Source: Sulfolobales archaeon (GTDB lineage: Archaea > Thermoproteota > Thermoprotei_A > Sulfolobales > AG1). From it: a stretch of 64,000 bases of DNA. The stretch's first letter is position 1. Every line of letters begins with the position of its first letter. Both the position numbers and the translations under genes were made by a program. Below the pieces are notes generated by a model that was not told the origin of the DNA, did not search any database, and was given only the letters and a program-made list of their open reading frames with translations. Below, in pieces: positions 1 through 64,000 of this stretch. The DNA lies in contig JAWBYA010000004.1 of assembly GCA_038867615.1 (NCBI GenBank), positions 163,323 through 227,322 on the forward strand, given 5' to 3'.

Positions 1-472
1 TCAATTCAGACAATACCCTAAATATGTATTTAGCACGGGTGATGTTCAACCCTTTACTCAACTTTGGCGAAAATATAGTAAATTAAGGAATCAATTACCG
101 AAGAATATAAAATTTTCTTTAAGATGGTTTAATAAGGCCTATGAAGAACGGGAAATGTTGGATAAGCTCTTAGATCTAGAAATAGCGCTTGAAGTATTAT
201 TTGGAACTTCTAATAGGTATAGGTTAGACCTGTACGTACCTCACTTTATAGGTTCTAATAAAGAAGAGAGATTAAAGATAAATAAGGATATACGAGATTT
301 ATGGGAGAAAAGAAGTTCTATAGTTCACTCTGGTTATTCCGAAGTTACTCCAGAATTTGTAAGCAGAATTGAAAATATTTACAGGCTATCCATGCAAAAA
401 TTCCTGGAATTGCTTCCTAAGCGTAGTTATGAAGACATTATAGAAGATATTAAGGTATCTATACTGGAATAA
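1..472 (+). CDS. Apea-like HEPN domain protein, 5'-truncated by the window edge
   Basis: Frame 2 is open from base 2 (QFRQYPKY...SLRWFNKAYEEREMLDKLLDLEIALEVLF...WEKRSSIVHSG). It has the 'IALE' helix and an RxxxxH motif (RSSIVH). The DNA is more AT-rich than the rest of the window. Confidence 0.75.
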   Translation, partial: QFRQYPKYVFSTGDVQPFTQLWRKYSKLRNQLPKNIKFSLRWFNKAYEEREMLDKLLDLEIALEVLFGTSNRYRLDLYVPHFIGSNKEERLKINKDIRDLWEKRSSIVHSGYSEVTPEFVSRIENIYRLSMQKFLELLPKRSYEDIIEDIKVSILE

Positions 473-590
473 ATTATATTTAAAAAGAAAACACCTTAAC
501 TTATGCCAGAGTTTCAACAAAAGAGCAGGCTGAGAAGGGATTATCAAATTCAACTTGGTTGAAAGTAGCAAGGGAACCTCAACATACTCT

Positions 591-800
591 TCAAAACTCT
601 CTCAACACCCTGGCAAGCTCCTCCCTAAGCTCCTGACAGCCTTATCTCAATATAGTTTTTACTGTCTCACGAACCACATTAAAACCTTGTCTGACTTTTT
701 CATTCACATGTTTGGCTACAACAGTTCTAGAAACCTTAAGGACTCGGTAGCTCCATATAACATAGAGATCATCATAGATCGTGGAACACGTACTACTACA
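591..800 (-). pseudogene. Possible degraded ORF fragment, family unknown
   Basis: The minus strand reads ...IYDDLYVIWSYRVLKVSRTVVAKHVNEKVRQGFNVVRETVKTILR*GCQELREELARVLREF*, protein-like with one in-frame stop and no clear start. Confidence 0.25.
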
Positions 801-1159
801 AAGAAAAGAATAATATTTATCCTTGCGAAAAAGGCAAAGAGCTATAAGATCCTCACGCAGTGTCAGACTATGTTGGGTATAAGATTTTTACTACTGGAAT
901 AGTTTTCAGGGATTGCACTATCTTCAGAAATAGAAACAACGCTTTAACGCTTGATCTCATATCCGCAAACAGGAGATCTGGCCATGCCTATAGATAGGGT
1001 CTCGATGGAACCATGACGCGCATATTTTTGAGAGAAAGCTTAGCTTAAAACAGACCAATAGATAATTACTAAATCTAGAGGCATTTCTGAGCATGATCCC
1101 ATTATTGTGGTGCTTAATAAATGCTCAGCAGAATGCTTAGCATTCCGGAGATCTTGCTC

Positions 1160-1246
1160 TGGCGCCGGGGGCGGGATTTGAACCCGCGCGGGGTTTCCCC
1201 CACCGGCTCTCAAGGCCGGCCCCTTAGACCGCTCGGGCACCCCGGC
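1160..1246 (-). tRNA. tRNA-Ser(UGA), CCA encoded
   Basis: GCCGGGG acceptor stem, anticodon arm CCGGC-CT-TGA-GA-GCCGG, long variable arm, GGTTCAAATCC T-loop, ends GCCA. Confidence 0.97.
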
Positions 1247-1583
1247 ATCTACCATCGATATTTACTCTCTGAGGGTATATGTGTTTTACCGTGTCCTGGT
1301 TACTACGGCTTGTTTCTCTCCAAAATACCTATAGGAGGCTTTCTATAGTCTTCCACAGATCAGGCTCATATACAGACTATTCACTTAGGGTTGTAGATAA
1401 TGCTATGTGTCATGTTGCGACCTATATTTCGACTACATATCTGTAGCTGTAGATGCTCGGAGAATCCTTGTGATCTAGATGAGACTGATATGTTGTATCT
1501 GGGGATCTATTGCCTTTCCACAAATGATCTGTAAAAATTTATTAATATACCCTTTTAACTAGATTTATTATCGGGCGACCACT

Positions 1584-1877
1584 GTGCCTGAAAAGGATAA
1601 GCTTATCGGAGGCGGGTTGATGCTTATAAGTGCTGTTGTCTTGCTGGTGTATATATATGGGCTGTTTTTTAACGAAGCACTAGGGCAGTTGTTAATAAAG
1701 CTGACAGTATTCGTGGCTGTTGCTGGTGTTATGGGTATACTTGGATGGATAGGATATACTCTGGCTACTACTCCTCCTCCAAAGCCTCTGGAAGAGATTG
1801 AGAAGGAGATCGAGGAGGAGCTTAAGAAGCTGGAGGAGCAGAAGGGAGGATCCGAGAAGAGCGGTGAAACTAAATAG
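1584..1877 (+). CDS. Conserved small archaeal membrane protein (2 TM plus acidic coiled-coil tail)
   Basis: Two hydrophobic helices, then WIGYTLATTPPPKP and an E/K-rich tail. T-rich terminator-like tract after the stop. Confidence 0.8.
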   Translation: MPEKDKLIGGGLMLISAVVLLVYIYGLFFNEALGQLLIKLTVFVAVAGVMGILGWIGYTLATTPPPKPLEEIEKEIEEELKKLEEQKGGSEKSGETK

Positions 1878-1896
1878 CTAAGTAATACTTTGTTTT

Positions 1897-3903
1897 TTAC
1901 CTAGACCCTACGATCTTTCTCGCGGTTATCACGGTGTATTTATCGCTAAGCAGCTCGGTATAATCCCCTCCAAGATCCCTGCCATACTCTTCAAGAACCG
2001 GGAGCAGTTCTCTGATCTCCTCCTCATATAGCTCTCTATACTCGTACCTCGGCATCCCTATCCTCTCCTCATATAGCTTTCTAGCATATCTCATCACCTC
2101 CTCTGGCAACTTGTCTATCAGATCTATGTATGATTGCTCCACAAGATCCTCTAGATCTCTATTCTTTATGAATCCCTCGATAGCCATGGCTTTGAGGAAT
2201 CTGAGCATCTCAACCCTTGGTGGTTGGGGTCCTATTCTGGCTGGATATACCTTCCCCCTAATATATATCCTACCACCAACCATTCCAGAGCCCACATAGC
2301 TCCCAACAGACTCGGATCTGTTATTTTTATTCAAGATAATAATTACCCCTCCAGCCATGTATTCCCCGAGATAATCATCAACTCTTCCACCTATTACTAG
2401 GTAGGGCCTCTTCTCCCTATACTCCCTCATCTGGATCCCAACCCTGTTGCCTGCGTTGCCGCCAACAAAGATCTTGCCGCCTTGGAGTGTTTGTGCCAGC
2501 ACGTCCCTAGCATCACCTGTGATAACAACCTTACCTCCATGCATAGTGTCTCCACAGTCATCACCAACATTGCCATATACGTAGAAATAGTTTGCCTCGT
2601 TGAGATTTGCTAGGCAATTACCAACAACTCCATAGAGCTCTATCCTAATGTTTTTTACCCCACGCCTTGGGAGACTTATACCTATATATCTATGCCCCAT
2701 AACATTGGCTATCCTAACCACATTCTTGGTAGACGCTACCCTCGCTATCTCGTTATCAAGGCCCCTATAGTCAATATACCTGGCATCTATGTCAAAGCCC
2801 TCTGGTGTAAAGATAGGTGGTGGGGAGAAGCTCTCAAGCTCCTCCTCAGGCCTTCCATAGCTTATTATACCCTTCTTATATGAGGCTATGAAGTAGTACC
2901 CAGGCTTGAGGGTCCAGACCCTAGCGTTTGGGCTCAGCTCTCTTACCTCGCTCTCTTCACTGGCAGCATATATCCACTCCTGATCCTCTGCTAATATTAC
3001 TGGCCTGAACTTAGATCTATCGGCTATCACGATCATATATATATCATCGCCCGAGCTATAGCCTATAATTGCTGTAAATGGACCGTCAAGCCTAGCGTTC
3101 CTATATATATAGTCAGTCGATGGGTCCAGTATATGGTGCTTTCTAGAAGGGTTAGCGAGAATCTTCACAGCATCCTCTACATCGTAGCCCTCGCTTAAGA
3201 GCTGGTCAAAAAGCATAGCCACAACCTCGCTATCCGTACCAACAAAGCCTCCCCACCCCCTCGAGCTTAGGAACTCAATGTTAGCTCCGAAGGAGCTTAG
3301 ATCACCGTTATGCACTATAGCTATATCGAATGTCGCGAACGGGTGGGACCAGTAGGGATAATGCCCAGGCGAGTTTGTAGGCTGTCTCGTGTGGGCTAGC
3401 CACATATCACCCTCGATGTTATGGATACCATATAGCCTTGCTATATCCCCTGGATAACCCACCCCTTTATACACATCAACAGATCTCCCGGCACTATATA
3501 CCTTACCAACCCCCTTGATCCATAGAAGTGTGTCGAGCTTCATAATAGCTTTCTTAAGAATAGTGGTGCTGCTAGCCTCAACACCAAGCCTGTGTGAGCA
3601 TATATTTTTACTACACACCTCAACGCTATGTGATACCACCCTTACACCATAGGCTGCGAGTTCTCTGAATACCTCTGCTAGCACCCCAGGATCTTTTTCA
3701 ACGAATATCTTAACATAGTATCTATGATTACTGCCAACACTTCCCTCCTCTAGATTAAATACTGCGAAGCCTGCTCCCTTATCACTCCCCCTATATCTTA
3801 CCCTCTCTATAGCCCTAACTACTTCCTCGCCCCTTATCCTTCGCGAGTCCTTCTTTCTAAGGATGCCTAGTATGCCACACCCAGAGGGTTCATACCTCAT
3901 CAT
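1897..3903 (-). CDS. Glutamate synthase subunit: class II glutamine amidotransferase fused to GXGXG domain
   Basis: CGILG, HTRQPTN, HNG and TDSE amidotransferase motifs. C-terminal repeated G-x-x-M-x-G-G beta-helix (GEYMAGG, GSGMVGG). Confidence 0.9.
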
Positions 3904-6056
3904 AGCGAACCAGCCTGTCTAACCCTTATCCCTAGTGCTATGGGATCCTGTAACCCAACAGCTCTTAGTAGTTCTCTGTTACCTGTTAGTGTTGATTGAA
4001 GGCTATAGACTCCTGAGGCTCCTGCTAAGAGCGATATCTCCTTCTTAATACCTGCCAATATGTTGAATGCTTTTCTTTTAAGATTCTCCCTATTCCCAAT
4101 CCCAATAGCTATCTCAAGGATCTTGTTTGACATGATAACACTATCTGCCCCAAGCATAACAAGCTTGACTATATCGCCGGGATCCCTGATCCTTGAAGAT
4201 TTTGCCAGTATATCGTATCTATACCTAATCCCAGCGTTCTTCAACATTGTGTCGAGCTCTGAAACCACTAGCTCTAGATCCTGATCCCCTAGATCCTCAT
4301 CGACAACATACCCGAGAATCCCCTTTATCTCAACAATCCTCTGCAGAATCCTTGTTGATGATGGTATTCTTAGATATTTACCGATCCTTGGAAGATCATC
4401 CCACTCAACAACCCCTCCCCAATCCCGGCTAATCGATATCTCCTCAAACCCCTCATCAGCCTTATCGGTGAAAAGCCCTGTTCCAAGAGCCAGTGAAGCC
4501 CACTCAATAGCCCTCCTAGTCTCCTCCTCGGCATCGGTTATGTCGAAGATCACTGGTGCAGATATATATAGCTTCCCCCCAGCTAGGTAGAAACCGGTCT
4601 CGATATCCTCTCTATAGGGGTCTATAGAAGGTCTCGTCACCTGTGCTCCATCTATCCTTAGCCAGTCAGCTATCCTGTACGGCTTCTCAACATCCGGGGG
4701 TCCCGTGCTCCCCATACCTATTATAACTGGGTCTCCCTTCGTTACAAGCTCGCCTAGGTAGGAGAGTCTCCTCCTACTCCACAGCTCGCCAACGCGATAT
4801 TCAGGATCTGTTACAAGACCCTCTATACCCAGAATCCCCAGTATACTTTTAGGGAGACCCTCACCAACTAACAGATCCCTCCTCCCCCTAAGCTCCCTAA
4901 CGCTTCTAAGCCCCAGCGAGTCTAGGATGTTTGCAAGCTCCAGTGTAAAGCCTCTTATGAAGTTGACAAGACCCCTATACCCAAACTCTATATCGAGCAT
5001 CCTTGCCCCGTCTATCTTGTTTGTAAGCGCTGCTGGACAGTTACCGACATGGCATTTATGTATCATTATACATCCCATGGCTATCAGAGCACCTGTACCT
5101 ATGCTGACGACATCAGCACCAAGGGCTATTAGCTTTGCAGCATCTGTGGCATTGGATACCCTGCCTCCGGCTATTATTACAAACCTATCTCTAAGCCCGT
5201 TCCTCTCAAGTATAGTGTTTGCCGATGCTACAGCAAGCTCTATAGGTATCCCCACATTATCCCTAACCATAAGTGGTGTCGCACCCGTACCAGCACCATG
5301 TCCATCTATTATCACGCCATCAGCACCCATCCTAGCTATCCCTGAGACTATGTATGGCGTGTAGTTAGTCGCAGCAACTTTCACATAGACAGGTTTCCCG
5401 GTAGCTTCTTTGAGAGCCTCGATCCTTTGACCTAGATCCTCTATTGAGTATATATCATGATGGGGAGCCGGTGATATCGCGTCAGAACCTATTGGTATCC
5501 TTCTAGTCAGCGATATAGGCTCCGTCACCTTAGAGCCCGGAAGATGCCCCCCTATACCCGGCTTCGCCCCCTGACCTATCTTTATAACCACACCAAGCCC
5601 CTTCATGAGGACTGATATATCAACACCAAACCTGGCTGACGCCCACTGGATAAAGATCCTCTTATGCTTGGCAACTTCAGGATGTAATCCTCCTTCTCCT
5701 GTACCTGCGAGTACCTCTGTTGCGTCAGCAGCCATAGCTATAGCTATATTGGGGTTACCGCTTAGCGCGCCATAAGACATATCGCCCAGGTATATGGGCG
5801 ATGCCATATATATTCCCGAGATCTCTGTCGATGTATCGGCTACGGGATTCTCAACAGGAAATAGCCCAGCATCTTCGAACCTGAATCTAACACGATCCAG
5901 AATTCTTATACTATTCTTTCTGCTAACAAACACCCTATAGGGTTTTCCTGTTGTAGCGAGTCTCCTTATATGATCTATTCTCTCGATATCCCAGAATTCG
6001 TCTCCTAACGGCCTTGGCACTGTCAGATACGATCTTACAATCGTCATACTACACAC
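3900..6056 (-). CDS. Glutamate synthase FMN-binding subunit with a degenerate second FMN-domain copy
   Basis: [56 protein letters not shown] and the CxxxxxCxxxxCP [3Fe-4S] motif. Overlaps the next gene by 4 nt. Confidence 0.92.
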
Positions 6057-6835
6057 TTAAATAAATCCGTCTTTTCAAGCTTATATATTTTTCTCAAGTT
6101 AATAGTTAAACTAAACCTATACATGTAAAAAAAGATTTTATATCTCATCATCGCTACCCCCACCTCAGAGGCAAAATAATAAATATAATTTATACCCACA
6201 TGGCTAAGCCGGGGTTAGGTTTATATTATTGTCAACTATAAAGATCACCAACGCAAACCGCCCAGTCGTAGTGTAACAAGCGGAGAGAACCTTAGGAACT
6301 TGATCTTTGAGATATATATGATTTTAAGCCTACCACTCTTGATCATGTTAATCATTCCACGCAGATCTATATTTCACTCGCCTCTAAGCTATATATAGCC
6401 ATGCCTCTAATCTCACCTGCTACGCTTTACCCCCGCTCCCAGCCACCCTCTTGTTTGGAACACATATATTCTTCCTATTATGACATCTACAACCATAGAG
6501 CCCAAGCATTGAGGCGATGCACCGGTTTCCGAAGCCTAGCTCCATCGATCCTAATAGCCGGCTTTAGATAAAGATGTCCATGCGGGGGTTCTGGCTTAAT
6601 AGCAGTTGATTTTTACATCAATCATTCTTCCCCGGTCTCCACCCATTCGAGGTGATCCCGAGCCACACCTCTCCTTCATAACATGCTCTGATCAATGATG
6701 CGGGAAACCCCCGTATCCCTACAGTAAAATGCATTACGAACTTTCATAAAAACAGAAACAGTTAGCTACGGCTAGAAAGAGATCCCTAGGTAGGAAACAC
6801 GCCAAGGGATATTGTAAACATGTGAAGCTTCATCC

Positions 6836-8104
6836 CTATCTTATTCTCATATATCTAGCCTCACCGCCTAGGTAATGCTCTATCCGCAGTATCTCATTAT
6901 ACTTTGATGTTCTCTCCCCTCTTGCTGGTGCCCCCATTTTTACCAGCTGTGTTTTAAGGCCAACTGCTATATGTGATATCGATGTATCCTCGGTATCCCC
7001 GCTTCTGTGGCTAGTTATAACAATGACGCCGGATCTCATTGCCTCTTGGGCAAAATCCATTGCTTCTGTGAATGTCCCTGCCTGGTTTATCTTCATTATA
7101 GCTCCTCCAACAGCTCCTGCCTCTATAGCTTTTCTCAGCCTCTCTTTGTTTGTTGAGAGCAGGTCGTCGCCCACTACCACAGTTTTCCCTAACCTTTTCC
7201 TCAGATCTGTGAAGCCCTCCAGATCGTTCTCTTCAAGGGGATCTTCTATCGATAACAATGGATATCTCGACGATAGATCCACTATTAGATCTATCATCCC
7301 GCCTTTGGAAAGGCGCTTGCCATCAACGAGGTAGAAACCATCACTATAGATCTGCGACGCTGCTATGTCGAGCGCGAGATATATATCACCCCCACATCTA
7401 TACCCACTCTTCGAGATGGCTTTCTCAAGCATGTCAAGAGCCTCATAGATACTCCTCATCGGGGGCGCGAAGCCGCCTTCATCACCAACATTTATACTGC
7501 TCTTCCCATACTTCTCCTTCAAAAGATCCTTGAGTGTTTTGTAAACCTCAGCACCAGCTCTCAAAGCCTCTGAAAAGCTATCAAACCCTGTAGGGACTAT
7601 CAGGAATTCTTGGAACGATAGCTCATTACCAGCATGGGCACCACCGTTTATCAAGTTCATCATGGGCACTGGGATCTCTCTAGCCGATAGCCCGCCTATG
7701 TAAGCATATAGGGGCATGCCAGCGGTGTCAGCAGCCGCCTTGAGGTTGGCAAGGCTTACTGCTGTTGTTGCATTGCCGCCTAGTCTCGATTTATTCGGCG
7801 TTCCATCGATCTGTATGAGCTTTTGATCTATATCCCTCTGCATTCTAGAGTCAAGCCCTACTAGAGCTGGTGCTACATATCTCCTAACATTATCCACAGC
7901 CCTTAGCACAGATCTACCCTTATAGATCTTTGGATCCCCATCCCTCAGTTCATAAGCTTCAAAAGAGCTTCTAGAAGCCCCCGAGGGCGATATAGCCCTA
8001 CCAACACCCCTCCTAGTCTTAACAATAGCCTCTACCGTAGGATCCCCTCTGGAGTCGAGAACCTGGATAGCATCTATATATTCAATTGCATAGATATTCT
8101 CCAT
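6836..8104 (-). CDS. eno: Enolase
   Basis: DSRGDPTVE, PSGAS, NGGAHA, GDEGG, KINQAG, SHRSG and RTSKYN motifs. Start set at ATG 8104. Confidence 0.96.
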   Translation of the reverse strand: MENIYAIEYIDAIQVLDSRGDPTVEAIVKTRRGVGRAISPSGASRSSFEAYELRDGDPKIYKGRSVLRAVDNVRRYVAPALVGLDSRMQRDIDQKLIQIDGTPNKSRLGGNATTAVSLANLKAAADTAGMPLYAYIGGLSAREIPVPMMNLINGGAHAGNELSFQEFLIVPTGFDSFSEALRAGAEVYKTLKDLLKEKYGKSSINVGDEGGFAPPMRSIYEALDMLEKAISKSGYRCGGDIYLALDIAASQIYSDGFYLVDGKRLSKGGMIDLIVDLSSRYPLLSIEDPLEENDLEGFTDLRKRLGKTVVVGDDLLSTNKERLRKAIEAGAVGGAIMKINQAGTFTEAMDFAQEAMRSGVIVITSHRSGDTEDTSISHIAVGLKTQLVKMGAPARGERTSKYNEILRIEHYLGGEARYMRIR

Positions 8105-8148
8105 CTCCAAATAACACACCAACAGGATTATTCGTAACAGCTTTTATA

Positions 8149-8370
8149 CCGTTAGTCCCTGGAAGTTCATCCCAGTCATTTGTTTTCATGGCCACATCCA
8201 CAGATCTCCACACCGCCCGCAGGATCTCTATCACTGTTGGTTCACGGGCTGCTCTTTAGCCAAACCGTGCGTGGATCCCATTAGAGATCACCCCCTGGGC
8301 GGCTTAGAACGCTGTTCCCATCACCACCCAGGGTCTCTGAATATGGGTCATAGCATGACGCAATATCCCT
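8149..8370 (-). mobile_element. tnpB 3'-end/omega-RNA-like remnant, copy A
   Basis: Minus strand GATGGGAACAGCGTTCTAAGCC...ATGGGATCCACGCACGGTTTGGCT...CCCGTGAACC...TCCAGGGACTAACGG aligns by eye with 31200-31403. Confidence 0.7.
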
Positions 8371-8635
8371 ATACTTCTTCTCATCACCATCAGAATAAAC
8401 ATAGCTCTTTTGCCGTTATACTTTATTTCTACCTACTTTGACGAAAAACCGTGAGACGAGAGAGTCTCTGAGAGCAACTAGTGTTGAGCATACTACCTGC
8501 TATTAAGCTTGGAGCATCTATGCAACGATCTCTATATAGGTAGTGCTGAGGCTGGTAATATATGCCATGTGTTACGCATTGATCTTGTGTGAAAGAATAT
8601 TAGGCTTCAGATCATATCCTCTATAGGGATAGGCT

Positions 8636-9190
8636 ATGAGGAGGAGAAAATCTATATTTGATATATTTGATGAACTGATTAGAGAGATAGACAGGGAAAT
8701 CTATGAGGAATTCATGGATCTCCAGAGAAGGTTCATGTCAGAAATGAGAGAGCTATCAGAAGAGGTGGAGAGGCAGGGCTCCCCAAAACGATTCGTCTAT
8801 GGGTTTAGGATAACAATAGGCCCAGATGGTATCCCAAGGGTTGAGAGGTTTGGAAACGTGAGGAGACAGCCTGTGAGAGAGGGTGCACAGATTAGAGAAA
8901 TAGGTTACTCAGAGGAAGTAGAACCTCTTGTCGATATATATGAGGATGCCGACATGGTAACAGTTGTTGCCGAAATGCCAGGAGTTGAGAAGGATAAGAT
9001 AAAGGTAAGGGCTGTTGACAGGAAACTAATTATAGAAGCTAAGAACGGCAAAAAGTACTATAAAGAGGTAGAACTACCAACAGAGGTAGACATGGATAGC
9101 GCCAAAGCCAGCTATAAGAACGGTGTCCTCGAGGTTAAGCTTAAAAAGCTGAAGAAAGAGGAGAAGGGTAAAGAAATACATATAGAATAA
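8636..9190 (+). CDS. hsp20: Small heat shock protein Hsp20
   Basis: YGFRITIGPDG archaeal sHSP motif, alpha-crystallin domain (AEMPGV, ASYKNGVLEV) and C-terminal IxI. Confidence 0.95.
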   Translation: MRRRKSIFDIFDELIREIDREIYEEFMDLQRRFMSEMRELSEEVERQGSPKRFVYGFRITIGPDGIPRVERFGNVRRQPVREGAQIREIGYSEEVEPLVDIYEDADMVTVVAEMPGVEKDKIKVRAVDRKLIIEAKNGKKYYKEVELPTEVDMDSAKASYKNGVLEVKLKKLKKEEKGKEIHIE

Positions 9191-9362
9191 CTATCGCTCG
9201 CGAATCATCAACTAATGTGTTTTCTACCACCACATCCTCTCGCTTGTAGAGCGTATCAAAGGTAAGGTACTGTTGAGAATCCATCTGGATACGGACACTA
9301 AGAACAAAGCAGAACACGGCTAGAATCGGCTAGTCAAAAACAAGAGGCACTGCCTATCGATG

Positions 9363-10304
9363 TTACACCAAAACTAGATGCTCTTCCGAGAAACCGCTAA
9401 AGCCCTCGAGATCTAGTCTATATGCTGCCGCATATGCATTATAATATGGTGCCCCTTTTCTGGAGAATACTGTTAGAACCCGTGCCCCGTGGTTAAGCTT
9501 GTACCCTTCCCACACGGCTTCATGTCCTCGTACTATTATCTTCACACCGGTTTTCTTGATGAACTCATTTGTTATCACACTACCCCAGAGGAAACCTGCG
9601 CCCCTTGGCGATGGTACATAGTCTATATCAGGATCTTCTGTTGGGTCGTTCCACAGGATCTCCTCCAAAGTCCTCTCGTTATGATCAGCGTCTAGAATGC
9701 ATCTAAAATCAGACCAACAGCTTGTGGTTGATAGAACCGGTATTCCTCCGTGAAGGAATACTACTGTATCTCTATATATCGCGGCATATGGAAGCAGATC
9801 AAATATCCCTCTGGAAACCCTATATATCTCATCGCCCTCACCACCATATATAGCCCTAAGGATCTCTGGATAATCATGGGGGTACACGGGGAGAAAATCG
9901 GGAGGCTCATGATTACCCCTGAGGGTTATCACATTCCCTCTATATCTTTTTTTAAGCAGCGCTATGAATAGCATTGTTTCAAGCTGCTTACTCCCCCTAT
10001 CCACATAATCACCAAGGAATATTAGAAGCCCGTTGCTCTCAAGGATCTTCTCTATGTTCACATAACTAAGCAACTGGATCAACGTATCCAGGTCGCCGTG
10101 TATGTCACCTATAACAACTGCTTCGCGGTGTCTCCGAGGCTCTATCTCAACCAAACCTCTAGGCCTGCTTCTCGTCACAAGCTCCTCTTTCAACAAATCT
10201 CTAAAGCTCATTAAAACCACCATAACGTCTCCAGGCCTCCCTACAAGACCCATTACCTCTTTCTCCAGACTCTGCAGCATTTCCCACACCGTATTATGGA
10301 GCAT
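9363..10304 (-). CDS. PPP-family Ser/Thr protein phosphatase (PP1/PP2A-like)
   Basis: GDIHG, GDYVDRG, RGNHE, HGG, SPRGAG, RGHE and TVFS motifs. Confidence 0.92.
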   Translation of the reverse strand: MLHNTVWEMLQSLEKEVMGLVGRPGDVMVVLMSFRDLLKEELVTRSRPRGLVEIEPRRHREAVVIGDIHGDLDTLIQLLSYVNIEKILESNGLLIFLGDYVDRGSKQLETMLFIALLKKRYRGNVITLRGNHEPPDFLPVYPHDYPEILRAIYGGEGDEIYRVSRGIFDLLPYAAIYRDTVVFLHGGIPVLSTTSCWSDFRCILDADHNERTLEEILWNDPTEDPDIDYVPSPRGAGFLWGSVITNEFIKKTGVKIIVRGHEAVWEGYKLNHGARVLTVFSRKGAPYYNAYAAAYRLDLEGFSGFSEEHLVLV

Positions 10305-10493
10305 CCCAAAGGTATATTTGTTTGAAGCTCAAGCTCCATGCAATTTGATCATACATAATACCAGCCTCCTATCAACCCATCCGAGATACACGGAACCTGA
10401 TCTGCGATCCTCACATCTAACTACCTGGTTTATCATCTCGGGATAAATGATTATTATTTATTTACTAACCTATATCACGGAACCAAACCCTCG

Positions 10494-10670
10494 CAGTTTT
10501 GTTCTCGGGTGTTTGTTGATATTCTTTAATATACTCCTGGTCGCGGAGATCTCTTTATACTCGGGTCAAACTATTTATTGTGGATCAACTATTATAGGAT
10601 TCCCATACACTAAGAGATCGTCATTCAAAAGGCTTGGAACCTGTTCCAGTCACTACCTAGGATCTATACT
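10494..10670 (-). mobile_element. tnpB 3'-end/omega-RNA-like remnant, copy B (degenerate)
   Basis: Minus strand CCTAGGTAGTGACTGGAACAGGTTCCAAGCC...GATCTCTTAGTGTATGGGAATCC...AAACACCCGAGAACAAAACTG matches both ends of copies A and E. Confidence 0.5.
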
Positions 10671-10866
10671 GAAAACGATAAATCAAAGCAGGATCCATGC
10701 AAATATTCTCTAGAACGTCAACGAGGGAGAAGATCCTTATCTATGATTATGACCATGTTTTCCAAAAACTATAACGATCTCTAAGGAGCAGCTTTTCAAA
10801 CATGCCAATATAATATATTATCAACACCACCAAACGATATTGATCCTCTGGATGATGATAAAATGC

Positions 10867-10915
10867 TCAGACCTCACACGGCTCTTCATTGGTCAGAACC
10901 GAAGTCGCTCATCAC
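10867..10915 (-). ncRNA. Box C/D guide sRNA; D guide predicted to direct Cm34 of tRNA-Val(CAC)
   Basis: GTGATGA-GCGACTTCGGTT-CTGA-CCAA-TGAAGA-GCCGTGTGAGGT-CTGA gives canonical C/D'/C'/D spacing with 12-nt guides. TATA-like TTTATT lies about 25 nt upstream. Confidence 0.9.
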
Positions 10916-10958
10916 CATTAACATTATTATCCTGCCAGAATAAATTTAGAAACTAGGC

Positions 10959-11837
10959 ATGATGAGAACCAAGCTCAGATGTGCTAGGTGCGGCAAGAGT
11001 GCGGTGTATCTCGCAAGAACATCTGGGGAGCCTCTATGCTTAAGATGCCTTGAGAAGAGCCTTGTGAAAAGTGTTAGGAGAGTCCTTGGGAAATATGCTA
11101 AGCTAGCCCCAGGCACGCCTATCATCGTGGCAGAACCCTTAATTGCTAAACCGTGGCTTTGCTCCTCATACAAGATTCTATTGAAGGCTGTTAGGAGCCA
11201 TAGAAATAGAATAGTTGTGATTGGGTATGGAGGCGAATGTCCTGCCCATGATCGCATAGATCGTGTTATATGGCTAGGCAGAGAGGAGATCTTAGAGGCC
11301 TGTAAGCATCATAACAACCAACATGATAGAGCTACTTGCCTCTATAGGGCTGAATACCTCTCAGGAACCATGGTAGCTGAGAAGCTAGGTATAAATACAG
11401 TACTTCTTATGAGGCCGAGGGATTTGTGCTCATTAATAGGGGTAGTTGGCATCATAGCAATGAGCCTGTCTCTGGCTGTTGAATCACTCCCATTTAGGAG
11501 AACGCATACCGGGATCCAGGTTATCAATCCTCTCTATGGAGTTGGTTCTCAAGATCTGATCGCACATGCTTTTTCCCTAAACCTCGTTAAAGAGGATCTC
11601 TCATGCAACTCTACATTAGATCTCGAGGGACTCCCGGGCTATACCGATATACAGTCAATATATATGCACTCAAGCGAGATGATATATAGCTCTTCAGAGG
11701 CTATTAGAGAGATCTTCGATAAAATACCGGGACCCAAGTGTCCTTTATGCAACACACCAACTGAGGGGGGTGGTTATTGCTATATATGTTCATCTCTCCT
11801 TCCTCTTCTTAAGAAGCTCCTTGACACTACTAGATAG
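10959..11837 (+). CDS. TtuA/NcsA (Ctu1)-like protein with zinc fingers at both ends and no recognisable PP-loop
   Basis: N-terminal CxxC-x-CxxC, C-terminal CxxC-x-CxxC and 'VINPL' core. The SGGKDS position reads AEPLIA. Confidence 0.6.
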   Translation: MMRTKLRCARCGKSAVYLARTSGEPLCLRCLEKSLVKSVRRVLGKYAKLAPGTPIIVAEPLIAKPWLCSSYKILLKAVRSHRNRIVVIGYGGECPAHDRIDRVIWLGREEILEACKHHNNQHDRATCLYRAEYLSGTMVAEKLGINTVLLMRPRDLCSLIGVVGIIAMSLSLAVESLPFRRTHTGIQVINPLYGVGSQDLIAHAFSLNLVKEDLSCNSTLDLEGLPGYTDIQSIYMHSSEMIYSSSEAIREIFDKIPGPKCPLCNTPTEGGGYCYICSSLLPLLKKLLDTTR

Positions 11838-12053
11838 GTTTATACATCCAGCACCCTTCTCCAATATATTTTTCTTTATCAGGGAATCAATAACCCTAAG
11901 AGGATCATTGATCCTGTGTATCAGCTTGAGCTCCTTCACAGCAAGTATCTCCCCCACGGAGAGATTCTTCCTGAAATACTCGAACACAACACGTTCCTCA
12001 TGATCCAGGCTCTCTAATATTCTCTCCAACTCTGAAGACACAACCGCCCCCAC
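11790..12053 (-). CDS. PolB1-binding protein PBP2 family (winged helix)
   Basis: EYFxxNLSVGEILAVKEL...DPLRVIDSLIKKNILEKGxGCINL matches the crenarchaeal PBP2 pattern. Confidence 0.8.
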   Translation of the reverse strand: MGAVVSSELERILESLDHEERVVFEYFRKNLSVGEILAVKELKLIHRINDPLRVIDSLIKKNILEKGAGCINLSSSVKELLKKRKER

Positions 12054-12182
12054 ATTAATATTAATGAATTGTAGTTATTTTATATGAGCCGGAGAACACG
12101 ACGATAAGCTAAATGATTCGAAAAATAATATTTAAAAGCTTATTAACAAAAATTCTTATTGATAGATAGTGGTGTGTAATAC

Positions 12183-12635
12183 ATGTCGGAAGTAGACGAA
12201 AAAGATCTAAAAATATTGGAGGTACTCCAAGAAGAGGGTGGCATAACATTCGTGGAACTGGGAAAAAGGCTTAACATGAGCCCCTCAACAGCCTATATAC
12301 GGGTTAGAAGGCTCAAACAAATGGGGCTTATAAAGAAAGTGGTATCGATAATAGATTACCAGAGACTAGGCTATAAGGTAAGAGCCTTCATATTTGTTAA
12401 AGTGGAGCCTAAGAAGCTTGAACAAGTTGCTAAAGAACTATCGGAGGTAGATAATATATTACAGATCCAGGATATAACGGGAGAGCCTTCCCTACTAGTA
12501 CAAGTTATAGCAAGGGATAACGAACACCTAGCACAGATACTCGATCACATAGGCAAGATAGAGGGAGTCTTGTCGACAAACACTATGATAGCCCTGAGAA
12601 CCCTTAAGGAAAGCTATAGGATAAAGCTAACGTGA
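12183..12635 (+). CDS. Lrp/AsnC family transcriptional regulator
   Basis: DEKDLKIL...ELGKRLNMSPST HTH plus RAM domain (ITGE). Confidence 0.95.
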   Translation: MSEVDEKDLKILEVLQEEGGITFVELGKRLNMSPSTAYIRVRRLKQMGLIKKVVSIIDYQRLGYKVRAFIFVKVEPKKLEQVAKELSEVDNILQIQDITGEPSLLVQVIARDNEHLAQILDHIGKIEGVLSTNTMIALRTLKESYRIKLT

Positions 12636-12725
12636 TGCAAAGGCCTAAACCCTTTTTAGCCTCAAGACCCCTGTCATCTGGATATGGATATTGCTGCTTA
12701 GCGTTCTAAGCGGTTAAAAGCAATC

Positions 12726-13268
12726 CTACCTAAACTCGAATTTTATCCTCTCGTATCCCGGTGCTGTGTCGCCCCTGCTTCCCCTAATTACTATAACATT
12801 ACCTATGATAGTTACCTCCCCGCCCATTATAACCTCTATTATTCTCGAAGATCTCGGAAAAACCCAGTATGCCGAGTAATCATACTCAAATACGTCGGGT
12901 TCGTATCTATTCTCATAAACATTAATCCCCCTTCTAATCTCAGCCTCAATAAGTATTAGGAACGCTATAAAGGGTCTACCCAGATCCCCCCTGAACCCTA
13001 TATCGGTAAAGACCACCTCTGGCCTGGCTGGCGAGCCGTTAACCGTGGTCTCTTCCTCGTCTAGGTATTCCTGCATGTTGCCCATCAACTTCTCGATCTC
13101 CTCCCTCTTTAGATCATAGTTGCCCAGGATCTCTCTGTAATACCCCATAGGATCTATATAGTCGAAGATAAGCGTATACGCTATACCGCTTCTGGATACA
13201 TTAAACACAGCTGTAGCATATACAGGCTTAACCATTTTTGACGCTATCTCTAACTCCTCTTTACCCAT
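12726..13268 (-). CDS. Conserved hypothetical protein
   Basis: 180-aa ORF overlapping the upstream methyltransferase stop; typical codon usage. Confidence 0.7.
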   Translation of the reverse strand: MGKEELEIASKMVKPVYATAVFNVSRSGIAYTLIFDYIDPMGYYREILGNYDLKREEIEKLMGNMQEYLDEEETTVNGSPARPEVVFTDIGFRGDLGRPFIAFLILIEAEIRRGINVYENRYEPDVFEYDYSAYWVFPRSSRIIEVIMGGEVTIIGNVIVIRGSRGDTAPGYERIKFEFR

Positions 13269-14107
13269 ATGTCGAGCACCACCTGGTATTTTCTTGGACC
13301 AACGCTGCGTACTATCCTTCTACCCTCTATGCTATATTTAGCCACATCTCTATTACTCTTGATCGTTTCTCTATAGGTTTTCTCAACCTGCTCCAATGCC
13401 TCTAGCTTGTTTCTCGCCTTGGTGAATTCATATACATGTATATATCCCTCCATATCTATAGCCCCCAACGCCTTTGGGAATGCTTTGAGGGCTAGCTCTG
13501 GGAGTGGTAATAAGACTCTCTGCGCGCTATTACTATACCTATCGATTATCTCGAGCGCGTCTCCCTTAATAGGGATAACTACTCCCTGAACCTTGTTGAG
13601 CTCTATGTTCTCTAGCATTAACCTATATGCTTCTTCGTTAATATCTATAGATATAACCCTAGCTGGTTTCGCGAACTTTGCTATTATTATTGAGAAGAGA
13701 CCTGCGCCAGCGAACATATTGATTATATTCTCTCCCGGCTTAACGAGCCTGGCTATTCTTATATGTTCGTAGCTAAGCCTGGGCGATATGTAGATCCTAG
13801 CTATATCTACTTTAAATACACATCCGTGTTCTCTATACAGGGTCTCGGTTCTCTTCTCGCCGGCTAGCCATTCAAGTCTTCTTAGCCTATAGCTCCCCTC
13901 AACGGGGGAAATGGCTGCCCATACTGATTTGAGCCAGTTCAGTTTTTTGAGCATCTCTCCAGCAAGGATCCTTAGATCCTCTATCTCTATGCTAGGGGGT
14001 TTTCTTATAACAGCTATGTCTCCCACAATATCGAGACCGCTCCACACGAGGTTAGCCTTCTCTTCCCCAAGAATCTCTTTTGCTATCTCTCTAACAAGCC
14101 TCACCAT
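13250..14107 (-). CDS. Trm5/Taw2 (Met-10+) family tRNA SAM-dependent transferase
   Basis: DIVGDIAV, YREHGCVF, SPRLSYEH and MFAGAG motif I. Confidence 0.9.
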   Translation of the reverse strand: MVRLVREIAKEILGEEKANLVWSGLDIVGDIAVIRKPPSIEIEDLRILAGEMLKKLNWLKSVWAAISPVEGSYRLRRLEWLAGEKRTETLYREHGCVFKVDIARIYISPRLSYEHIRIARLVKPGENIINMFAGAGLFSIIIAKFAKPARVISIDINEEAYRLMLENIELNKVQGVVIPIKGDALEIIDRYSNSAQRVLLPLPELALKAFPKALGAIDMEGYIHVYEFTKARNKLEALEQVEKTYRETIKSNRDVAKYSIEGRRIVRSVGPRKYQVVLDIWVKRS

Positions 14108-14119
14108 ACAGAAGCCCTT

Positions 14120-14806
14120 CTATCCGGGGATCCCCCTCTTAAGATCCTCCAACCTATTTATAAGCTCTCTTTTCGTGATAGTCTCCGCTAACAGTACCTC
14201 CAGATCCTCTATAGATCTTCTCATAACATCAACCTTATGCCTGAACCCAGGCACTAGGGAGTCTGGGTAATCCAGATACTTAACCCAAGAGTATATATCC
14301 TTCATTATCTTCACAAAAGCCTCTGCATCCTCCACTCTCCACTCAGCAATGAGGTTAACAGCATGCCTCTTAATCTCACCCGTAAGATCTCCTATGGCTA
14401 GTAATCTCGCCTCTGGCGGCGCCTCTTCTATGCAATACCTGGCTAGAGAGTCCTCCACCTTTCCACCTATAACTGCTAAGAGATATATTGCCTCACAATA
14501 CTCTATGAACGCCTGTAACGGCAGCCCATATCTTATGAGATCCTCCTCATTCTTAGAAACCCTCACCAAGTTCTCTACATGGGATGCACAGCTATTTATC
14601 TCTGCAACAGCTTTAGATAGATCCATAGCGTTTAGATAGGTAACAGCCCTGCCCGAGCATCTTATCACTTCCCTTGACAGCCTGAAGATCTCCTCCCTAA
14701 TCCTATCCCTTTTATCTATCATCGCTACTGCACGCTCGATCTCGGATTTTAGCCAGTTAGCAATGCTGGTAGTTTCGCCCATACATCTCCTCTGGTAATA
14801 TATCAT
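14120..14806 (-). CDS. Translin/C3PO family protein
   Basis: RExIxxxSRExIRxS, EYCEA, GDLTGEIKR and LVPGFRHKVD motifs. Confidence 0.88.
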   Translation of the reverse strand: MIYYQRRCMGETTSIANWLKSEIERAVAMIDKRDRIREEIFRLSREVIRCSGRAVTYLNAMDLSKAVAEINSCASHVENLVRVSKNEEDLIRYGLPLQAFIEYCEAIYLLAVIGGKVEDSLARYCIEEAPPEARLLAIGDLTGEIKRHAVNLIAEWRVEDAEAFVKIMKDIYSWVKYLDYPDSLVPGFRHKVDVMRRSIEDLEVLLAETITKRELINRLEDLKRGIPG

Positions 14807-15053
14807 ACCTCCCTAATCTATATGCTAGATATTTCCAGTAATAGCGTAATCAATCACCCATCATTTTCTGCTAGGTTGCCTATCTCTTTCTAAGATTTAT
14901 TGAAGACCTAATCTGCGGATCTAAACTTGAGCCTAGTAGAGACAGAGGATCTTTTCGGAGCTAGGGAATAATCTAAAACCCGCAGAGGGGTGGCTAAGGG
15001 AAACGCGGTATCTCCTAACACTAAATCAAATCTGCGTGATCATGATGCGAGCT

Positions 15054-16697
15054 TTAGCTATGCTTAGATGTTTTTCTATAAACTATCCTACCCTCTATCA
15101 TCGTGTATAGGGGCTTTATTTCCAACAACTCCTTGGGATCCTTTACACCTAAGAGATCTCTATCCCAGATCACCAGATCTGCAAGTTTTCCAGGCTCTAT
15201 GCTGCCTATCAGATCCTCCATGCCTAGGCACTTGGCAGCCTCTGAGGTGTATGTTGCGAGGGCTTGCTCGATACTGATCATCTCTCTCGGGTTAACCTCA
15301 AGACCCTTGAAGCTCAGCCTCGATACTGATGCATATAACCCATACCTTGGTGGGTAGGGGATCACGGGTGCGTCTGAGCCGTTACACACAGTAAGTCCTT
15401 TCTCAACCATGCTTTTTACAGGGAGTATTTTGTTATACATATCCTCGTCGAGGTTCTTGTAATAGGCGTCTGCTAGGAAGTATATGAAGCCGCTCTGGAT
15501 CTCTGCAAAACCCCCTATCGATCTCAGCCTCTCTATATGATCCTCCCTCGGAAGCATGAAATGGATCACAGTATACCTACTCCCAGAGGCTCCATATCTT
15601 CTCACAGCCTGCTCGTAAGCCGCTATGGTTTCCTCTATAGCTATATCCCCGATCGCATGAACACTGACCATATACCCCCTGGAGGATGCCTCAAGCACCA
15701 TCTCCCTAAACTCGTTTATATCAAGCGTCGGCAAACCCTTATTCCCCGGAGAACCCTTATAATCCCTAGAGATCCAGGCTGTTTTTGTTGATAGAGCGCC
15801 GTCCAGTATCACCTTTATCCCCGGTACTCTAAGCCAGCTATCCTGGGTTTTCTCAATGAATCTATAGCCTTCCCTCAGCTCATCCATACTCTGTGCCCAG
15901 TATAGAGCGACTATCCTCAGGATCTGGGCTCCTCTTCTCCTCACCTCTTGATAAGCCCTTATAATGTCTCCTGAATAGCCATAGGCTGTGGGATCCTTGA
16001 CAGCTGTAACCCCTTCAGAAACCCACTCCCTCATAGCATGTGTTATAGCCTCTACCCATTCATCCATACCGGGCTTCGGGATAATCCTAGCCACAAGATC
16101 TATCGCTGGTTTTTCGGCAAGCACACCTGTTGGTACGCCTCTCTCGTCTCTCTCAATAACGCCTCCCACAGGATCTCTAGTCCTCTCGTTAATACCAGCA
16201 AGCTCTAGCGCCACGCTGTTTGCCACAGCCATGTGTCCCGAGGTATGCCATAGAAACACCGGATGGCTTTCTGTTGCTTGGTCTAGATCCCATCTTGTTG
16301 GTAGTCTACCTTCTGGGTATAGTGCGTGGTTCCACCCCCTACCAAGGATCCACTCGCCTTTTTTCCTCCTACCCGCATATTCTTTAACAACCTCGACGAG
16401 CCTTTTAATACTATCTACCTTAGGGTAGCTGAGATCAATATACCTAGTGCTATAAAGCCCCCACATTGCTAGATGCGCGTGGGTATCTATAAGCCCGGGT
16501 GTTATTGAGAGGGCCTTGGCTTCTATGACCTCTGTTCCAGATCCTATATATTTCTTTGCCCCCTCGACCGAGCCGACATATATTATTCTTCCACCCTTGA
16601 TCACAACAGCCTCAGCAACACTCCTCCTAGCATTAAATGTATAGACCCTACCCCCTAGGATTGCTAGGTCAGCATGCTCATACATGCTAGATACCAC
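15054..16697 (-). CDS. Amidohydrolase 3 (YtcJ-like)
   Basis: PGLIDTHAH, GHMAVANS, KVILDG, HAIGD, GSDAP and GSIEPGKLAD motifs. Confidence 0.93.
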   Translation of the reverse strand: MVSSMYEHADLAILGGRVYTFNARRSVAEAVVIKGGRIIYVGSVEGAKKYIGSGTEVIEAKALSITPGLIDTHAHLAMWGLYSTRYIDLSYPKVDSIKRLVEVVKEYAGRRKKGEWILGRGWNHALYPEGRLPTRWDLDQATESHPVFLWHTSGHMAVANSVALELAGINERTRDPVGGVIERDERGVPTGVLAEKPAIDLVARIIPKPGMDEWVEAITHAMREWVSEGVTAVKDPTAYGYSGDIIRAYQEVRRRGAQILRIVALYWAQSMDELREGYRFIEKTQDSWLRVPGIKVILDGALSTKTAWISRDYKGSPGNKGLPTLDINEFREMVLEASSRGYMVSVHAIGDIAIEETIAAYEQAVRRYGASGSRYTVIHFMLPREDHIERLRSIGGFAEIQSGFIYFLADAYYKNLDEDMYNKILPVKSMVEKGLTVCNGSDAPVIPYPPRYGLYASVSRLSFKGLEVNPREMISIEQALATYTSEAAKCLGMEDLIGSIEPGKLADLVIWDRDLLGVKDPKELLEIKPLYTMIEGRIVYRKTSKHS

Positions 16698-16739
16698 CCA
16701 AGGAGAAATCCTTTTTTACCAATAAAAATAGGGATAATA

Positions 16740-17756
16740 TTGTCCAGCAGATGTGTAGGTGTTGAGGATACTTATAGTGAATATATAAGGGTTGTCTTTC
16801 CTAGGCACGCTAACCCGGCTGGTTTTCTTTACGGAGGATATATGCTTAACTGGATAGTAGATTCAGGCGTAATCGGTATCTTAAAAACAATAGGCAAGGA
16901 GGCAGTGCTTGGGTATATGGATAATGTCTATTTCATAAACCCCGTGACTATCGGTAGTATGCTTATATACAGGTCATGGATTGCCAGAGCTGGAAGAAGC
17001 TCTCTCGATATATACACAGAGATCATTAGCTATTATAGAAAAACCAACGAGTATAAGATCGTTGCCGCGGCGAAATCTATCTACGTGTGTGTCGATCAGA
17101 ACGGGAGGCCAGAGCCCCACGGGCTATGTATAGAGGGTAGAGAGAGCTGGGGGAAAAAGCTGACAGAATATATGGATAAGTGGCATGAAAAAGCACTCGC
17201 CGCTATTGAGAAGGCTAAGAGTAGTATGGGTGAGGCTAAGGGTAGGCTCTTGAGACACCACCTGAGAACTGTTAGGAGGGTTAGTAGCGAGGATACCATG
17301 ACCTCGAATATGATGTATGCTGGGAGACTCATGCTGATACTAGACGAGGCGGCAGGTATTATTGCAAGCCAGTATGCAGGATCGAGGGTTGTAACAGCAT
17401 CTGTTGATCAGATGATATTTACCAGCCCGATCAAGGTTGGTGACATTATAGAAACCAGCGCTTCGCTTACACGGACCTGGAGAACCTCTATGGAGATCGA
17501 AGTGACTGTAAAGGGATCCGAGGGTTCGGATAGCATAAAAACGAGATCCTACTTCACCTTCGTCAAAATAGACAACCTAGGACGGCCAGAACCCTTAAAA
17601 CCATACGAGCCGGTCACGCCAGAAGAGGTTGAGGCATGGGAAGAAGCTGATTTCAGAAGAAAGTCCAGGATCGAGGATCTTGAGAAAATATCGAGATACA
17701 AAGGGCTCCCCATCAACTATGACAGAGACTATAAAGCTCCCTATTTGCCAGTGTAG
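16740..17756 (+). CDS. Double-hotdog acyl-CoA thioesterase
   Basis: Two hotdog repeats (HANPAGFLYGG; MYAGRLM...VTASVD). Start placed at TTG 16740. Confidence 0.88.
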   Translation: MSSRCVGVEDTYSEYIRVVFPRHANPAGFLYGGYMLNWIVDSGVIGILKTIGKEAVLGYMDNVYFINPVTIGSMLIYRSWIARAGRSSLDIYTEIISYYRKTNEYKIVAAAKSIYVCVDQNGRPEPHGLCIEGRESWGKKLTEYMDKWHEKALAAIEKAKSSMGEAKGRLLRHHLRTVRRVSSEDTMTSNMMYAGRLMLILDEAAGIIASQYAGSRVVTASVDQMIFTSPIKVGDIIETSASLTRTWRTSMEIEVTVKGSEGSDSIKTRSYFTFVKIDNLGRPEPLKPYEPVTPEEVEAWEEADFRRKSRIEDLEKISRYKGLPINYDRDYKAPYLPV

Positions 17757-18009
17757 CATGCGATCGTATGTCTATAACCTAGACGCCTCTCAACACCAGC
17801 ACGATTCAGTAATAATGAGCCTGCTAGGAGCCTCCCATCTCTATAGTGGTATAACAGTTAATGGTGATGCTTTCTAAGCCGTGTTTAGCGATTGTCTATC
17901 TCAACCTATAACAGCTGGGAAAAAATGAAGCTCTGTTATAGAACTATCTATAAAGGCTCTCTAAATATCTAGGTAATCTCGTCTAGAGGGAATAAGTTAG
18001 GGTTGCTTA

Positions 18010-18333
18010 TTATCTCTGCTGGCTTCTTATCATCTCTGCCTCTATATAGACATCCTGAGGGACTCTTATCCTCATGATCTGCCTCATAACCCTCTCATCG
18101 GCTGCTATGTCGACAAGCCTCTTATGTATCCTCATCTCCCACTTCTCATAAACCTTAGTACCCTCGCCATGCGGTAGTCTTAACAGTGGTACCACGAGCC
18201 TTTTTACAGGCAGTGGTACAGGCCCTCTAACCTCTACCCCGGCTTTTTTAGCGATCTCTACTATCTGGCCTGCTACATAGTCAACGTTGGAGGAGCTTGT
18301 TCCCCAGATCCTTATCCTCACCCTCATGCTCAT
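18010..18333 (-). CDS. rpsJ: 30S ribosomal protein S10 (uS10)
   Basis: RGPVPLP, PHGEG and EMRIHKRL motifs; directly downstream of EF-1alpha. Confidence 0.98.
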   Translation of the reverse strand: MSMRVRIRIWGTSSSNVDYVAGQIVEIAKKAGVEVRGPVPLPVKRLVVPLLRLPHGEGTKVYEKWEMRIHKRLVDIAADERVMRQIMRIRVPQDVYIEAEMIRSQQR

Positions 18334-18360
18334 GGCGATGCCCAGCCGCCTTTACTGTTT

Positions 18361-19665
18361 TCACTTAATCTCTGCTGGTTTTACATCTATTATTGTACCT
18401 ATCCCTATGGTCTTACCCATATCCCTCATAGCGAATCTTCCGAGCTGTGGTATCTCTGAGTATTTCTCAACAACGAGGGGCTTTATAGGCTTGAACCTAA
18501 CTATCGCTATATCTCCTGCCTTTATGAACTGCGGGTTCTTCTCAACCACCTGACCTGTCCTTGGATCCAGCTTTCCAACGATCTCAACTATTCTGCATGC
18601 CACAGATGCTGTGTGCGCATGAACCACTGGTGTGTATCCCACAGATATAGCTGATGGATGCCATAGTACGAACACTCTTGCAGTGAACTCGTCAGCTACC
18701 GTGGGCTTGTTGGTTACATGGCCGACCACATCTCCTCTCTTAACATCCTGCTTAGAAATACCTCTCACGTTGAATCCTATGTTATCTCCCGGCTCTGCCC
18801 TTTGTAATGGCTGATGATGCATCTCTATGCTCCTCACATCACCGCCCTTGTTTATAGGCATTATGACGACGTTATCACCAACCTTGAGTACTCCCGTCTC
18901 CACCCTACCTATGAGGACAGTACCGACACCGCTTATTGAGAGAGCCTCTGATATAGGAATTCTTAGAGGCTTGTCGACTGGCTTTTGCGGTACCTTGAAT
19001 GTGTCGAGGGCTTCTAGAAGGGTTGGGCCTTTATACCACTTCATATTCTCGCTCCTGGAGATGAGGTTATCGCCAAGCCATGCAGATACTGGGACGAACG
19101 GGATCTCGTCTACTTTGTAACCAAGACCCCTCATGATCTTCTTTAACCCGTCAACAATCTCCTTATATCTCTGCTCCGAAAACGGTGGTTCTGTGAGATC
19201 CATTTTGTTTATAGCAACAACCACCTGATCTATACCCATGGTTTTCGCTAAGGTTATATGCTCTCTTGTCTGTCCCTCAGGGCTTACACCAGCCTCATAC
19301 TCACCCTTCTTAGCTGATACCACAAGCAGTGCTGCATCAGCCTGGCTAGCACCAGTGATCATGTTCTTAACGAAATCCCTATGCCCGGGAGCATCTATTA
19401 TGGTGAAATAATACTTATTAGTCTCGAACCTAACGAAGCTAGGCTGTATAGTTACTCCTCTATCCCTCTCCTCCTTCATTCTGTCCAGGAGCCATGCAAA
19501 TTTCTCTGTCTCTTTACCCTTCTTCTTAGCCTCCTCCTCAACCTCCTTCTGCTGCTTCTCATCAATCTGTTTTAGCATTACTAGCAGATGACCCACTAGA
19601 GTGCTCTTACCATGGTCCACGTGACCCACTATCACCAGGTTTAGGTGAGGCTTCTGGCTCGACAT
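18361..19665 (-). CDS. tuf: Translation elongation factor EF-1alpha
   Basis: KPHLNLVIVGHVDHGKST, DAPGHRDF, NKMD and GRFAMRD motifs. Start set at ATG 19665. Confidence 0.98.
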   Translation of the reverse strand: MSSQKPHLNLVIVGHVDHGKSTLVGHLLVMLKQIDEKQQKEVEEEAKKKGKETEKFAWLLDRMKEERDRGVTIQPSFVRFETNKYYFTIIDAPGHRDFVKNMITGASQADAALLVVSAKKGEYEAGVSPEGQTREHITLAKTMGIDQVVVAINKMDLTEPPFSEQRYKEIVDGLKKIMRGLGYKVDEIPFVPVSAWLGDNLISRSENMKWYKGPTLLEALDTFKVPQKPVDKPLRIPISEALSISGVGTVLIGRVETGVLKVGDNVVIMPINKGGDVRSIEMHHQPLQRAEPGDNIGFNVRGISKQDVKRGDVVGHVTNKPTVADEFTARVFVLWHPSAISVGYTPVVHAHTASVACRIVEIVGKLDPRTGQVVEKNPQFIKAGDIAIVRFKPIKPLVVEKYSEIPQLGRFAMRDMGKTIGIGTIIDVKPAEIK

Positions 19666-19943
19666 CCTCTTAGCCCACCTACATATGGTTATCCACACAC
19701 CTTATAAGTATGATTATGCTATGCAAGCTACATGCCAAGAAGCCCTAACAAAATCCATACCGATATATAAAGACACGGCCACATAGCTATATTCCACAAA
19801 GAACAGAGCTACAGTGCGACAGATCTATGCAAATTTATTAACAACAACCATACTTCAAATTCTAATGCTAGACCACCGTGGGCGAAGTAATAGAATGCAT
19901 AGAGCATATTTACCTCATTATAAAATATATCAGTGGTGATTGA

Positions 19944-20285
19944 ATGGCTTCCCTCGAACTAATGAAAAAGACCGCCGAGATAGTAAACAGCGACCCAAAA
20001 CTAAAATCCCAGATGAAAGGACCTCTCTACATTCAATTCCAGATCGAGGGAGAACCCCCATTCTACATGGAAATCGCCTCCGACGGGACTGTAAAGATCG
20101 TTGAGGGAAAACACGGATCACCAGCGGTGACATTAATAGCTAAAGACGCTGTTATGGTGGGGATAATAAAAGGAGAACTAGATCCTGTGAGGGCTTATCT
20201 AAGAGGAGAGCTGAAGATCAGCGGAGACGTCTTCATAGCACAGAGAATAGGGTCGATATTATCACAGATCAAGGGACGCCTATAG
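19944..20285 (+). CDS. SCP2 sterol-binding domain protein
   Basis: GELDPVRAYLRGELKISGD signature. Confidence 0.9.
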   Translation: MASLELMKKTAEIVNSDPKLKSQMKGPLYIQFQIEGEPPFYMEIASDGTVKIVEGKHGSPAVTLIAKDAVMVGIIKGELDPVRAYLRGELKISGDVFIAQRIGSILSQIKGRL

Positions 20286-20339
20286 ATTCTTGCGACCATT
20301 TCCCAGAAATAGCGAAAATTTTTAAACAAGATAACCATG

Positions 20340-21887
20340 CTAGCGGATAGAGTTTATTAGAAATACCATACCAGATCTTACCAGGTATCTGAGCCTCTTT
20401 GACAGCAATATGGATATTAATATGTATAGAACGGCTGATATACCAACTCCAGGCAGTATCTTTACTATATCCCTCCAGAAGCTACTTATAACTATATCGC
20501 CTACACCGAGGAGCTTTAGCACATATGCTGACGGTAGTAGAGCTAGGAGAAACATCAATATATCTACCCACGGGATCTCCAGCTTGATCTTACTAATAGC
20601 TAGCCTATATACATAGAGTGTATATGGTATAACAGATACTAGGTATGATATGCTATAAGGAATTACAAGGATGACGGGATCCCTCACACCAGCAGAATAG
20701 ATCACAGCCTGTGTTACAGCAGCCGCTGAGACGCTTAGCACGAACCTCAGCATCTGGATAAGCGGTATCCTTCCTAAGGGGGTTCTTATAACATCATATA
20801 TGCTCTTTGAAGTCACATCAGCCCTTTCAGACCCCATAGCTATAGACTCAAATATAGCTGCATACCCAGCTATTAGCGCTTCTATCGATGCCATGATGAG
20901 CAATATATAGCCGCTGGCATACGAGGGGTTGAAGAAAGTTATTGCCGGGATAGAGAGTAGCGAGAGGGTGGCTGCAAAGAATATCGATACAAAGCTGTAG
21001 AGTATGATCATATCCATAGCATCCTGCTTGCTAGGATCCCTTAGCATTTTTGCGTATAAGCCGAGGGTAAAAGATCCTGGGGATATGATAAGCTTAGGTG
21101 TTGAAGAGACAGAGGCAAAGGCGGCCGGCAGGGTTGATGATGCTATTAGGCTCATTAAATACTTATCAAAGCTCGCAATAAACCCCGTTATAGCGCTTGG
21201 TAGGCTCAACACAGACAGTCTTAGCACATTAACAGCCTCTCTAAGGCTCTCCCCCAAGTTTCTCCCAATATTTAGTATTGCCACCCTAAGCGCTCCAGCT
21301 TTTAAAAGGATCATTATGCTTGCTATTGTGAGAACTATGCCAGCAAAACCGGGCCCAGCTATGGCTCCCACGATCCCGGAGCCCATACCTATTATAAGGG
21401 TATAGGTTAGGACAACCCTTAGTGTTTCGAACAAGAGCATGAGGTAGCCATATTTCTCAGGTGCGTAGAGAGTTATTAGGCTGGAGACAGGAACCAGGGG
21501 TGTTGTAAGCATATAGAATATTATTATTAAAACCGCGATTAGGAGCCCGTCACTTCTAGATCCTGCTAAAGGCATTACTATAAATATATAGAGAGGTATC
21601 GATATTACTAAATATAATAAGCTTAGGATCATAGATGCTCTAGGCGATATAGAGATACCTAGCACATGCCTCCTCGAACTCCAGAAGCTCCACACGCTGC
21701 TAGGCGTGTTTAAGGCGTTAGCCGTGTTCAGAGCAACTGAGTATAAGCCGTAGTCATTGGGGTCGAGTCTTCTTATAACTATAAGTGAGAATATTATCGA
21801 GGCTATGATCCTGTACATACTGGTTAGGAAGTTAACAAGAGCAGAGAGCCTAACCCTTATTCTCTGCCCAGCCGGGCTGCCCTCCAC
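20340..21887 (-). CDS. MOP-superfamily flippase-like membrane protein
   Basis: About 13-14 TM helices; N-terminal RRLDPNDYGLYS typical of Wzx/MATE-like proteins. Confidence 0.75.
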   Translation of the reverse strand: MEGSPAGQRIRVRLSALVNFLTSMYRIIASIIFSLIVIRRLDPNDYGLYSVALNTANALNTPSSVWSFWSSRRHVLGISISPRASMILSLLYLVISIPLYIFIVMPLAGSRSDGLLIAVLIIIFYMLTTPLVPVSSLITLYAPEKYGYLMLLFETLRVVLTYTLIIGMGSGIVGAIAGPGFAGIVLTIASIMILLKAGALRVAILNIGRNLGESLREAVNVLRLSVLSLPSAITGFIASFDKYLMSLIASSTLPAAFASVSSTPKLIISPGSFTLGLYAKMLRDPSKQDAMDMIILYSFVSIFFAATLSLLSIPAITFFNPSYASGYILLIMASIEALIAGYAAIFESIAMGSERADVTSKSIYDVIRTPLGRIPLIQMLRFVLSVSAAAVTQAVIYSAGVRDPVILVIPYSISYLVSVIPYTLYVYRLAISKIKLEIPWVDILMFLLALLPSAYVLKLLGVGDIVISSFWRDIVKILPGVGISAVLYILISILLSKRLRYLVRSGMVFLINSIR

Positions 21888-21979
21888 ATCATCCCACTAA
21901 AGGAATGCCCAGCAATGCTTATAAGGAAGCTTCGATAAGCATCTACGGTGGTTACACTGGAAATCAGGGTTCGAAAAAC

Positions 21980-23137
21980 ATGCAGGTACACGACTATAAA
22001 GAAAGAATAACCATCAGATGCCTAGCCTGCGGCAAGGAGCAGGAGCCGAGCCCAAGACTTATGGTATGCAGTTATTGTGGTGGTCCTCTAGAGATAGAGC
22101 CTGATGTATCAAGAACCTCCATATCTGATTTCCTTAAGATCAGGAGTATGTGGAGATATAGACCTGTTCTACCAATGGGGGATTTTGTAGAACCTATAAC
22201 GCTGGGTGAGGGAGCAACACCCCTCATAAGGCTCAGGAATATAGAAAGGATCCTTGGTATTAAAGAGCTATACGCCAAAATAGAGGGAGCAAACCCCACA
22301 GGCAGTTTTAAGGATAGGGGTATGAGCCTTGCAGTCAGCATTGCTAACAGCTATGGTTATCCAGAATTTATTGTTGCAAGCACCGGCAATACTGCTGCTT
22401 CAGCCTCCGCATATGGAGCTAGGGCTGGAAAAAAAGTCACTGTAGTTCTTCCAAGAGGATATGTAGCTGATGGTAAGCTTTTCCAAAGCATCCTCCATGG
22501 AGCGAGGGTCCTCTATGTCGATGGATCTTTCGATGATGCTCTCTCCAAGGTTATCGATGATCTCTCTAAGAGTAGCTCTCTCTATCCCCTCAATTCGATC
22601 AATCCGTGGAGACTTGAGGGTCAAAAAACAGTTGCATATGAGATTGCCGAAGATCTAAGAGAGCTTGACGCTATATTCCTCCCCGTAGGCAATGGAGGCA
22701 ATATATATGCAGTATATAAAGGGTTCGCCGAGTCTGTCAAGATGGGTATTGCAGACAGAATACCAAGGATCTTTGGTGTTCAGGCAAAGGGGGCTTCGCC
22801 AATATATATGGGGTGGAATCTTGGAGGCAAGGATTTAAAGCCCGTCAATAAGCCTGAGACGATAGCCACAGCAATAAGGATAGGAAGGCCCGCAAACTGG
22901 CTAAAGGCCTTCAAGGCTGCTAGAGAGTCCAGGGGTTTCTTCCTAAGCGTTGATGATACCGATATACTAGCCTCACAGAGGATGCTTGCCAAGCTAGAGG
23001 GGGTGGGGTGCGAGCCTGCAAGCGCAGCCTCACTTGCGGGTCTTATAAAGCTTGTTGATGAAAACATGGTTGACAAGGATCAAAGAATAGTTATTATCCT
23101 AACTGGTCATTCTCTAAAAGATCCCATAGCTAGATAG
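21980..23137 (+). CDS. thrC: Threonine synthase
   Basis: N-terminal Zn ribbon, TLGEGATP, NPTGSFKDRG (PLP lysine), ASTGN, EGQKT and PVGNGGN motifs. Confidence 0.95.
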   Translation: MQVHDYKERITIRCLACGKEQEPSPRLMVCSYCGGPLEIEPDVSRTSISDFLKIRSMWRYRPVLPMGDFVEPITLGEGATPLIRLRNIERILGIKELYAKIEGANPTGSFKDRGMSLAVSIANSYGYPEFIVASTGNTAASASAYGARAGKKVTVVLPRGYVADGKLFQSILHGARVLYVDGSFDDALSKVIDDLSKSSSLYPLNSINPWRLEGQKTVAYEIAEDLRELDAIFLPVGNGGNIYAVYKGFAESVKMGIADRIPRIFGVQAKGASPIYMGWNLGGKDLKPVNKPETIATAIRIGRPANWLKAFKAARESRGFFLSVDDTDILASQRMLAKLEGVGCEPASAASLAGLIKLVDENMVDKDQRIVIILTGHSLKDPIAR

Positions 23138-23160
23138 GGAAGAAATATAGAAGATCACGG

Positions 23161-23619
23161 CTAGGCTTTCTCAAGATCGTATCTCTTGAGGTAGTCAATA
23201 TTCTGCTTCTCAGAAGGATCTATATCTGTAACCGATAGCCATGCCTCGATGATCTCCTTAGCAACCTCTTCAGAAACAAGCCTACCACTCATTGCAAGGA
23301 TATTAGCATCGTTCCAAAGCCTAGCCCCTCTAGCCGTCTGAGCATCATTACATAGAGCAGCCCTAACACCCCTGACCTTGTTAGCAGCTATAGAGACCCC
23401 TGTTCCCGTATAACATACAAGAATACCCCAGTCAACCCTTCCCTCAGCAACCATTCTACCAACCTCTATTCCCACATATGGCCATGGCTCGGGCTTGTTT
23501 GTTTTGAGCGAGCCTACTGGTATCACCTCAAAGCCTTTCTTTTTCAAATATTCAAAGGCAAACCTAGCCGCTGGATATAGATCATCAGATCCTATGGCAA
23601 CCCTGTTTCCTAGAGCCAT
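23161..23619 (-). CDS. RpiB/LacAB family sugar-phosphate isomerase
   Basis: CYTGTGVSIAANKVRGVRAA and WNDANIL motifs. Confidence 0.9.
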   Translation of the reverse strand: MALGNRVAIGSDDLYPAARFAFEYLKKKGFEVIPVGSLKTNKPEPWPYVGIEVGRMVAEGRVDWGILVCYTGTGVSIAANKVRGVRAALCNDAQTARGARLWNDANILAMSGRLVSEEVAKEIIEAWLSVTDIDPSEKQNIDYLKRYDLEKA

Positions 23620-24189
23620 ACGCAACCACCTAGTACCAATGGCAAGACGGAATTTATCATTAAGCACAATAGCAGTATAGCTATTATGATCATATCTTAA
23701 CCAGCACTAACAATCCTATCAATAGCCAGCCAATAGATAGAAGCATTATAACGCTTCCGCATATATTACTCAATATATTACTCACATAAAGAGACACGGG
23801 GTTAGGAAAACATAGACGAGGCGGTTAACATCAATACTACCCACTATAGAGCCCGAACTTCTATAGTCATCATGGGGGTACCCTCAATGGTAATGTAAGA
23901 GCAGATAGTACACAACACAGATACCCAATGAAATAATATACTGGTGCTCAGGTAAATACCATAATACCTGGATTAACAAATTACTTGAGTATTGCTACCA
24001 TAATACCTGCTGTAATAATGTACGATTTACATAGTATATGGGTTAAAATCAGCAAAATGTATAGTTGTTCTCGAAAGAGATATAGAAAGACATAAAATAA
24101 ACCTTATCAAGCATCGATAAAAATCAGGTTAAAACTTTTATATGAGTCGGGATATTATCTATTGTGCCGCTGACCACAGGGTGTTAATT

Positions 24190-26019
24190 GTGTGTGGCAT
24201 AATAGGGGTATGTCAGCGTGAGAGGCTAGTTTTGGGAGAACCTATAGGCTCGTTTCTTAAGAAAGCCCTACAGAGACTCGAGTACAGGGGCTATGATTCT
24301 GTCGGTTTTGCTGTAATAGACAAAGATAGGAGGATAATACTGAGGAAGAAGAAGGGGAAGCTTGCAGAGATCGAGGGTATACTGGGCTTTGATGCATTTG
24401 ATGGCGTTGTAGGGATTGCCCACACGAGATGGGCAACACACGGAGAGCCTAGCGATAGGAATGCCCATCCCCATATAGATTGCAATGGATGTATCGTTGT
24501 AATACATAACGGGACGCTCCAGAATTACCAAGAGCTCAAAGAGCTATTGATCTCGAGAGGGCATCTCCTGAGAAGCGATACAGATACAGAGCTTATAGCC
24601 CACATAATCGAGGAGAAGATCAGAGAAGGGTTAGCACCCATAGAAGCTCTTCGAGAGACCGTTAAGGCTATAAAAGGAGCCTATGCTTTCCTGGCATATA
24701 TATGCAAAGAGCCTGACAAGATATTCTTTGCAAAGAACGTATCACCTATAGTCATAGGGCTTGGCAATGGCTTCAACATGATCGCAAGCGATATACCAGC
24801 TATGATAAGCCATACAAAGAGGGTAATAGTTGTTGAAGATGGCGAGATAGGATACATATCGCCTGATTCGATCTACATAGAGAAGGATAATAATACACCC
24901 ATAGATCCCATGTCAAGGGTCATAACCGTTGACTGGACTCCTGAGATGATCGATAAGGGGGGCTATCCCCACTACATGGCTAAGGAGATCTATGAGCAGC
25001 CCATAGCGATTCGCTCAACACTAGCCGGCTTGCCGGATCAGATCACAGACGAGATCCTTAGAATCCTCCTCAGGGCTAGGAGAATCTATATAGCCGGGGC
25101 TGGAACCTCTTACCACGCCGCTATGGTTATAGATTTCATGATGAGAAACACCGTGGATCTGGACTCAAGATCCTTTATATCGAGCGAGTATCTCTCAACA
25201 CTAAGATCTCTTAGCGATGACGACGTGTTCATAGCTGTCTCTCAAAGCGGTGAAACAATAGATACCCTTATGGCGATGAGAAGGGCTAAGAGCATGAATG
25301 CCAAAGTAATAGCTATAACAAACGTGCTTGGAAGCACAATTGCTAGAGAGGCTGACTACAAGATATATATGAGGGCCGGACCTGAGATAGGTGTTGCGGC
25401 TACCAAAACGTTTGCAACAGAGGTTATTACGGGAGCATATATCGTTGAGAAGCTATGCCTAGTAAGGGGTATAGAGTGCTCTCAACTCTCAAAAGAGATC
25501 AGGATCTCTCCCAGCATAACAGAGCATATCATCAACAGGTATTTCAAGGAGATGGAGATCTTATCAAAGATCCTGAGGGAAGCTCGAAACATGTATTTTC
25601 TCGGAAGAGGCTCCACATTGCCAATCTCATACGAGGGTGCATTGAAAGTTAAAGAGATATCATACACACATGCAGAGGCATACCCAGCAGGTGAGAGCAA
25701 ACACGGCCCCATAGCACTGGTCGAACCCGGCTTCCCCGTGGTCTTCACAATATTTGATGATGAGTATGGAGAGCTTATAATCAACAATATCGAGGAGATG
25801 AAGGCCAGAGGCGCATACACAATTATAGCAGCCTCTGAGAACCTGGAAAGACAGCTAAAGCTGGCAAACAAGCCAATAGCCCTACCGATCATGAAAACAC
25901 CAGTCGCTTCGGCTCCATATGTAGCGATCCATCAGATGTTAGCATACAACCTTGCCGTATGTAGGGGATACGATCCCGATAAACCGAGAAACCTGGCTAA
26001 AACAGTAACAGTAGAGTAA
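24190..26019 (+). CDS. glmS: Glutamine--fructose-6-phosphate aminotransferase
   Basis: GTG start gives MCGIIG; LEYRGYDS, HTRWATHG, SQSGET, VAATKT and C-terminal PRNLAKTVTVE. Confidence 0.97.
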   Translation: MCGIIGVCQRERLVLGEPIGSFLKKALQRLEYRGYDSVGFAVIDKDRRIILRKKKGKLAEIEGILGFDAFDGVVGIAHTRWATHGEPSDRNAHPHIDCNGCIVVIHNGTLQNYQELKELLISRGHLLRSDTDTELIAHIIEEKIREGLAPIEALRETVKAIKGAYAFLAYICKEPDKIFFAKNVSPIVIGLGNGFNMIASDIPAMISHTKRVIVVEDGEIGYISPDSIYIEKDNNTPIDPMSRVITVDWTPEMIDKGGYPHYMAKEIYEQPIAIRSTLAGLPDQITDEILRILLRARRIYIAGAGTSYHAAMVIDFMMRNTVDLDSRSFISSEYLSTLRSLSDDDVFIAVSQSGETIDTLMAMRRAKSMNAKVIAITNVLGSTIAREADYKIYMRAGPEIGVAATKTFATEVITGAYIVEKLCLVRGIECSQLSKEIRISPSITEHIINRYFKEMEILSKILREARNMYFLGRGSTLPISYEGALKVKEISYTHAEAYPAGESKHGPIALVEPGFPVVFTIFDDEYGELIINNIEEMKARGAYTIIAASENLERQLKLANKPIALPIMKTPVASAPYVAIHQMLAYNLAVCRGYDPDKPRNLAKTVTVE

Positions 26020-26049
26020 AAACGATTACTCCTGGAGATTCATTAATAC

Positions 26050-26152
26050 CCCATAGACTCCCACACAATCAGCAGGATCTCTATCCCTGTGGGTTGTGGT
26101 TCGTTACTAGCCCAACATAATGATGCACACACCACCATCCAGAGCTATACAG
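26050..26152 (+). mobile_element. tnpB 3'-end-like remnant, copy C (partial)
   Basis: CCCACACAATCAGCAGGATCTCTATCCCTGTGGG...CATCCAGAGCTATACAG resembles the core and end of copy G. Confidence 0.4.
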
Positions 26153-26286
26153 AGATCAAACCATAACTACGCCATCCCATCCATAGATTATAGATACCTC
26201 TTACGAGTATTGATAAGAAAACAACCCACTTACTTATCTATGCCTAGAGCATAGGATGCTTGAAAAGTTCTAGTAAACCTATACAC

Positions 26287-27177
26287 TCAAGTTCTCCCAT
26301 GATCTATTATTTGCGAGAGTATATTGGCAACATCAACCGGGGTTACTGCAACCCTTATCCCAACAGCCTCTAACGCCTTGATCTTTGTCTCTGCATCCCC
26401 CCTCCCCATACTTATTATAGCCCCGGCATGCCCCATTCTTTTACCCGGCGGTGCTGTTCTTCCAGCTATATAGGCTACCATTGGTTTCGCCATGCCCCTC
26501 TCCTTTATATATTGTGCTAGCCTCTCCTCAGCGTCTCCTCCGATCTCTCCCACGACAACGATCGCCTTGGTCCTAGGATCCTTGTTAAACATCTCAACAA
26601 CCTCTATGAAGTCAAGCCCAACAACGGGATCCCCACCTATGCCGACCACAGTGCTCTGCCCCATACCTGCTTTGGAGAGGGCCTCGGAGATCTCATAGGT
26701 TAGAGTACCACTTCTAGAAACAATACCAACGCTCCCAGGCGAGAAGGATCTCGCGGGCATTATACCCACCTTAACCCTCTCTCCAGGAGATATAACTCCG
26801 GGGCAGTTGGGTCCCACAACAATAACTCCTTTGGATCTAGCGTATGATATCATCTTCATCTCATCATGAAGAGGAATACCCTCGGTAATTACAATGATGG
26901 TCTTTATCCCAGCATCTATAGCCTCATAAAAAGCATCTGGAGCGTAGGGTGCTGGGACGAAAAGTATCGATGTATTTATCTCAGGATGCATCCTAACAGC
27001 CCGTTCAACAGTATTATATACAGGTACACCATTAACGCTAGAACCACCCTTACCAGGTGTGACGCCGGCCACCACTTTAGTCCCATAATCCATCATGCTT
27101 GCAGTATGGTAGCTTCCCTCTCTACCAGTTATACCCTGAACAAGGACACGTGTACTCCGATCAACTATTATTGCCAA
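26287..27177 (-). CDS. sucD: Succinyl-CoA ligase alpha subunit
   Basis: VQGITG, GPNCPG, SRSGTLTYE, GEIGG and RMGHAGA (phospho-His) motifs. Confidence 0.96.
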   Translation of the reverse strand: MAIIVDRSTRVLVQGITGREGSYHTASMMDYGTKVVAGVTPGKGGSSVNGVPVYNTVERAVRMHPEINTSILFVPAPYAPDAFYEAIDAGIKTIIVITEGIPLHDEMKMISYARSKGVIVVGPNCPGVISPGERVKVGIMPARSFSPGSVGIVSRSGTLTYEISEALSKAGMGQSTVVGIGGDPVVGLDFIEVVEMFNKDPRTKAIVVVGEIGGDAEERLAQYIKERGMAKPMVAYIAGRTAPPGKRMGHAGAIISMGRGDAETKIKALEAVGIRVAVTPVDVANILSQIIDHGRT

Positions 27178-27307
27178 GAGGCTTCTCCACAATAACATTT
27201 AATATGAGATTTAAATTTAAATCGATATGGCATCCATAGCAGAAGTGCTAACAAACATTATAGCCAGACGGCGGTTTTAGACGGCTAAAATTACTACTAG
27301 CTACATA

Positions 27308-27470
27308 CATTCGCCTCTGGATATTCTTTGATATCTCTCCATAACCTAGAGCCCCACCCAGTCTAAGGGATCTAGTCTTCCCTATGGGATCACAACGTGT
27401 TTCTAGCCAAACGGCATAGAACTCTCAACCGCTAGGAGCATTTCTGGAATGCTTAGAACAATACCTCTAG
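27308..27470 (-). mobile_element. tnpB 3'-end/omega-RNA-like remnant, copy D
   Basis: Minus strand GTTCTAAGCATTCCAG...ATGCCGTTTGGCTAG...GTGATCCC...ATATCCAGAGGCGAATG. Confidence 0.55.
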
Positions 27471-27546
27471 CACGAGCTAGAGAGGCTAATATCGAAAACA
27501 ATACATCTCCAAAACAATAGAAAACACCTATAAATATCTATAAGAA

Positions 27547-28281
27547 CTAATAGGAGACCAGTCCATAGAATGCCTTGAAGGTGCCGAAGTCAACAGTTCT
27601 CATGATCTCTATTCCATGTGCCTTGAATAGAGAGATATAATCGCTTGTTCTAATAGCGTGAACAGCAAGCAGGCGGTTAAAGATCCTACCCTTAATGCTA
27701 TCTGTAACAGCTACCGCGATCCTTACGCTTCCTCCTTTCCTTAGTATCCTTGATATCTCAGATATAACCTTAGCTTTATCTCTAAAGATATGTATTACCA
27801 AACTTGATATATAGTGATCTATAGTAGCATTAGCTATAGGGATCCTATCTATAGAGGCTCTCAAAAACACCGCTTCCTTGGTCTTGCGAGAAGCTGTTCT
27901 AAGCATGGGTAGGGATATATCGATCCCTATCAAGGAGCCTCTATATCGTTTCCTCTCAAGCAGCGATAATAGGGATCCTGTACCGCAGCCCGCATCCACC
28001 AGGATCCCTTCGGATAGATTCCCGGTTAACTCTTCATAGAACTTATCAAGAGAGCCTCTTCCACTAAGCCTCCAACCAACCCGGGACCATGGATCGTATA
28101 GTCTAGGGAATCTTTCGAAAAGCCCTACCCATCCTTGATCGCTGCCTAAGAAGTCGATGATCCTTCCATCGATAATGCTATACTTAGCACCACATTGTAT
28201 ACATACAATATATCCTTGCTCCTTTCTGAGCTTTGAGGAGCATTGGGGGCATTGTAGTACGGGTAACACGCTCTCTATCAT
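27547..28281 (-). CDS. Class I SAM methyltransferase with N-terminal Trm112-like zinc ribbon
   Basis: LQCPQC...CIQCGAKYSIIDG, then VDAGCGTG and GIDIS. Confidence 0.88.
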   Translation of the reverse strand: MIESVLPVLQCPQCSSKLRKEQGYIVCIQCGAKYSIIDGRIIDFLGSDQGWVGLFERFPRLYDPWSRVGWRLSGRGSLDKFYEELTGNLSEGILVDAGCGTGSLLSLLERKRYRGSLIGIDISLPMLRTASRKTKEAVFLRASIDRIPIANATIDHYISSLVIHIFRDKAKVISEISRILRKGGSVRIAVAVTDSIKGRIFNRLLAVHAIRTSDYISLFKAHGIEIMRTVDFGTFKAFYGLVSY

Positions 28282-28332
28282 AGATAGCAGTCTCCTTGAT
28301 TTAGTAATTATCGATTGCTTTTAGTCCTGACC

Positions 28333-30324
28333 CTAGCTATGATGTTTTCTACGAACATAGATATAGGCAGCTATGGAGAGCAGTATCACTATGACTGCCA
28401 TAAGCATGATTGTACTCAGCGTGGGTAAAACCTCCCCAGATCTGCCTATCTGTGCTGTTTGTGTACCCGGCAATACCGTGTTTGTCATTGTTTCTACTAT
28501 TATCGGGCTTGTTTGCGTCTCGTTGGTTATTGCTTCGCCCGCGCTACTCAGCACAGCCACTTGGGATCCTTGCGCGAGGAGCTTAGCTATTCTTAGAATT
28601 AACAATGACTGCTCATATAGAGACAAAGCCTGTGTTATCTGCCCCTTCTCTAACAGGTAATCGCCCATCTGTGCATAGAGCCTTGCAGATACAGGAGATC
28701 CTGAACCGAGATCTGCTAAGATCCTTCTAACCTCTCCCCTCACTATTTCTCCAAGCTTTGTCATATTGATCGAGAAAATATTGTGTATCGTTATCGTTGT
28801 GTTCAGGATCACTCCAGCCGATAACGATATTGCTCCTAGATAATCGCCACCACTTAAAAGAGATGCGGCATGCGATGCCATCACCTCTAGCTCCTGTCGT
28901 GAAGCATCTTGATACTCTATGGAACTTAAAAGAGATTCTAAATATGCTAGTGATGTCTCAGCATAGCTATATATCCATGATGCTAACTTACCAACATTAT
29001 CCCTGTGTACCTCATCTATACCCGGCAACACGGCCAGCTGGAGCCATACGTCTATGCTTTTCAGTCTCGCCTCTGCATAGGATGCATAGTATATAGAACC
29101 TACAATATCACCGTTATTAATAGAGGCGATGGAGCTGTTGAGATTCTTCCAAGCATCGTATAACCTCCCATAGACCTCGGGGAGTATATAGACTTCACCA
29201 ACCCTATAGAAGCTCTTAGCGGTATATCGGCTTAACAAACCCCTGTAGGTGTCCACAAGGTTTTTAACCTGTGATATATAGTTTCTAGCATATGTAACCG
29301 GATCCTGGGAGCTATATGCATCGGCGAGGTTTTGAGCAAACCTTGCTATGTAGTATGATGTGAAGAGGCTTGAGAGGGCTGGGTAGTAGAGCCCCCTGTT
29401 ATAAAGATCCCGTGATTCGTTGGCATACCTAGTGGAATATGTGACCAGGCTATTAATGTTGGAAACGATCCTCTGGTCTTTTATCGAGCTTGCCTGACGT
29501 AACGTGCTTGAAATAACAGTGGTGAGCAATGCCGATAGATTTCCATATGCGCTACTAAGGATTCTCTCTTCGGAAGCTGTCAGGAATGGTTCTTTCATCG
29601 CCTCTATGGGTCTGTATGCTCCTTTTGTGAACATATATAGAAGATCCTCGGCGGTGGCTACTTCAACAACCCTAGCTCCGTATTTACTCACAAGCTCGTT
29701 TACATCGATAGTAACAGTAGTAGGTCTTATAATAGATACTGGCCCTATGCTTTGCCTAACATACCTCACCTCTGTATAGTTTGACTGGCCCCATGGAACT
29801 AGGATCACTTTAAACCCGCCAGAGGCGGCTGCAAGAGCCTTTTCAGGTACTCCCCCGACTGGTCCTATTAAACCGTCTGGTAGTATCATGCCTGTGGCGG
29901 CTACAAAGGGGTCTAGGCTTGTGTTGGTTAGTGCTGAATATATTGCTGCAACCATTGCAGACCCGGCTGAGGGTCCTCCTACTATTGGAGAGCTGGACTT
30001 TATCGATACTAAATAGTCATACTTGAAGGGATCCTTGCCGGCTAGGTAAGAGGCTATCAGTACAGCAGCTCTAGCAGATGCCTGTAGATCTATATCGCTG
30101 AGGGGTTCTGTAGATACATATATAATACCGCTTCCAGGTTTCAGAATCTTTACATCGATCCATGTAACTATGCCTACATAGCTCCCATCATCCAGCATCG
30201 ATACAGCCAGTGCAGGAACCCTGGAATAACCGACGATCTCGACCACATTACCGATGGCTTGTAGAGCAGGTGTTAGTATTATTAGCAAGACTAGGATAAG
30301 CGGAGCGAGTTTAAAAAGCCCCAT
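28333..30324 (-). CDS. Secreted, membrane-anchored S16 (Lon-like) Ser-Lys protease without ATPase
   Basis: Signal peptide, GGPSAG (Ser), GPVGGVPEK (Lys), Thr-rich linker, C-terminal TM and basic tail. Confidence 0.88.
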   Translation of the reverse strand: MGLFKLAPLILVLLIILTPALQAIGNVVEIVGYSRVPALAVSMLDDGSYVGIVTWIDVKILKPGSGIIYVSTEPLSDIDLQASARAAVLIASYLAGKDPFKYDYLVSIKSSSPIVGGPSAGSAMVAAIYSALTNTSLDPFVAATGMILPDGLIGPVGGVPEKALAAASGGFKVILVPWGQSNYTEVRYVRQSIGPVSIIRPTTVTIDVNELVSKYGARVVEVATAEDLLYMFTKGAYRPIEAMKEPFLTASEERILSSAYGNLSALLTTVISSTLRQASSIKDQRIVSNINSLVTYSTRYANESRDLYNRGLYYPALSSLFTSYYIARFAQNLADAYSSQDPVTYARNYISQVKNLVDTYRGLLSRYTAKSFYRVGEVYILPEVYGRLYDAWKNLNSSIASINNGDIVGSIYYASYAEARLKSIDVWLQLAVLPGIDEVHRDNVGKLASWIYSYAETSLAYLESLLSSIEYQDASRQELEVMASHAASLLSGGDYLGAISLSAGVILNTTITIHNIFSINMTKLGEIVRGEVRRILADLGSGSPVSARLYAQMGDYLLEKGQITQALSLYEQSLLILRIAKLLAQGSQVAVLSSAGEAITNETQTSPIIVETMTNTVLPGTQTAQIGRSGEVLPTLSTIMLMAVIVILLSIAAYIYVRRKHHS

Positions 30325-30400
30325 TTAACCACTCTCACAACATCCTCATGTATAGAGGGTATTAAGTGTTATCAACACATCTCATTACTAGTAAGGATCC

Positions 30401-30769
30401 TCATAAGATCTCAATATTATTGCATACAGACCTAATATTGCTGAGCAGCTCTTCCGAGGCTCCTTTGTATATGAATACAACATCTTCATCCCCACAGCTA
30501 TCCATGATCTTCTTAACAGCCTTATCGATACTATCTAACGCGTAGAGATAAACCGTTACGTCGAAGTTCTTCGATAGAGAATCTCTAACGGTCTCCGCCC
30601 ACCCCCTTATACCCTCCCCCCTAGTGATCAGGTATATTGATAACGTTCCAAGTCTTCCATATCTAACTCTAGCAAGAACCCTTCCCAGCAATCCTGGATC
30701 TTTTCTCATCTCATGAAGATCTACTAGAAGTAATGCCCCCAAGATAGCACCACTATAATAGCTAGTCAT
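30401..30769 (-). CDS. Conserved crenarchaeal hypothetical protein (DUF5751-like)
   Basis: 122-aa alpha/beta ORF; the family resemblance is from memory only. Confidence 0.55.
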   Translation of the reverse strand: MTSYYSGAILGALLLVDLHEMRKDPGLLGRVLARVRYGRLGTLSIYLITRGEGIRGWAETVRDSLSKNFDVTVYLYALDSIDKAVKKIMDSCGDEDVVFIYKGASEELLSNIRSVCNNIEIL

Positions 30770-30861
30770 AAGGATATAAGCCGTGAACCACGCTATGTAG
30801 GATCAGTAGACCTTTTCTGAGTAAAAGCCTTATATAGCTATTAAAGATACTTGGATTTAAA

Positions 30862-31125
30862 ATGGTTACTGGTAAGCTCTATAAGACAGCTGAAGCGGCT
30901 AGGGCTCTTAACATTAGTGTTCCACTGTTAAGAAGCAGGTGAAAGAGGGCAAGATAAAAACTATTAAGGTTGGCAAACCCCAGATATCGATGAGAGAGAA
31001 TGAATATATGGAATCCCTAGCAATAGGATATGAATATGCAGAAAAAGAGCCTATGAGCTGTTTTCTCATTAATATACATAGAGAGGATTAATAGGCTTTG
31101 GAAATCTTCATAGATATAGGGGCAA
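30862..31125 (+). pseudogene. IS607-family TnpA (MerR-like HTH plus serine recombinase) remnant
   Basis: MVTGKLYKTAEAARALNISV, frameshift near 30920, then STVKKQVKEGKIKTIKVGK...LAIGY...**ALEIFIDIG, matching IS607 TnpA landmarks (HTH, 'GYARVS', 'xxxDIGSG'). Confidence 0.65.
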
Positions 31126-31199
31126 TGCCTAAAAACTACCCTCCCATCAACACACAGAGGCATTTATAAGCTTTAGCCTTAAGACATATTGCTCTCAAC

Positions 31200-31403
31200 G
31201 CGGATCTACCACACAAGCCCCGGACAACGATGGGAGCAGCGCTCCAAGCCCTCCAGGGCTAATCCTAAATGGGAGCCACGTGCCGTTTGGCTCGACAGCC
31301 ACCCACGACCCCGCAGGGGCAGAGACCCTGCATGTAGAGGCGAAAACCCCTGGATAAGACCATGAATAATAAATGATCAGAAAAAACATCCAGAGACAAA
31401 CGG
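31200..31403 (+). mobile_element. tnpB 3'-end/omega-RNA-like remnant, copy E (best preserved)
   Basis: One frame reads GSHVPFGSTATHDP, like the crenarchaeal TnpB C-terminal tail. Contains a GCAGGG/CCCTGC hairpin and ends CATCCAGAGACAAACGG. TTTATAAG lies at about 31163. Confidence 0.72.
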
Positions 31404-31679
31404 AAGCCCATGCCCAGATACAAAGAGAATCCTAGATAGCCAAAACAGCCTAGATAATGGGCATGTGCGACCACTATGTATTTATCAACCTAGGAATGGT
31501 TAATATAGATGGATGATATATATAGGGATAACATCAACAGACCTGCAGCTCTCTCCAAGATTTAGGCTCAGTATTATTTATCTTGAGAGCATTATTATAA
31601 AGGATCATGGGCAAATATTCGAGAGCCTCACGATCAATAATACAACCGTGATCGAGACAAGCCCCTGTGGGGGAGGCTG

Positions 31680-33371
31680 TTGACGTTTGTAAAAAGCCGG
31701 GAGCCTGTGAACTATGTATTCCTGCTATCCCTGGTGCTCACCTACTCACCTATATTGCCTTTGCTTCGTCTCGATGTTTTTGGCTATATAGCTGCCCTAT
31801 CTCTCTTACTAGCATTGCTAGCAGCGATTCTATATATAAGTATCTCCCGCTTTCCACTAGATCTAATGATACTTACTGCTCCAGCAGCGTTGTTAGGGGC
31901 TACAGCTAGTTATAACACCACATACAAGCTGATTGCGAGAAGCCCCATGCCCGATGCTGTTCTCCCCATAGCAATAGGATCTATTGTATATATAGTGCTA
32001 ATGACAGCCAGAATAGCGCTTAGGAAAAGACAATCAGCACCGAGAGAGACGACAGAACCCACCGAGATACTGAGAAGGGTCTTTAGAAGCCTGAGTAGCA
32101 GGCTCGACGCTATCTTGATCTCTCTAGGTGTTTCGTTGATGACTATATCTGCTATAGATATGATGCTCGTTCTCACACGCGTGGTGAGAGATCCAGTATA
32201 TCTATACAACCCGCTTATAGTAGCAGGATCTATAGTCTCAAGCATGATGATCGATAGGGTTTCTCCTACTAAAGTAATTATGCCGGCCGCCTCTTGGGCG
32301 TCTGTTGTTCTCCTCTACAGCAGTATAAGATCTCGGGCTGCCATAGGGCTATTAAAAGAGGGCCGCAGGACTATAAAAATACACGGCCTGGTGTCAAGCG
32401 AAGGCGATGTCGAGCTACCCCTTGACACTAGATCCTCACCACACATTATAATCAGTGGGAGCACGGGGAGTGGGAAAACAACACTGTGCAGGATTCTTGC
32501 CAAGTCGTTTAGGGAAGAGGGGATGGGAGTGATCGTGATAGACCATCACGGGGAATATACAGGCCTTGAGGGATACTTGATCCTTGATGCTTCTGATACG
32601 TCGCCCCAGATAATGCCATACCCGCCGGAAGAGCCTAGGGTTCTTGAGCTTGTTGACAGCATAGGAAGGATCTTCAGGCTTGGAGCGTTACAGGTTTCAA
32701 TGTTAACAATGATTGCCCAGGAGATGGTGAGGAGGGGTGGTAGAAGCTTTAACGACCTCTTAAGAGTGGCGGAAGATATGTTCTCCAAAGCTGAAGATCC
32801 CCAATCGAGGGATATAATTGCGAGTCTATTACCATACCTAAGGATCCTTGCCACACATATTAGAGGAAAGCCAATAGATCTTGAAAAGATGCTCTCAAGC
32901 GGCGTGAAACATATCGTGTTTAATATGAGCACTGTAGGATCTGACTACGCATCAATGATCTATGCTGAGTATGTTTTGAAACAGATATGGCGATATAAAG
33001 TCAAGGAAGGGCAGAGAAGAGAAGTAGATCTCGTGATCATTATAGATGAGGTTCACAACATCCTCAGAGGATCGTCTGAAGAGTTCTTGTCAAGGATCTT
33101 TAGGGAGAGCAGGAAGTATGGGTTATCACTAGTAATATCCACCCAGCAATTTGAGAAACTATCACAAGTATTAGTTAATAATACCGATAATTTCTTCTTC
33201 CTAAGACACACAGACCCCAGAGTAGTGGATAAAATAACACTACTAATAGAAGGGAGAAGCGGTAGAGGGGATATAGCCAGTATAATAAGATCTCTTAAAC
33301 CGCTCGAGGGAGTCTTATACATTGCAAGAAGTGGACTGATACTCAAAGTAAGTATAAATGCTGATAGATAG
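31680..33371 (+). CDS. Multi-TM membrane protein fused to HerA/VirB4-like (DUF87) ATPase
   Basis: About 6 N-terminal TM segments, HIIISGSTGSGKT Walker A, IDHHGEY, IIIDEVH Walker B and ESRKYG...STQ. Confidence 0.85.
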   Translation: MTFVKSREPVNYVFLLSLVLTYSPILPLLRLDVFGYIAALSLLLALLAAILYISISRFPLDLMILTAPAALLGATASYNTTYKLIARSPMPDAVLPIAIGSIVYIVLMTARIALRKRQSAPRETTEPTEILRRVFRSLSSRLDAILISLGVSLMTISAIDMMLVLTRVVRDPVYLYNPLIVAGSIVSSMMIDRVSPTKVIMPAASWASVVLLYSSIRSRAAIGLLKEGRRTIKIHGLVSSEGDVELPLDTRSSPHIIISGSTGSGKTTLCRILAKSFREEGMGVIVIDHHGEYTGLEGYLILDASDTSPQIMPYPPEEPRVLELVDSIGRIFRLGALQVSMLTMIAQEMVRRGGRSFNDLLRVAEDMFSKAEDPQSRDIIASLLPYLRILATHIRGKPIDLEKMLSSGVKHIVFNMSTVGSDYASMIYAEYVLKQIWRYKVKEGQRREVDLVIIIDEVHNILRGSSEEFLSRIFRESRKYGLSLVISTQQFEKLSQVLVNNTDNFFFLRHTDPRVVDKITLLIEGRSGRGDIASIIRSLKPLEGVLYIARSGLILKVSINADR

Positions 33372-33477
33372 TGATCATCCATACTACTGTCTATGCCTTG
33401 TTTTATCTAGCAGCACCTCTTTGAACACCTATATATGGATGGGTAATCCATATATACCTCCTAACACATTTCCCCTG

Positions 33478-34431
33478 GTGAGGGCTCTGGTCAAAAAGAT
33501 TGTGACCACGGAACCAGCTTCGACAGAAACTATCGCCTATCTAGATGGGGGCGTTGATAGAATAGCCGGTGTTAGTGACAAATGTGACCATCCCTATGAG
33601 GTTATGGTAAAGCCTAAGGTGGTTAGAACATTGCTTAAGATAGACGAGAACCTATCATCCAACGAGATCGATAGGATCTATAGGGAGTATGTTAGAAGCG
33701 GTAAACCCCTCTACGAGATCGACTGGGGTTTGATAGAAGATATAGATCCCGATCTAATTGTTGGACAAACACTGTGTAGCGTCTGCGCCTTCCCACTCCT
33801 CTCCCCCCTCGGCTCGAGTATTAATGCTAAGATGCCCGCCATGGTTATTAAGCATGCACAGCGCTTTAAGAGCCTCAGACCAAGAATGATCGCAACATAT
33901 AGCCCCAAAACATTCTTAGGAATAGCTAGGGAGGCCCTTGCAATCTCGAGGATTATTGGTAGAGAGGAAAGGGGGCTGAGAATGTTCTGGGAGTTCCAGA
34001 GAGCTCTTGAAGAGCTGAGAGGTCTTGGCAATAATTCCAGAACGCTCTTGATCGAATGGCTAAAACCTCTACATATTGGGGGCTTATGGGTTAGTGATCT
34101 TATAGAGGCCTCGGGTTCGAGAAGCATCTTAAGGGCTGGTGAGGAGGGAAGAGCTATTGAGTGGGAGTTGGTGAAGAAATTCGACCCCGATTTGATCCTA
34201 ATCTCCCCATGTGGTCTTAATATAGAGAGGACGGTGCGCGAGATAGATCTTATCGCCAAGATGCCGGGGTGGAGCGAGCTCAAGGCTGTGAGAAGTAAGA
34301 GGGTATATGTGGTAGACTCAGCCTATGTATCCAGGCCGGGTCCGAGGGTGATTAGGTTGGCTAAGCTCCTAGTAGATCTATATAGTGGTAGTGATTTCGA
34401 CAAGGAGGTGGCTATAAATATATATGATTAG
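33478..34431 (+). CDS. BtuF-like cobalamin/siderophore-binding protein, no signal peptide
   Basis: PASTE, GVSDKCDHP, PDLIVGQTLCSVCA, IEWLKP and SRPGPR motifs. Start uncertain. Confidence 0.8.
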   Translation: MRALVKKIVTTEPASTETIAYLDGGVDRIAGVSDKCDHPYEVMVKPKVVRTLLKIDENLSSNEIDRIYREYVRSGKPLYEIDWGLIEDIDPDLIVGQTLCSVCAFPLLSPLGSSINAKMPAMVIKHAQRFKSLRPRMIATYSPKTFLGIAREALAISRIIGREERGLRMFWEFQRALEELRGLGNNSRTLLIEWLKPLHIGGLWVSDLIEASGSRSILRAGEEGRAIEWELVKKFDPDLILISPCGLNIERTVREIDLIAKMPGWSELKAVRSKRVYVVDSAYVSRPGPRVIRLAKLLVDLYSGSDFDKEVAINIYD

Positions 34432-34476
34432 CTAGGGGAAATAAAGGGTTAGAATTGGCTGGTTAAAAAACCTATT

Positions 34477-36138
34477 TTAGCCGAAAGGCTTTAGCCCTTC
34501 AGGGGTTATGCATAGAACCGGTGACAAGCCCCTGCTCAGTATTTCGAACAATGGTAGGGAATATGCTATTACTATGAGCACTATAGCTATTAATACCCAG
34601 ATACCGATCCTATCATATATTGTTGCTTTCTCATAACCATTACCATTTCTTAGGAGAGACGCTCCGTCGAGCTGGGCTACGCGTTTTCCAACAAGCGGTG
34701 TTAAGGTTACATTTGATATGAAGAGCACACCGGAGATCCAGAATAAGAGCCCTCCGATCATTCCGATAAAGAGCAAGGGATCCCAGATGTTCGGTGCTAA
34801 TCCACCGTACGAGGAATCATAGGTTCTTCTAGGAGCTCCATATATACCTGCTATGTGGTATGCTATGGAGAATACCATCATGCCTATAAACCATAGGTAT
34901 GGCTGGATCCTAGCCATACCCATGCTCGCAATACTCCTCCCAAACATGACTGGTAGTAGGAGGTATGAGAGCGCTATAAAGGTAAGTGTAACAGCACCGC
35001 CTACAGTGGTATGGAAGTGACCAACGATCCATGTTGTGTTATGCACAACATTGTTGAGATTGAGGCTCGCGTTAACCATGCCTCCGAAGCCTCCAACTCC
35101 TAGGAGGATAAACGCTAATACCATGCCCGAGAACACAGGATCCCTCCATGGGAGCTTAGCTATCCATCCGAAAAGCCCGTCGCCCCCTCTTAAAGCACCC
35201 GCATTGGCAAGGGTCATTACTATATTGAAGGCCGTTAGGAAGCTGCCCAGGGCTACTGCGTAGGTTAGCACTGTGTGGAGCACTTTGAAGGAAACATCCA
35301 GCCCAGGGTCTGCAAATTGGTGATGAAGCCCTACAGGTGTTGATGCTAGTATGAAGATCACAAATGCCAGCTTGGCAGCTCTAGGCGAGTAGAGCTCTGT
35401 ATTAAGGATTCTGGGTAGAACAGCATACCACGCTGTTATTGCTGGGACGAGCCAGAAGTATACAAGTGGGTGTCCAAAGTACCAGAATAGGGTTCTATCG
35501 AGAAGAACATCGACTCTTTTCCCGAAGAGAGACATCGGTATAAGATCGTATATCACCTCTATAGCAAGTCCTGGGGTTGCCTCAAGCCATATGATTAGCG
35601 TTGCCAGAACCCCGAATGTTCCGAGCGGTATTGCGGCACCTTTGTTCTCCCTCATCCACCTTATAAACACGTCGAAAACAGCTGCAGCAAAGACCCATGA
35701 GCCAATAACTACAAGAGCCAACCCGATATAGAATGCCGGGTGGGCTAGAAGCGGTGGGTAGAAAGTGTAGAGAACAGCACCCATGCTTGGCTGCCCAATC
35801 AATAGACCGCCTACTATCGGGTATGCTGCTACTACAGAGCCTATGATTGCCAGCACAGCTGCCAAGGCTAGAAGGGATCTCCTAAATGGTTTTCCAAGCT
35901 CGCTTGACACCACGAATACTGCTAACCCTAGTATGAAGAAGGCTGTCCATAGTATTGCTATAAATACCCCATGTCCTGTTAATACAGCATAGTATTGTGG
36001 CTCGTCGACAAGCTTTGGAGCACCCGGGGTTCTGCTTACTAGCTGTAAGAGTCCGAAGAGGCCTCCAAGCGCTAGGAGTATGTATGAGAATGCGATCGAG
36101 ACCTTTATAAATGTTCTCTCACTTATCAAGAGGATCAC
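34477..36138 (-). CDS. cbaA: ba3-type (family B) heme-copper oxidase subunit I
   Basis: TGHG, WYFGHPLVY, GLHH, GHFH and GAPRRT motifs; about 13 TM helices. Confidence 0.95.
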   Translation of the reverse strand: MILLISERTFIKVSIAFSYILLALGGLFGLLQLVSRTPGAPKLVDEPQYYAVLTGHGVFIAILWTAFFILGLAVFVVSSELGKPFRRSLLALAAVLAIIGSVVAAYPIVGGLLIGQPSMGAVLYTFYPPLLAHPAFYIGLALVVIGSWVFAAAVFDVFIRWMRENKGAAIPLGTFGVLATLIIWLEATPGLAIEVIYDLIPMSLFGKRVDVLLDRTLFWYFGHPLVYFWLVPAITAWYAVLPRILNTELYSPRAAKLAFVIFILASTPVGLHHQFADPGLDVSFKVLHTVLTYAVALGSFLTAFNIVMTLANAGALRGGDGLFGWIAKLPWRDPVFSGMVLAFILLGVGGFGGMVNASLNLNNVVHNTTWIVGHFHTTVGGAVTLTFIALSYLLLPVMFGRSIASMGMARIQPYLWFIGMMVFSIAYHIAGIYGAPRRTYDSSYGGLAPNIWDPLLFIGMIGGLLFWISGVLFISNVTLTPLVGKRVAQLDGASLLRNGNGYEKATIYDRIGIWVLIAIVLIVIAYSLPLFEILSRGLSPVLCITPEGLKPFG

Positions 36139-36596
36139 CTCCTTATAACGATCTCCATGTACATGGCTGAATGACCTATCCCGCAGTACTCATTACATAT
36201 CGCTAGCATGGTTCCGTTGACGCTTTGATGGGGCTTCCACACAATAGTAGTTATATATCCTGGAAGTATCATGGCGTTAACGTTTGTACCTACGATCTGG
36301 AAACCGTGGATTACATCTATGCTATAGATCCTTATCACAACCTCTTTAGGATTATAGAGCTCTACCTTCGAAGGCCTGAAGCCCCACTGATATGCTATTA
36401 TATCTACCTGATACCTACCGCCCCCAAGATCTTTCACGCCAGGCTGGAAAAGTCCTGGGGCCTTCTCCGGTGGGAGCACTGTTGCCTCGCTAGCAACACC
36501 ATACCCTGTTCTTAAAGCATACGCTATAGATCCTAGGAGGATCACCAGCACGATTAGAACCGAAACTAGCCAGAACTTCTCTCTCCTATCGACCAT
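36135..36596 (-). CDS. cbaB: ba3-type oxidase subunit II (CuA)
   Basis: One TM helix, DVIHGF and CNEYCGIGHSAM CuA motif. Confidence 0.95.
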   Translation of the reverse strand: MVDRREKFWLVSVLIVLVILLGSIAYALRTGYGVASEATVLPPEKAPGLFQPGVKDLGGGRYQVDIIAYQWGFRPSKVELYNPKEVVIRIYSIDVIHGFQIVGTNVNAMILPGYITTIVWKPHQSVNGTMLAICNEYCGIGHSAMYMEIVIRR

Positions 36597-36600
36597 ACCA

Positions 36601-36732
36601 TCACCCCACAGGACCCCTGCTCACCAATACTGCATATACAGCAAACCACACTGCCACAAGTATTGCTAGGAATGTATAGAGCAGGATAAACGCTCCTTTA
36701 TACCCTCTCCCAGTTGGTTCTTTCTTAGACAC
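36601..36732 (-). CDS. ba3-type oxidase subunit IIa (43 aa, not in ORF track)
   Basis: GTG start, MSKKEPTGRGYKGAFILLYTFLAILVAVWFAVYAVLVSRGPVG*, with the KGA...W..VY....RG pattern of Thermus subunit IIa. First gene of the operon. Confidence 0.88.
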   Translation of the reverse strand: MSKKEPTGRGYKGAFILLYTFLAILVAVWFAVYAVLVSRGPVG

Positions 36733-36776
36733 CCTAACCCCCTAGCTTCACATACAGGGTTTCCTAATAAGGCAGT

Positions 36777-36795
36777 ATGCTAACAGTGTTAGCAT
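36777..36795. promoter_or_regulatory. Perfect 9-1-9 palindrome, putative operator of the oxidase operon
   Basis: ATGCTAACA-G-TGTTAGCAT, a few bases upstream of the minus-strand TATA-like CTTATTAG (about 36764-36771). Confidence 0.55.
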
Positions 36796-37250
36796 TGCAG
36801 ATGAGAACCGGTTCCAAGCTATACCGCCTCTGATGAGCATACATGATCTTAAGCCTATTACGTTTGCCACCGGATACCTATTCTGCCTCTCATATCTAAA
36901 GACTTCATCTAAGCCCTCAGGGGAGCCTTTTCCGCGATTCATAGTTCGTCGTGAACCCGACAATCGGGCTTCTATCTATATGTACTCTAAATGTTTAGAA
37001 TGTACCCACATCACTACCATGGCATATATTCCCCTACAAACCTCTCCAATCAAAAGTCATGAGTCAAACATCTATCTGTGGAATCCTATTGATCACGTCT
37101 ATAGCAAAGCTGGGCAGTAGAAATTTCAAAATCTATGTCTCCAATATCTGGGCTCGAAACTTTATTTAAATTTATGCAAGAGCATATAGATCTATAAGAA
37201 TGAATAGCAACCCTTATAACTTCCTTGTACTTCATAGATCGGGCCTCGCA

Positions 37251-37841
37251 TTGTATGTTTTAGAGGTTGTTTATGCGATCCCATGCCCATGGAGATCTTT
37301 AATTAATGGTGAGGTTAGGATCTTGAGCTGTAGGCCTTGGGGGGAAAGGGGCTCCAGTGTATTGATAAAACTCAAAGGATCTATAGATCAGGAGAAAATC
37401 ACAGGAAAAAATCTACGTATAACCTCTATGTATAGATTGAGAGACGGTCAGTCGCTTGTTATTCTTAGAACCAATTCATGTCCATGCAGAATCTCTGGCC
37501 TCAACGAAATGCACATAGTATCATCAAGAATAGATGCCGGCCTCATCAAGGTGAGGATGATCTGCGAGAATAAGAGCGAGGCCAAAAATCTACTTTCAAA
37601 GATGAAGGCCTCAGGGATCCGTATCATTAGTGCCAAGCTTAGAACCATCAGAGAGGAAGATATACTTACCCCGAGACAGGAGGAGGCGCTGATACTGGGC
37701 TTTATTAAGGGGTATTTTGATAACCCGAGAAGAATAGATCTGGGTGCTCTGAGTAAAGAGCTAGGGGTATCCAAGCCAACCGCCTATTCGATGATCAAGA
37801 GAGCCATTAGGAAACTGATCAGACAAGCATTATATATATGA
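37251..37841 (+). CDS. HTH_10 (Bat-type) transcriptional regulator
   Basis: C-terminal LTPRQEEAL...GYFDNPRRIDL..LSKELGVSKPT. Confidence 0.9.
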   Translation: MYVLEVVYAIPCPWRSLINGEVRILSCRPWGERGSSVLIKLKGSIDQEKITGKNLRITSMYRLRDGQSLVILRTNSCPCRISGLNEMHIVSSRIDAGLIKVRMICENKSEAKNLLSKMKASGIRIISAKLRTIREEDILTPRQEEALILGFIKGYFDNPRRIDLGALSKELGVSKPTAYSMIKRAIRKLIRQALYI

Positions 37842-38516
37842 ATCACATACATTACAATTCCAGCCAAACCTCCCAGCTTATTGAAGATCTTAACGAAGAC
37901 TCTATAAAATTCTGCTTATACTAATGAGAGCTCTATACATAGTTATCCACACCCAATACCTTCACTATAAACACAGATGCAATATGGATTCACGGATCCA
38001 TAAAGTATATGCTAATCAGAATAAAAGGCACGTCAGTAGTTTATAAACAGCCAGCCCTTCCTATTTCTTTAACATCTACCCTATGGTGGTACTAGTAATA
38101 GGCAATACCGCTGTTTCCTTTCAATTCTATAATAGATCTAACTGAAGGGTTTTGGTTAGCTTCTAGCCCAGTGGCATCGGGGTTTCCATCTACGTTCAAG
38201 AGAACATCCATGGGTTGATTATCGCATTACTCTATCCCATCTGGGGCTAATATGAGAACTAACCCATAAACAAATCATCTCAACCAAGAACTACAAATAC
38301 CTCCTACAAATACCAATAAGAAGAAAACAGCACAAATACACGGCAACAATGTAACGACAAGAGCTACAAATGAGACCCAACGGGCTACATGATCCGTGGG
38401 AGATAGAGACCCATCAGAACGAACGGAGATCCTACGATAGCCAGCAAGACGCCAAAAGGCGCCGAGAAACAAATAAAAATGGAAACATAATACTCTATGA
38501 TGGATGACAAAGACAT

Positions 38517-38565
38517 ATGATGAGGCCTGTGCACACAGAGTGGTGATGAATTTTCTCCATTCTGA
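38517..38565 (+). ncRNA. Box C/D guide sRNA; D' guide complementary to 23S rRNA
   Basis: ATGATGA-GGCCTGTGCACA-CAGA-GTGG-TGATGA-ATTTTCTCCATT-CTGA. The D' guide pairs over 11 bp with 23S at window 63702-63712. Confidence 0.88.
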
Positions 38566-39088
38566 AAAATTATTGTATGTCTAGTTGCGTATGGGGTTCA
38601 GGTTTCATAGCGATTGTCTTTGTATACCAACAGCTCTTCCCATGGCTTCACTGCTCTCAGACCCCCACTCTCGTCGGAGTCCGTATCCTTGGATCCCACC
38701 TGCCTAGAGTGACCCTGTTCATAGCCTCCCTTTATACAATATACCTGCATTATCGCATGGAAACCCCCCTTACCCTGATTTTTACCTCACTCGTTAGGAT
38801 CTTTGTCTACACTATGTCGCGAACCGGCATGCCTACAAGTGCTCTAAAGCTCAGGATTATACTAATGCAAAACTACGATAATCCAATATCATCCCTTATA
38901 AACCTTCACGAAAAACAAACCAGCTGGCTCTAGCTATAATATTTCGTGCCACACGGATAGGATTCGTTATGGTTATTATCTCACACTTATTATGGCTTTG
39001 TATATTTTTTATAATGATTCGCGGCTAATACCGGGACTACCATGATGAACATATAAAATATTTTTGGAATTAATTATTTGGTGGGCCC

Positions 39089-40051
39089 ATGTTTTCCGGA
39101 CCGGGTGAGCAGATAGATGCTATGGCATCGCCAAGGATAGCCCAGATCCCCACGTTCGCAAGACTCCCATTCATCAGGAATCCTGATCCTCGGGTTACCA
39201 GTGGCGTGTTCTTAGGAGTCCCGTTCGATGGTGGTATTACCTATTATAGCGGTGCGAGGCTCGGGCCAACATATATAAGGATAGAATCGAGGTTATTGAG
39301 ACCATATAACTATGCTCTCAAAATATATCCCTTCAAGGTCTTGGGTGCTGTTGACTATGGCGACATAGATGTAATACCAACCAATGTTGAGAAAACACTA
39401 AACTCTATAGAGGAAACTATTAGAGATCTTGACTCTAAAGGGATAACCCCCTTTATAGCTGGTGGTGATCACAGCATAAGCTTAGGCATTCTAAGAGGCC
39501 TATCTAGACACAAACCTACCCTGATACACTTCGATAGCCATCTAGACTACTGGGATCAATACTGGGGCGGGGAGAGATATACACATGGAACATGGGTCAA
39601 AAGAGCGATAGAAGAGGGTATAGTGAGTAGCGTGGTTCAAATAGGCATACGAGGACCACAATATAGCGAAGAAGACCTAAAATTCCCTGAGAAATCCCCA
39701 GTACCCCTAACAATAATAACAATGGACGAAGCAACATACCATGGAGTAACGTGGCTATCAAGCAGACTGAAGAGTCTTAAGGGGAAGATATACATATCGA
39801 TCGACATAGATGTAGTGGACCCGGCATTTGCGCCTGGTACAGGAACTAGGGAGGTTGGTGGTTTCACTCCGAGAGAGCTCATATCGATCCTAAGATCCCT
39901 ATCCGAGGCAGAAGTAGAGATAGTCGGCATTGATGTGGTAGAAGTAAGCCCACCACTAGACCACTCAGGAATAACGAGCCTACTAGCAGCTAATCTCATA
40001 TACGAGGCCATGTCCGTAAAAGCCTTTCAAACAGCTAGGAAAAGACCTTAA
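39089..40051 (+). CDS. speB: Agmatinase (ureohydrolase family)
   Basis: GGDHS, DSHLD, HGT, SIDIDVVDPAFAPGTGT and DVVEVSP motifs. Confidence 0.92.
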   Translation: MFSGPGEQIDAMASPRIAQIPTFARLPFIRNPDPRVTSGVFLGVPFDGGITYYSGARLGPTYIRIESRLLRPYNYALKIYPFKVLGAVDYGDIDVIPTNVEKTLNSIEETIRDLDSKGITPFIAGGDHSISLGILRGLSRHKPTLIHFDSHLDYWDQYWGGERYTHGTWVKRAIEEGIVSSVVQIGIRGPQYSEEDLKFPEKSPVPLTIITMDEATYHGVTWLSSRLKSLKGKIYISIDIDVVDPAFAPGTGTREVGGFTPRELISILRSLSEAEVEIVGIDVVEVSPPLDHSGITSLLAANLIYEAMSVKAFQTARKRP

Positions 40052-40282
40052 CCCAATGCCCTGAGAACCGGGATGGAGATTTAGCCCTCATAAGATCGCG
40101 ATTGCCCCTATATGTCTAGATATATAAGATCATCTATATCTATTGCCAGAAGAGCATCAAGAATCTTCGACACCGGCTCCCCCTAAAATCTATCTACGGG
40201 CATAGATCTGCCGGGGTTGATCGACATGCCGGGAGGAGTCTTCCCACCATAACATGGAATAGAAAGAACGCCGAAACTCTTT

Positions 40283-40579
40283 TCAGTGAGTGGTCTCTCT
40301 AGACGTCTCGAGGGTTTTTACCGCGGTATATATTAGGTAGATATACGAGTTTATAGCAGCTCTAAGACTCGGTATATCACGGGAATAGATCTCAATAATG
40401 TATCTCTCCCTATCGCGATACGCGATCACACCCACTCTCTTGAGGTTTGGCGGTGTTTCTATCTCTGGAGCTAGCGCCTCATATATTATTCCAACTATAT
40501 TGCTCTCTCCCACGACCTCTATCTTTGCCCTATATCTCTTTTTCTCTATATGCTTCTCTGATCCCGATTCTGGGTCCAC
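40283..40579 (-). CDS. pcc1: KEOPS complex subunit Pcc1
   Basis: IYEALAPE...SRDIPSLRAAINSY; follows brix as in the conserved gene order. Start uncertain. Confidence 0.88.
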   Translation of the reverse strand: MDPESGSEKHIEKKRYRAKIEVVGESNIVGIIYEALAPEIETPPNLKRVGVIAYRDRERYIIEIYSRDIPSLRAAINSYIYLIYTAVKTLETSRETTH

Positions 40580-41084
40580 AGATTCTTCCCCCCTTTGAGA
40601 ACCATATATAAATCTTCTCATCACTTACTTCTATATGTATCTTCTCATCAAAGGATCTATTGCTATCATGCCGAGCCCCGAGGATCGTGCTAAATATATC
40701 TATTAGAACTCCACATATGTCTGCCCCACACTTTCCTGAATCTATCTGCGGCGATCTGAAGAAGCAATTAGGCACACCCTGCTCTCTACTAAGCTTTATA
40801 GAGGAGATATAGAGAGACCCTATCTTTTTAAGCACATCTCCTTCCCTTATATACACATCAACCCTGCCTGGGTTGGCTTTCCACGTGTTAACTATTATGA
40901 GCACGCTGTAGCCCGTTAACCTCATCAGATCCCTAAGATCTTCAAGACTCTTCTTCCCCCTATTAATCCTCGTCGCTCCCGGAAGAGTCTTTGCCAGATC
41001 GTTAACGAAAGACCTAACTCTCCTCGAAGGCCTATGGCTCGATGTTACCAGAACCTCCCCACCGCGTTTCTCCGTCTCTCCCAC
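40530..41084 (-). CDS. Brix-domain ribosome biogenesis protein
   Basis: VTSSHRPSRRVRSF, NRGKKSL, KANPG and GPRI motifs. The start is likely GTG 41084; the longer ORF runs into remnant F. Confidence 0.88.
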   Translation of the reverse strand: MGETEKRGGEVLVTSSHRPSRRVRSFVNDLAKTLPGATRINRGKKSLEDLRDLMRLTGYSVLIIVNTWKANPGRVDVYIREGDVLKKIGSLYISSIKLSREQGVPNCFFRSPQIDSGKCGADICGVLIDIFSTILGARHDSNRSFDEKIHIEVSDEKIYIWFSKGGRICGPRIGIREAYREKEI

Positions 41085-41265
41085 TCGTTTGTCCCTAGAT
41101 ATTCTTTGATGTTCTTTTATATCCGGGGATCCCTGCCCAGCTGCAGAGATATCTCGTACTTCGGGTTCATGGGTTGCTATTGAGCCCGACGTCATGGGGC
41201 TGCCATCTACCAAGATATAACCCTTAAGAAGGTTGAAGCTGTGTTCCCAACACCCGGAGGCGGAT
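41085..41265 (-). mobile_element. tnpB 3'-end/omega-RNA-like remnant, copy F
   Basis: Minus strand GGGTGTTGGGAACAC...GATGGCAGCCCC...GGCTCAATAGCAACCCATGAACCC...TCTAGGGACAAACGA; translates DGSPMTSGSIATHEP. Confidence 0.7.
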
Positions 41266-41311
41266 CGAAGTGCTCATAGCCAAAACCATATAGATCAAAT
41301 TCGTTCAATAG

Positions 41312-42034
41312 CTAGGGAGAGTGCTTATGTGATCCGCTGATTATAGATTCTATCGCATCGTGGACTTGGGTAAGTGATGTGATTGTGACGTCGGGCTCTA
41401 TCTTAGACAGATCTATGCCTAGAACCCTCGCATACTCCTCGCCAATTGATACGGATCTCCTGACATGTATGGCCTTCAACCCATATTTTTTGGGGTAGTA
41501 AACATCAAAGACTATGTTATCTCCTATGGAGATCTTTATAGGCCCATCGATCGATGTTGTATAAAAACAGCTAGAGCTCTTGAGGCAGCCTTTCTTATCA
41601 GGGCTGAATATCTCTCTAAAATATTGTAGAAGACCGGCTTCTCTGACAACACACTCCTGGTATTTCCAGAACCCGTTTGTTGAGAGTACTAGGTAGAACC
41701 CCATATCCCGTAGCCTCTCCAATACTCTTGGCGCATTGTCGAGAACCTCCACAGAGCTGCATACCTTCTGAAGCTCCTCTAGAAATACATTCTCTCTAGG
41801 CTTTACCCCATTCTCTACGAGCATCTCTGACAATATATAATCCCAATCATATGCTCTTGGATCTCCTGTTTTGACTTTCTCCATATGCTTTTTAGCAAAG
41901 ATCTCCAATACCCTATCTACACTTATCCCCAGGGTTTTCGATACCTCCTCATAAACCTTCGGCATCACTCTCCTGCCAAAGGGGTTGATAACCAGAGTAC
42001 TGTCTAGATCGAAGAATATTATTGCCCTAAACAT
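41312..42034 (-). CDS. HAD-superfamily hydrolase
   Basis: FDLDSTL, STNG and IGDN..FD motifs. Confidence 0.9.
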   Translation of the reverse strand: MFRAIIFFDLDSTLVINPFGRRVMPKVYEEVSKTLGISVDRVLEIFAKKHMEKVKTGDPRAYDWDYILSEMLVENGVKPRENVFLEELQKVCSSVEVLDNAPRVLERLRDMGFYLVLSTNGFWKYQECVVREAGLLQYFREIFSPDKKGCLKSSSCFYTTSIDGPIKISIGDNIVFDVYYPKKYGLKAIHVRRSVSIGEEYARVLGIDLSKIEPDVTITSLTQVHDAIESIISGSHKHSP

Positions 42035-42144
42035 GCTCCCCCCTCCGTTTTACCACTCCCACCAATATAGATTATACTATCTATATACAGTAACTCCTAC
42101 CTTTAGTCAGTCAATAATAGCTCTCTTGCAAGCCATATGTTGGT

Positions 42145-43287
42145 GTGGTTATGGTTAAGGTACGCGAGATCATGAGGGAGGCTTCGGTAACACTGAGGAA
42201 AGACGATACAGTCTCAAAAGCACTATCTGTAATGGTCTCAGAAGGCCTCTGGATTATCCCTGTCGTTAGTGGTGAGGGGAGACTGGTTGGTGTGGTGAGC
42301 TATAGAGAGCTTCTTGAGAGAAGGGTTAGCCCGAGGGCGAGGATCTCGAGCGTAATGTATCCACCATATTCTGTTAACGGTGATGATGATTTTAGTGAGG
42401 CTGTAGGCAGGATCTTCACTCTAAGGGTTAGAGGCATCCCAGTCGTTGATCAGGGAAGATATCTAATAGGCATTATTATGAGGGAGGATGTGATAAGATA
42501 TCTCCTTGACACAAACATGCTCCCAGGAGGGAGGGTATCAAGCATAATGAGCTCGCCCGCTATAACTATAGATGCTGAGGAATCGGTAGCCAGGGCCAGG
42601 ATGGTTATGCTTAAGAATGGTGTGTCAAAGCTCCCAGTAATAGAGAGTGGTAAGCTATATGGGATCGTGAGCATGAGAGATCTTGCCGAGAAGATGTACT
42701 ACGCATTCTACCAGATAGGCTCTAGGAGAACAGGCTTCTACAAAACAGAGGAAGAGATCCTAGCAGCCCCTGTGAAGGAGGTAGCATCATCCCCCGCAGT
42801 CACCGTAGATCAAAACGACCCGGTTAGAAGAGTCGCAGAGCTCATGCTTAGCAAGAGATACTCAGGCTTCCCTGTACTCTCTGAGGGAAGAGTTGTTGGG
42901 ATGGTGAGTAGCTATGATATAATAAAATCCGTTGTCAGGGTAAGAGAAGAGCTCCCAGTCGAGGCAAGGATCTCAGACCTAGAGGCCGAAGACCAGAGAC
43001 AGGCTCTAAACAGACTAATAAGCAACTATATAGCTAAGATCTCCAGGATAACCAAGATCCTTGATATCAAGGTAATAGTCAAAAGACTCTCAAAAGCCGG
43101 AAGCGGGGGTGCCTATATAGTTAACGTATATGTCAAGACAAATCACGATCAATACTCCGTTGAGGAGATAGATAAAGATCCCCTTATGGCTGCAAGAAGA
43201 TCTCTGGATCTTATAGAGAAAAGGATCATTAAACATTACGATAGGCTCAGAACCCTGAAAAGAAGAGAGAAACATGAGATAGAATAA
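42145..43287 (+). CDS. 4xCBS domain protein with C-terminal HPF/RaiA-like domain (candidate ribosome hibernation factor)
   Basis: Four CBS repeats, then about 100 aa with a beta-alpha-beta-beta-beta-alpha pattern ending DPLMAARRSLDLIEKRIIK. Confidence 0.8.
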   Translation: MVMVKVREIMREASVTLRKDDTVSKALSVMVSEGLWIIPVVSGEGRLVGVVSYRELLERRVSPRARISSVMYPPYSVNGDDDFSEAVGRIFTLRVRGIPVVDQGRYLIGIIMREDVIRYLLDTNMLPGGRVSSIMSSPAITIDAEESVARARMVMLKNGVSKLPVIESGKLYGIVSMRDLAEKMYYAFYQIGSRRTGFYKTEEEILAAPVKEVASSPAVTVDQNDPVRRVAELMLSKRYSGFPVLSEGRVVGMVSSYDIIKSVVRVREELPVEARISDLEAEDQRQALNRLISNYIAKISRITKILDIKVIVKRLSKAGSGGAYIVNVYVKTNHDQYSVEEIDKDPLMAARRSLDLIEKRIIKHYDRLRTLKRREKHEIE

Positions 43288-43576
43288 TCGCGTCCCTAAT
43301 CTGCTACCGTTTTGACAGATCTTTTGTTTTTCATAACAGTAGTATTGAATAGCTGAATAAGTATACCTCTATGTATATTCCAAGCATGTCTCCTTCGCGT
43401 AAATATATGAAACAAAGATAAAAGTATTTCCAGAAAACCAAACCGCGTAAAAACCCAAATTATATCGATCTTCTTGGTTGCTGGGCATCTAAGGCTACGA
43501 AGATTTAGCACGAGATGCGGTTCTCTCTGCTAAGTTTTAGGATTTATAGGTTTGTTTTGTGTTTTTAATAATGGTT

Positions 43577-43648
43577 GGGCCCGTAGTCTAGCGGTAGGAC
43601 GCCGCCCTCACGCGGCGGAGGTCCGGGGTTCGAATCCCCGCGGGCCCA
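43577..43648 (+). tRNA. tRNA-Val(CAC)
   Basis: GGGCCCG acceptor, CCGCC-CT-CAC-GC-GGCGG anticodon arm, GGTTCGAATCC T-loop. TTTATAGG at 43543. CCA not encoded. Confidence 0.97.
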
Positions 43649-43858
43649 TTAATAGCTAAGTCGCTAACATCCATAGTTTAGCGGAAGACTTCCATAATAG
43701 TTTGGCAGCAACATAGAATCATCTAAAGATCCATTAATAGTGGTTATGAACAGATAATTACAAATAGAGAGACCATTTCTTGGCAACTAATCAGGGTTAA
43801 CTGAAACAATGCCTAGGTGAGGTTTATAAGTTTACTAGTGCAGGGAATATGGTGAACT

Positions 43859-44491
43859 GTGTTGAAGAGATACGAACTCCCACCCCTTCCTTACGCCTAC
43901 AACGCTCTTGAGCCCTATATAATCGAGGAGATCATGAGGCTTCATCACCAGAGACATCACCAGGCATATGTTAACGGGGCTAATGCTGCCCTTGAGAAGA
44001 TAGAGAAGCATCTCAAGGGAGAGGCCCAGATAGATGTTAGGGCTGTTATGAGGGACTTTAGCTTCAACTATGGAGGACATATCATGCACACCATATTCTG
44101 GCCAAACATGGCTCCCCCAGGGAAGGGGGGCGGTAAGCCTGGCGGTGTCGCTGCGGATCTCATAAACAATACATTTGGTAGTTTCGAAAAGTTCAAGGAG
44201 CTCTTCTCAGCAGCGGCTAAAACTGTTGAGGGTGTGGGCTGGGCTGTGCTAGCCTTTGATCCTCTAACAGAGGAGCTGAGGATCTATCAGGTGGAGAAAC
44301 ACAACCTTCTAATAACCTCGGGAGCTGTGCCTGTGCTTGTTATCGACGTGTGGGAGCATGCGTATTACCTCCAGTATAAGAATGATAGAGGATCCTATGT
44401 TGATAATTGGTGGAACGTAGTTAACTGGGATGATGTCGAGAGAAGGGTTAGGGCTGCCCAGAATCATGGGAGATCTTCTCTAGGCCTTTAA
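43859..44491 (+). CDS. sod: Fe/Mn superoxide dismutase
   Basis: LPPLPYAYNALEP, HHQRHH, FNYGGH and DVWEHAYYLQY motifs. Confidence 0.97.
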   Translation: MLKRYELPPLPYAYNALEPYIIEEIMRLHHQRHHQAYVNGANAALEKIEKHLKGEAQIDVRAVMRDFSFNYGGHIMHTIFWPNMAPPGKGGGKPGGVAADLINNTFGSFEKFKELFSAAAKTVEGVGWAVLAFDPLTEELRIYQVEKHNLLITSGAVPVLVIDVWEHAYYLQYKNDRGSYVDNWWNVVNWDDVERRVRAAQNHGRSSLGL

Positions 44492-44550
44492 CGTTCAGAG
44501 CTATAAGTTTTTAACCCACCAACACTCCCTATTATATTTAGAGTGGGATT

Positions 44551-45063
44551 TTGAGCAATATAGCTGGTTTTGGAACGCTAGAGCATAACGTTGCTATAGC
44601 CCTGGGTATCTGGGAGCATCTAGAGAGAATGCTTGGAGAGCTTTATGATAGGCTATCCCGTGTTGTTTTCACTCCCGAGAAGATATTACTGAAATACATG
44701 TCAGAGATGTGTGAAAGGCACGCTGAATATATAGCAAGGCTTTACTATGAGTACGAGGCTTTAGAGAAAAGACTATCCACAGAAGAGCTGAGGGAGATAG
44801 ATAAAGCCTCTAGAAAGGTTCTAAAAGATATGGAGGAGGTCTATCTAAGGGCAAGGAATCTCCTAGACCCTCTAGAACTAGCACTAGCTATAGAGGAGAT
44901 GGAGAAGATGAGCGATGTGGTTAGAGATAGCTACAGCATACTCAGAGAGCACGGGGATGATGAGGCATGGTATATAGGGAAACTCATAGACATGATCACG
45001 AGCGAGACGAGGATTAGGAGAGAAATTCTAGGAGAAGTGGTGAAGAGGTTAGGCTCCAGGTGA
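44551..45063 (+). CDS. Ferritin-like four-helix-bundle protein
   Basis: E..L..LY, CERH and EEME pattern with partly degenerate diiron ligands; overlaps the helicase start (GTGA). Confidence 0.6.
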   Translation: MSNIAGFGTLEHNVAIALGIWEHLERMLGELYDRLSRVVFTPEKILLKYMSEMCERHAEYIARLYYEYEALEKRLSTEELREIDKASRKVLKDMEEVYLRARNLLDPLELALAIEEMEKMSDVVRDSYSILREHGDDEAWYIGKLIDMITSETRIRREILGEVVKRLGSR

Positions 45064-47207
45064 AAAGCTCTGCGTGCCCCGAAAAACCGATCCCTGTAGA
45101 GGAGCTAGAGATCCCTGATAATATCAGAGAAGTCATCATCAAGAAGGGCTATAAAAGCCTAACACCGCCCCAAGCAGAAGCTATAAGGCAAGGCCTATTA
45201 AGTGGCAAAAGCATGGTAGTATCGGCACCAACAGCAAGTGGAAAGACGTTTATAGCTGAGCTAGCAATGATCAACGCATATCTAAACAGTGGTATGGGGA
45301 TCTATACATGCCCGCTAAAAGCTCTCGCTAACGAGAAATACGCCGAGTTCAAGGCGTGGGAAAAATTTCTAGGACTGCGGGTTGGTATAAGCACTGGCGA
45401 TTATGATAACGCTGGAGAGGATCTAGAGGGATACGATCTTGTGGTAACAACATATGAAAGGCTTGACTCGCTATTACGCCATAAACCAGGCTGGCTATCT
45501 AGGGTGAGGGTGATTGTAATTGATGAGATACACGAAGTCGGGGATCCTGAGAGAGGACCGGCGATAGAGATGATCGTCGCCAGGGCTCTCAAGCTAGGCT
45601 CCCAGATAGTCGGGCTCAGCGCAACCATAGGGAATCCGTGGGATCTATCATCATGGGTTAGGGGAGAGCTTATTGTTTGTGAGTGGAGGCCTGTCCCTCT
45701 CATCCAGGGTTATTACGATAGATCATCTAATAAGGTTTACTACGAGGATGGAAGAGTTGAGGACATTAAGGGGGATCTTATAGGCTATATGGTTTCTAAA
45801 GCCTATCTCGACGATCAACAACTCCTAGTGTTTAGGCATTCCAGGAGAGAGGCCGAGTCGATGGCTAGAAGCATAGCTGAGAAACTCGGACTTTTAGTAT
45901 CGTCTTTCAGAAACCAACCCAACGCCAAGACCCTTGTCGAAGAGCTTAGGGAGAGAGCCTCTACTAGGTATGAATACGAATCCCTCTCACCACTGATCCT
46001 CAAAGGGGTTGCTTATCACCACGCAGGATTATCACACGGATCCAGAGTCGTTATAGAGAAAGGTTTTAGGGAAAGGATCCTCAAGGTTGTTGTAGCAACA
46101 CCAACCCTAGCCGCAGGGGTTAATCTGCCTGCTAGAAGGGTTATTATGTATACTAGGAGATACTCGGAGGATGGTTATGATGATATAAGTGTTATGGAGT
46201 ATAAGCAGATGGCTGGCAGGGCTGGCAGACCCCAGTACGACCCTTACGGCGAGGTCATAATAGCGGATAGAACTCCCAGAGATGCTATGAGATATATAAA
46301 GGGATCTCCAGAGAATGTAGAATCAGCGCTATCAAGCGAGAGAAGCTTGAGGATACACTTATTATCATTAATAGCATCCGGATATGCCGAGAACGAGAAC
46401 GAGTTAAACGAGATCTTCTCCCTAACACTCTACGGATCTCGCGGAGGCGTGCTTGCTAGCCCCTCTATAAAGAGGATCATAGATGATCTGAGTAGCTGGG
46501 GCATGGTTAAGGTATTGAGAGGGGGTTTAAAGCCAACATCTCTGGGCCTTGTTGTTGCAAGACAATACATAGACCCACTCACTGCCAAGAGATCCCTGGA
46601 TATTATGAAGACTAAGAGCAATGCTGCTAGCGAGCTATGGTACTTGCACCTAGTAACCTATACCCCTGATTTTCTCAGAAGCATTACAAGGAGATCTGGT
46701 TATAGGGAGTATGAAGAGGATGCCATGAGATCTTTAGAAGCGGGAGAGATCCCTCCAGCCCATGACGAGGATCTATTTGGCGAGGAGTGGCTCATAGCAT
46801 ATAGATATGCAAGAGTCCTTGAGGCTTGGATTAATGAGGAGAGCGAGGATGCCATACTAGAGAGGTATAAGATCATGCCAGGCGATCTGAGGGTTATTGT
46901 AGAGACGGCTACATGGATCTCGCATGCCCTTAGCGCGGTCTCGTCAGTAATGCCTGACACAAGGCATCATTCGAAGGTGCTTGAAAGAATAGCTATAAGG
47001 ATAGAGAATGGCGTAAAGGAGGAGCTGTTACCGTTGATAAGGATCCGGGGTGTGGGGAGGGTCAGGGCTAGGATACTATATAACGCTGGTATAAAGAGCA
47101 TAGACGATCTCAGGAGAACAGATCCTAAGAGGCTTCTAAGCCTCAGAGGCTTTGGAGAAGCCCTTGTAAGGCAGATCTATGAGGAGATAGCTTCTTACGA
47201 GAAATGA
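45060..47207 (+). CDS. hel308: Hel308/Hjm (Ski2-like) DNA helicase
   Basis: APTASGKT, DEIH, LSATIGN, HHAGL, GVNLPA, QMAGRAGRP and C-terminal GVGRVRAR HhH. Confidence 0.94.
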   Translation: MKSSACPEKPIPVEELEIPDNIREVIIKKGYKSLTPPQAEAIRQGLLSGKSMVVSAPTASGKTFIAELAMINAYLNSGMGIYTCPLKALANEKYAEFKAWEKFLGLRVGISTGDYDNAGEDLEGYDLVVTTYERLDSLLRHKPGWLSRVRVIVIDEIHEVGDPERGPAIEMIVARALKLGSQIVGLSATIGNPWDLSSWVRGELIVCEWRPVPLIQGYYDRSSNKVYYEDGRVEDIKGDLIGYMVSKAYLDDQQLLVFRHSRREAESMARSIAEKLGLLVSSFRNQPNAKTLVEELRERASTRYEYESLSPLILKGVAYHHAGLSHGSRVVIEKGFRERILKVVVATPTLAAGVNLPARRVIMYTRRYSEDGYDDISVMEYKQMAGRAGRPQYDPYGEVIIADRTPRDAMRYIKGSPENVESALSSERSLRIHLLSLIASGYAENENELNEIFSLTLYGSRGGVLASPSIKRIIDDLSSWGMVKVLRGGLKPTSLGLVVARQYIDPLTAKRSLDIMKTKSNAASELWYLHLVTYTPDFLRSITRRSGYREYEEDAMRSLEAGEIPPAHDEDLFGEEWLIAYRYARVLEAWINEESEDAILERYKIMPGDLRVIVETATWISHALSAVSSVMPDTRHHSKVLERIAIRIENGVKEELLPLIRIRGVGRVRARILYNAGIKSIDDLRRTDPKRLLSLRGFGEALVRQIYEEIASYEK

Positions 47208-47272
47208 GTAACAAGGATAAGAGGATCATTTGAGCTTTTAAGCATATATCCCTCTAACCACTTCTCTCAGTA

Positions 47273-48301
47273 GTGATTATCTTGAGAGTAGGTGTCGCCA
47301 TAATAGGCTTTGGCAATGTTGGGAGAGAGCTGTCAAGGGTTCTTGCTAGAAAGGCAGAGATCCTAAAGGCAGAGATGGGTGTCGAGATATATGTGAAGGG
47401 CGTAGTAGCATCCAAGGGGTATGTTGCCTTAGGGCGAGACTGGAGGAAAGAAATCCTGGATCTTGCTTCCAGGTATGAGCTAGGAGATAGAGGGTTTCTA
47501 CGCGATTCAGGAGATCCTTTAGAGCTTGTGGATCTCGCATCCCCCGATCTTGCCTTCGTAGCAATACCACCATCATACACCACTGGAGAGCCTAACCTCA
47601 CCATCTACAGAGGCCTCCTAAAGAAGGGTGTGAGCATCATAACTGCTGATAAGACAGGACTAGCATTGAGATACGATGAATTGTTCAGAGAGGCTAGAAG
47701 AAGGGGTATCTATATAGGATATAGGGCTACCGTGATGGCCGGTACTCCAGCAATAGACGTTATCACCGGTCTCGTTGGCAGAGAGATAAAACGGATCAGG
47801 GGTGTTCTTAACGCAACAACAAACTATATACTATCCCTCGTTGAGAAAGGTTTAAGCTTTGATGAAGCAGTATCGAAAGCCGTGGCTGAAAAACTAGCAG
47901 AACCAGACCCACGCATAGACACAGAGGGGTTCGACCCCTCTGCAAAACTAGCAATACTTGTTAACAGTGCCGGTGTGAAAATAAGCATAGAGAATATAAG
48001 AAGAACATCTCTAACTAGTGTGCCAGAGAATATGGTGAGAGAGGCTGCTAGATCTGGCAGACGTGTTAAATATATAGCTATAGCCGATATGGAGAGAAAA
48101 ACATTCTCGGTATCTCCAGAGATACTGGAACCAGAAGATCCTTTGTCAAACGTCTCGGGCAACTATAATGGACTATCTATAGACATTGAAGGAGAAAAGA
48201 TCCTGCTGACAGGCCCTGCAGGACCGGCATGGAGAACCGCAGGAGTTATGTTCACAGACCTTATCTCATATCTGAACCAAAGGCAAAGGTTAGAGCCTTG
48301 A
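47273..48301 (+). CDS. hom: Homoserine dehydrogenase
   Basis: GFGNVG, ATVMAGTP, NATTNYIL, AEPDP..D..G.D..AK and GPAGP motifs. Confidence 0.92.
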   Translation: MIILRVGVAIIGFGNVGRELSRVLARKAEILKAEMGVEIYVKGVVASKGYVALGRDWRKEILDLASRYELGDRGFLRDSGDPLELVDLASPDLAFVAIPPSYTTGEPNLTIYRGLLKKGVSIITADKTGLALRYDELFREARRRGIYIGYRATVMAGTPAIDVITGLVGREIKRIRGVLNATTNYILSLVEKGLSFDEAVSKAVAEKLAEPDPRIDTEGFDPSAKLAILVNSAGVKISIENIRRTSLTSVPENMVREAARSGRRVKYIAIADMERKTFSVSPEILEPEDPLSNVSGNYNGLSIDIEGEKILLTGPAGPAWRTAGVMFTDLISYLNQRQRLEP

Positions 48302-48536
48302 AACAGTTAATATCTTTTGATACTAACTGCTCAATCCCAGCCTCAAAGTTCCCATGATTTATTACATCGAATCCCGTATAGTTTGGCTTTAGTCTATTCG
48401 ATGCGGCCCGGCTTAAGGCTCACCTTTCAGATCACCTCTAGCCTAATGCTTGGATAACATCTATTCCGTGTTTTAATAACATCCATACATAGATGGTTTT
48501 AAAGACCTAGTAATACTCTTACTTGGGCAGCGATTA

Positions 48537-48950
48537 TTGCTTGATGAAAGCGAGTTCGCAAGATGGGTTAAAAGCGCGTTACGAACTCTTGAATCAGCTA
48601 GAGTGGATCACGCTCATGGTTTTTACAGCTGGGCATGTTTCAAATCACACCAAGCAGCAAAGAAGGCGCTCAAAGCACTGTTATGGGGATTAGGAAGCCC
48701 ACGCATAGGCCACTCACTACCAGCTCTTCTATCGGAGTTGGGTAGTTTGTTAGGAGAGCTGCCCGGAGATATCAGGGAGTATTGCATAAGGTTGAACAAG
48801 TACTATATACCTACTAGATACCCAGATGTGTGGAGTGAAGGAATACCTGAGGATCAATATTCGGAGAAAGAGTCTTTAGAAGCTATAGCAATGGCCGAAG
48901 AGATATTGAAGTGGGTGGAGAAAACATGGAGGCTATTAAGGAAAGAATGA
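48537..48950 (+). CDS. HEPN domain protein (HEPN-MNT toxin-antitoxin pair)
   Basis: WACFKSHQAAKKALKA, GHSL and YIPTRYPD motifs. Confidence 0.9.
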   Translation: MLDESEFARWVKSALRTLESARVDHAHGFYSWACFKSHQAAKKALKALLWGLGSPRIGHSLPALLSELGSLLGELPGDIREYCIRLNKYYIPTRYPDVWSEGIPEDQYSEKESLEAIAMAEEILKWVEKTWRLLRKE

Positions 48951-49312
48951 GGAAACGCGATCTATATATTAAAAATGCGCGAATATTCGCTGAGTGCGTG
49001 ATAAATATACTTAGTAGCTCAACAATATTAGTCTTTGGCAGCGTGTCTAGAGGGGATTTCAATGAGTGGAGTGATATAGATATCCTCATAATAACACGAG
49101 ACACGATCCCTCAAAAACCCTCAGAGAGGCTTGATGTGATACATGAGTGCATGAGAGAAAATCCACTAGTAGAGCCGGTAATTATAACTCTTAACGAGTT
49201 CTACAAACTCCTTGCCAAGAGGAACCCATTAGTAATTGAAGCGCTAGAAAAAGGAACAGTTCTGATCGATAGACTAGGTTTAAAAGATCGCCCACCCACA
49301 CCAGATCGTTAG
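48926..49312 (+). CDS. Minimal nucleotidyltransferase (MNT)
   Basis: FGSVSRGDFNEWSDIDIL; overlaps the HEPN gene. Confidence 0.92.
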   Translation: MEAIKERMRKRDLYIKNARIFAECVINILSSSTILVFGSVSRGDFNEWSDIDILIITRDTIPQKPSERLDVIHECMRENPLVEPVIITLNEFYKLLAKRNPLVIEALEKGTVLIDRLGLKDRPPTPDR

Positions 49313-49559
49313 TCTATGATAAATTAAAGCCTTCAGTAAAAGAGAGCTTTCTCACAATACCCATGGAATAAGTCTCTACCATTATAACCAGTAAAACTAG
49401 AGTTCTAGCTTACCCTAGTCTCCAAGCCCAGAAGTATTAAGCTAATATTTAAACGCGTTAAACCAGAAACACTAACTGGATCTTTATAATATCTATCTTT
49501 AAACATTATTCCCAAGACCATGCCAGAGCCTTTCCCAAGAGACGCGATAGTGTATTTAG

Positions 49560-49633
49560 TGGGGCCGCGGGGATTTGAACCCCGGACCACGAGGGCCCAA
49601 GCCTCGCATCCTACCAAGCTAGACTACGGCCCC
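49560..49633 (-). tRNA. tRNA-Pro(UGG)
   Basis: GGGGCCG acceptor, CGAGG-CT-TGG-GC-CCTCG anticodon arm, GGTTCAAATCC T-loop. CCA not encoded. Confidence 0.97.
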
Positions 49634-49748
49634 TATTATAGTAATAATCGATATGGGCTATAAGGGTTTTTATCTGCTAACCATCTTTGTTGCGCCGTGC
49701 TCCATCTCGAGATCTTTATCAATGCCTAAAACCCTGGAAGGAGCAGAG

Positions 49749-50552
49749 CTATCTACATCCATCTCTAAATGCTATCATTGATACCCATATTTTTTCTGAT
49801 AGCTGCTTTGCTCGGAAAAGACTTTTATCGAAGCATCCTTCTATACGAAGTAGTTCGTAAACAGGCTCACGATCATTTATAAGGACCAGTCTGTTCATTC
49901 CGCTATTCTTGATTTTCTGTATTGTTTCTTTTACTATCATATGCCTTTCACAGAGCTTTACATTGGCAACATTTATAGCTGCGGTATTGCTTTTTTGAAT
50001 CGTGGCTGATAGCTTCTCTTCCATTCTGTTAACAAGCCCGAGCATCCTCTCACGGAATCTCCCTCCTAAACCCTCTTCAATCTCTTTGAACATATGATCG
50101 ATTACTTGATCATTGATCCCGGCCCTTGACACAGCATCGAGAAATCCAGTGAATACCGTCTTCTCTTCATCCTCCATGTGATCCTCCATGGCCTCATAAT
50201 AGATGGCAGCCCTCGATGCAAGATCCCTTTCCCAATCGCCTAAATCATAGGCTATAATGAGATCTTTAAACATATCTCTAAGAATTATATGGCATTCCGT
50301 AAAAACCTTACGCAACCTATACCCATTAGTAGCTAGCGGTCCTATTAAAACTGCCAGAGTCTCTTCCTTCCTATAGTGGTACGAGCCTATGAATACATCT
50401 TCAAACTCCTTATACAGGGGTAACACTTGCTCGATGAGATCTCTCTCGCCAAGTATATACGTTGATGATGCTGATAGCAACAACGTGTTCAAAGCCCTCC
50501 TAATAATCCTGTGCTCGTCAAAAAGCGTATCGAGCCACTTAGGATTTTTCAA
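49749..50552 (-). CDS. Hemerythrin/HHE domain protein with C-terminal DUF2249-like domain
   Basis: EH, HYRKEE, H and HMEDEE ligands; tail INV...ERH...LINDREP. Confidence 0.75.
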   Translation of the reverse strand: MKNPKWLDTLFDEHRIIRRALNTLLLSASSTYILGERDLIEQVLPLYKEFEDVFIGSYHYRKEETLAVLIGPLATNGYRLRKVFTECHIILRDMFKDLIIAYDLGDWERDLASRAAIYYEAMEDHMEDEEKTVFTGFLDAVSRAGINDQVIDHMFKEIEEGLGGRFRERMLGLVNRMEEKLSATIQKSNTAAINVANVKLCERHMIVKETIQKIKNSGMNRLVLINDREPVYELLRIEGCFDKSLFRAKQLSEKIWVSMIAFRDGCR

Positions 50553-51157
50553 AACAGATTAACACCCCCAATTATTATATTGCAATTTAGGGTATATATA
50601 CATACACATAACTATAAATCTGTATAAGTTAATATGACAAACGGTTTATATGTAAAGTAGCACATCCCCGGGAGGAGCGTTATGGTGCTTGTAAATGCTT
50701 AGCCCTATCGATAATGCTGGTTCCACTCGCAGAAACATCTATCCCTGCTACACGAATAATCATTCCAAAGAGTTAAGTAGAATACTGCGCAACCACTACT
50801 AGGTTTATATCTATGCATACTAGGAAGAACTACTTAAATATGTCCTCAAATCCTTCGCAGATGTGCGGTACTGTTCCATTGGTTCTTTCACTAACAAAGG
50901 TTAGAATCATATTAAGAGGAACCAAGAGGAACTCACAGTAACCCTGTATCTCTCCATAATCCTCAATCCATAAAGCCCACCCAGGGTTGGGTTTCATTTG
51001 CTAGTTGATATAGATTCTCTTCTCTTTGCCCCATAGACACCAGGATCTGTTAATTGGTTGTCCTCCATAACCCTGTTCTAGTCTTTAAACAACGCTAGGT
51101 CCCACTGTGCCAAATATAGACTTTTAAGTATCGGTGCGGTTTTGATCTTGTGGCAAT

Positions 51158-51691
51158 ATGGATCGCATAAATAAGATCAGCCTCATAATGCTAGCAATAA
51201 CACTAATATCTGTAGTAATCGTGTATTCGTTAAATAACCCAGTCGGTGTGATAAGGATTGGGGGGATTTTCTCGCTTGCCAAGAAAGTTGAGATGAACCC
51301 AAGCATGGTAAACATAGACCTGGGCGTTATAAGCGAGGGCCAAGGCTCGAAATCCTTCGACAATGTAGCCAAGCTTATCGTTCGAAACAGCTCAAAAATC
51401 ATGGCCAAGGCTAGCCCTACCCATGGTTATTCACCATCTGGTGATAACATATCACTAATTATAAATGGAGAGATAACCCTCAGTGGTAGCAATAAGAAAT
51501 ACATCATACAGATGCCGTGTCTCTACTCGATAGGAGGATGCTACAGAATCCTCGTGCTGATACCTGGATACGATGCACCAATGGATATAGATCCGGGCGA
51601 GTATACTGTTAACCTCAAGATAAGCTGGACAGCCCAGGGTAGTGGGAAGGTCGATGTAAACCTATCTATACAGATCATAGAGACTGATTAA
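51158..51691 (+). CDS. Hypothetical exported or membrane-anchored beta-rich protein
   Basis: N-terminal hydrophobic helix followed by beta-strand-rich sequence. Confidence 0.7.
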   Translation: MDRINKISLIMLAITLISVVIVYSLNNPVGVIRIGGIFSLAKKVEMNPSMVNIDLGVISEGQGSKSFDNVAKLIVRNSSKIMAKASPTHGYSPSGDNISLIINGEITLSGSNKKYIIQMPCLYSIGGCYRILVLIPGYDAPMDIDPGEYTVNLKISWTAQGSGKVDVNLSIQIIETD

Positions 51692-51723
51692 TAAACAAAC
51701 AGCCTTCCATAACCGCTAAATTA

Positions 51724-52488
51724 TTAGATCCCAAGCCTCCTCTTAATAAACCTGTTAAGCATCGAAATGAGAGCTACAAGCCTAACCCTCCTTTTGAGAC
51801 TTACAAAGAACCATCTATAGGGATCGAGCTTCTTTTTAGGAACAGGTGGTAGTATCTTCTCCATCGCCGCTGACCTCTCCTTCGACGCCACATAGACCCA
51901 CCTGGTTCCGCCTCCTATATATCTATCAAGCCCGACGCCATAGACCGCACGACCTCTAGCAGCCTCGCGTTTAGCCATATCAATTATAACGCCTATTGGT
52001 GCGAATGTAAAAACACTTGTCGGGCATACCTCGACACATGCTGGTTGCAAACCATGTTGTATTCTATCTACGCAGAATGTGCATTTATAATACTTACCAT
52101 CACTCCCTCTAGCAGGAACATCGAACGGGCATGCAGCTAGGCAGTTACCTATACCTAGACAGTCATCACTGTTGATCACAACGGCGCCCTCATTACTAAT
52201 AACAATGGCTGAGACAGGACATGCTAGAGCGCACGGCGGGTCCAGGCAATGCATGCATTGAAAGGGTAGTGGGAGTATCCCTCTAGCTTCGTGGAAGAAC
52301 ACTATCTTCCAATTGCTTGCGCTTAGTTTCGAAGGGCTTGTAAAAGATCCTGTGAAGGCGAGCTCCTCTGCTGGGAGACCGTTCCATTCTTTACACGCGA
52401 GTTGGCATGCTCTACACCCTATGCACTTATCTAGATCTACTAACACGCCATAGCCGTTATTAACCCTCTCTATCCCAGTGATCCTCAT
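51724..52488 (-). CDS. Formate dehydrogenase-type 4x[4Fe-4S] beta subunit
   Basis: [37 protein letters not shown] (one Cys replaced by Ile) and CTFC...CVEVCP. Confidence 0.9.
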
Positions 52489-55400
52489 ACTATAACCCTT
52501 CTCAGCTTACCCAACCATCCCTTACTCTCCTGTATAGACGTAACCACATCTATAGCGTCAGGGCTTAGTATATTGCCAACAGGTCCTTGGACTGCGCCAG
52601 CAAATCCAGAGAACCATGTGATACTAACTATAGGTATACAGCCTTCATCATAGCGCCAGCAGCTCTGCTGCCCAGTATCGACTACATAGGCCTTAAGCCT
52701 TATAGAACCTCTGATAGTTACTATCTCCACCAGGTCTCCTGGAGATACGCCTAGCCTCTCAGCAACATCCTTAGGGATCGTTATAAACGGTTCTGGGACG
52801 AGCTCCCTTAGTAATGGGAGATTCCTAGACATAGAGCCCGAGTGGAAATGCTCGGTAAGCCTATTGCTAGTTATTATCACTAGCTCGCCTTCTGTTGCAG
52901 CTAGCTCTGCTGGGATCGTTGATAGACCACCTACCCCTATTCCCAGATCTACTCTACCGAGCATCATGTCAAGGTTATACCTATTAATCCACGCTATAGA
53001 TGGGTATTTCACAGCAAACTCGGTGTGTGGAGACTCAGCAGGCTCTGCATGGATCGGCCATCTGAAATCATAGCCAACATACCAACCTCCATCCTCTTCA
53101 ATAATCCTGGCCACAGCCTCTCTATAACCCCCCATCTCTTTAGAATATCTGGATAGCCTCTCACGAATACCCATATATTTTTCTTTGAAATCGCGCCACC
53201 CATTGCCCGGGAAGAAAGGTCTCTTAAGACTTGCAGGCAGGCTAGCCGTCTCTCTATCCCAATACAGAGTATCGTTAGCCCAGAGGTAGACCGCCCCTGT
53301 GATCTTAGAGAACTCCTGGTAGCTAAGCACCCTTACCTCTTCCTTATCTTCTATTACGAAGACGCTCCTGATCTTTGGCTCCCCTGTTCTTATGAAGCCT
53401 ATTATATCGAGACCACCAAAGAGATCCGATATGCCGCTCAACCTCCTCTTAAAAGCCCTCGGCTCCCAGAAACTATGCCCTGGTATGAATGCAGGCCTAT
53501 ACTCGCCTGTATATTCATCTATCCACTCACCGGTCTCACCACATACAATCCACCTTCTCCCAGCTGCCTCTATATTTATACATCTCCCGATGCCTATTGA
53601 TAGCGAGTCATAGTTATACATGAACCTAACATTCTGGGGCCATGACCAGCCCCAGTTTTTATATACACCATAGATTCTGCTGAAGAGACCGTCGATCTCT
53701 TCCTCACTCCGCAAACCATTATCCCTAGACATAGATCTAAAGATATCCCTAACAGGATCATAGAGACCTTGATATAGAAGCATAGAGAAGTTGATCTCCT
53801 TGTTTATGATTCTCGGGTTCACCTGCTCCTCAAGCCCACCAACAGGTTTTGAGGATCCCGTTCCGCCGCTATATTCCCACGATGAGTGGGGCTCCACAGC
53901 CCTTCTATACACCTCTATATGGCTATTTCTTTTCCTAAAGATCACTGCCTCGTCCTTCACACCATAATGCTCGCTAGGCAGCCTAATTCCCTGCTTCTCT
54001 CTAAGTCTTCTATAGATATTCACTATGATCCAATAGTCAGGTCTCGAATCACCTATAGGATCTATAACCCTGTATGACCACTGAATAACCCTATTACCAT
54101 TAGTCCTGCTTCCCTCCTTCTCAGCGAAAGAGCATGCTGGTAAAAGTATATCGGCAAACCATGCCGTCTCGGTCTCGAAGAGATCGCTCACCACCAAAAG
54201 ATCCAAGGAGGAGAGGGCTGCCATAACCAGCCTAGAATTGGGATTAGTAACAACAGGGTTTTCACCGAATATCAGGGCTGCCTTTATATCGCCTCTGAGC
54301 GCTGCTCTCACAAAAGAAACCTCGGAGTAACCAAGCCCCATGGGGAAATCACAGACCACAGTACCATTAATAGGATCTTCAGGTGGTATTGTACCGCAAA
54401 ACACGCCCCATGTAAGCTCGAGCCTGCGCCAACCATAGAAGTTATATACTTGGAGCACCTTGTTAAGATCTGCTTGTCCTTTGCTAGGCCTGGATATAGA
54501 TCTAAAAGGATCTTTATCACAAGCCCATTCAGGAACCTCCCAGCTCCAGGCATCAGGCATCCCCTGGAGCTTCCAGTCTTGATAAACCCTTATAGATAGT
54601 GTATTTATGGGCGGCGACACATAGCCCGGAAGAGAGCCAATACCATTTCCTTGCACATCTGTTGCTCCTTGGACGTTGCTGTGTCCTCTGAATGGGTGTG
54701 TTCCTCCTCCTGGGAAGCCCACATTGCCTAGTAGTAGCTGGACTATAGCTGCAGCCCTGATAATATTGATGGTAGCGTTTGTGTGTTGTGTGAAGCCCAT
54801 GGCCCACTGTATGATTCCGTGCTTCCTATGGTTTGTAGCAACACCACTCCTCTCAACAAAGATCCTAGCAACACTCCTCAAAAGATCAACAGGAACGCCA
54901 GAGATCCTCGAAACCTCCTCAGCGTTATAATCCTTCAATAGATCCTTAAGATCCTCCAGATCATCATGATCTATGTTCCATCTACCCATAAGCCTTCTAA
55001 ACTCGTCAAGCTGATCTATAGGCGGGTCTCTATCGAAGAAGGCATAGTGGAGTATATAAAGAAGTATTGAGGCATCAGACCCAGGTCTGAAAGGAACCCA
55101 TATATCTGAAACCATCGCTGTTCTCGAGAACCTTGGGTCGAAACATATGAAAATAGCCCCTCTATCCTCCTTAGCCCTCATCAGATGCCTCATTGAGAGG
55201 GGATGAGCCTCTGCAGGATTTGAGAAGAATAGAACCACATCTGCTAGTGATAGATCCTCGAGACTCGCTGTCTCAGCACCCCAGCCATATGTCACCCCTA
55301 ACCCTGTTACTGTCGAGCTATGGCATTTCCTATACTGCGAATCTATGTTCGATGTACCTATATATACGGCTAGCTTGCTCACCAGATAAGCTTCCTCGTT

Positions 55401-55964
55401 CGTGAGTACAGAGGATCCAAGGATCTGGACGGGATTCTCTCTACCCACATAGAAATAGCCATCATTATGAACTGGCGCTCCAGCTCTTCTCCTCCACCCA
55501 TCCAGGATCTTTGAGAGCCTGTCAGCTATATATTCTAAAGCCTCATCCCATGTGATCGGTCTCCAGTTTGGAGGATACTTCTTTATAACAGCCAATAGAT
55601 CATCCCAGCTCTTAGCGCGAAGAATCTCTTCAATAGGCGGTTTAGGGCCTGTTCTCATCATCGGTCTCGAGATCCTGAGGTTGTTTTTGACAAGCTGGTA
55701 CGATGCCACACCCTTTGGACATAAAGCTCCCTGGTTTATATAGGAATCCTTAGATCCTGCTAACCATATAACTTTATCGCCATCTACGTAAAAATCCATA
55801 GAACATCCAACCGAGCAGTATGGACATATGGCCTTAACAATTCTAAGATCCTCCAAACCCCTTTTCCCACCGATCTCGCCCAGCTCCCATGTCGATTTAT
55901 AGATTGTCTTCAAAACAGTAACCAATTTATTCACTCTCAGGGTGATAAATACTCTAACACCCAT
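52485..55964 (-). CDS. Mo/W-bisPGD formate dehydrogenase alpha subunit (FdnG/FdhA-like, Cys ligand)
   Basis: CPYCSVGC...[29 protein letters not shown] and RLTEHFHSG motifs; no twin-arginine leader. Confidence 0.9.
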
Positions 55965-56121
55965 ACCGATGAACCGTTTCTACTGCTAGGAAGCAAGGAT
56001 ATATTGTGATTACACTAAGTTTAGAGAAAGCCTGTGCAAAACGTCTGAATGGCATTGGGCTATTGATATCAACAACATATCTTCGACTCATAGGCTATTG
56101 CTAAAAGCATTATTATAGCTA

Positions 56122-56949
56122 TTAACACCTGTCCGTCAGATCTTTGAGAGTTCTCATTATAGCTATCCCTGCTGCACCCAGCCTTTCAAGATCAGTGGTC
56201 TTTGATATAATGTCTTCTCCTGTCAACCCTGTGAGAACCAGAATCCCCCTCACCCCCGCATCTATGGCTAGTTTCATATCAGTGTCTACCCTATCCCCTA
56301 TAATGATCAAGTTTTGCCTTGGTATACCGTGCCTCTTTTCAACCAGATCTATGATCCATGGATTGGGTTTTCCAGCAACAAAGTCAGGATTTCTCCCTGT
56401 TGTCGCCTCCAGCGCTGCAATAATTGCTCCAGCGCCTGGGTCTAGTCCGTCTTCTACGGGGATCACGTGATCCGTGTTTGTAGCTATGAAGAGCGAGCCG
56501 TTGAGAAGTGCTCTTGCAGCTGCCCTCAACTTATGGTAGGTGAGGTTTCTGTCAAGCCCTACTAAGACTGCTGTTGATCTAACAGCCTCTTCTCCTGTCA
56601 AAACTCTGTGGTGAGCTAGAACCGCTTCCTCGATAAGCCCTTCCTCACCAACTATATAGACTTCAGATGCTCCTTTCTGTTCATAGAGCCATGACGCTGC
56701 TAGGTAGCCGCTTGTGATCATACTATCGATCCCAACGATTATTCCGAGATCTCTTAGCATCCTCACATACTGGGCTCTACTCCTTGTTGAGTTGTTTGTT
56801 AGGAATAAGACCCTGTAACCCCTAGAGATCAGCGATCTAAGTGCGGTAATATTCTCTTCTATGGGCTTTCTTCCAATCCATACAACACCGTCTAGATCCA
56901 CGATCAGTGTCTGCCCTCTATCCAAGCAAACTCTCTCCATAGATTTCAC
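56122..56949 (-). CDS. HAD-IIA (NagD-like) phosphatase
   Basis: DLDGV, LTNNS, ATNTD, GKP and GDRVDTD motifs. Confidence 0.93.
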   Translation of the reverse strand: MKSMERVCLDRGQTLIVDLDGVVWIGRKPIEENITALRSLISRGYRVLFLTNNSTRSRAQYVRMLRDLGIIVGIDSMITSGYLAASWLYEQKGASEVYIVGEEGLIEEAVLAHHRVLTGEEAVRSTAVLVGLDRNLTYHKLRAAARALLNGSLFIATNTDHVIPVEDGLDPGAGAIIAALEATTGRNPDFVAGKPNPWIIDLVEKRHGIPRQNLIIIGDRVDTDMKLAIDAGVRGILVLTGLTGEDIISKTTDLERLGAAGIAIMRTLKDLTDRC

Positions 56950-57010
56950 ATGACTCTATTACCTGGTTAACTGATATAGAATAGCTTATATCCCTCTGGG
57001 GCACTATCTC

Positions 57011-57997
57011 TTGGTATTTATATTGGATAATGCTGCCCAGGTGCTTCTGGTAGCTGTAGTGGTGTACTTAGCTACTATAGCCCTAACCATCCTGACCCTG
57101 AGGATCGGTACTAGGCTTGGGATTGTTGGAAGGGATGTTCATAAAAGTTGGAACAGCTATGCAGTGAGGATAGGAGGCCTATCCCTCATAATAGCCCCTC
57201 TCATAGTCCTTATCATAAAACCATCTATAGCCACGTTAGCATTACTACTCGTATCGATCTCATCAATGGTTATTGGTCTAATAGACGATCTTAGAACACT
57301 CCCAGCTGTTAGGAAAGTCCTCCTATCAATAACCCCAGGAGTAATCCATATGATCGTAGGATTATACGAGCCAAGGCTCTTCATACCCTTTCTAGGCGAT
57401 ATAGGCGCAAGGATCCTCTATATATTCCTAATACCCTTAGCATATGCCGTGGCTCTAAACGCTGCTAATATGATGGATACCCATAATGGCTTGCTAGCCG
57501 GCTCTATATTGGTATCGCTTGCTGTTCTCTCTCCACTGTTGATCCTGAGATCCCCGGATCATGAGGCGATGTTCTTCATAATATTGGCGATCGAGGCATC
57601 TATAGCAGCCTTCCTTATTCTCAACACATATCCTGCCAGGGTTTTTGTTGGCAATGCAGGATCATTTATAATAGGCTCCTGGATCGCGTTCATAGGAATA
57701 TATGGTAGATCTGAATTTCTAGTGGTGATGGCCCTTTTCCCCATGGTTATAAACGGCTTCTCGATAATAACAAGCATAGGTGGCCTTAAAGAAAAAAGCC
57801 TTATAAAAACAAGACCTGTTAGTGTTGAGAATGGGATCATAAGGGCTAACCCAGATCCCAGGGCCCCAATAACTATAGCACATATAGCATCATCATCGAG
57901 ACCCGGGGTTAGAGAAACCGAGCTTGTCATAGGCGCCTGGATCCTATTCTACATAGCATCAATAATAGCATCAATACTCTTCTCCATAGCATCATAA
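57011..57997 (+). CDS. aglH: UDP-GlcNAc:dolichyl-phosphate GlcNAc-1-P transferase (GPT/MraY family)
   Basis: GRDVHK, GLIDD, NAANMMDTHNGL and NTYPARVFVGNAGS motifs; multi-TM. Confidence 0.82.
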   Translation: MVFILDNAAQVLLVAVVVYLATIALTILTLRIGTRLGIVGRDVHKSWNSYAVRIGGLSLIIAPLIVLIIKPSIATLALLLVSISSMVIGLIDDLRTLPAVRKVLLSITPGVIHMIVGLYEPRLFIPFLGDIGARILYIFLIPLAYAVALNAANMMDTHNGLLAGSILVSLAVLSPLLILRSPDHEAMFFIILAIEASIAAFLILNTYPARVFVGNAGSFIIGSWIAFIGIYGRSEFLVVMALFPMVINGFSIITSIGGLKEKSLIKTRPVSVENGIIRANPDPRAPITIAHIASSSRPGVRETELVIGAWILFYIASIIASILFSIAS

Positions 57998-58095
57998 CAA
58001 CATAGATAGAATCATATGTTTGGCTTTATAGCAGTTAGTATTGTAATGTCGTCTGATTAGATACCCTATCCTTAGCTTCACAGAGCCCCCAAGAC

Positions 58096-58325
58096 CCGTT
58101 TGTCTTTGGATGTTGGTTCCACCGCTTTATTTTTATTAATGGTTCTATCAGGGGGCTTCTACATCGCCCACAGGGTCAGAGATCCTGTGTGATCGTGTGC
58201 GGCTGTTGAGCCAAATGGTGCGTGGTTCCTTATCTCAAAGCGTATAGATACCCTGGGTATTAATGGGGAGGCGGTCTTTAGGCATGCCACCCTCAATACT
58301 ATCAACCTCGTGTCCCTATTATATG
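58096..58325 (-). mobile_element. tnpB 3'-end/omega-RNA-like remnant, copy G
   Basis: Minus strand TATAATAGGGACAC (YNRD-like)...GGAACCACGCACCATTTGGCTCAACAGCCGCACACGATC-ACAGG..CCTGT...CATCCAAAGACAAACGG. Confidence 0.7.
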
Positions 58326-58377
58326 CGGTTAATACTCCCTGGCCAAATTAATTTAGGAGCCGAAAAAGTAAGAGCTC

Positions 58378-59562
58378 TTGGAGGTAATGCTGTTGGCTAT
58401 AGCTAGCTGGGATAAGATAAAGTCTGGGTGGGTAACTGATATTTATTTTAAAAGAAGCCTGAAGATCTTGAAGGAGAAGGGCCTTGATAAAACAATGGTC
58501 AGGATCGAGGCTCACGTGTATGGTCTCCCGCGGGGGTGGGGTTGGGCTGTTTTTGCTGGTCTTGAGGATGCTCTGAGGCTCTTTGAAGATCGCATGGTGA
58601 ATATATATTCTGTACCCGAAGGGACTATCTTTAGATCCACTGAACCTATATTGGTTGTTGAGGGGCCTGTTGGCGAGATACTGGATCTGGAGACCGCTTT
58701 CCTAGGGATTTTAAGACATGCTTCATCAATAGCCACTAAGGCTGCCAGGATCAAGAAGCTGGCTGGTGATAGAACCGTGGTTTTCTTCGGTTTGAGAGCG
58801 GCTCATCCCGCTATAGGACCTATGCTTGATAGATCAGCATTTATAGGTGGGTGTGATGCTGTCTCAGGAGCTTATAGTGAGGAGCTCCTCGGTGTGAAGC
58901 CTATTGGAACAATGCCCCATGCCCTGATAATAGTGTTTGGGGATCAGGTTAAGGCGTGGTCTGCTTTCGACGAGCTGGTGGAGCAGGATGTCCCGAGGAT
59001 CATGCTTGTAGATACTTTCTATGATGAGAGGGTTGAGAGCCTTATGGCGGCCCAGCTTCTTGGGGAGAGATTATATGGTGTTAGGCTCGATACTCCTAGC
59101 TCTAGGAGAGGTAACATGAGGATGATTGTTAAAGAGGTTAGATGGATACTAGATCTTAATGGCTATAAGCACGTGAAGATCTTCGTGAGCGGTGGGATCG
59201 ATGAGGAGGAGATTATTAAGCTCAAAGATATTGTTAATGGGTTCGGCGTGGGAACATCAATAGCCTTTCCACCAAGCATAGATATTAGCATGGATATAGT
59301 GGAGGTTATGAGGGACGGTAAATGGATCCCGATATCAAAGAGGGGAAAGCTTCCCGGGTTTAAACAGCTCTATAGATGCCAAAATGATCTCGAGGATCAT
59401 GTGCTCCCCTGGGGTTCTGAGGCTCCGGCGTGTAAGGATGGTTCTAAGGCTAAACCTATGCTTGAGCAGTATATGGTTAACGGAGAGATCGTTAGAGATC
59501 TTCCAAGTCCGAGAGAGATAAGGAAATATGTTTTAGAGCAATTAGAGAAGGTGGAGATCTAG
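58378..59562 (+). CDS. pncB: Nicotinate phosphoribosyltransferase
   Basis: TDIYF, FGLR, GTMPH, LVDTF, VRLDT, SGG and FGVGT motifs. Confidence 0.93.
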
Positions 59563-60362
59563 ATATATACTCTGGACCCTTTCCACTTCTTTTCAATAGC
59601 ACCTCTTATAAGTTCTAGTACATAGTTTACCTTCCTAACATTGAGCAGTGTTATGATTATCTCGTAAACGGAGTACTCATCCCGAGATCCCTTTCTAAGA
59701 ACTAAGGGATCCTCGACTAGTTCGGGTCTCACAACCTCAAGCTCCTTCTTTATAGCATCTATGACGTCCATGCTATCCTGGGCTATTGGTATCTCTATCT
59801 TGACCCTGTATTGTGTTCCATACGGGCTTGTCTTGTTTATTATTGGTGAGCTTGCTAGATATGTGTTTGGTACATAGATCTTCTCCCTCATCGGTGTCTC
59901 TATAATAACTCCCCTGGAATCCATATGTATCACTGTTCCCTCCCTTCCCATGATCTCAACGTGGTCTCCTATTTTCAGCGATGTAAAGCTCCTCACATAG
60001 ACCTCAGATCCCCAGTTTCTCAGCATATCGCTGAATGCTATTATAACCCCTATCCCTAGGACGAGGATCAGTGCTGAGAACACACCAGGCTCCGGGGCTA
60101 TAATAGCTAGGGCTACTAGCGAGCCTACCGCGTAGACTAGATATCTTATGATTGTTACAAAGCTATATACGAATCTGGTTTGCCCTACTATGGGTACTAT
60201 TCTCGGTATGTATCCAACTACGTATCTAGCAACAATATATGTTGCTAGCAATACTATAGCGGCCTGTGCTATTCTTATGAGGAGTAGTGATGGTGATATG
60301 AGTATTTGGTCTGGGATTTGCTGGAGCCCTAATGTCTCTAGTATATATTTCCAAGGTGTCAT
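59559..60362 (-). CDS. MscS-family mechanosensitive channel
   Basis: Three TM helices, then [15 protein letters not shown]...IYVPN. Confidence 0.88.
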
Positions 60363-61084
60363 GGGTATACACTCCTCCTGCTCTCCATTTCAGCCCTAAT
60401 CCTTTGGATCCTTGCTATAAGGCTTCTTATCTTTTCAACAGCTGCCTCGCCCATACCCCTTGGTGCGACGATAACTATCACGTCGCCTTCTCTCAGCTCG
60501 TATGAGGGATCTCTTATCAGCGAGCCTGTTTTTGTTAACCCTATAGCGTATGCCTCGTATCCCCTCAACTCCTCTCTTATCTGTGAGAGGGTTATTCCTA
60601 GTATTGATGACTTGACAACCCTGTAGAGGTAAAGATCTATTCCGAAGAACTCTGGTGTTGTTGCTTTAACCCACTTGTCTGTGGATATTATAGCCTTTAT
60701 ATGCGACTGTAGAGGTGATGATGGGCTTATAACATAGTCAGAGCCCCTCGTCATGGCCTCGTCCTGGTTTAGTGGGTTGTTAACTAGGGTTATTACTATT
60801 GGGATCCCGTATGTCTTCTTAGCTATCTCGGCTACCTTTATATTCAGTGCGTCTGAATCGCTTGCCGCTATGATCACGTCGGCTTTATCCATCTCCGCAG
60901 CCTCATGGATCCTTGGGTCTGTTGGGTCTCCGACGACTACCTTTCCTCCTACGCTTGCTGCGAGCCTCTCCGCAGCCTCGGTAGAACTGTCTATCACTAT
61001 CACGAGCCCTGCGGGATCTGCTTCCCTTACTGCTAGTATAGCTAGCTGTGCATAGTGGGATGAGCCGATTATTATGTGTCTCAA
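60359..61084 (-). CDS. TrkA/RCK domain protein
   Basis: GDPTD...A...ADVIIAA.DSDALN RCK-N plus TrkA-C (LREGD); glycine-rich loop degenerate (GSSHYA). Confidence 0.85.
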   Translation of the reverse strand: MRHIIIGSSHYAQLAILAVREADPAGLVIVIDSSTEAAERLAASVGGKVVVGDPTDPRIHEAAEMDKADVIIAASDSDALNIKVAEIAKKTYGIPIVITLVNNPLNQDEAMTRGSDYVISPSSPLQSHIKAIISTDKWVKATTPEFFGIDLYLYRVVKSSILGITLSQIREELRGYEAYAIGLTKTGSLIRDPSYELREGDVIVIVAPRGMGEAAVEKIRSLIARIQRIRAEMESRRSVYP

Positions 61085-61839
61085 GCAGCCGCACCCGCCT
61101 CTTCTTTTAGTATTTTATTTGCTTCTTCCACTCCTATCTTTCCGTCTTCTCTTGCCCTCTTAAGTATTGCCTCCATGATCTCTACTATCTGCTCTCTATA
61201 AACCCTATGGGGTGGTTGTTTTTTGCTTGATTTTTCCTTGAGATCTAGATCCACCTCTAGGATCCTGAACCCAGCTCTGTGGGCGTCGAGGAGTAGTGCT
61301 ATATCGGCCCCCCATCCAGGCTCCCATGATATGTTTGTTAGAACTTTTCTCTTACATGCTGTATATGGGCTGAGGGGGTGTTTCATAGAAGCTAATCCTG
61401 GGTATAGTTTCTCTATATATCTCTTTACCCTCTCCTCTATCTCTAAAAATCTTCTTGAGAGTCCTGCTTTAACGATGTCTGCGGCTCCGTCTAGTATTGG
61501 TCTATAGAGCTCCCTTATATTGTTGGGATCGGCTTTTTCCGTATCTGAATCTAGATATACTATCAAATCGCCTTCTGAGAAGTAGTAGCCATCCCTCATT
61601 GCTATCCCCTTACCTGGGTATCTCAATATGCTCTGATATATAACCTTTATATCCCTCCCTCTCGCTATGTGTTTCGCCTTACCGCCTATGGTTCCGTCGA
61701 TAACTATGATCTCTATATCCTCCTTCTTTATCCTCCTAGCAGCCTTTAGCACTGCTCCTAGCTTTCCAACATCTCCTATCACTGGCACTATTATTGATAC
61801 AAGCACTCTATGGCCCCTATAAAGTATTGTGTGGGGCAA
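61081..61839 (-). CDS. GT2/GT81 glycosyltransferase, GpgS/MpgS-like
   Basis: VIDG, PGKGIAM, YLDSD, ADIVKA, HPLS and WGAD motifs. Confidence 0.78.
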   Translation of the reverse strand: MPHTILYRGHRVLVSIIVPVIGDVGKLGAVLKAARRIKKEDIEIIVIDGTIGGKAKHIARGRDIKVIYQSILRYPGKGIAMRDGYYFSEGDLIVYLDSDTEKADPNNIRELYRPILDGAADIVKAGLSRRFLEIEERVKRYIEKLYPGLASMKHPLSPYTACKRKVLTNISWEPGWGADIALLLDAHRAGFRILEVDLDLKEKSSKKQPPHRVYREQIVEIMEAILKRAREDGKIGVEEANKILKEEAGAAA

Positions 61840-61846
61840 TAAGAGC

Positions 61847-61893
61847 TCAGCCTATAAGATCGATCATCGATCACTTGATCCGCTGCTCAGCAC
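61847..61893 (-). ncRNA. Possible second, degenerate box C/D sRNA in tandem
   Basis: GTGCTGA-GCAGCGGATCAA-GTGA-TCGA-TGATCG-ATCTTATAGG-CTGA has the right spacing but three non-consensus boxes. Confidence 0.3.
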
Positions 61894-61894
61894 C

Positions 61895-61957
61895 GGGCCC
61901 CTAAGGGCTACAGTGGCTCCTCACTAATCAGACCGCCCGTCGGCCACATCGGGGCCC
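61895..61957 (-). ncRNA. Atypical box C/D sRNA with 7-bp terminal stem; D' guide predicted for 16S Cm1402 (E. coli numbering)
   Basis: GGGCCCC-GATGTG-GCCGACGGGCGGT-CTGA-TTAG-TGAGGA-GCCACTGTAGCC-CTTA-GGGGCCC. GACGGGCGGT is the complement of universal 16S ACCGCCCGUC. TATAAG lies about 25 nt upstream. Confidence 0.8.
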
Positions 61958-61997
61958 AATATATAATGGCGACCAGAACTTATATCCAGGATATGCT

Positions 61998-62162
61998 ATG
62001 CCTGGATGGAGGCTTAGGTGTAGATCCTGTGGAAAGATATGGATATTCGAGGCTAGCTATAGGATCTCTGATTTTGCATCGCTCTATCACTACTGCAGGT
62101 TCTGTAAGAAAAACACATACCACGACATATTAGGAAAGATTGAAGAGCAGACAACCCAGTAG
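61998..62162 (+). CDS. 54-aa zinc-ribbon protein (not in ORF track)
   Basis: MPGWRLRCRSCGKIWIFEASYRISDFASLYHYCRFCKKNTYHDILGKIEEQTTQ* with two CxxC pairs. Confidence 0.8.
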   Translation: MPGWRLRCRSCGKIWIFEASYRISDFASLYHYCRFCKKNTYHDILGKIEEQTTQ

Positions 62163-62220
62163 CCCGGCTCTCCACCGTCGACTTCTCTCTATGGCTAAGC
62201 ATAGCCTGATCTAGAGGAAC

Positions 62221-62700
62221 CTATCTATGTCTCTTCACAAGCCTATAGCCAGATATAATCATAACAATAGCTATTATAGCTAGAAGCGTAGACACCATCA
62301 TCGCCAACGGTACCGCTGAGATCCAGTTCTTAGCCTTCTCACTAGCCGCCTGGATCTCCTCCATATAGCTAACCCCCTTAGGGATCTCTGATATATATAG
62401 AGTTACGTTCTGGTTAATACCAGTGGCTTTCAAAAAACTTGCTAGAGGGCCTATGATGCTCGATATATTCTTCATAACTGATAGAGCCTTCTGATAGGGC
62501 TCACTATGACTCAAACTATATATCCGATCTATCTCATCCGCCCATTGGATAGAGCCGGTATAGACCATATATAACCCGTAGGAGGCTGATAAAGAAAATA
62601 TAAGCAAACATAAGCCAAAACCAGCTAGGAAACCACCTAACGTCGAGCCCATTACCAAAGCACCGAGACCTATGGCGCCAAAATTCTTATATATAAACAA
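62221..62700 (-). CDS. Hypothetical membrane protein (TM helices at both ends)
   Basis: Hydrophobic N- and C-terminal segments around a helical middle. Start uncertain. Confidence 0.65.
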   Translation of the reverse strand: MFIYKNFGAIGLGALVMGSTLGGFLAGFGLCLLIFSLSASYGLYMVYTGSIQWADEIDRIYSLSHSEPYQKALSVMKNISSIIGPLASFLKATGINQNVTLYISEIPKGVSYMEEIQAASEKAKNWISAVPLAMMVSTLLAIIAIVMIISGYRLVKRHR

Positions 62701-62759
62701 CCATCCGGTAATAACAACCCATAAGCAAGAACAAAACCAGCTAATCTAAAACAAACGCT

Positions 62760-62832
62760 ATGAGCGCTGGCAGCTCGCAATAGCACCCGGGCCAGCTCCC
62801 CACGCGGTATAACCGCGTGAGCATCCCCTGGG
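62760..62832 (-). other. Pre-rRNA 3' trailer / processing-stem region
   Basis: GC-rich sequence just past the 23S end with a CACGCGG-TTATA-CCGCGTG hairpin; no linked 5S, as usual in Crenarchaeota. Confidence 0.55.

Positions 62833-64000
<1,168 letters not shown>

Follow-up and report, generated by a model that had tools for sequence, protein, structure and literature searches.

A family of IS607-type miniature transposons carrying the omega-RNA scaffold of a tnpB element in a hyperthermophilic archaeon

Protein-less elements of the IS605 family, PATE-like or in the form of standalone omega RNAs, have been reported in bacteria, including Geobacillus stearothermophilus (Meers et al. 2023, PMC10055086; Altae-Tran et al. 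2023, PMC10691335). In archaea, the PATEs of Haloquadratum walsbyi were described as derivatives of IS1341-type (tnpB) transposons that lost their core by repeat-mediated deletion (Dyall-Smith et al. 2011, PMC3119063), and sense-overlapping transcripts (sotRNAs) were reported for Halobacterium, where they arise at the 3' end of IS1341-type tnpB genes (Gomes-Filho et al. 2015, PMC4615843). The Clostridium botulinum IStron, as presented by Zedaveinyte et al. (10.1101/2023.11.20.567912), is an IS607-family element bearing a serine-recombinase tnpA, tnpA(Ser), together with tnpB.

The repeat family analysed here, of which several copies lie in a 64-kb stretch of DNA (the window), is a new archaeal member of this known kind of element, standalone omega-RNA or PATE-like, and not a new kind of system. 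Like the bacterial PATE-like elements as described in the reports cited, its members are protein-less, have the termini of a tnpB-carrying insertion sequence (IS), bear a guide-RNA scaffold at the right end and occur in many copies beside few effector-encoding ones, action in trans with TnpB being presumed. Unlike them, the family resides in a hyperthermophilic archaeon of the Desulfurococcales, its ends are of the IS607 type (GG crossover, serine recombinase) and not of the Y1/hairpin type, and the parent's TATA box is fused ~45 nt upstream of the scaffold. The H. walsbyi PATEs, as portrayed in PMC3119063, are likewise archaeal, numerous and heterogeneous, arose through deletions at short direct repeats and kept the termini of a tnpB element; they are defined there by near-terminal palindromes of the IS605 type, some being only 52 bp long, whereas the present family keeps a structured RNA region of ~195 bp and belongs to IS607. 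With the C. botulinum IStron, according to its description, the family shares the GG core at both junctions, the absence of target duplication, the scarless donor joint and an omega RNA located inside the right end and overlapping the tnpB 3' end; as to the TGGG-type motif of the IStron, about half of the left flanks here have a T in front of GGG. In contrast to the IStron, no group I intron is present and the copies of this genome are without tnpA. A non-coding RNA at the 3' end of an archaeal tnpB, predicted here, also recalls the sotRNAs, which in the published account were transcripts detected from full genes, whereas most of the present loci are gene-less.

Protein-less, guide-RNA-carrying derivatives of tnpB are consequently also present in hyperthermophilic Thermoproteota and extend to the IS607 branch, with a clear anatomy of left end, promoter, scaffold and GG right end. 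Moreover, with the family comes a compact, thermophilic TnpB/omega-RNA pair whose structure is backed by covariation, and a natural setting in which to test whether selection keeps standalone omega RNAs or they are merely tolerated.

A profile built from 15 genomic copies was run with nhmmer on the 64-kb window alone. As shown in Table 1, it matched five of the seven segments listed in the original prediction as one dispersed repeat family, with E-values from 3e-98 to 4e-7, far above chance. The segment at 10494 gave no match to this profile up to E 100 and joins the family only via its sister-genome counterpart, while that at 26050 is marginal, its match consisting of 44 nt of a palindromic hairpin, with E 0.001 for the minus and 2.5 for the plus strand. 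The extents first proposed were too short: the copy placed at 31200 begins at 31055, the 41085 copy reaches 41330 and the 8149 copy continues to ~8394. A covariance model of the 139-nt core found four window copies at E <= 0.001, and the 27307 copy was not recovered by it. Curated Rfam families matched the window at the gathering threshold only as rRNA and three tRNAs, the repeat family being unmatched. Genome-wide, a scan for copy number yielded ~60 loci in 2.2 Mb (65 profile matches). The sharp 3' end and the copy-specific flank that had been noticed in the window are general features of the family, since 33 of the 45 genomic copies reaching the end finish with GG, mostly as ...CAAACGG, and the flank beyond it differs in every one of the 45. 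Left ends start with GGGCTG in 16 of 20 cases, and both ends, with differing flanks, are present in 18 aligned copies.

Table 1. Family members and associated features in the 64-kb window (nhmmer and covariance-model coordinates are those of the matches)
Feature	Position	Strand	nhmmer profile match	Covariance-model match	Remarks
Intact long-form miniature element, 349 bp	31055..31403	+	31054-31404(+), E 3e-98, profile positions 3-348	31265-31403, 140 bits	
Left end of the 31055 element, starting GAGCTGTTTTC	31055-~31124	+			matches left end of parent IS
TATA box of the 31055 element, TTTATAA	31163-31169	+			
Weakened 5' hairpin of the 31055 element	~31196-31219	+			
Second hairpin of the 31055 element, GATGGGAGC-AGC-GCTCC...	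31220-31258	+			
Omega-RNA core of the 31055 element, then right end ...CAAACGG	31265-31403	+			
Predicted guide AAGCCCATGCCCAGATACAA, directly 3' of the right end	31404..31423	+			predicted by position
Left part of the host remnant, a different IS607-type element surrounding the miniature element	30812..31053	+			matches full tnpA+tnpB element of G002 (L053)
Right end of this IS607-type host remnant	31404..31472	+			89-90% identity to right end of G002 element
5'-truncated copy: omega-RNA scaffold and decayed upstream tnpB coding sequence	8149..8394	-	8148-8338(-), E 2e-33, profile positions 157-348 only	8149-8285, 71.9 bits	
Heavily decayed copy, stems mostly lost	10494..10670	-			blocks visible by eye
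Possible short fragment: central hairpin and degenerate end only	26050..26152	+			marginal
Decayed copy, TATA region and scaffold still recognisable	27307..27564	-	27309-27564(-), E 3.9e-7		
Second-subfamily copy	41085..41330	-	41086-41259(-), E 5.5e-15	41085-41210, 47.8 bits	
Copy without left end and without the two 5' hairpins	58096..58297	-	58094-58229(-), E 4e-19; 58232-58297(-), E 2.5e-8	58096-58237, 71.5 bits	TATA region 58232-58297, scaffold 58096-58237

The proposal that the shared blocks derive from the 3' end of tnpB was borne out: they correspond to the terminal ~195 bp of an IS of 1501 bp that carries only tnpB and is located elsewhere in the genome (C1:783-2283), and tblastn aligned them with residues ~389-468 of the protein encoded at C1:754-2175, a TnpB. 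This IS607-type element is the parent of the family. In blastn comparisons, positions 1-70 of a miniature element matched IS positions 1-71 with 85% identity, and positions 153-344 matched IS positions 1307-1501 with 87% identity. The gene was lost via internal deletions between short repeats (AAGC), which spared the ~70-bp left end, the gene's own TATA box with its 5' hairpin, and the terminal ~195 bp. The well-preserved copies, including the one at 31055 in the window, are such internal-deletion derivatives of ~300-350 bp, and two more deletion forms, of ~300 bp and ~225 bp, were found. Intact copies consist of left end, TATA box with 5' hairpin, omega-RNA scaffold and a right end finishing in ...ACGG, and TTTAT[AG] is conserved in 15 of the 17 copies bearing a left end. 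The earlier view that almost only the scaffold survives is thus not tenable for the intact copies, which are complete non-autonomous transposons with left end and TATA box. Being complete, they owe their number to transposition and not to repeated truncation. In identity and anatomy, the segments are very probably copies, at various stages of decay, of a non-autonomous, MITE-like transposon family and its parent IS. The TATA box and the scaffold are kept in all three deletion forms, a pattern that may stem from merely two nested deletions.

No tnpB lies in the window, as had been observed, and all five TnpB zinc-ribbon matches of the genome fall outside it. The assembly (94% complete) contains one clearly intact TnpB, that of C1:754-2175, whose profile matches solved TnpB, Cas12f and CasPhi chains and whose TNB domain scores 42.9 bits. 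Thirteen relatives share residues D217, E305 and D390 without exception; as in OMEGA effectors, these would form the RuvC D-E-D triad, this assignment being our own reading and the printed alignment covering the third motif region only. Between the two versions that had been envisaged, an intact or a nuclease-dead tnpB with the same 3' end, the intact one was found, its D/E/D triad kept. With its triad intact, the protein is not TldR-like. TldR systems are nuclease-dead TnpB-like repressors with fixed guides, marked by an inactivated RuvC site, lost transposon ends and a guide that matches a host promoter. The family was not assigned to them, its ends being present and mobile and off-locus guide matches not exceeding chance.

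As in OMEGA systems, the scaffold overlaps the 3' end of tnpB, stops exactly at the right end and is followed by a variable flank in the guide position, in agreement with the structured RNA that had been postulated. It comprises five helices with 29 pairs, and 24 of these show changes on both sides. In an alignment fitted to the model and mixing tnpB-linked copies of many genomes with miniature copies (88.6% of cells paired), 140 cells with both-side changes were observed, compared with a mean of 41.5 after shuffling, and none of 500 shuffles was as high; slid controls gave 16-24 such cells, 6-8 times fewer. The compensatory changes for which a test had been proposed are therefore present, and the scaffold structure is conserved. 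Since the alignment is fitted and mixed, the RNA constraint is demonstrated for the family and not for each orphan. The single-sequence fold of a window copy was not unusual (z -1.36).

The TATA box kept by intact copies would drive transcription of a standalone omega RNA, its 3'-terminal ~16-20 nt being supplied by the flank. This RNA could be loaded in trans by the one intact TnpB, which could thereupon cleave the empty site, flanked by GG, that excision leaves behind; recombination would then restore the element (homing). In bacteria, PATEs are stated to "often encode omega RNAs ... acted upon in trans" (PMC10055086), and standalone omega RNAs are reported to work in trans (PMC10691335). 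Such a use of the miniature-element RNA in trans for homing appears plausible from our analysis, with a likelihood approaching even. It is possible, if rather doubtful, that the intact elements are self-contained guide-RNA genes, in which the captured tnpB TATA box would drive a standalone omega RNA and ~20 loci would share TnpB in trans. If so, they would form a natural multiplexed guide set homing each insertion back after excision, and could drive insertions into empty alleles in DNA-exchanging hot-spring populations.

There is also a considerable chance, short of a probability, that the copies are inert DNA parasites, namely neutral internal-deletion derivatives and scars whose RNA is unused, the scaffold being kept in young copies as the neighbour of the right end. 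The decay of old orthologous copies, the 77% median pairwise identity among copies, the failure to find an intact transposase in the assembly and the possibility that two nested events yielded the three deletion forms would all fit this explanation. However, among the 17 copies with a left end, conservation is highest in the scaffold, at 0.82-0.98 per 10-nt bin compared with 0.66-0.71 at profile positions 61-100. The right-end part retained here, ~195 bp, also exceeds what a related IS607 requires: for clostridial IS607 excision, 40 bp of left end and just 60 bp of right end are given as enough (10.1101/2023.11.20.567912). Moreover, the trans function of standalone omega RNAs was demonstrated elsewhere, according to PMC10691335.

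The empty or occupied state of orthologous sites varies among G000, G002 and G003, and one pair of copies with different flanks shows 100% identity over 195 nt. The copies common to sister species (10494 and 27309) have lost their stems; being shared and yet stemless, they indicate that individual loci are not maintained for long. The idea of old IS scars consequently suits most window copies, such as these two, and fails for the intact ones. Most window copies are old, four being truncated or decayed and one to two barely recognisable, and any constraint from RNA use is now gone from them.

It is very unlikely that the copies are mainly mobile promoters, whose TATA box and read-through would drive or disturb neighbouring genes. 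Most copies keep the TATA box, and the right end of the 8149 copy (...CTAACGG) lies 26 nt ahead of the start codon of a gene identified as enolase by Pfam, on the same strand; this copy, however, has no TATA region, and the orientation of copies relative to neighbouring genes is mixed.

Autonomous IS607 members have, upstream of tnpB, a tnpA for a serine recombinase whose N-terminus bears a MerR-like HTH. Concerning the transposition mechanism, sister genome G002 carries a tnpA(Ser)+tnpB element (L068) whose ends match the left (E 1e-6) and right (E 1e-20) parts of the profile. Its tnpA is located directly upstream of tnpB and its product shares 47% identity with the IS607-type TnpA of L053. 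GG occupies both junctions and was also found in two clean empty sites, and no target duplication was seen; a third empty-site comparison (L077) was not clean, and the 41085 junction is GA, not GG. Taken together, the ends matching the G002 element and the GG at junctions and empty sites showed that the family is IS607-type, not IS200/IS605, and that a serine-recombinase TnpA mobilised the elements, crossing over at the GG dinucleotide. In the genome under study merely two tnpA fragments are left, and no intact serine-recombinase TnpA was found in its assembly (94% complete).

The IS200/IS605 origin that had been left open for the parent was thus discarded, tnpA(Ser) lying between homologous ends with GG and no Y1. 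That the family consists of IS200/IS605-type PATEs, moved as single-stranded DNA by a Y1 TnpA recognising subterminal hairpins and a 4-5-nt target motif, is highly improbable. The parent is tnpB-only, a class often filed as IS1341/IS605, and a 10-bp stem (GTCCCTGGAT/ATCCAGGGAC) is present in the right end; but the Y1 HUH transposase domain (Y1_Tnp, PF01797) was unmatched in the genome (94% complete), the control giving matches in 6 of 14 reference genomes, and the flanks 5' of the left end show no conserved 4-5-nt motif beyond GG(G), with a T bias before it. In addition, homologous ends surround a serine-recombinase tnpA in G002, and the left end is similar to the one found in a second IS607-type element, with which it has CTGTTTTCT in common.

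Least likely of all is the domesticated guide repertoire once suggested, with RNAs directing a TnpB/TldR-like protein to host or viral targets in regulation or defence: the many copies per genome with different flanks (5 to 7 in the window) would suit it, but TnpB keeps its triad, what flanks the copies is ordinary intergenic DNA beside housekeeping genes, none of the 16-nt flanks has a 0-mismatch off-locus match in the genome and those with <=2 mismatches occur at chance (~1 per guide), so that no second guide target stands out, occupancy varies between sister species as for mobile DNA, and neither guides matching viral or plasmid protospacers beside a GG motif in hot-spring viromes nor positional conservation, across species, of copies with conserved guides was seen.

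Regarding the individual window copies, the 8149 copy matches TnpB residues 381-417 by tblastn and has an ortholog in G002. At the G002 spot orthologous to the 10494 copy, a recognisable copy in the same orientation was detected (E 5e-8). The 26050 segment sits in a 161-bp stretch (26023-26183) absent from G002 and G003. The 27307 copy lies within stretches aligning continuously with G002 and G003, and one contig of run X8 skips 27304-27553. In G002, 9 nt replace window positions 41084-41330, the edge of this empty site coinciding with the right end of the 41085 copy, which ends in ...CAAACGA and whose A-rich tail resembles that of a frameshifted parent (C2:203163-204655). For the predicted guide of the 31055 element, no other genomic match with <=2 mismatches above chance was found. 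In the left part of the surrounding host remnant, the left end of that remnant is accompanied by two gene fragments, one N-terminal, from a serine-recombinase tnpA (30862-30977), and a short one from tnpB. The block as a whole (30812-31472) is absent at the orthologous sites of G002 and G003 and from one run X8 contig. The right end of the host remnant overlaps the predicted guide.

The window lies on contig 4 (163323-227322) of an archaeal genome of 2.22 Mb in 28 contigs, 94% complete; it carries an archaeal 23S rRNA and has a G+C content of ~45%. The sequencing runs carrying DNA of this genome are hot-spring metagenomes, and among 21 runs none carries RNA. The original prediction described colinear blocks shared by seven intergenic segments, and these blocks were indeed visible when all seven were read and aligned. 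With region 31195-31410 as query, 39 matches were found in the genome (49 with a more permissive blastn), nearly all ending at one 3' position, ...CAAACGG, and a repeat profile built from 15 copies gave 65 matches genome-wide. The only Rfam matches to the window above gathering thresholds were rRNA and tRNAs. The copies and related features are listed in the Table.

Table. Window copies of the repeat family, parent tnpB copies and related features (C, contigs of the window's genome; G002 and G003, sister genomes)
Feature	Location	Strand	Profile E	Remarks
31055 copy	31054-31404	+	3e-98	Absent from both sisters
8149 copy	8148-8338	-	2e-33	Ortholog in G002
58096 copy, two pieces	58094-58297	-	4e-19 and 2.5e-8	
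41085 copy	41086-41259	-	5.5e-15	Absent from G002; common to G003 at least in part
27309 copy	27309-27564	-	3.9e-7	Within stretches aligning continuously with both sisters
10494 segment	10494-10670			No match in profile search of window; degenerate orthologs in both sisters
26050 segment	26056-26099	Opposite to that predicted	0.001	Marginal match, over palindromic hairpin
Weak match	38142-38302	-	0.007	Window-only search
Second IS607-type remnant	30812-31053 + 31404-31472			Left end, tnpA fragment, short tnpB fragment, right end
MerR-HTH serine-recombinase tnpA fragment of remnant	30862-30977			
Parent tnpB open frame	C1:751-2175			474 codons, stop to stop
Full or near-full tnpB copy	C2:203153-204549			In two frames
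Split tnpB copy	C7:1-651 + C6:2-226			Across contig ends
Second tnpB family	C1:11364-12746, C6:23920-25308, C1:51250-51747			460-462 codons

The 10494 segment holds degenerate forms of the blocks, and the orthologous spot of G002 bears a copy in the same orientation (E 5e-8); it is accepted as a very old copy. The 26050 segment, located within a 161-bp stretch absent from both sister genomes, is possibly a family copy. The weak match at 38142-38302 may be another decayed copy; in a contig of sequencing run X8, 304 other letters replace window positions 38135-38433.

The repeats had been proposed to be tnpB 3' ends, and this identity held. In tblastn searches with the TnpB of contig C1, residues ~389-468 matched the repeat copies, and the repeat is therefore the 3' end of the C1 tnpB. 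The absence of tnpB from the window was also borne out, none of the five TnpB zinc-ribbon matches of the genome lying inside it. The C-terminus of the C1 frame, ...NIQGQTV, is the translation of ATCCAGGGACAAACGG. The C2 copy, being in two frames, is frameshifted. Alignment of three upstream regions set the left end at GGGCTGTTTTCTTTTTGATAT, and the parent insertion sequence (IS) is 1501 bp long without a transposase gene.

When C1:751-2175 was compared with loci L092, L097, L098, L119, L144, L147, L142 and L094, the tnpB frame of most relatives was seen to span the whole omega-RNA scaffold. It stops 10 nt short of the right end, at a TAG that forms part of the terminal stem on its 3' strand (ATCTAGGGAC). 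In the genus of the window, CAG replaces this TAG and the paired base is also changed; the frame therefore continues past the right end into the flank, and read-through frames range from 467 to 686 codons with the insertion site. The second tnpB family is unrelated (tail ...DINRYE.RTP) and has its own 3' end, one copy being located just downstream of the miniature element C1:10695-11037. Genome G005, of the same genus, shows a large expansion of related elements: a tnpB family ~48% identical to that of the window's genome has at least 95 matches there, many with internal stops.

The first ~70 nt of the parent left end were also found just upstream of ~20 of the "orphan" copies, including window 31057-31124, and when 18 copies were aligned with their flanks both boundaries were sharp and the flanks unrelated. 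Positions 1-70 of the miniature element are 85% identical to IS positions 1-71, and positions 153-344 are 87% identical to IS positions 1307-1501. The ~80 nt between these parts weakly resemble the parent promoter region, sharing by eye a TTTATAA followed by a GGTGGG...CCCAC hairpin, and the deletion junction lies at a common AAGC. One shorter form lacks the 46-nt hairpin CCYGGGTGGTGATGGGAGC-AGC-GCTCCAAGCCAYCCGGGG, again through a deletion between AAGC repeats; in another, the TATA box immediately follows left-end position ~30. The view that almost only the RNA scaffold survives thus fails for the ~20 copies that have the left end too, which are miniature elements, not scars. The elements are almost certainly miniature elements and IS remnants. 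Conservation per 10-nt bin, scored over 17 left-end-bearing copies, was 0.81-0.94 in the left end, 0.66-0.71 at profile positions 61-100, 0.80-0.88 in the TATA region, ~0.9 in the first hairpin and 0.82-0.98 in the scaffold. The motif TTTAT[AG], present in 15 of the 17, is presumably an archaeal TATA box, from which transcription would start ~25 nt downstream, as is general for archaeal promoters. Repeat-mediated core deletion, the same process as here, is described for the Haloquadratum PATEs (PMC3119063).

Comparison with the sister genomes was decisive for the family, which is assigned to the IS607 type. The element at locus L068 of G002 encodes a serine tnpA and a tnpB ~42% identical to that of the window's genome, and is bounded by matches to the left-end and right-end parts of the miniature-element profile. 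In both G002 and G003, the orthologous site lacks window block 30812-31472 (661 bp), which holds the 31055 copy. Outside the miniature element, this block matches a ~2-kb G002 element (L053) encoding a MerR-HTH serine recombinase (IS607-type TnpA) followed by another tnpB; the best window copy is therefore embedded in what is left of a distinct IS607-type element, where it stands in place of ~815 bp of its host. The right end of the remnant carries a CCCATGCCC/GGGCATG hairpin. In the window's genome itself, no Y1 transposase was detected, and the sole PF00239 match (C23:6589-7206) was rejected as an IS607 TnpA, as its catalytic domain is N-terminal and no tnpB adjoins it, as in the resolvase/invertase type. 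After this 205-residue serine recombinase comes a G+C-rich repeat (CCTCCCCGCCCTGAAGGGCGAGGG...), which is found again at the ends of several contigs (C11, C17, C19, C12, C14 and C27).

GG(G)CTG opens 16 of 20 left ends, and GG closes 33 of 45 right ends. The copy at C1:74096-74440 corresponds to an empty site ...GGGGATT-GG-GAGGAGTAGAG in G003, which fits a GG-junction model except for one GAG repeat unit, and a G003 copy (L039) to an empty site ...AGGTATATA-GG-TGATAC... in the window's genome. A third comparison (L077) was G-rich and not clean; the 41085 copy ends in ACGA, with an empty junction of GA in G002. These junctions match what was demonstrated for a clostridial IS607, namely a core dinucleotide GG and a donor joint free of scars; its TnpB requires a TGGG motif (10.1101/2023.11.20.567912). 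In the present family, about half of the left flanks have a T before GGG.

G002 and G003 gave 44 and 25 matches, respectively (E <= 1e-30), at sites different from those of the window's genome, within which copies have a median pairwise identity of 77%. C3:36788-36985 and C3:245454-245652, both of the shortest form, are 100% identical over 195 nt with different flanks; this suggests recent transposition, though no intact transposase was found in the assembly. DNA contigs of the sequencing runs show a related lineage without 30786-31472, and the joints 27303/27554 and 41132/41264.

Hardly any consensus came from RNAalifold on MAFFT alignments, in which the subfamilies carry indels and were misaligned by one column. 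It was replaced by a structure drawn by hand on a 17-sequence alignment, from which a covariance model was built and used to realign 69 matches from the window's genome and relatives in several families. The five helices are GAGCC(N)/(N)GGCTC, an outer ACCC/GGGT, an inner hairpin CAGGAT/ATCCTG, a 10-bp terminal stem GTCCCTGGAT/ATCCAGGGAC and an inner helix of 3 bp. In this alignment, which is fitted to the model, 88.6% of cells pair, 24 of 29 pairs change on both sides, and the 140 cells so changed (41.5 +/- 5.8 in shuffled alignments) were reached in none of 500 shuffles. Sliding the partners by 1-3 columns lowered pairing to 27-44% and both-side-changed cells to 16-24. Compensatory changes are also seen in the raw MAFFT alignment (CCCTGGAT/ATCCAGGG versus CCCTAGAT/ATCTAGGG), which holds the further pairs CTCCCTAGG/CCTAGGGAG and CCCTACCGC/GCGGTAGGG. 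Since the alignment is model-fitted and its diversity mostly tnpB-linked, the result demonstrates constraint on the RNA at the level of the family, not for each gene-less locus. The single-sequence fold of window 31190-31403 was unremarkable (z -1.36), and codon-position entropy of the TnpB tail lacked 3-periodicity in a small sample of 8 sequences. A pseudoknot between the scaffold CCGCC and GGTGG was dropped by eye, the variants being without compensation. The covariance model found 4 window copies and missed those at 27309, 10494 and 26050; stems worsen with copy age, and the reading as old IS scars suits most of the window copies.

The C1 frame contains a Cas12f1-like TNB domain, and a profile of the TnpB alignment matches solved TnpB, Cas12f and CasPhi chains. 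In a 13-sequence alignment, D217, E305 and D390 and two cysteines are invariant; we assign the three acidic residues to RuvC I-III from their contexts VDVNENN, VLEDLG and HRDVVA. A TldR-like protein had been suggested as user of the RNAs, and the C1 TnpB, with this invariant triad, is not TldR-like.

Beyond the established element anatomy, family membership, mobility between sister species, conserved RNA structure and intact nuclease gene in the genome, a mechanism can be proposed. The retained TATA box would drive transcription, and the standalone omega RNA would be loaded by TnpB in trans. Once TnpA had excised an element, TnpB would cleave the GG-flanked donor joint, and repair from a sister chromosome would then restore the element, following the model in PMC10055086 and 10.1101/2023.11.20.567912. 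In clostridial IS607, according to the latter, 40 bp at the left end and 60 bp at the right end are enough for excision; the ~195 bp of right-end part retained here, against those 60 bp, is by analogy suggestive of an RNA function. That intact copies produce functional omega RNAs is nearly an even call, leaning slightly to the negative. Protein-less IS605-family elements encoding omega RNAs (PMC10055086), standalone omega RNAs working in trans (PMC10691335, citing earlier work) and archaeal PATEs derived from tnpB elements (PMC3119063) have already been published. In the open-access library searched, including look-ups in PMC12558985 and PMC11061315, no account was found of IS607-derived miniature elements with omega RNAs, nor, for Thermoproteota, of one that combines promoter and scaffold.

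The suggested domestication of these RNAs found no support. For 45 copies, the genome was searched with the 16 nt past the right end, allowing 2 mismatches; near matches per guide ranged from none to a few (~1 expected by chance), with neither an exact off-locus match nor a recurrent upstream GG motif. This absence of second targets fits the homing model, which needs guides that match their own insertion site only. Sequence in the flanks is ordinary intergenic DNA, and the neighbouring housekeeping genes encode enolase, Hsp20, phosphoesterase, succinyl-CoA ligase, methyltransferase, HerA-like ATPase, HAD hydrolase, glycosyltransferase and phosphoribosyltransferase. At window 8122-8149, the right end of the 8149 copy precedes the start codon of enolase by 26 nt, both being on one strand, so that the presumed guide region of this copy overlaps with the 5' leader of enolase.
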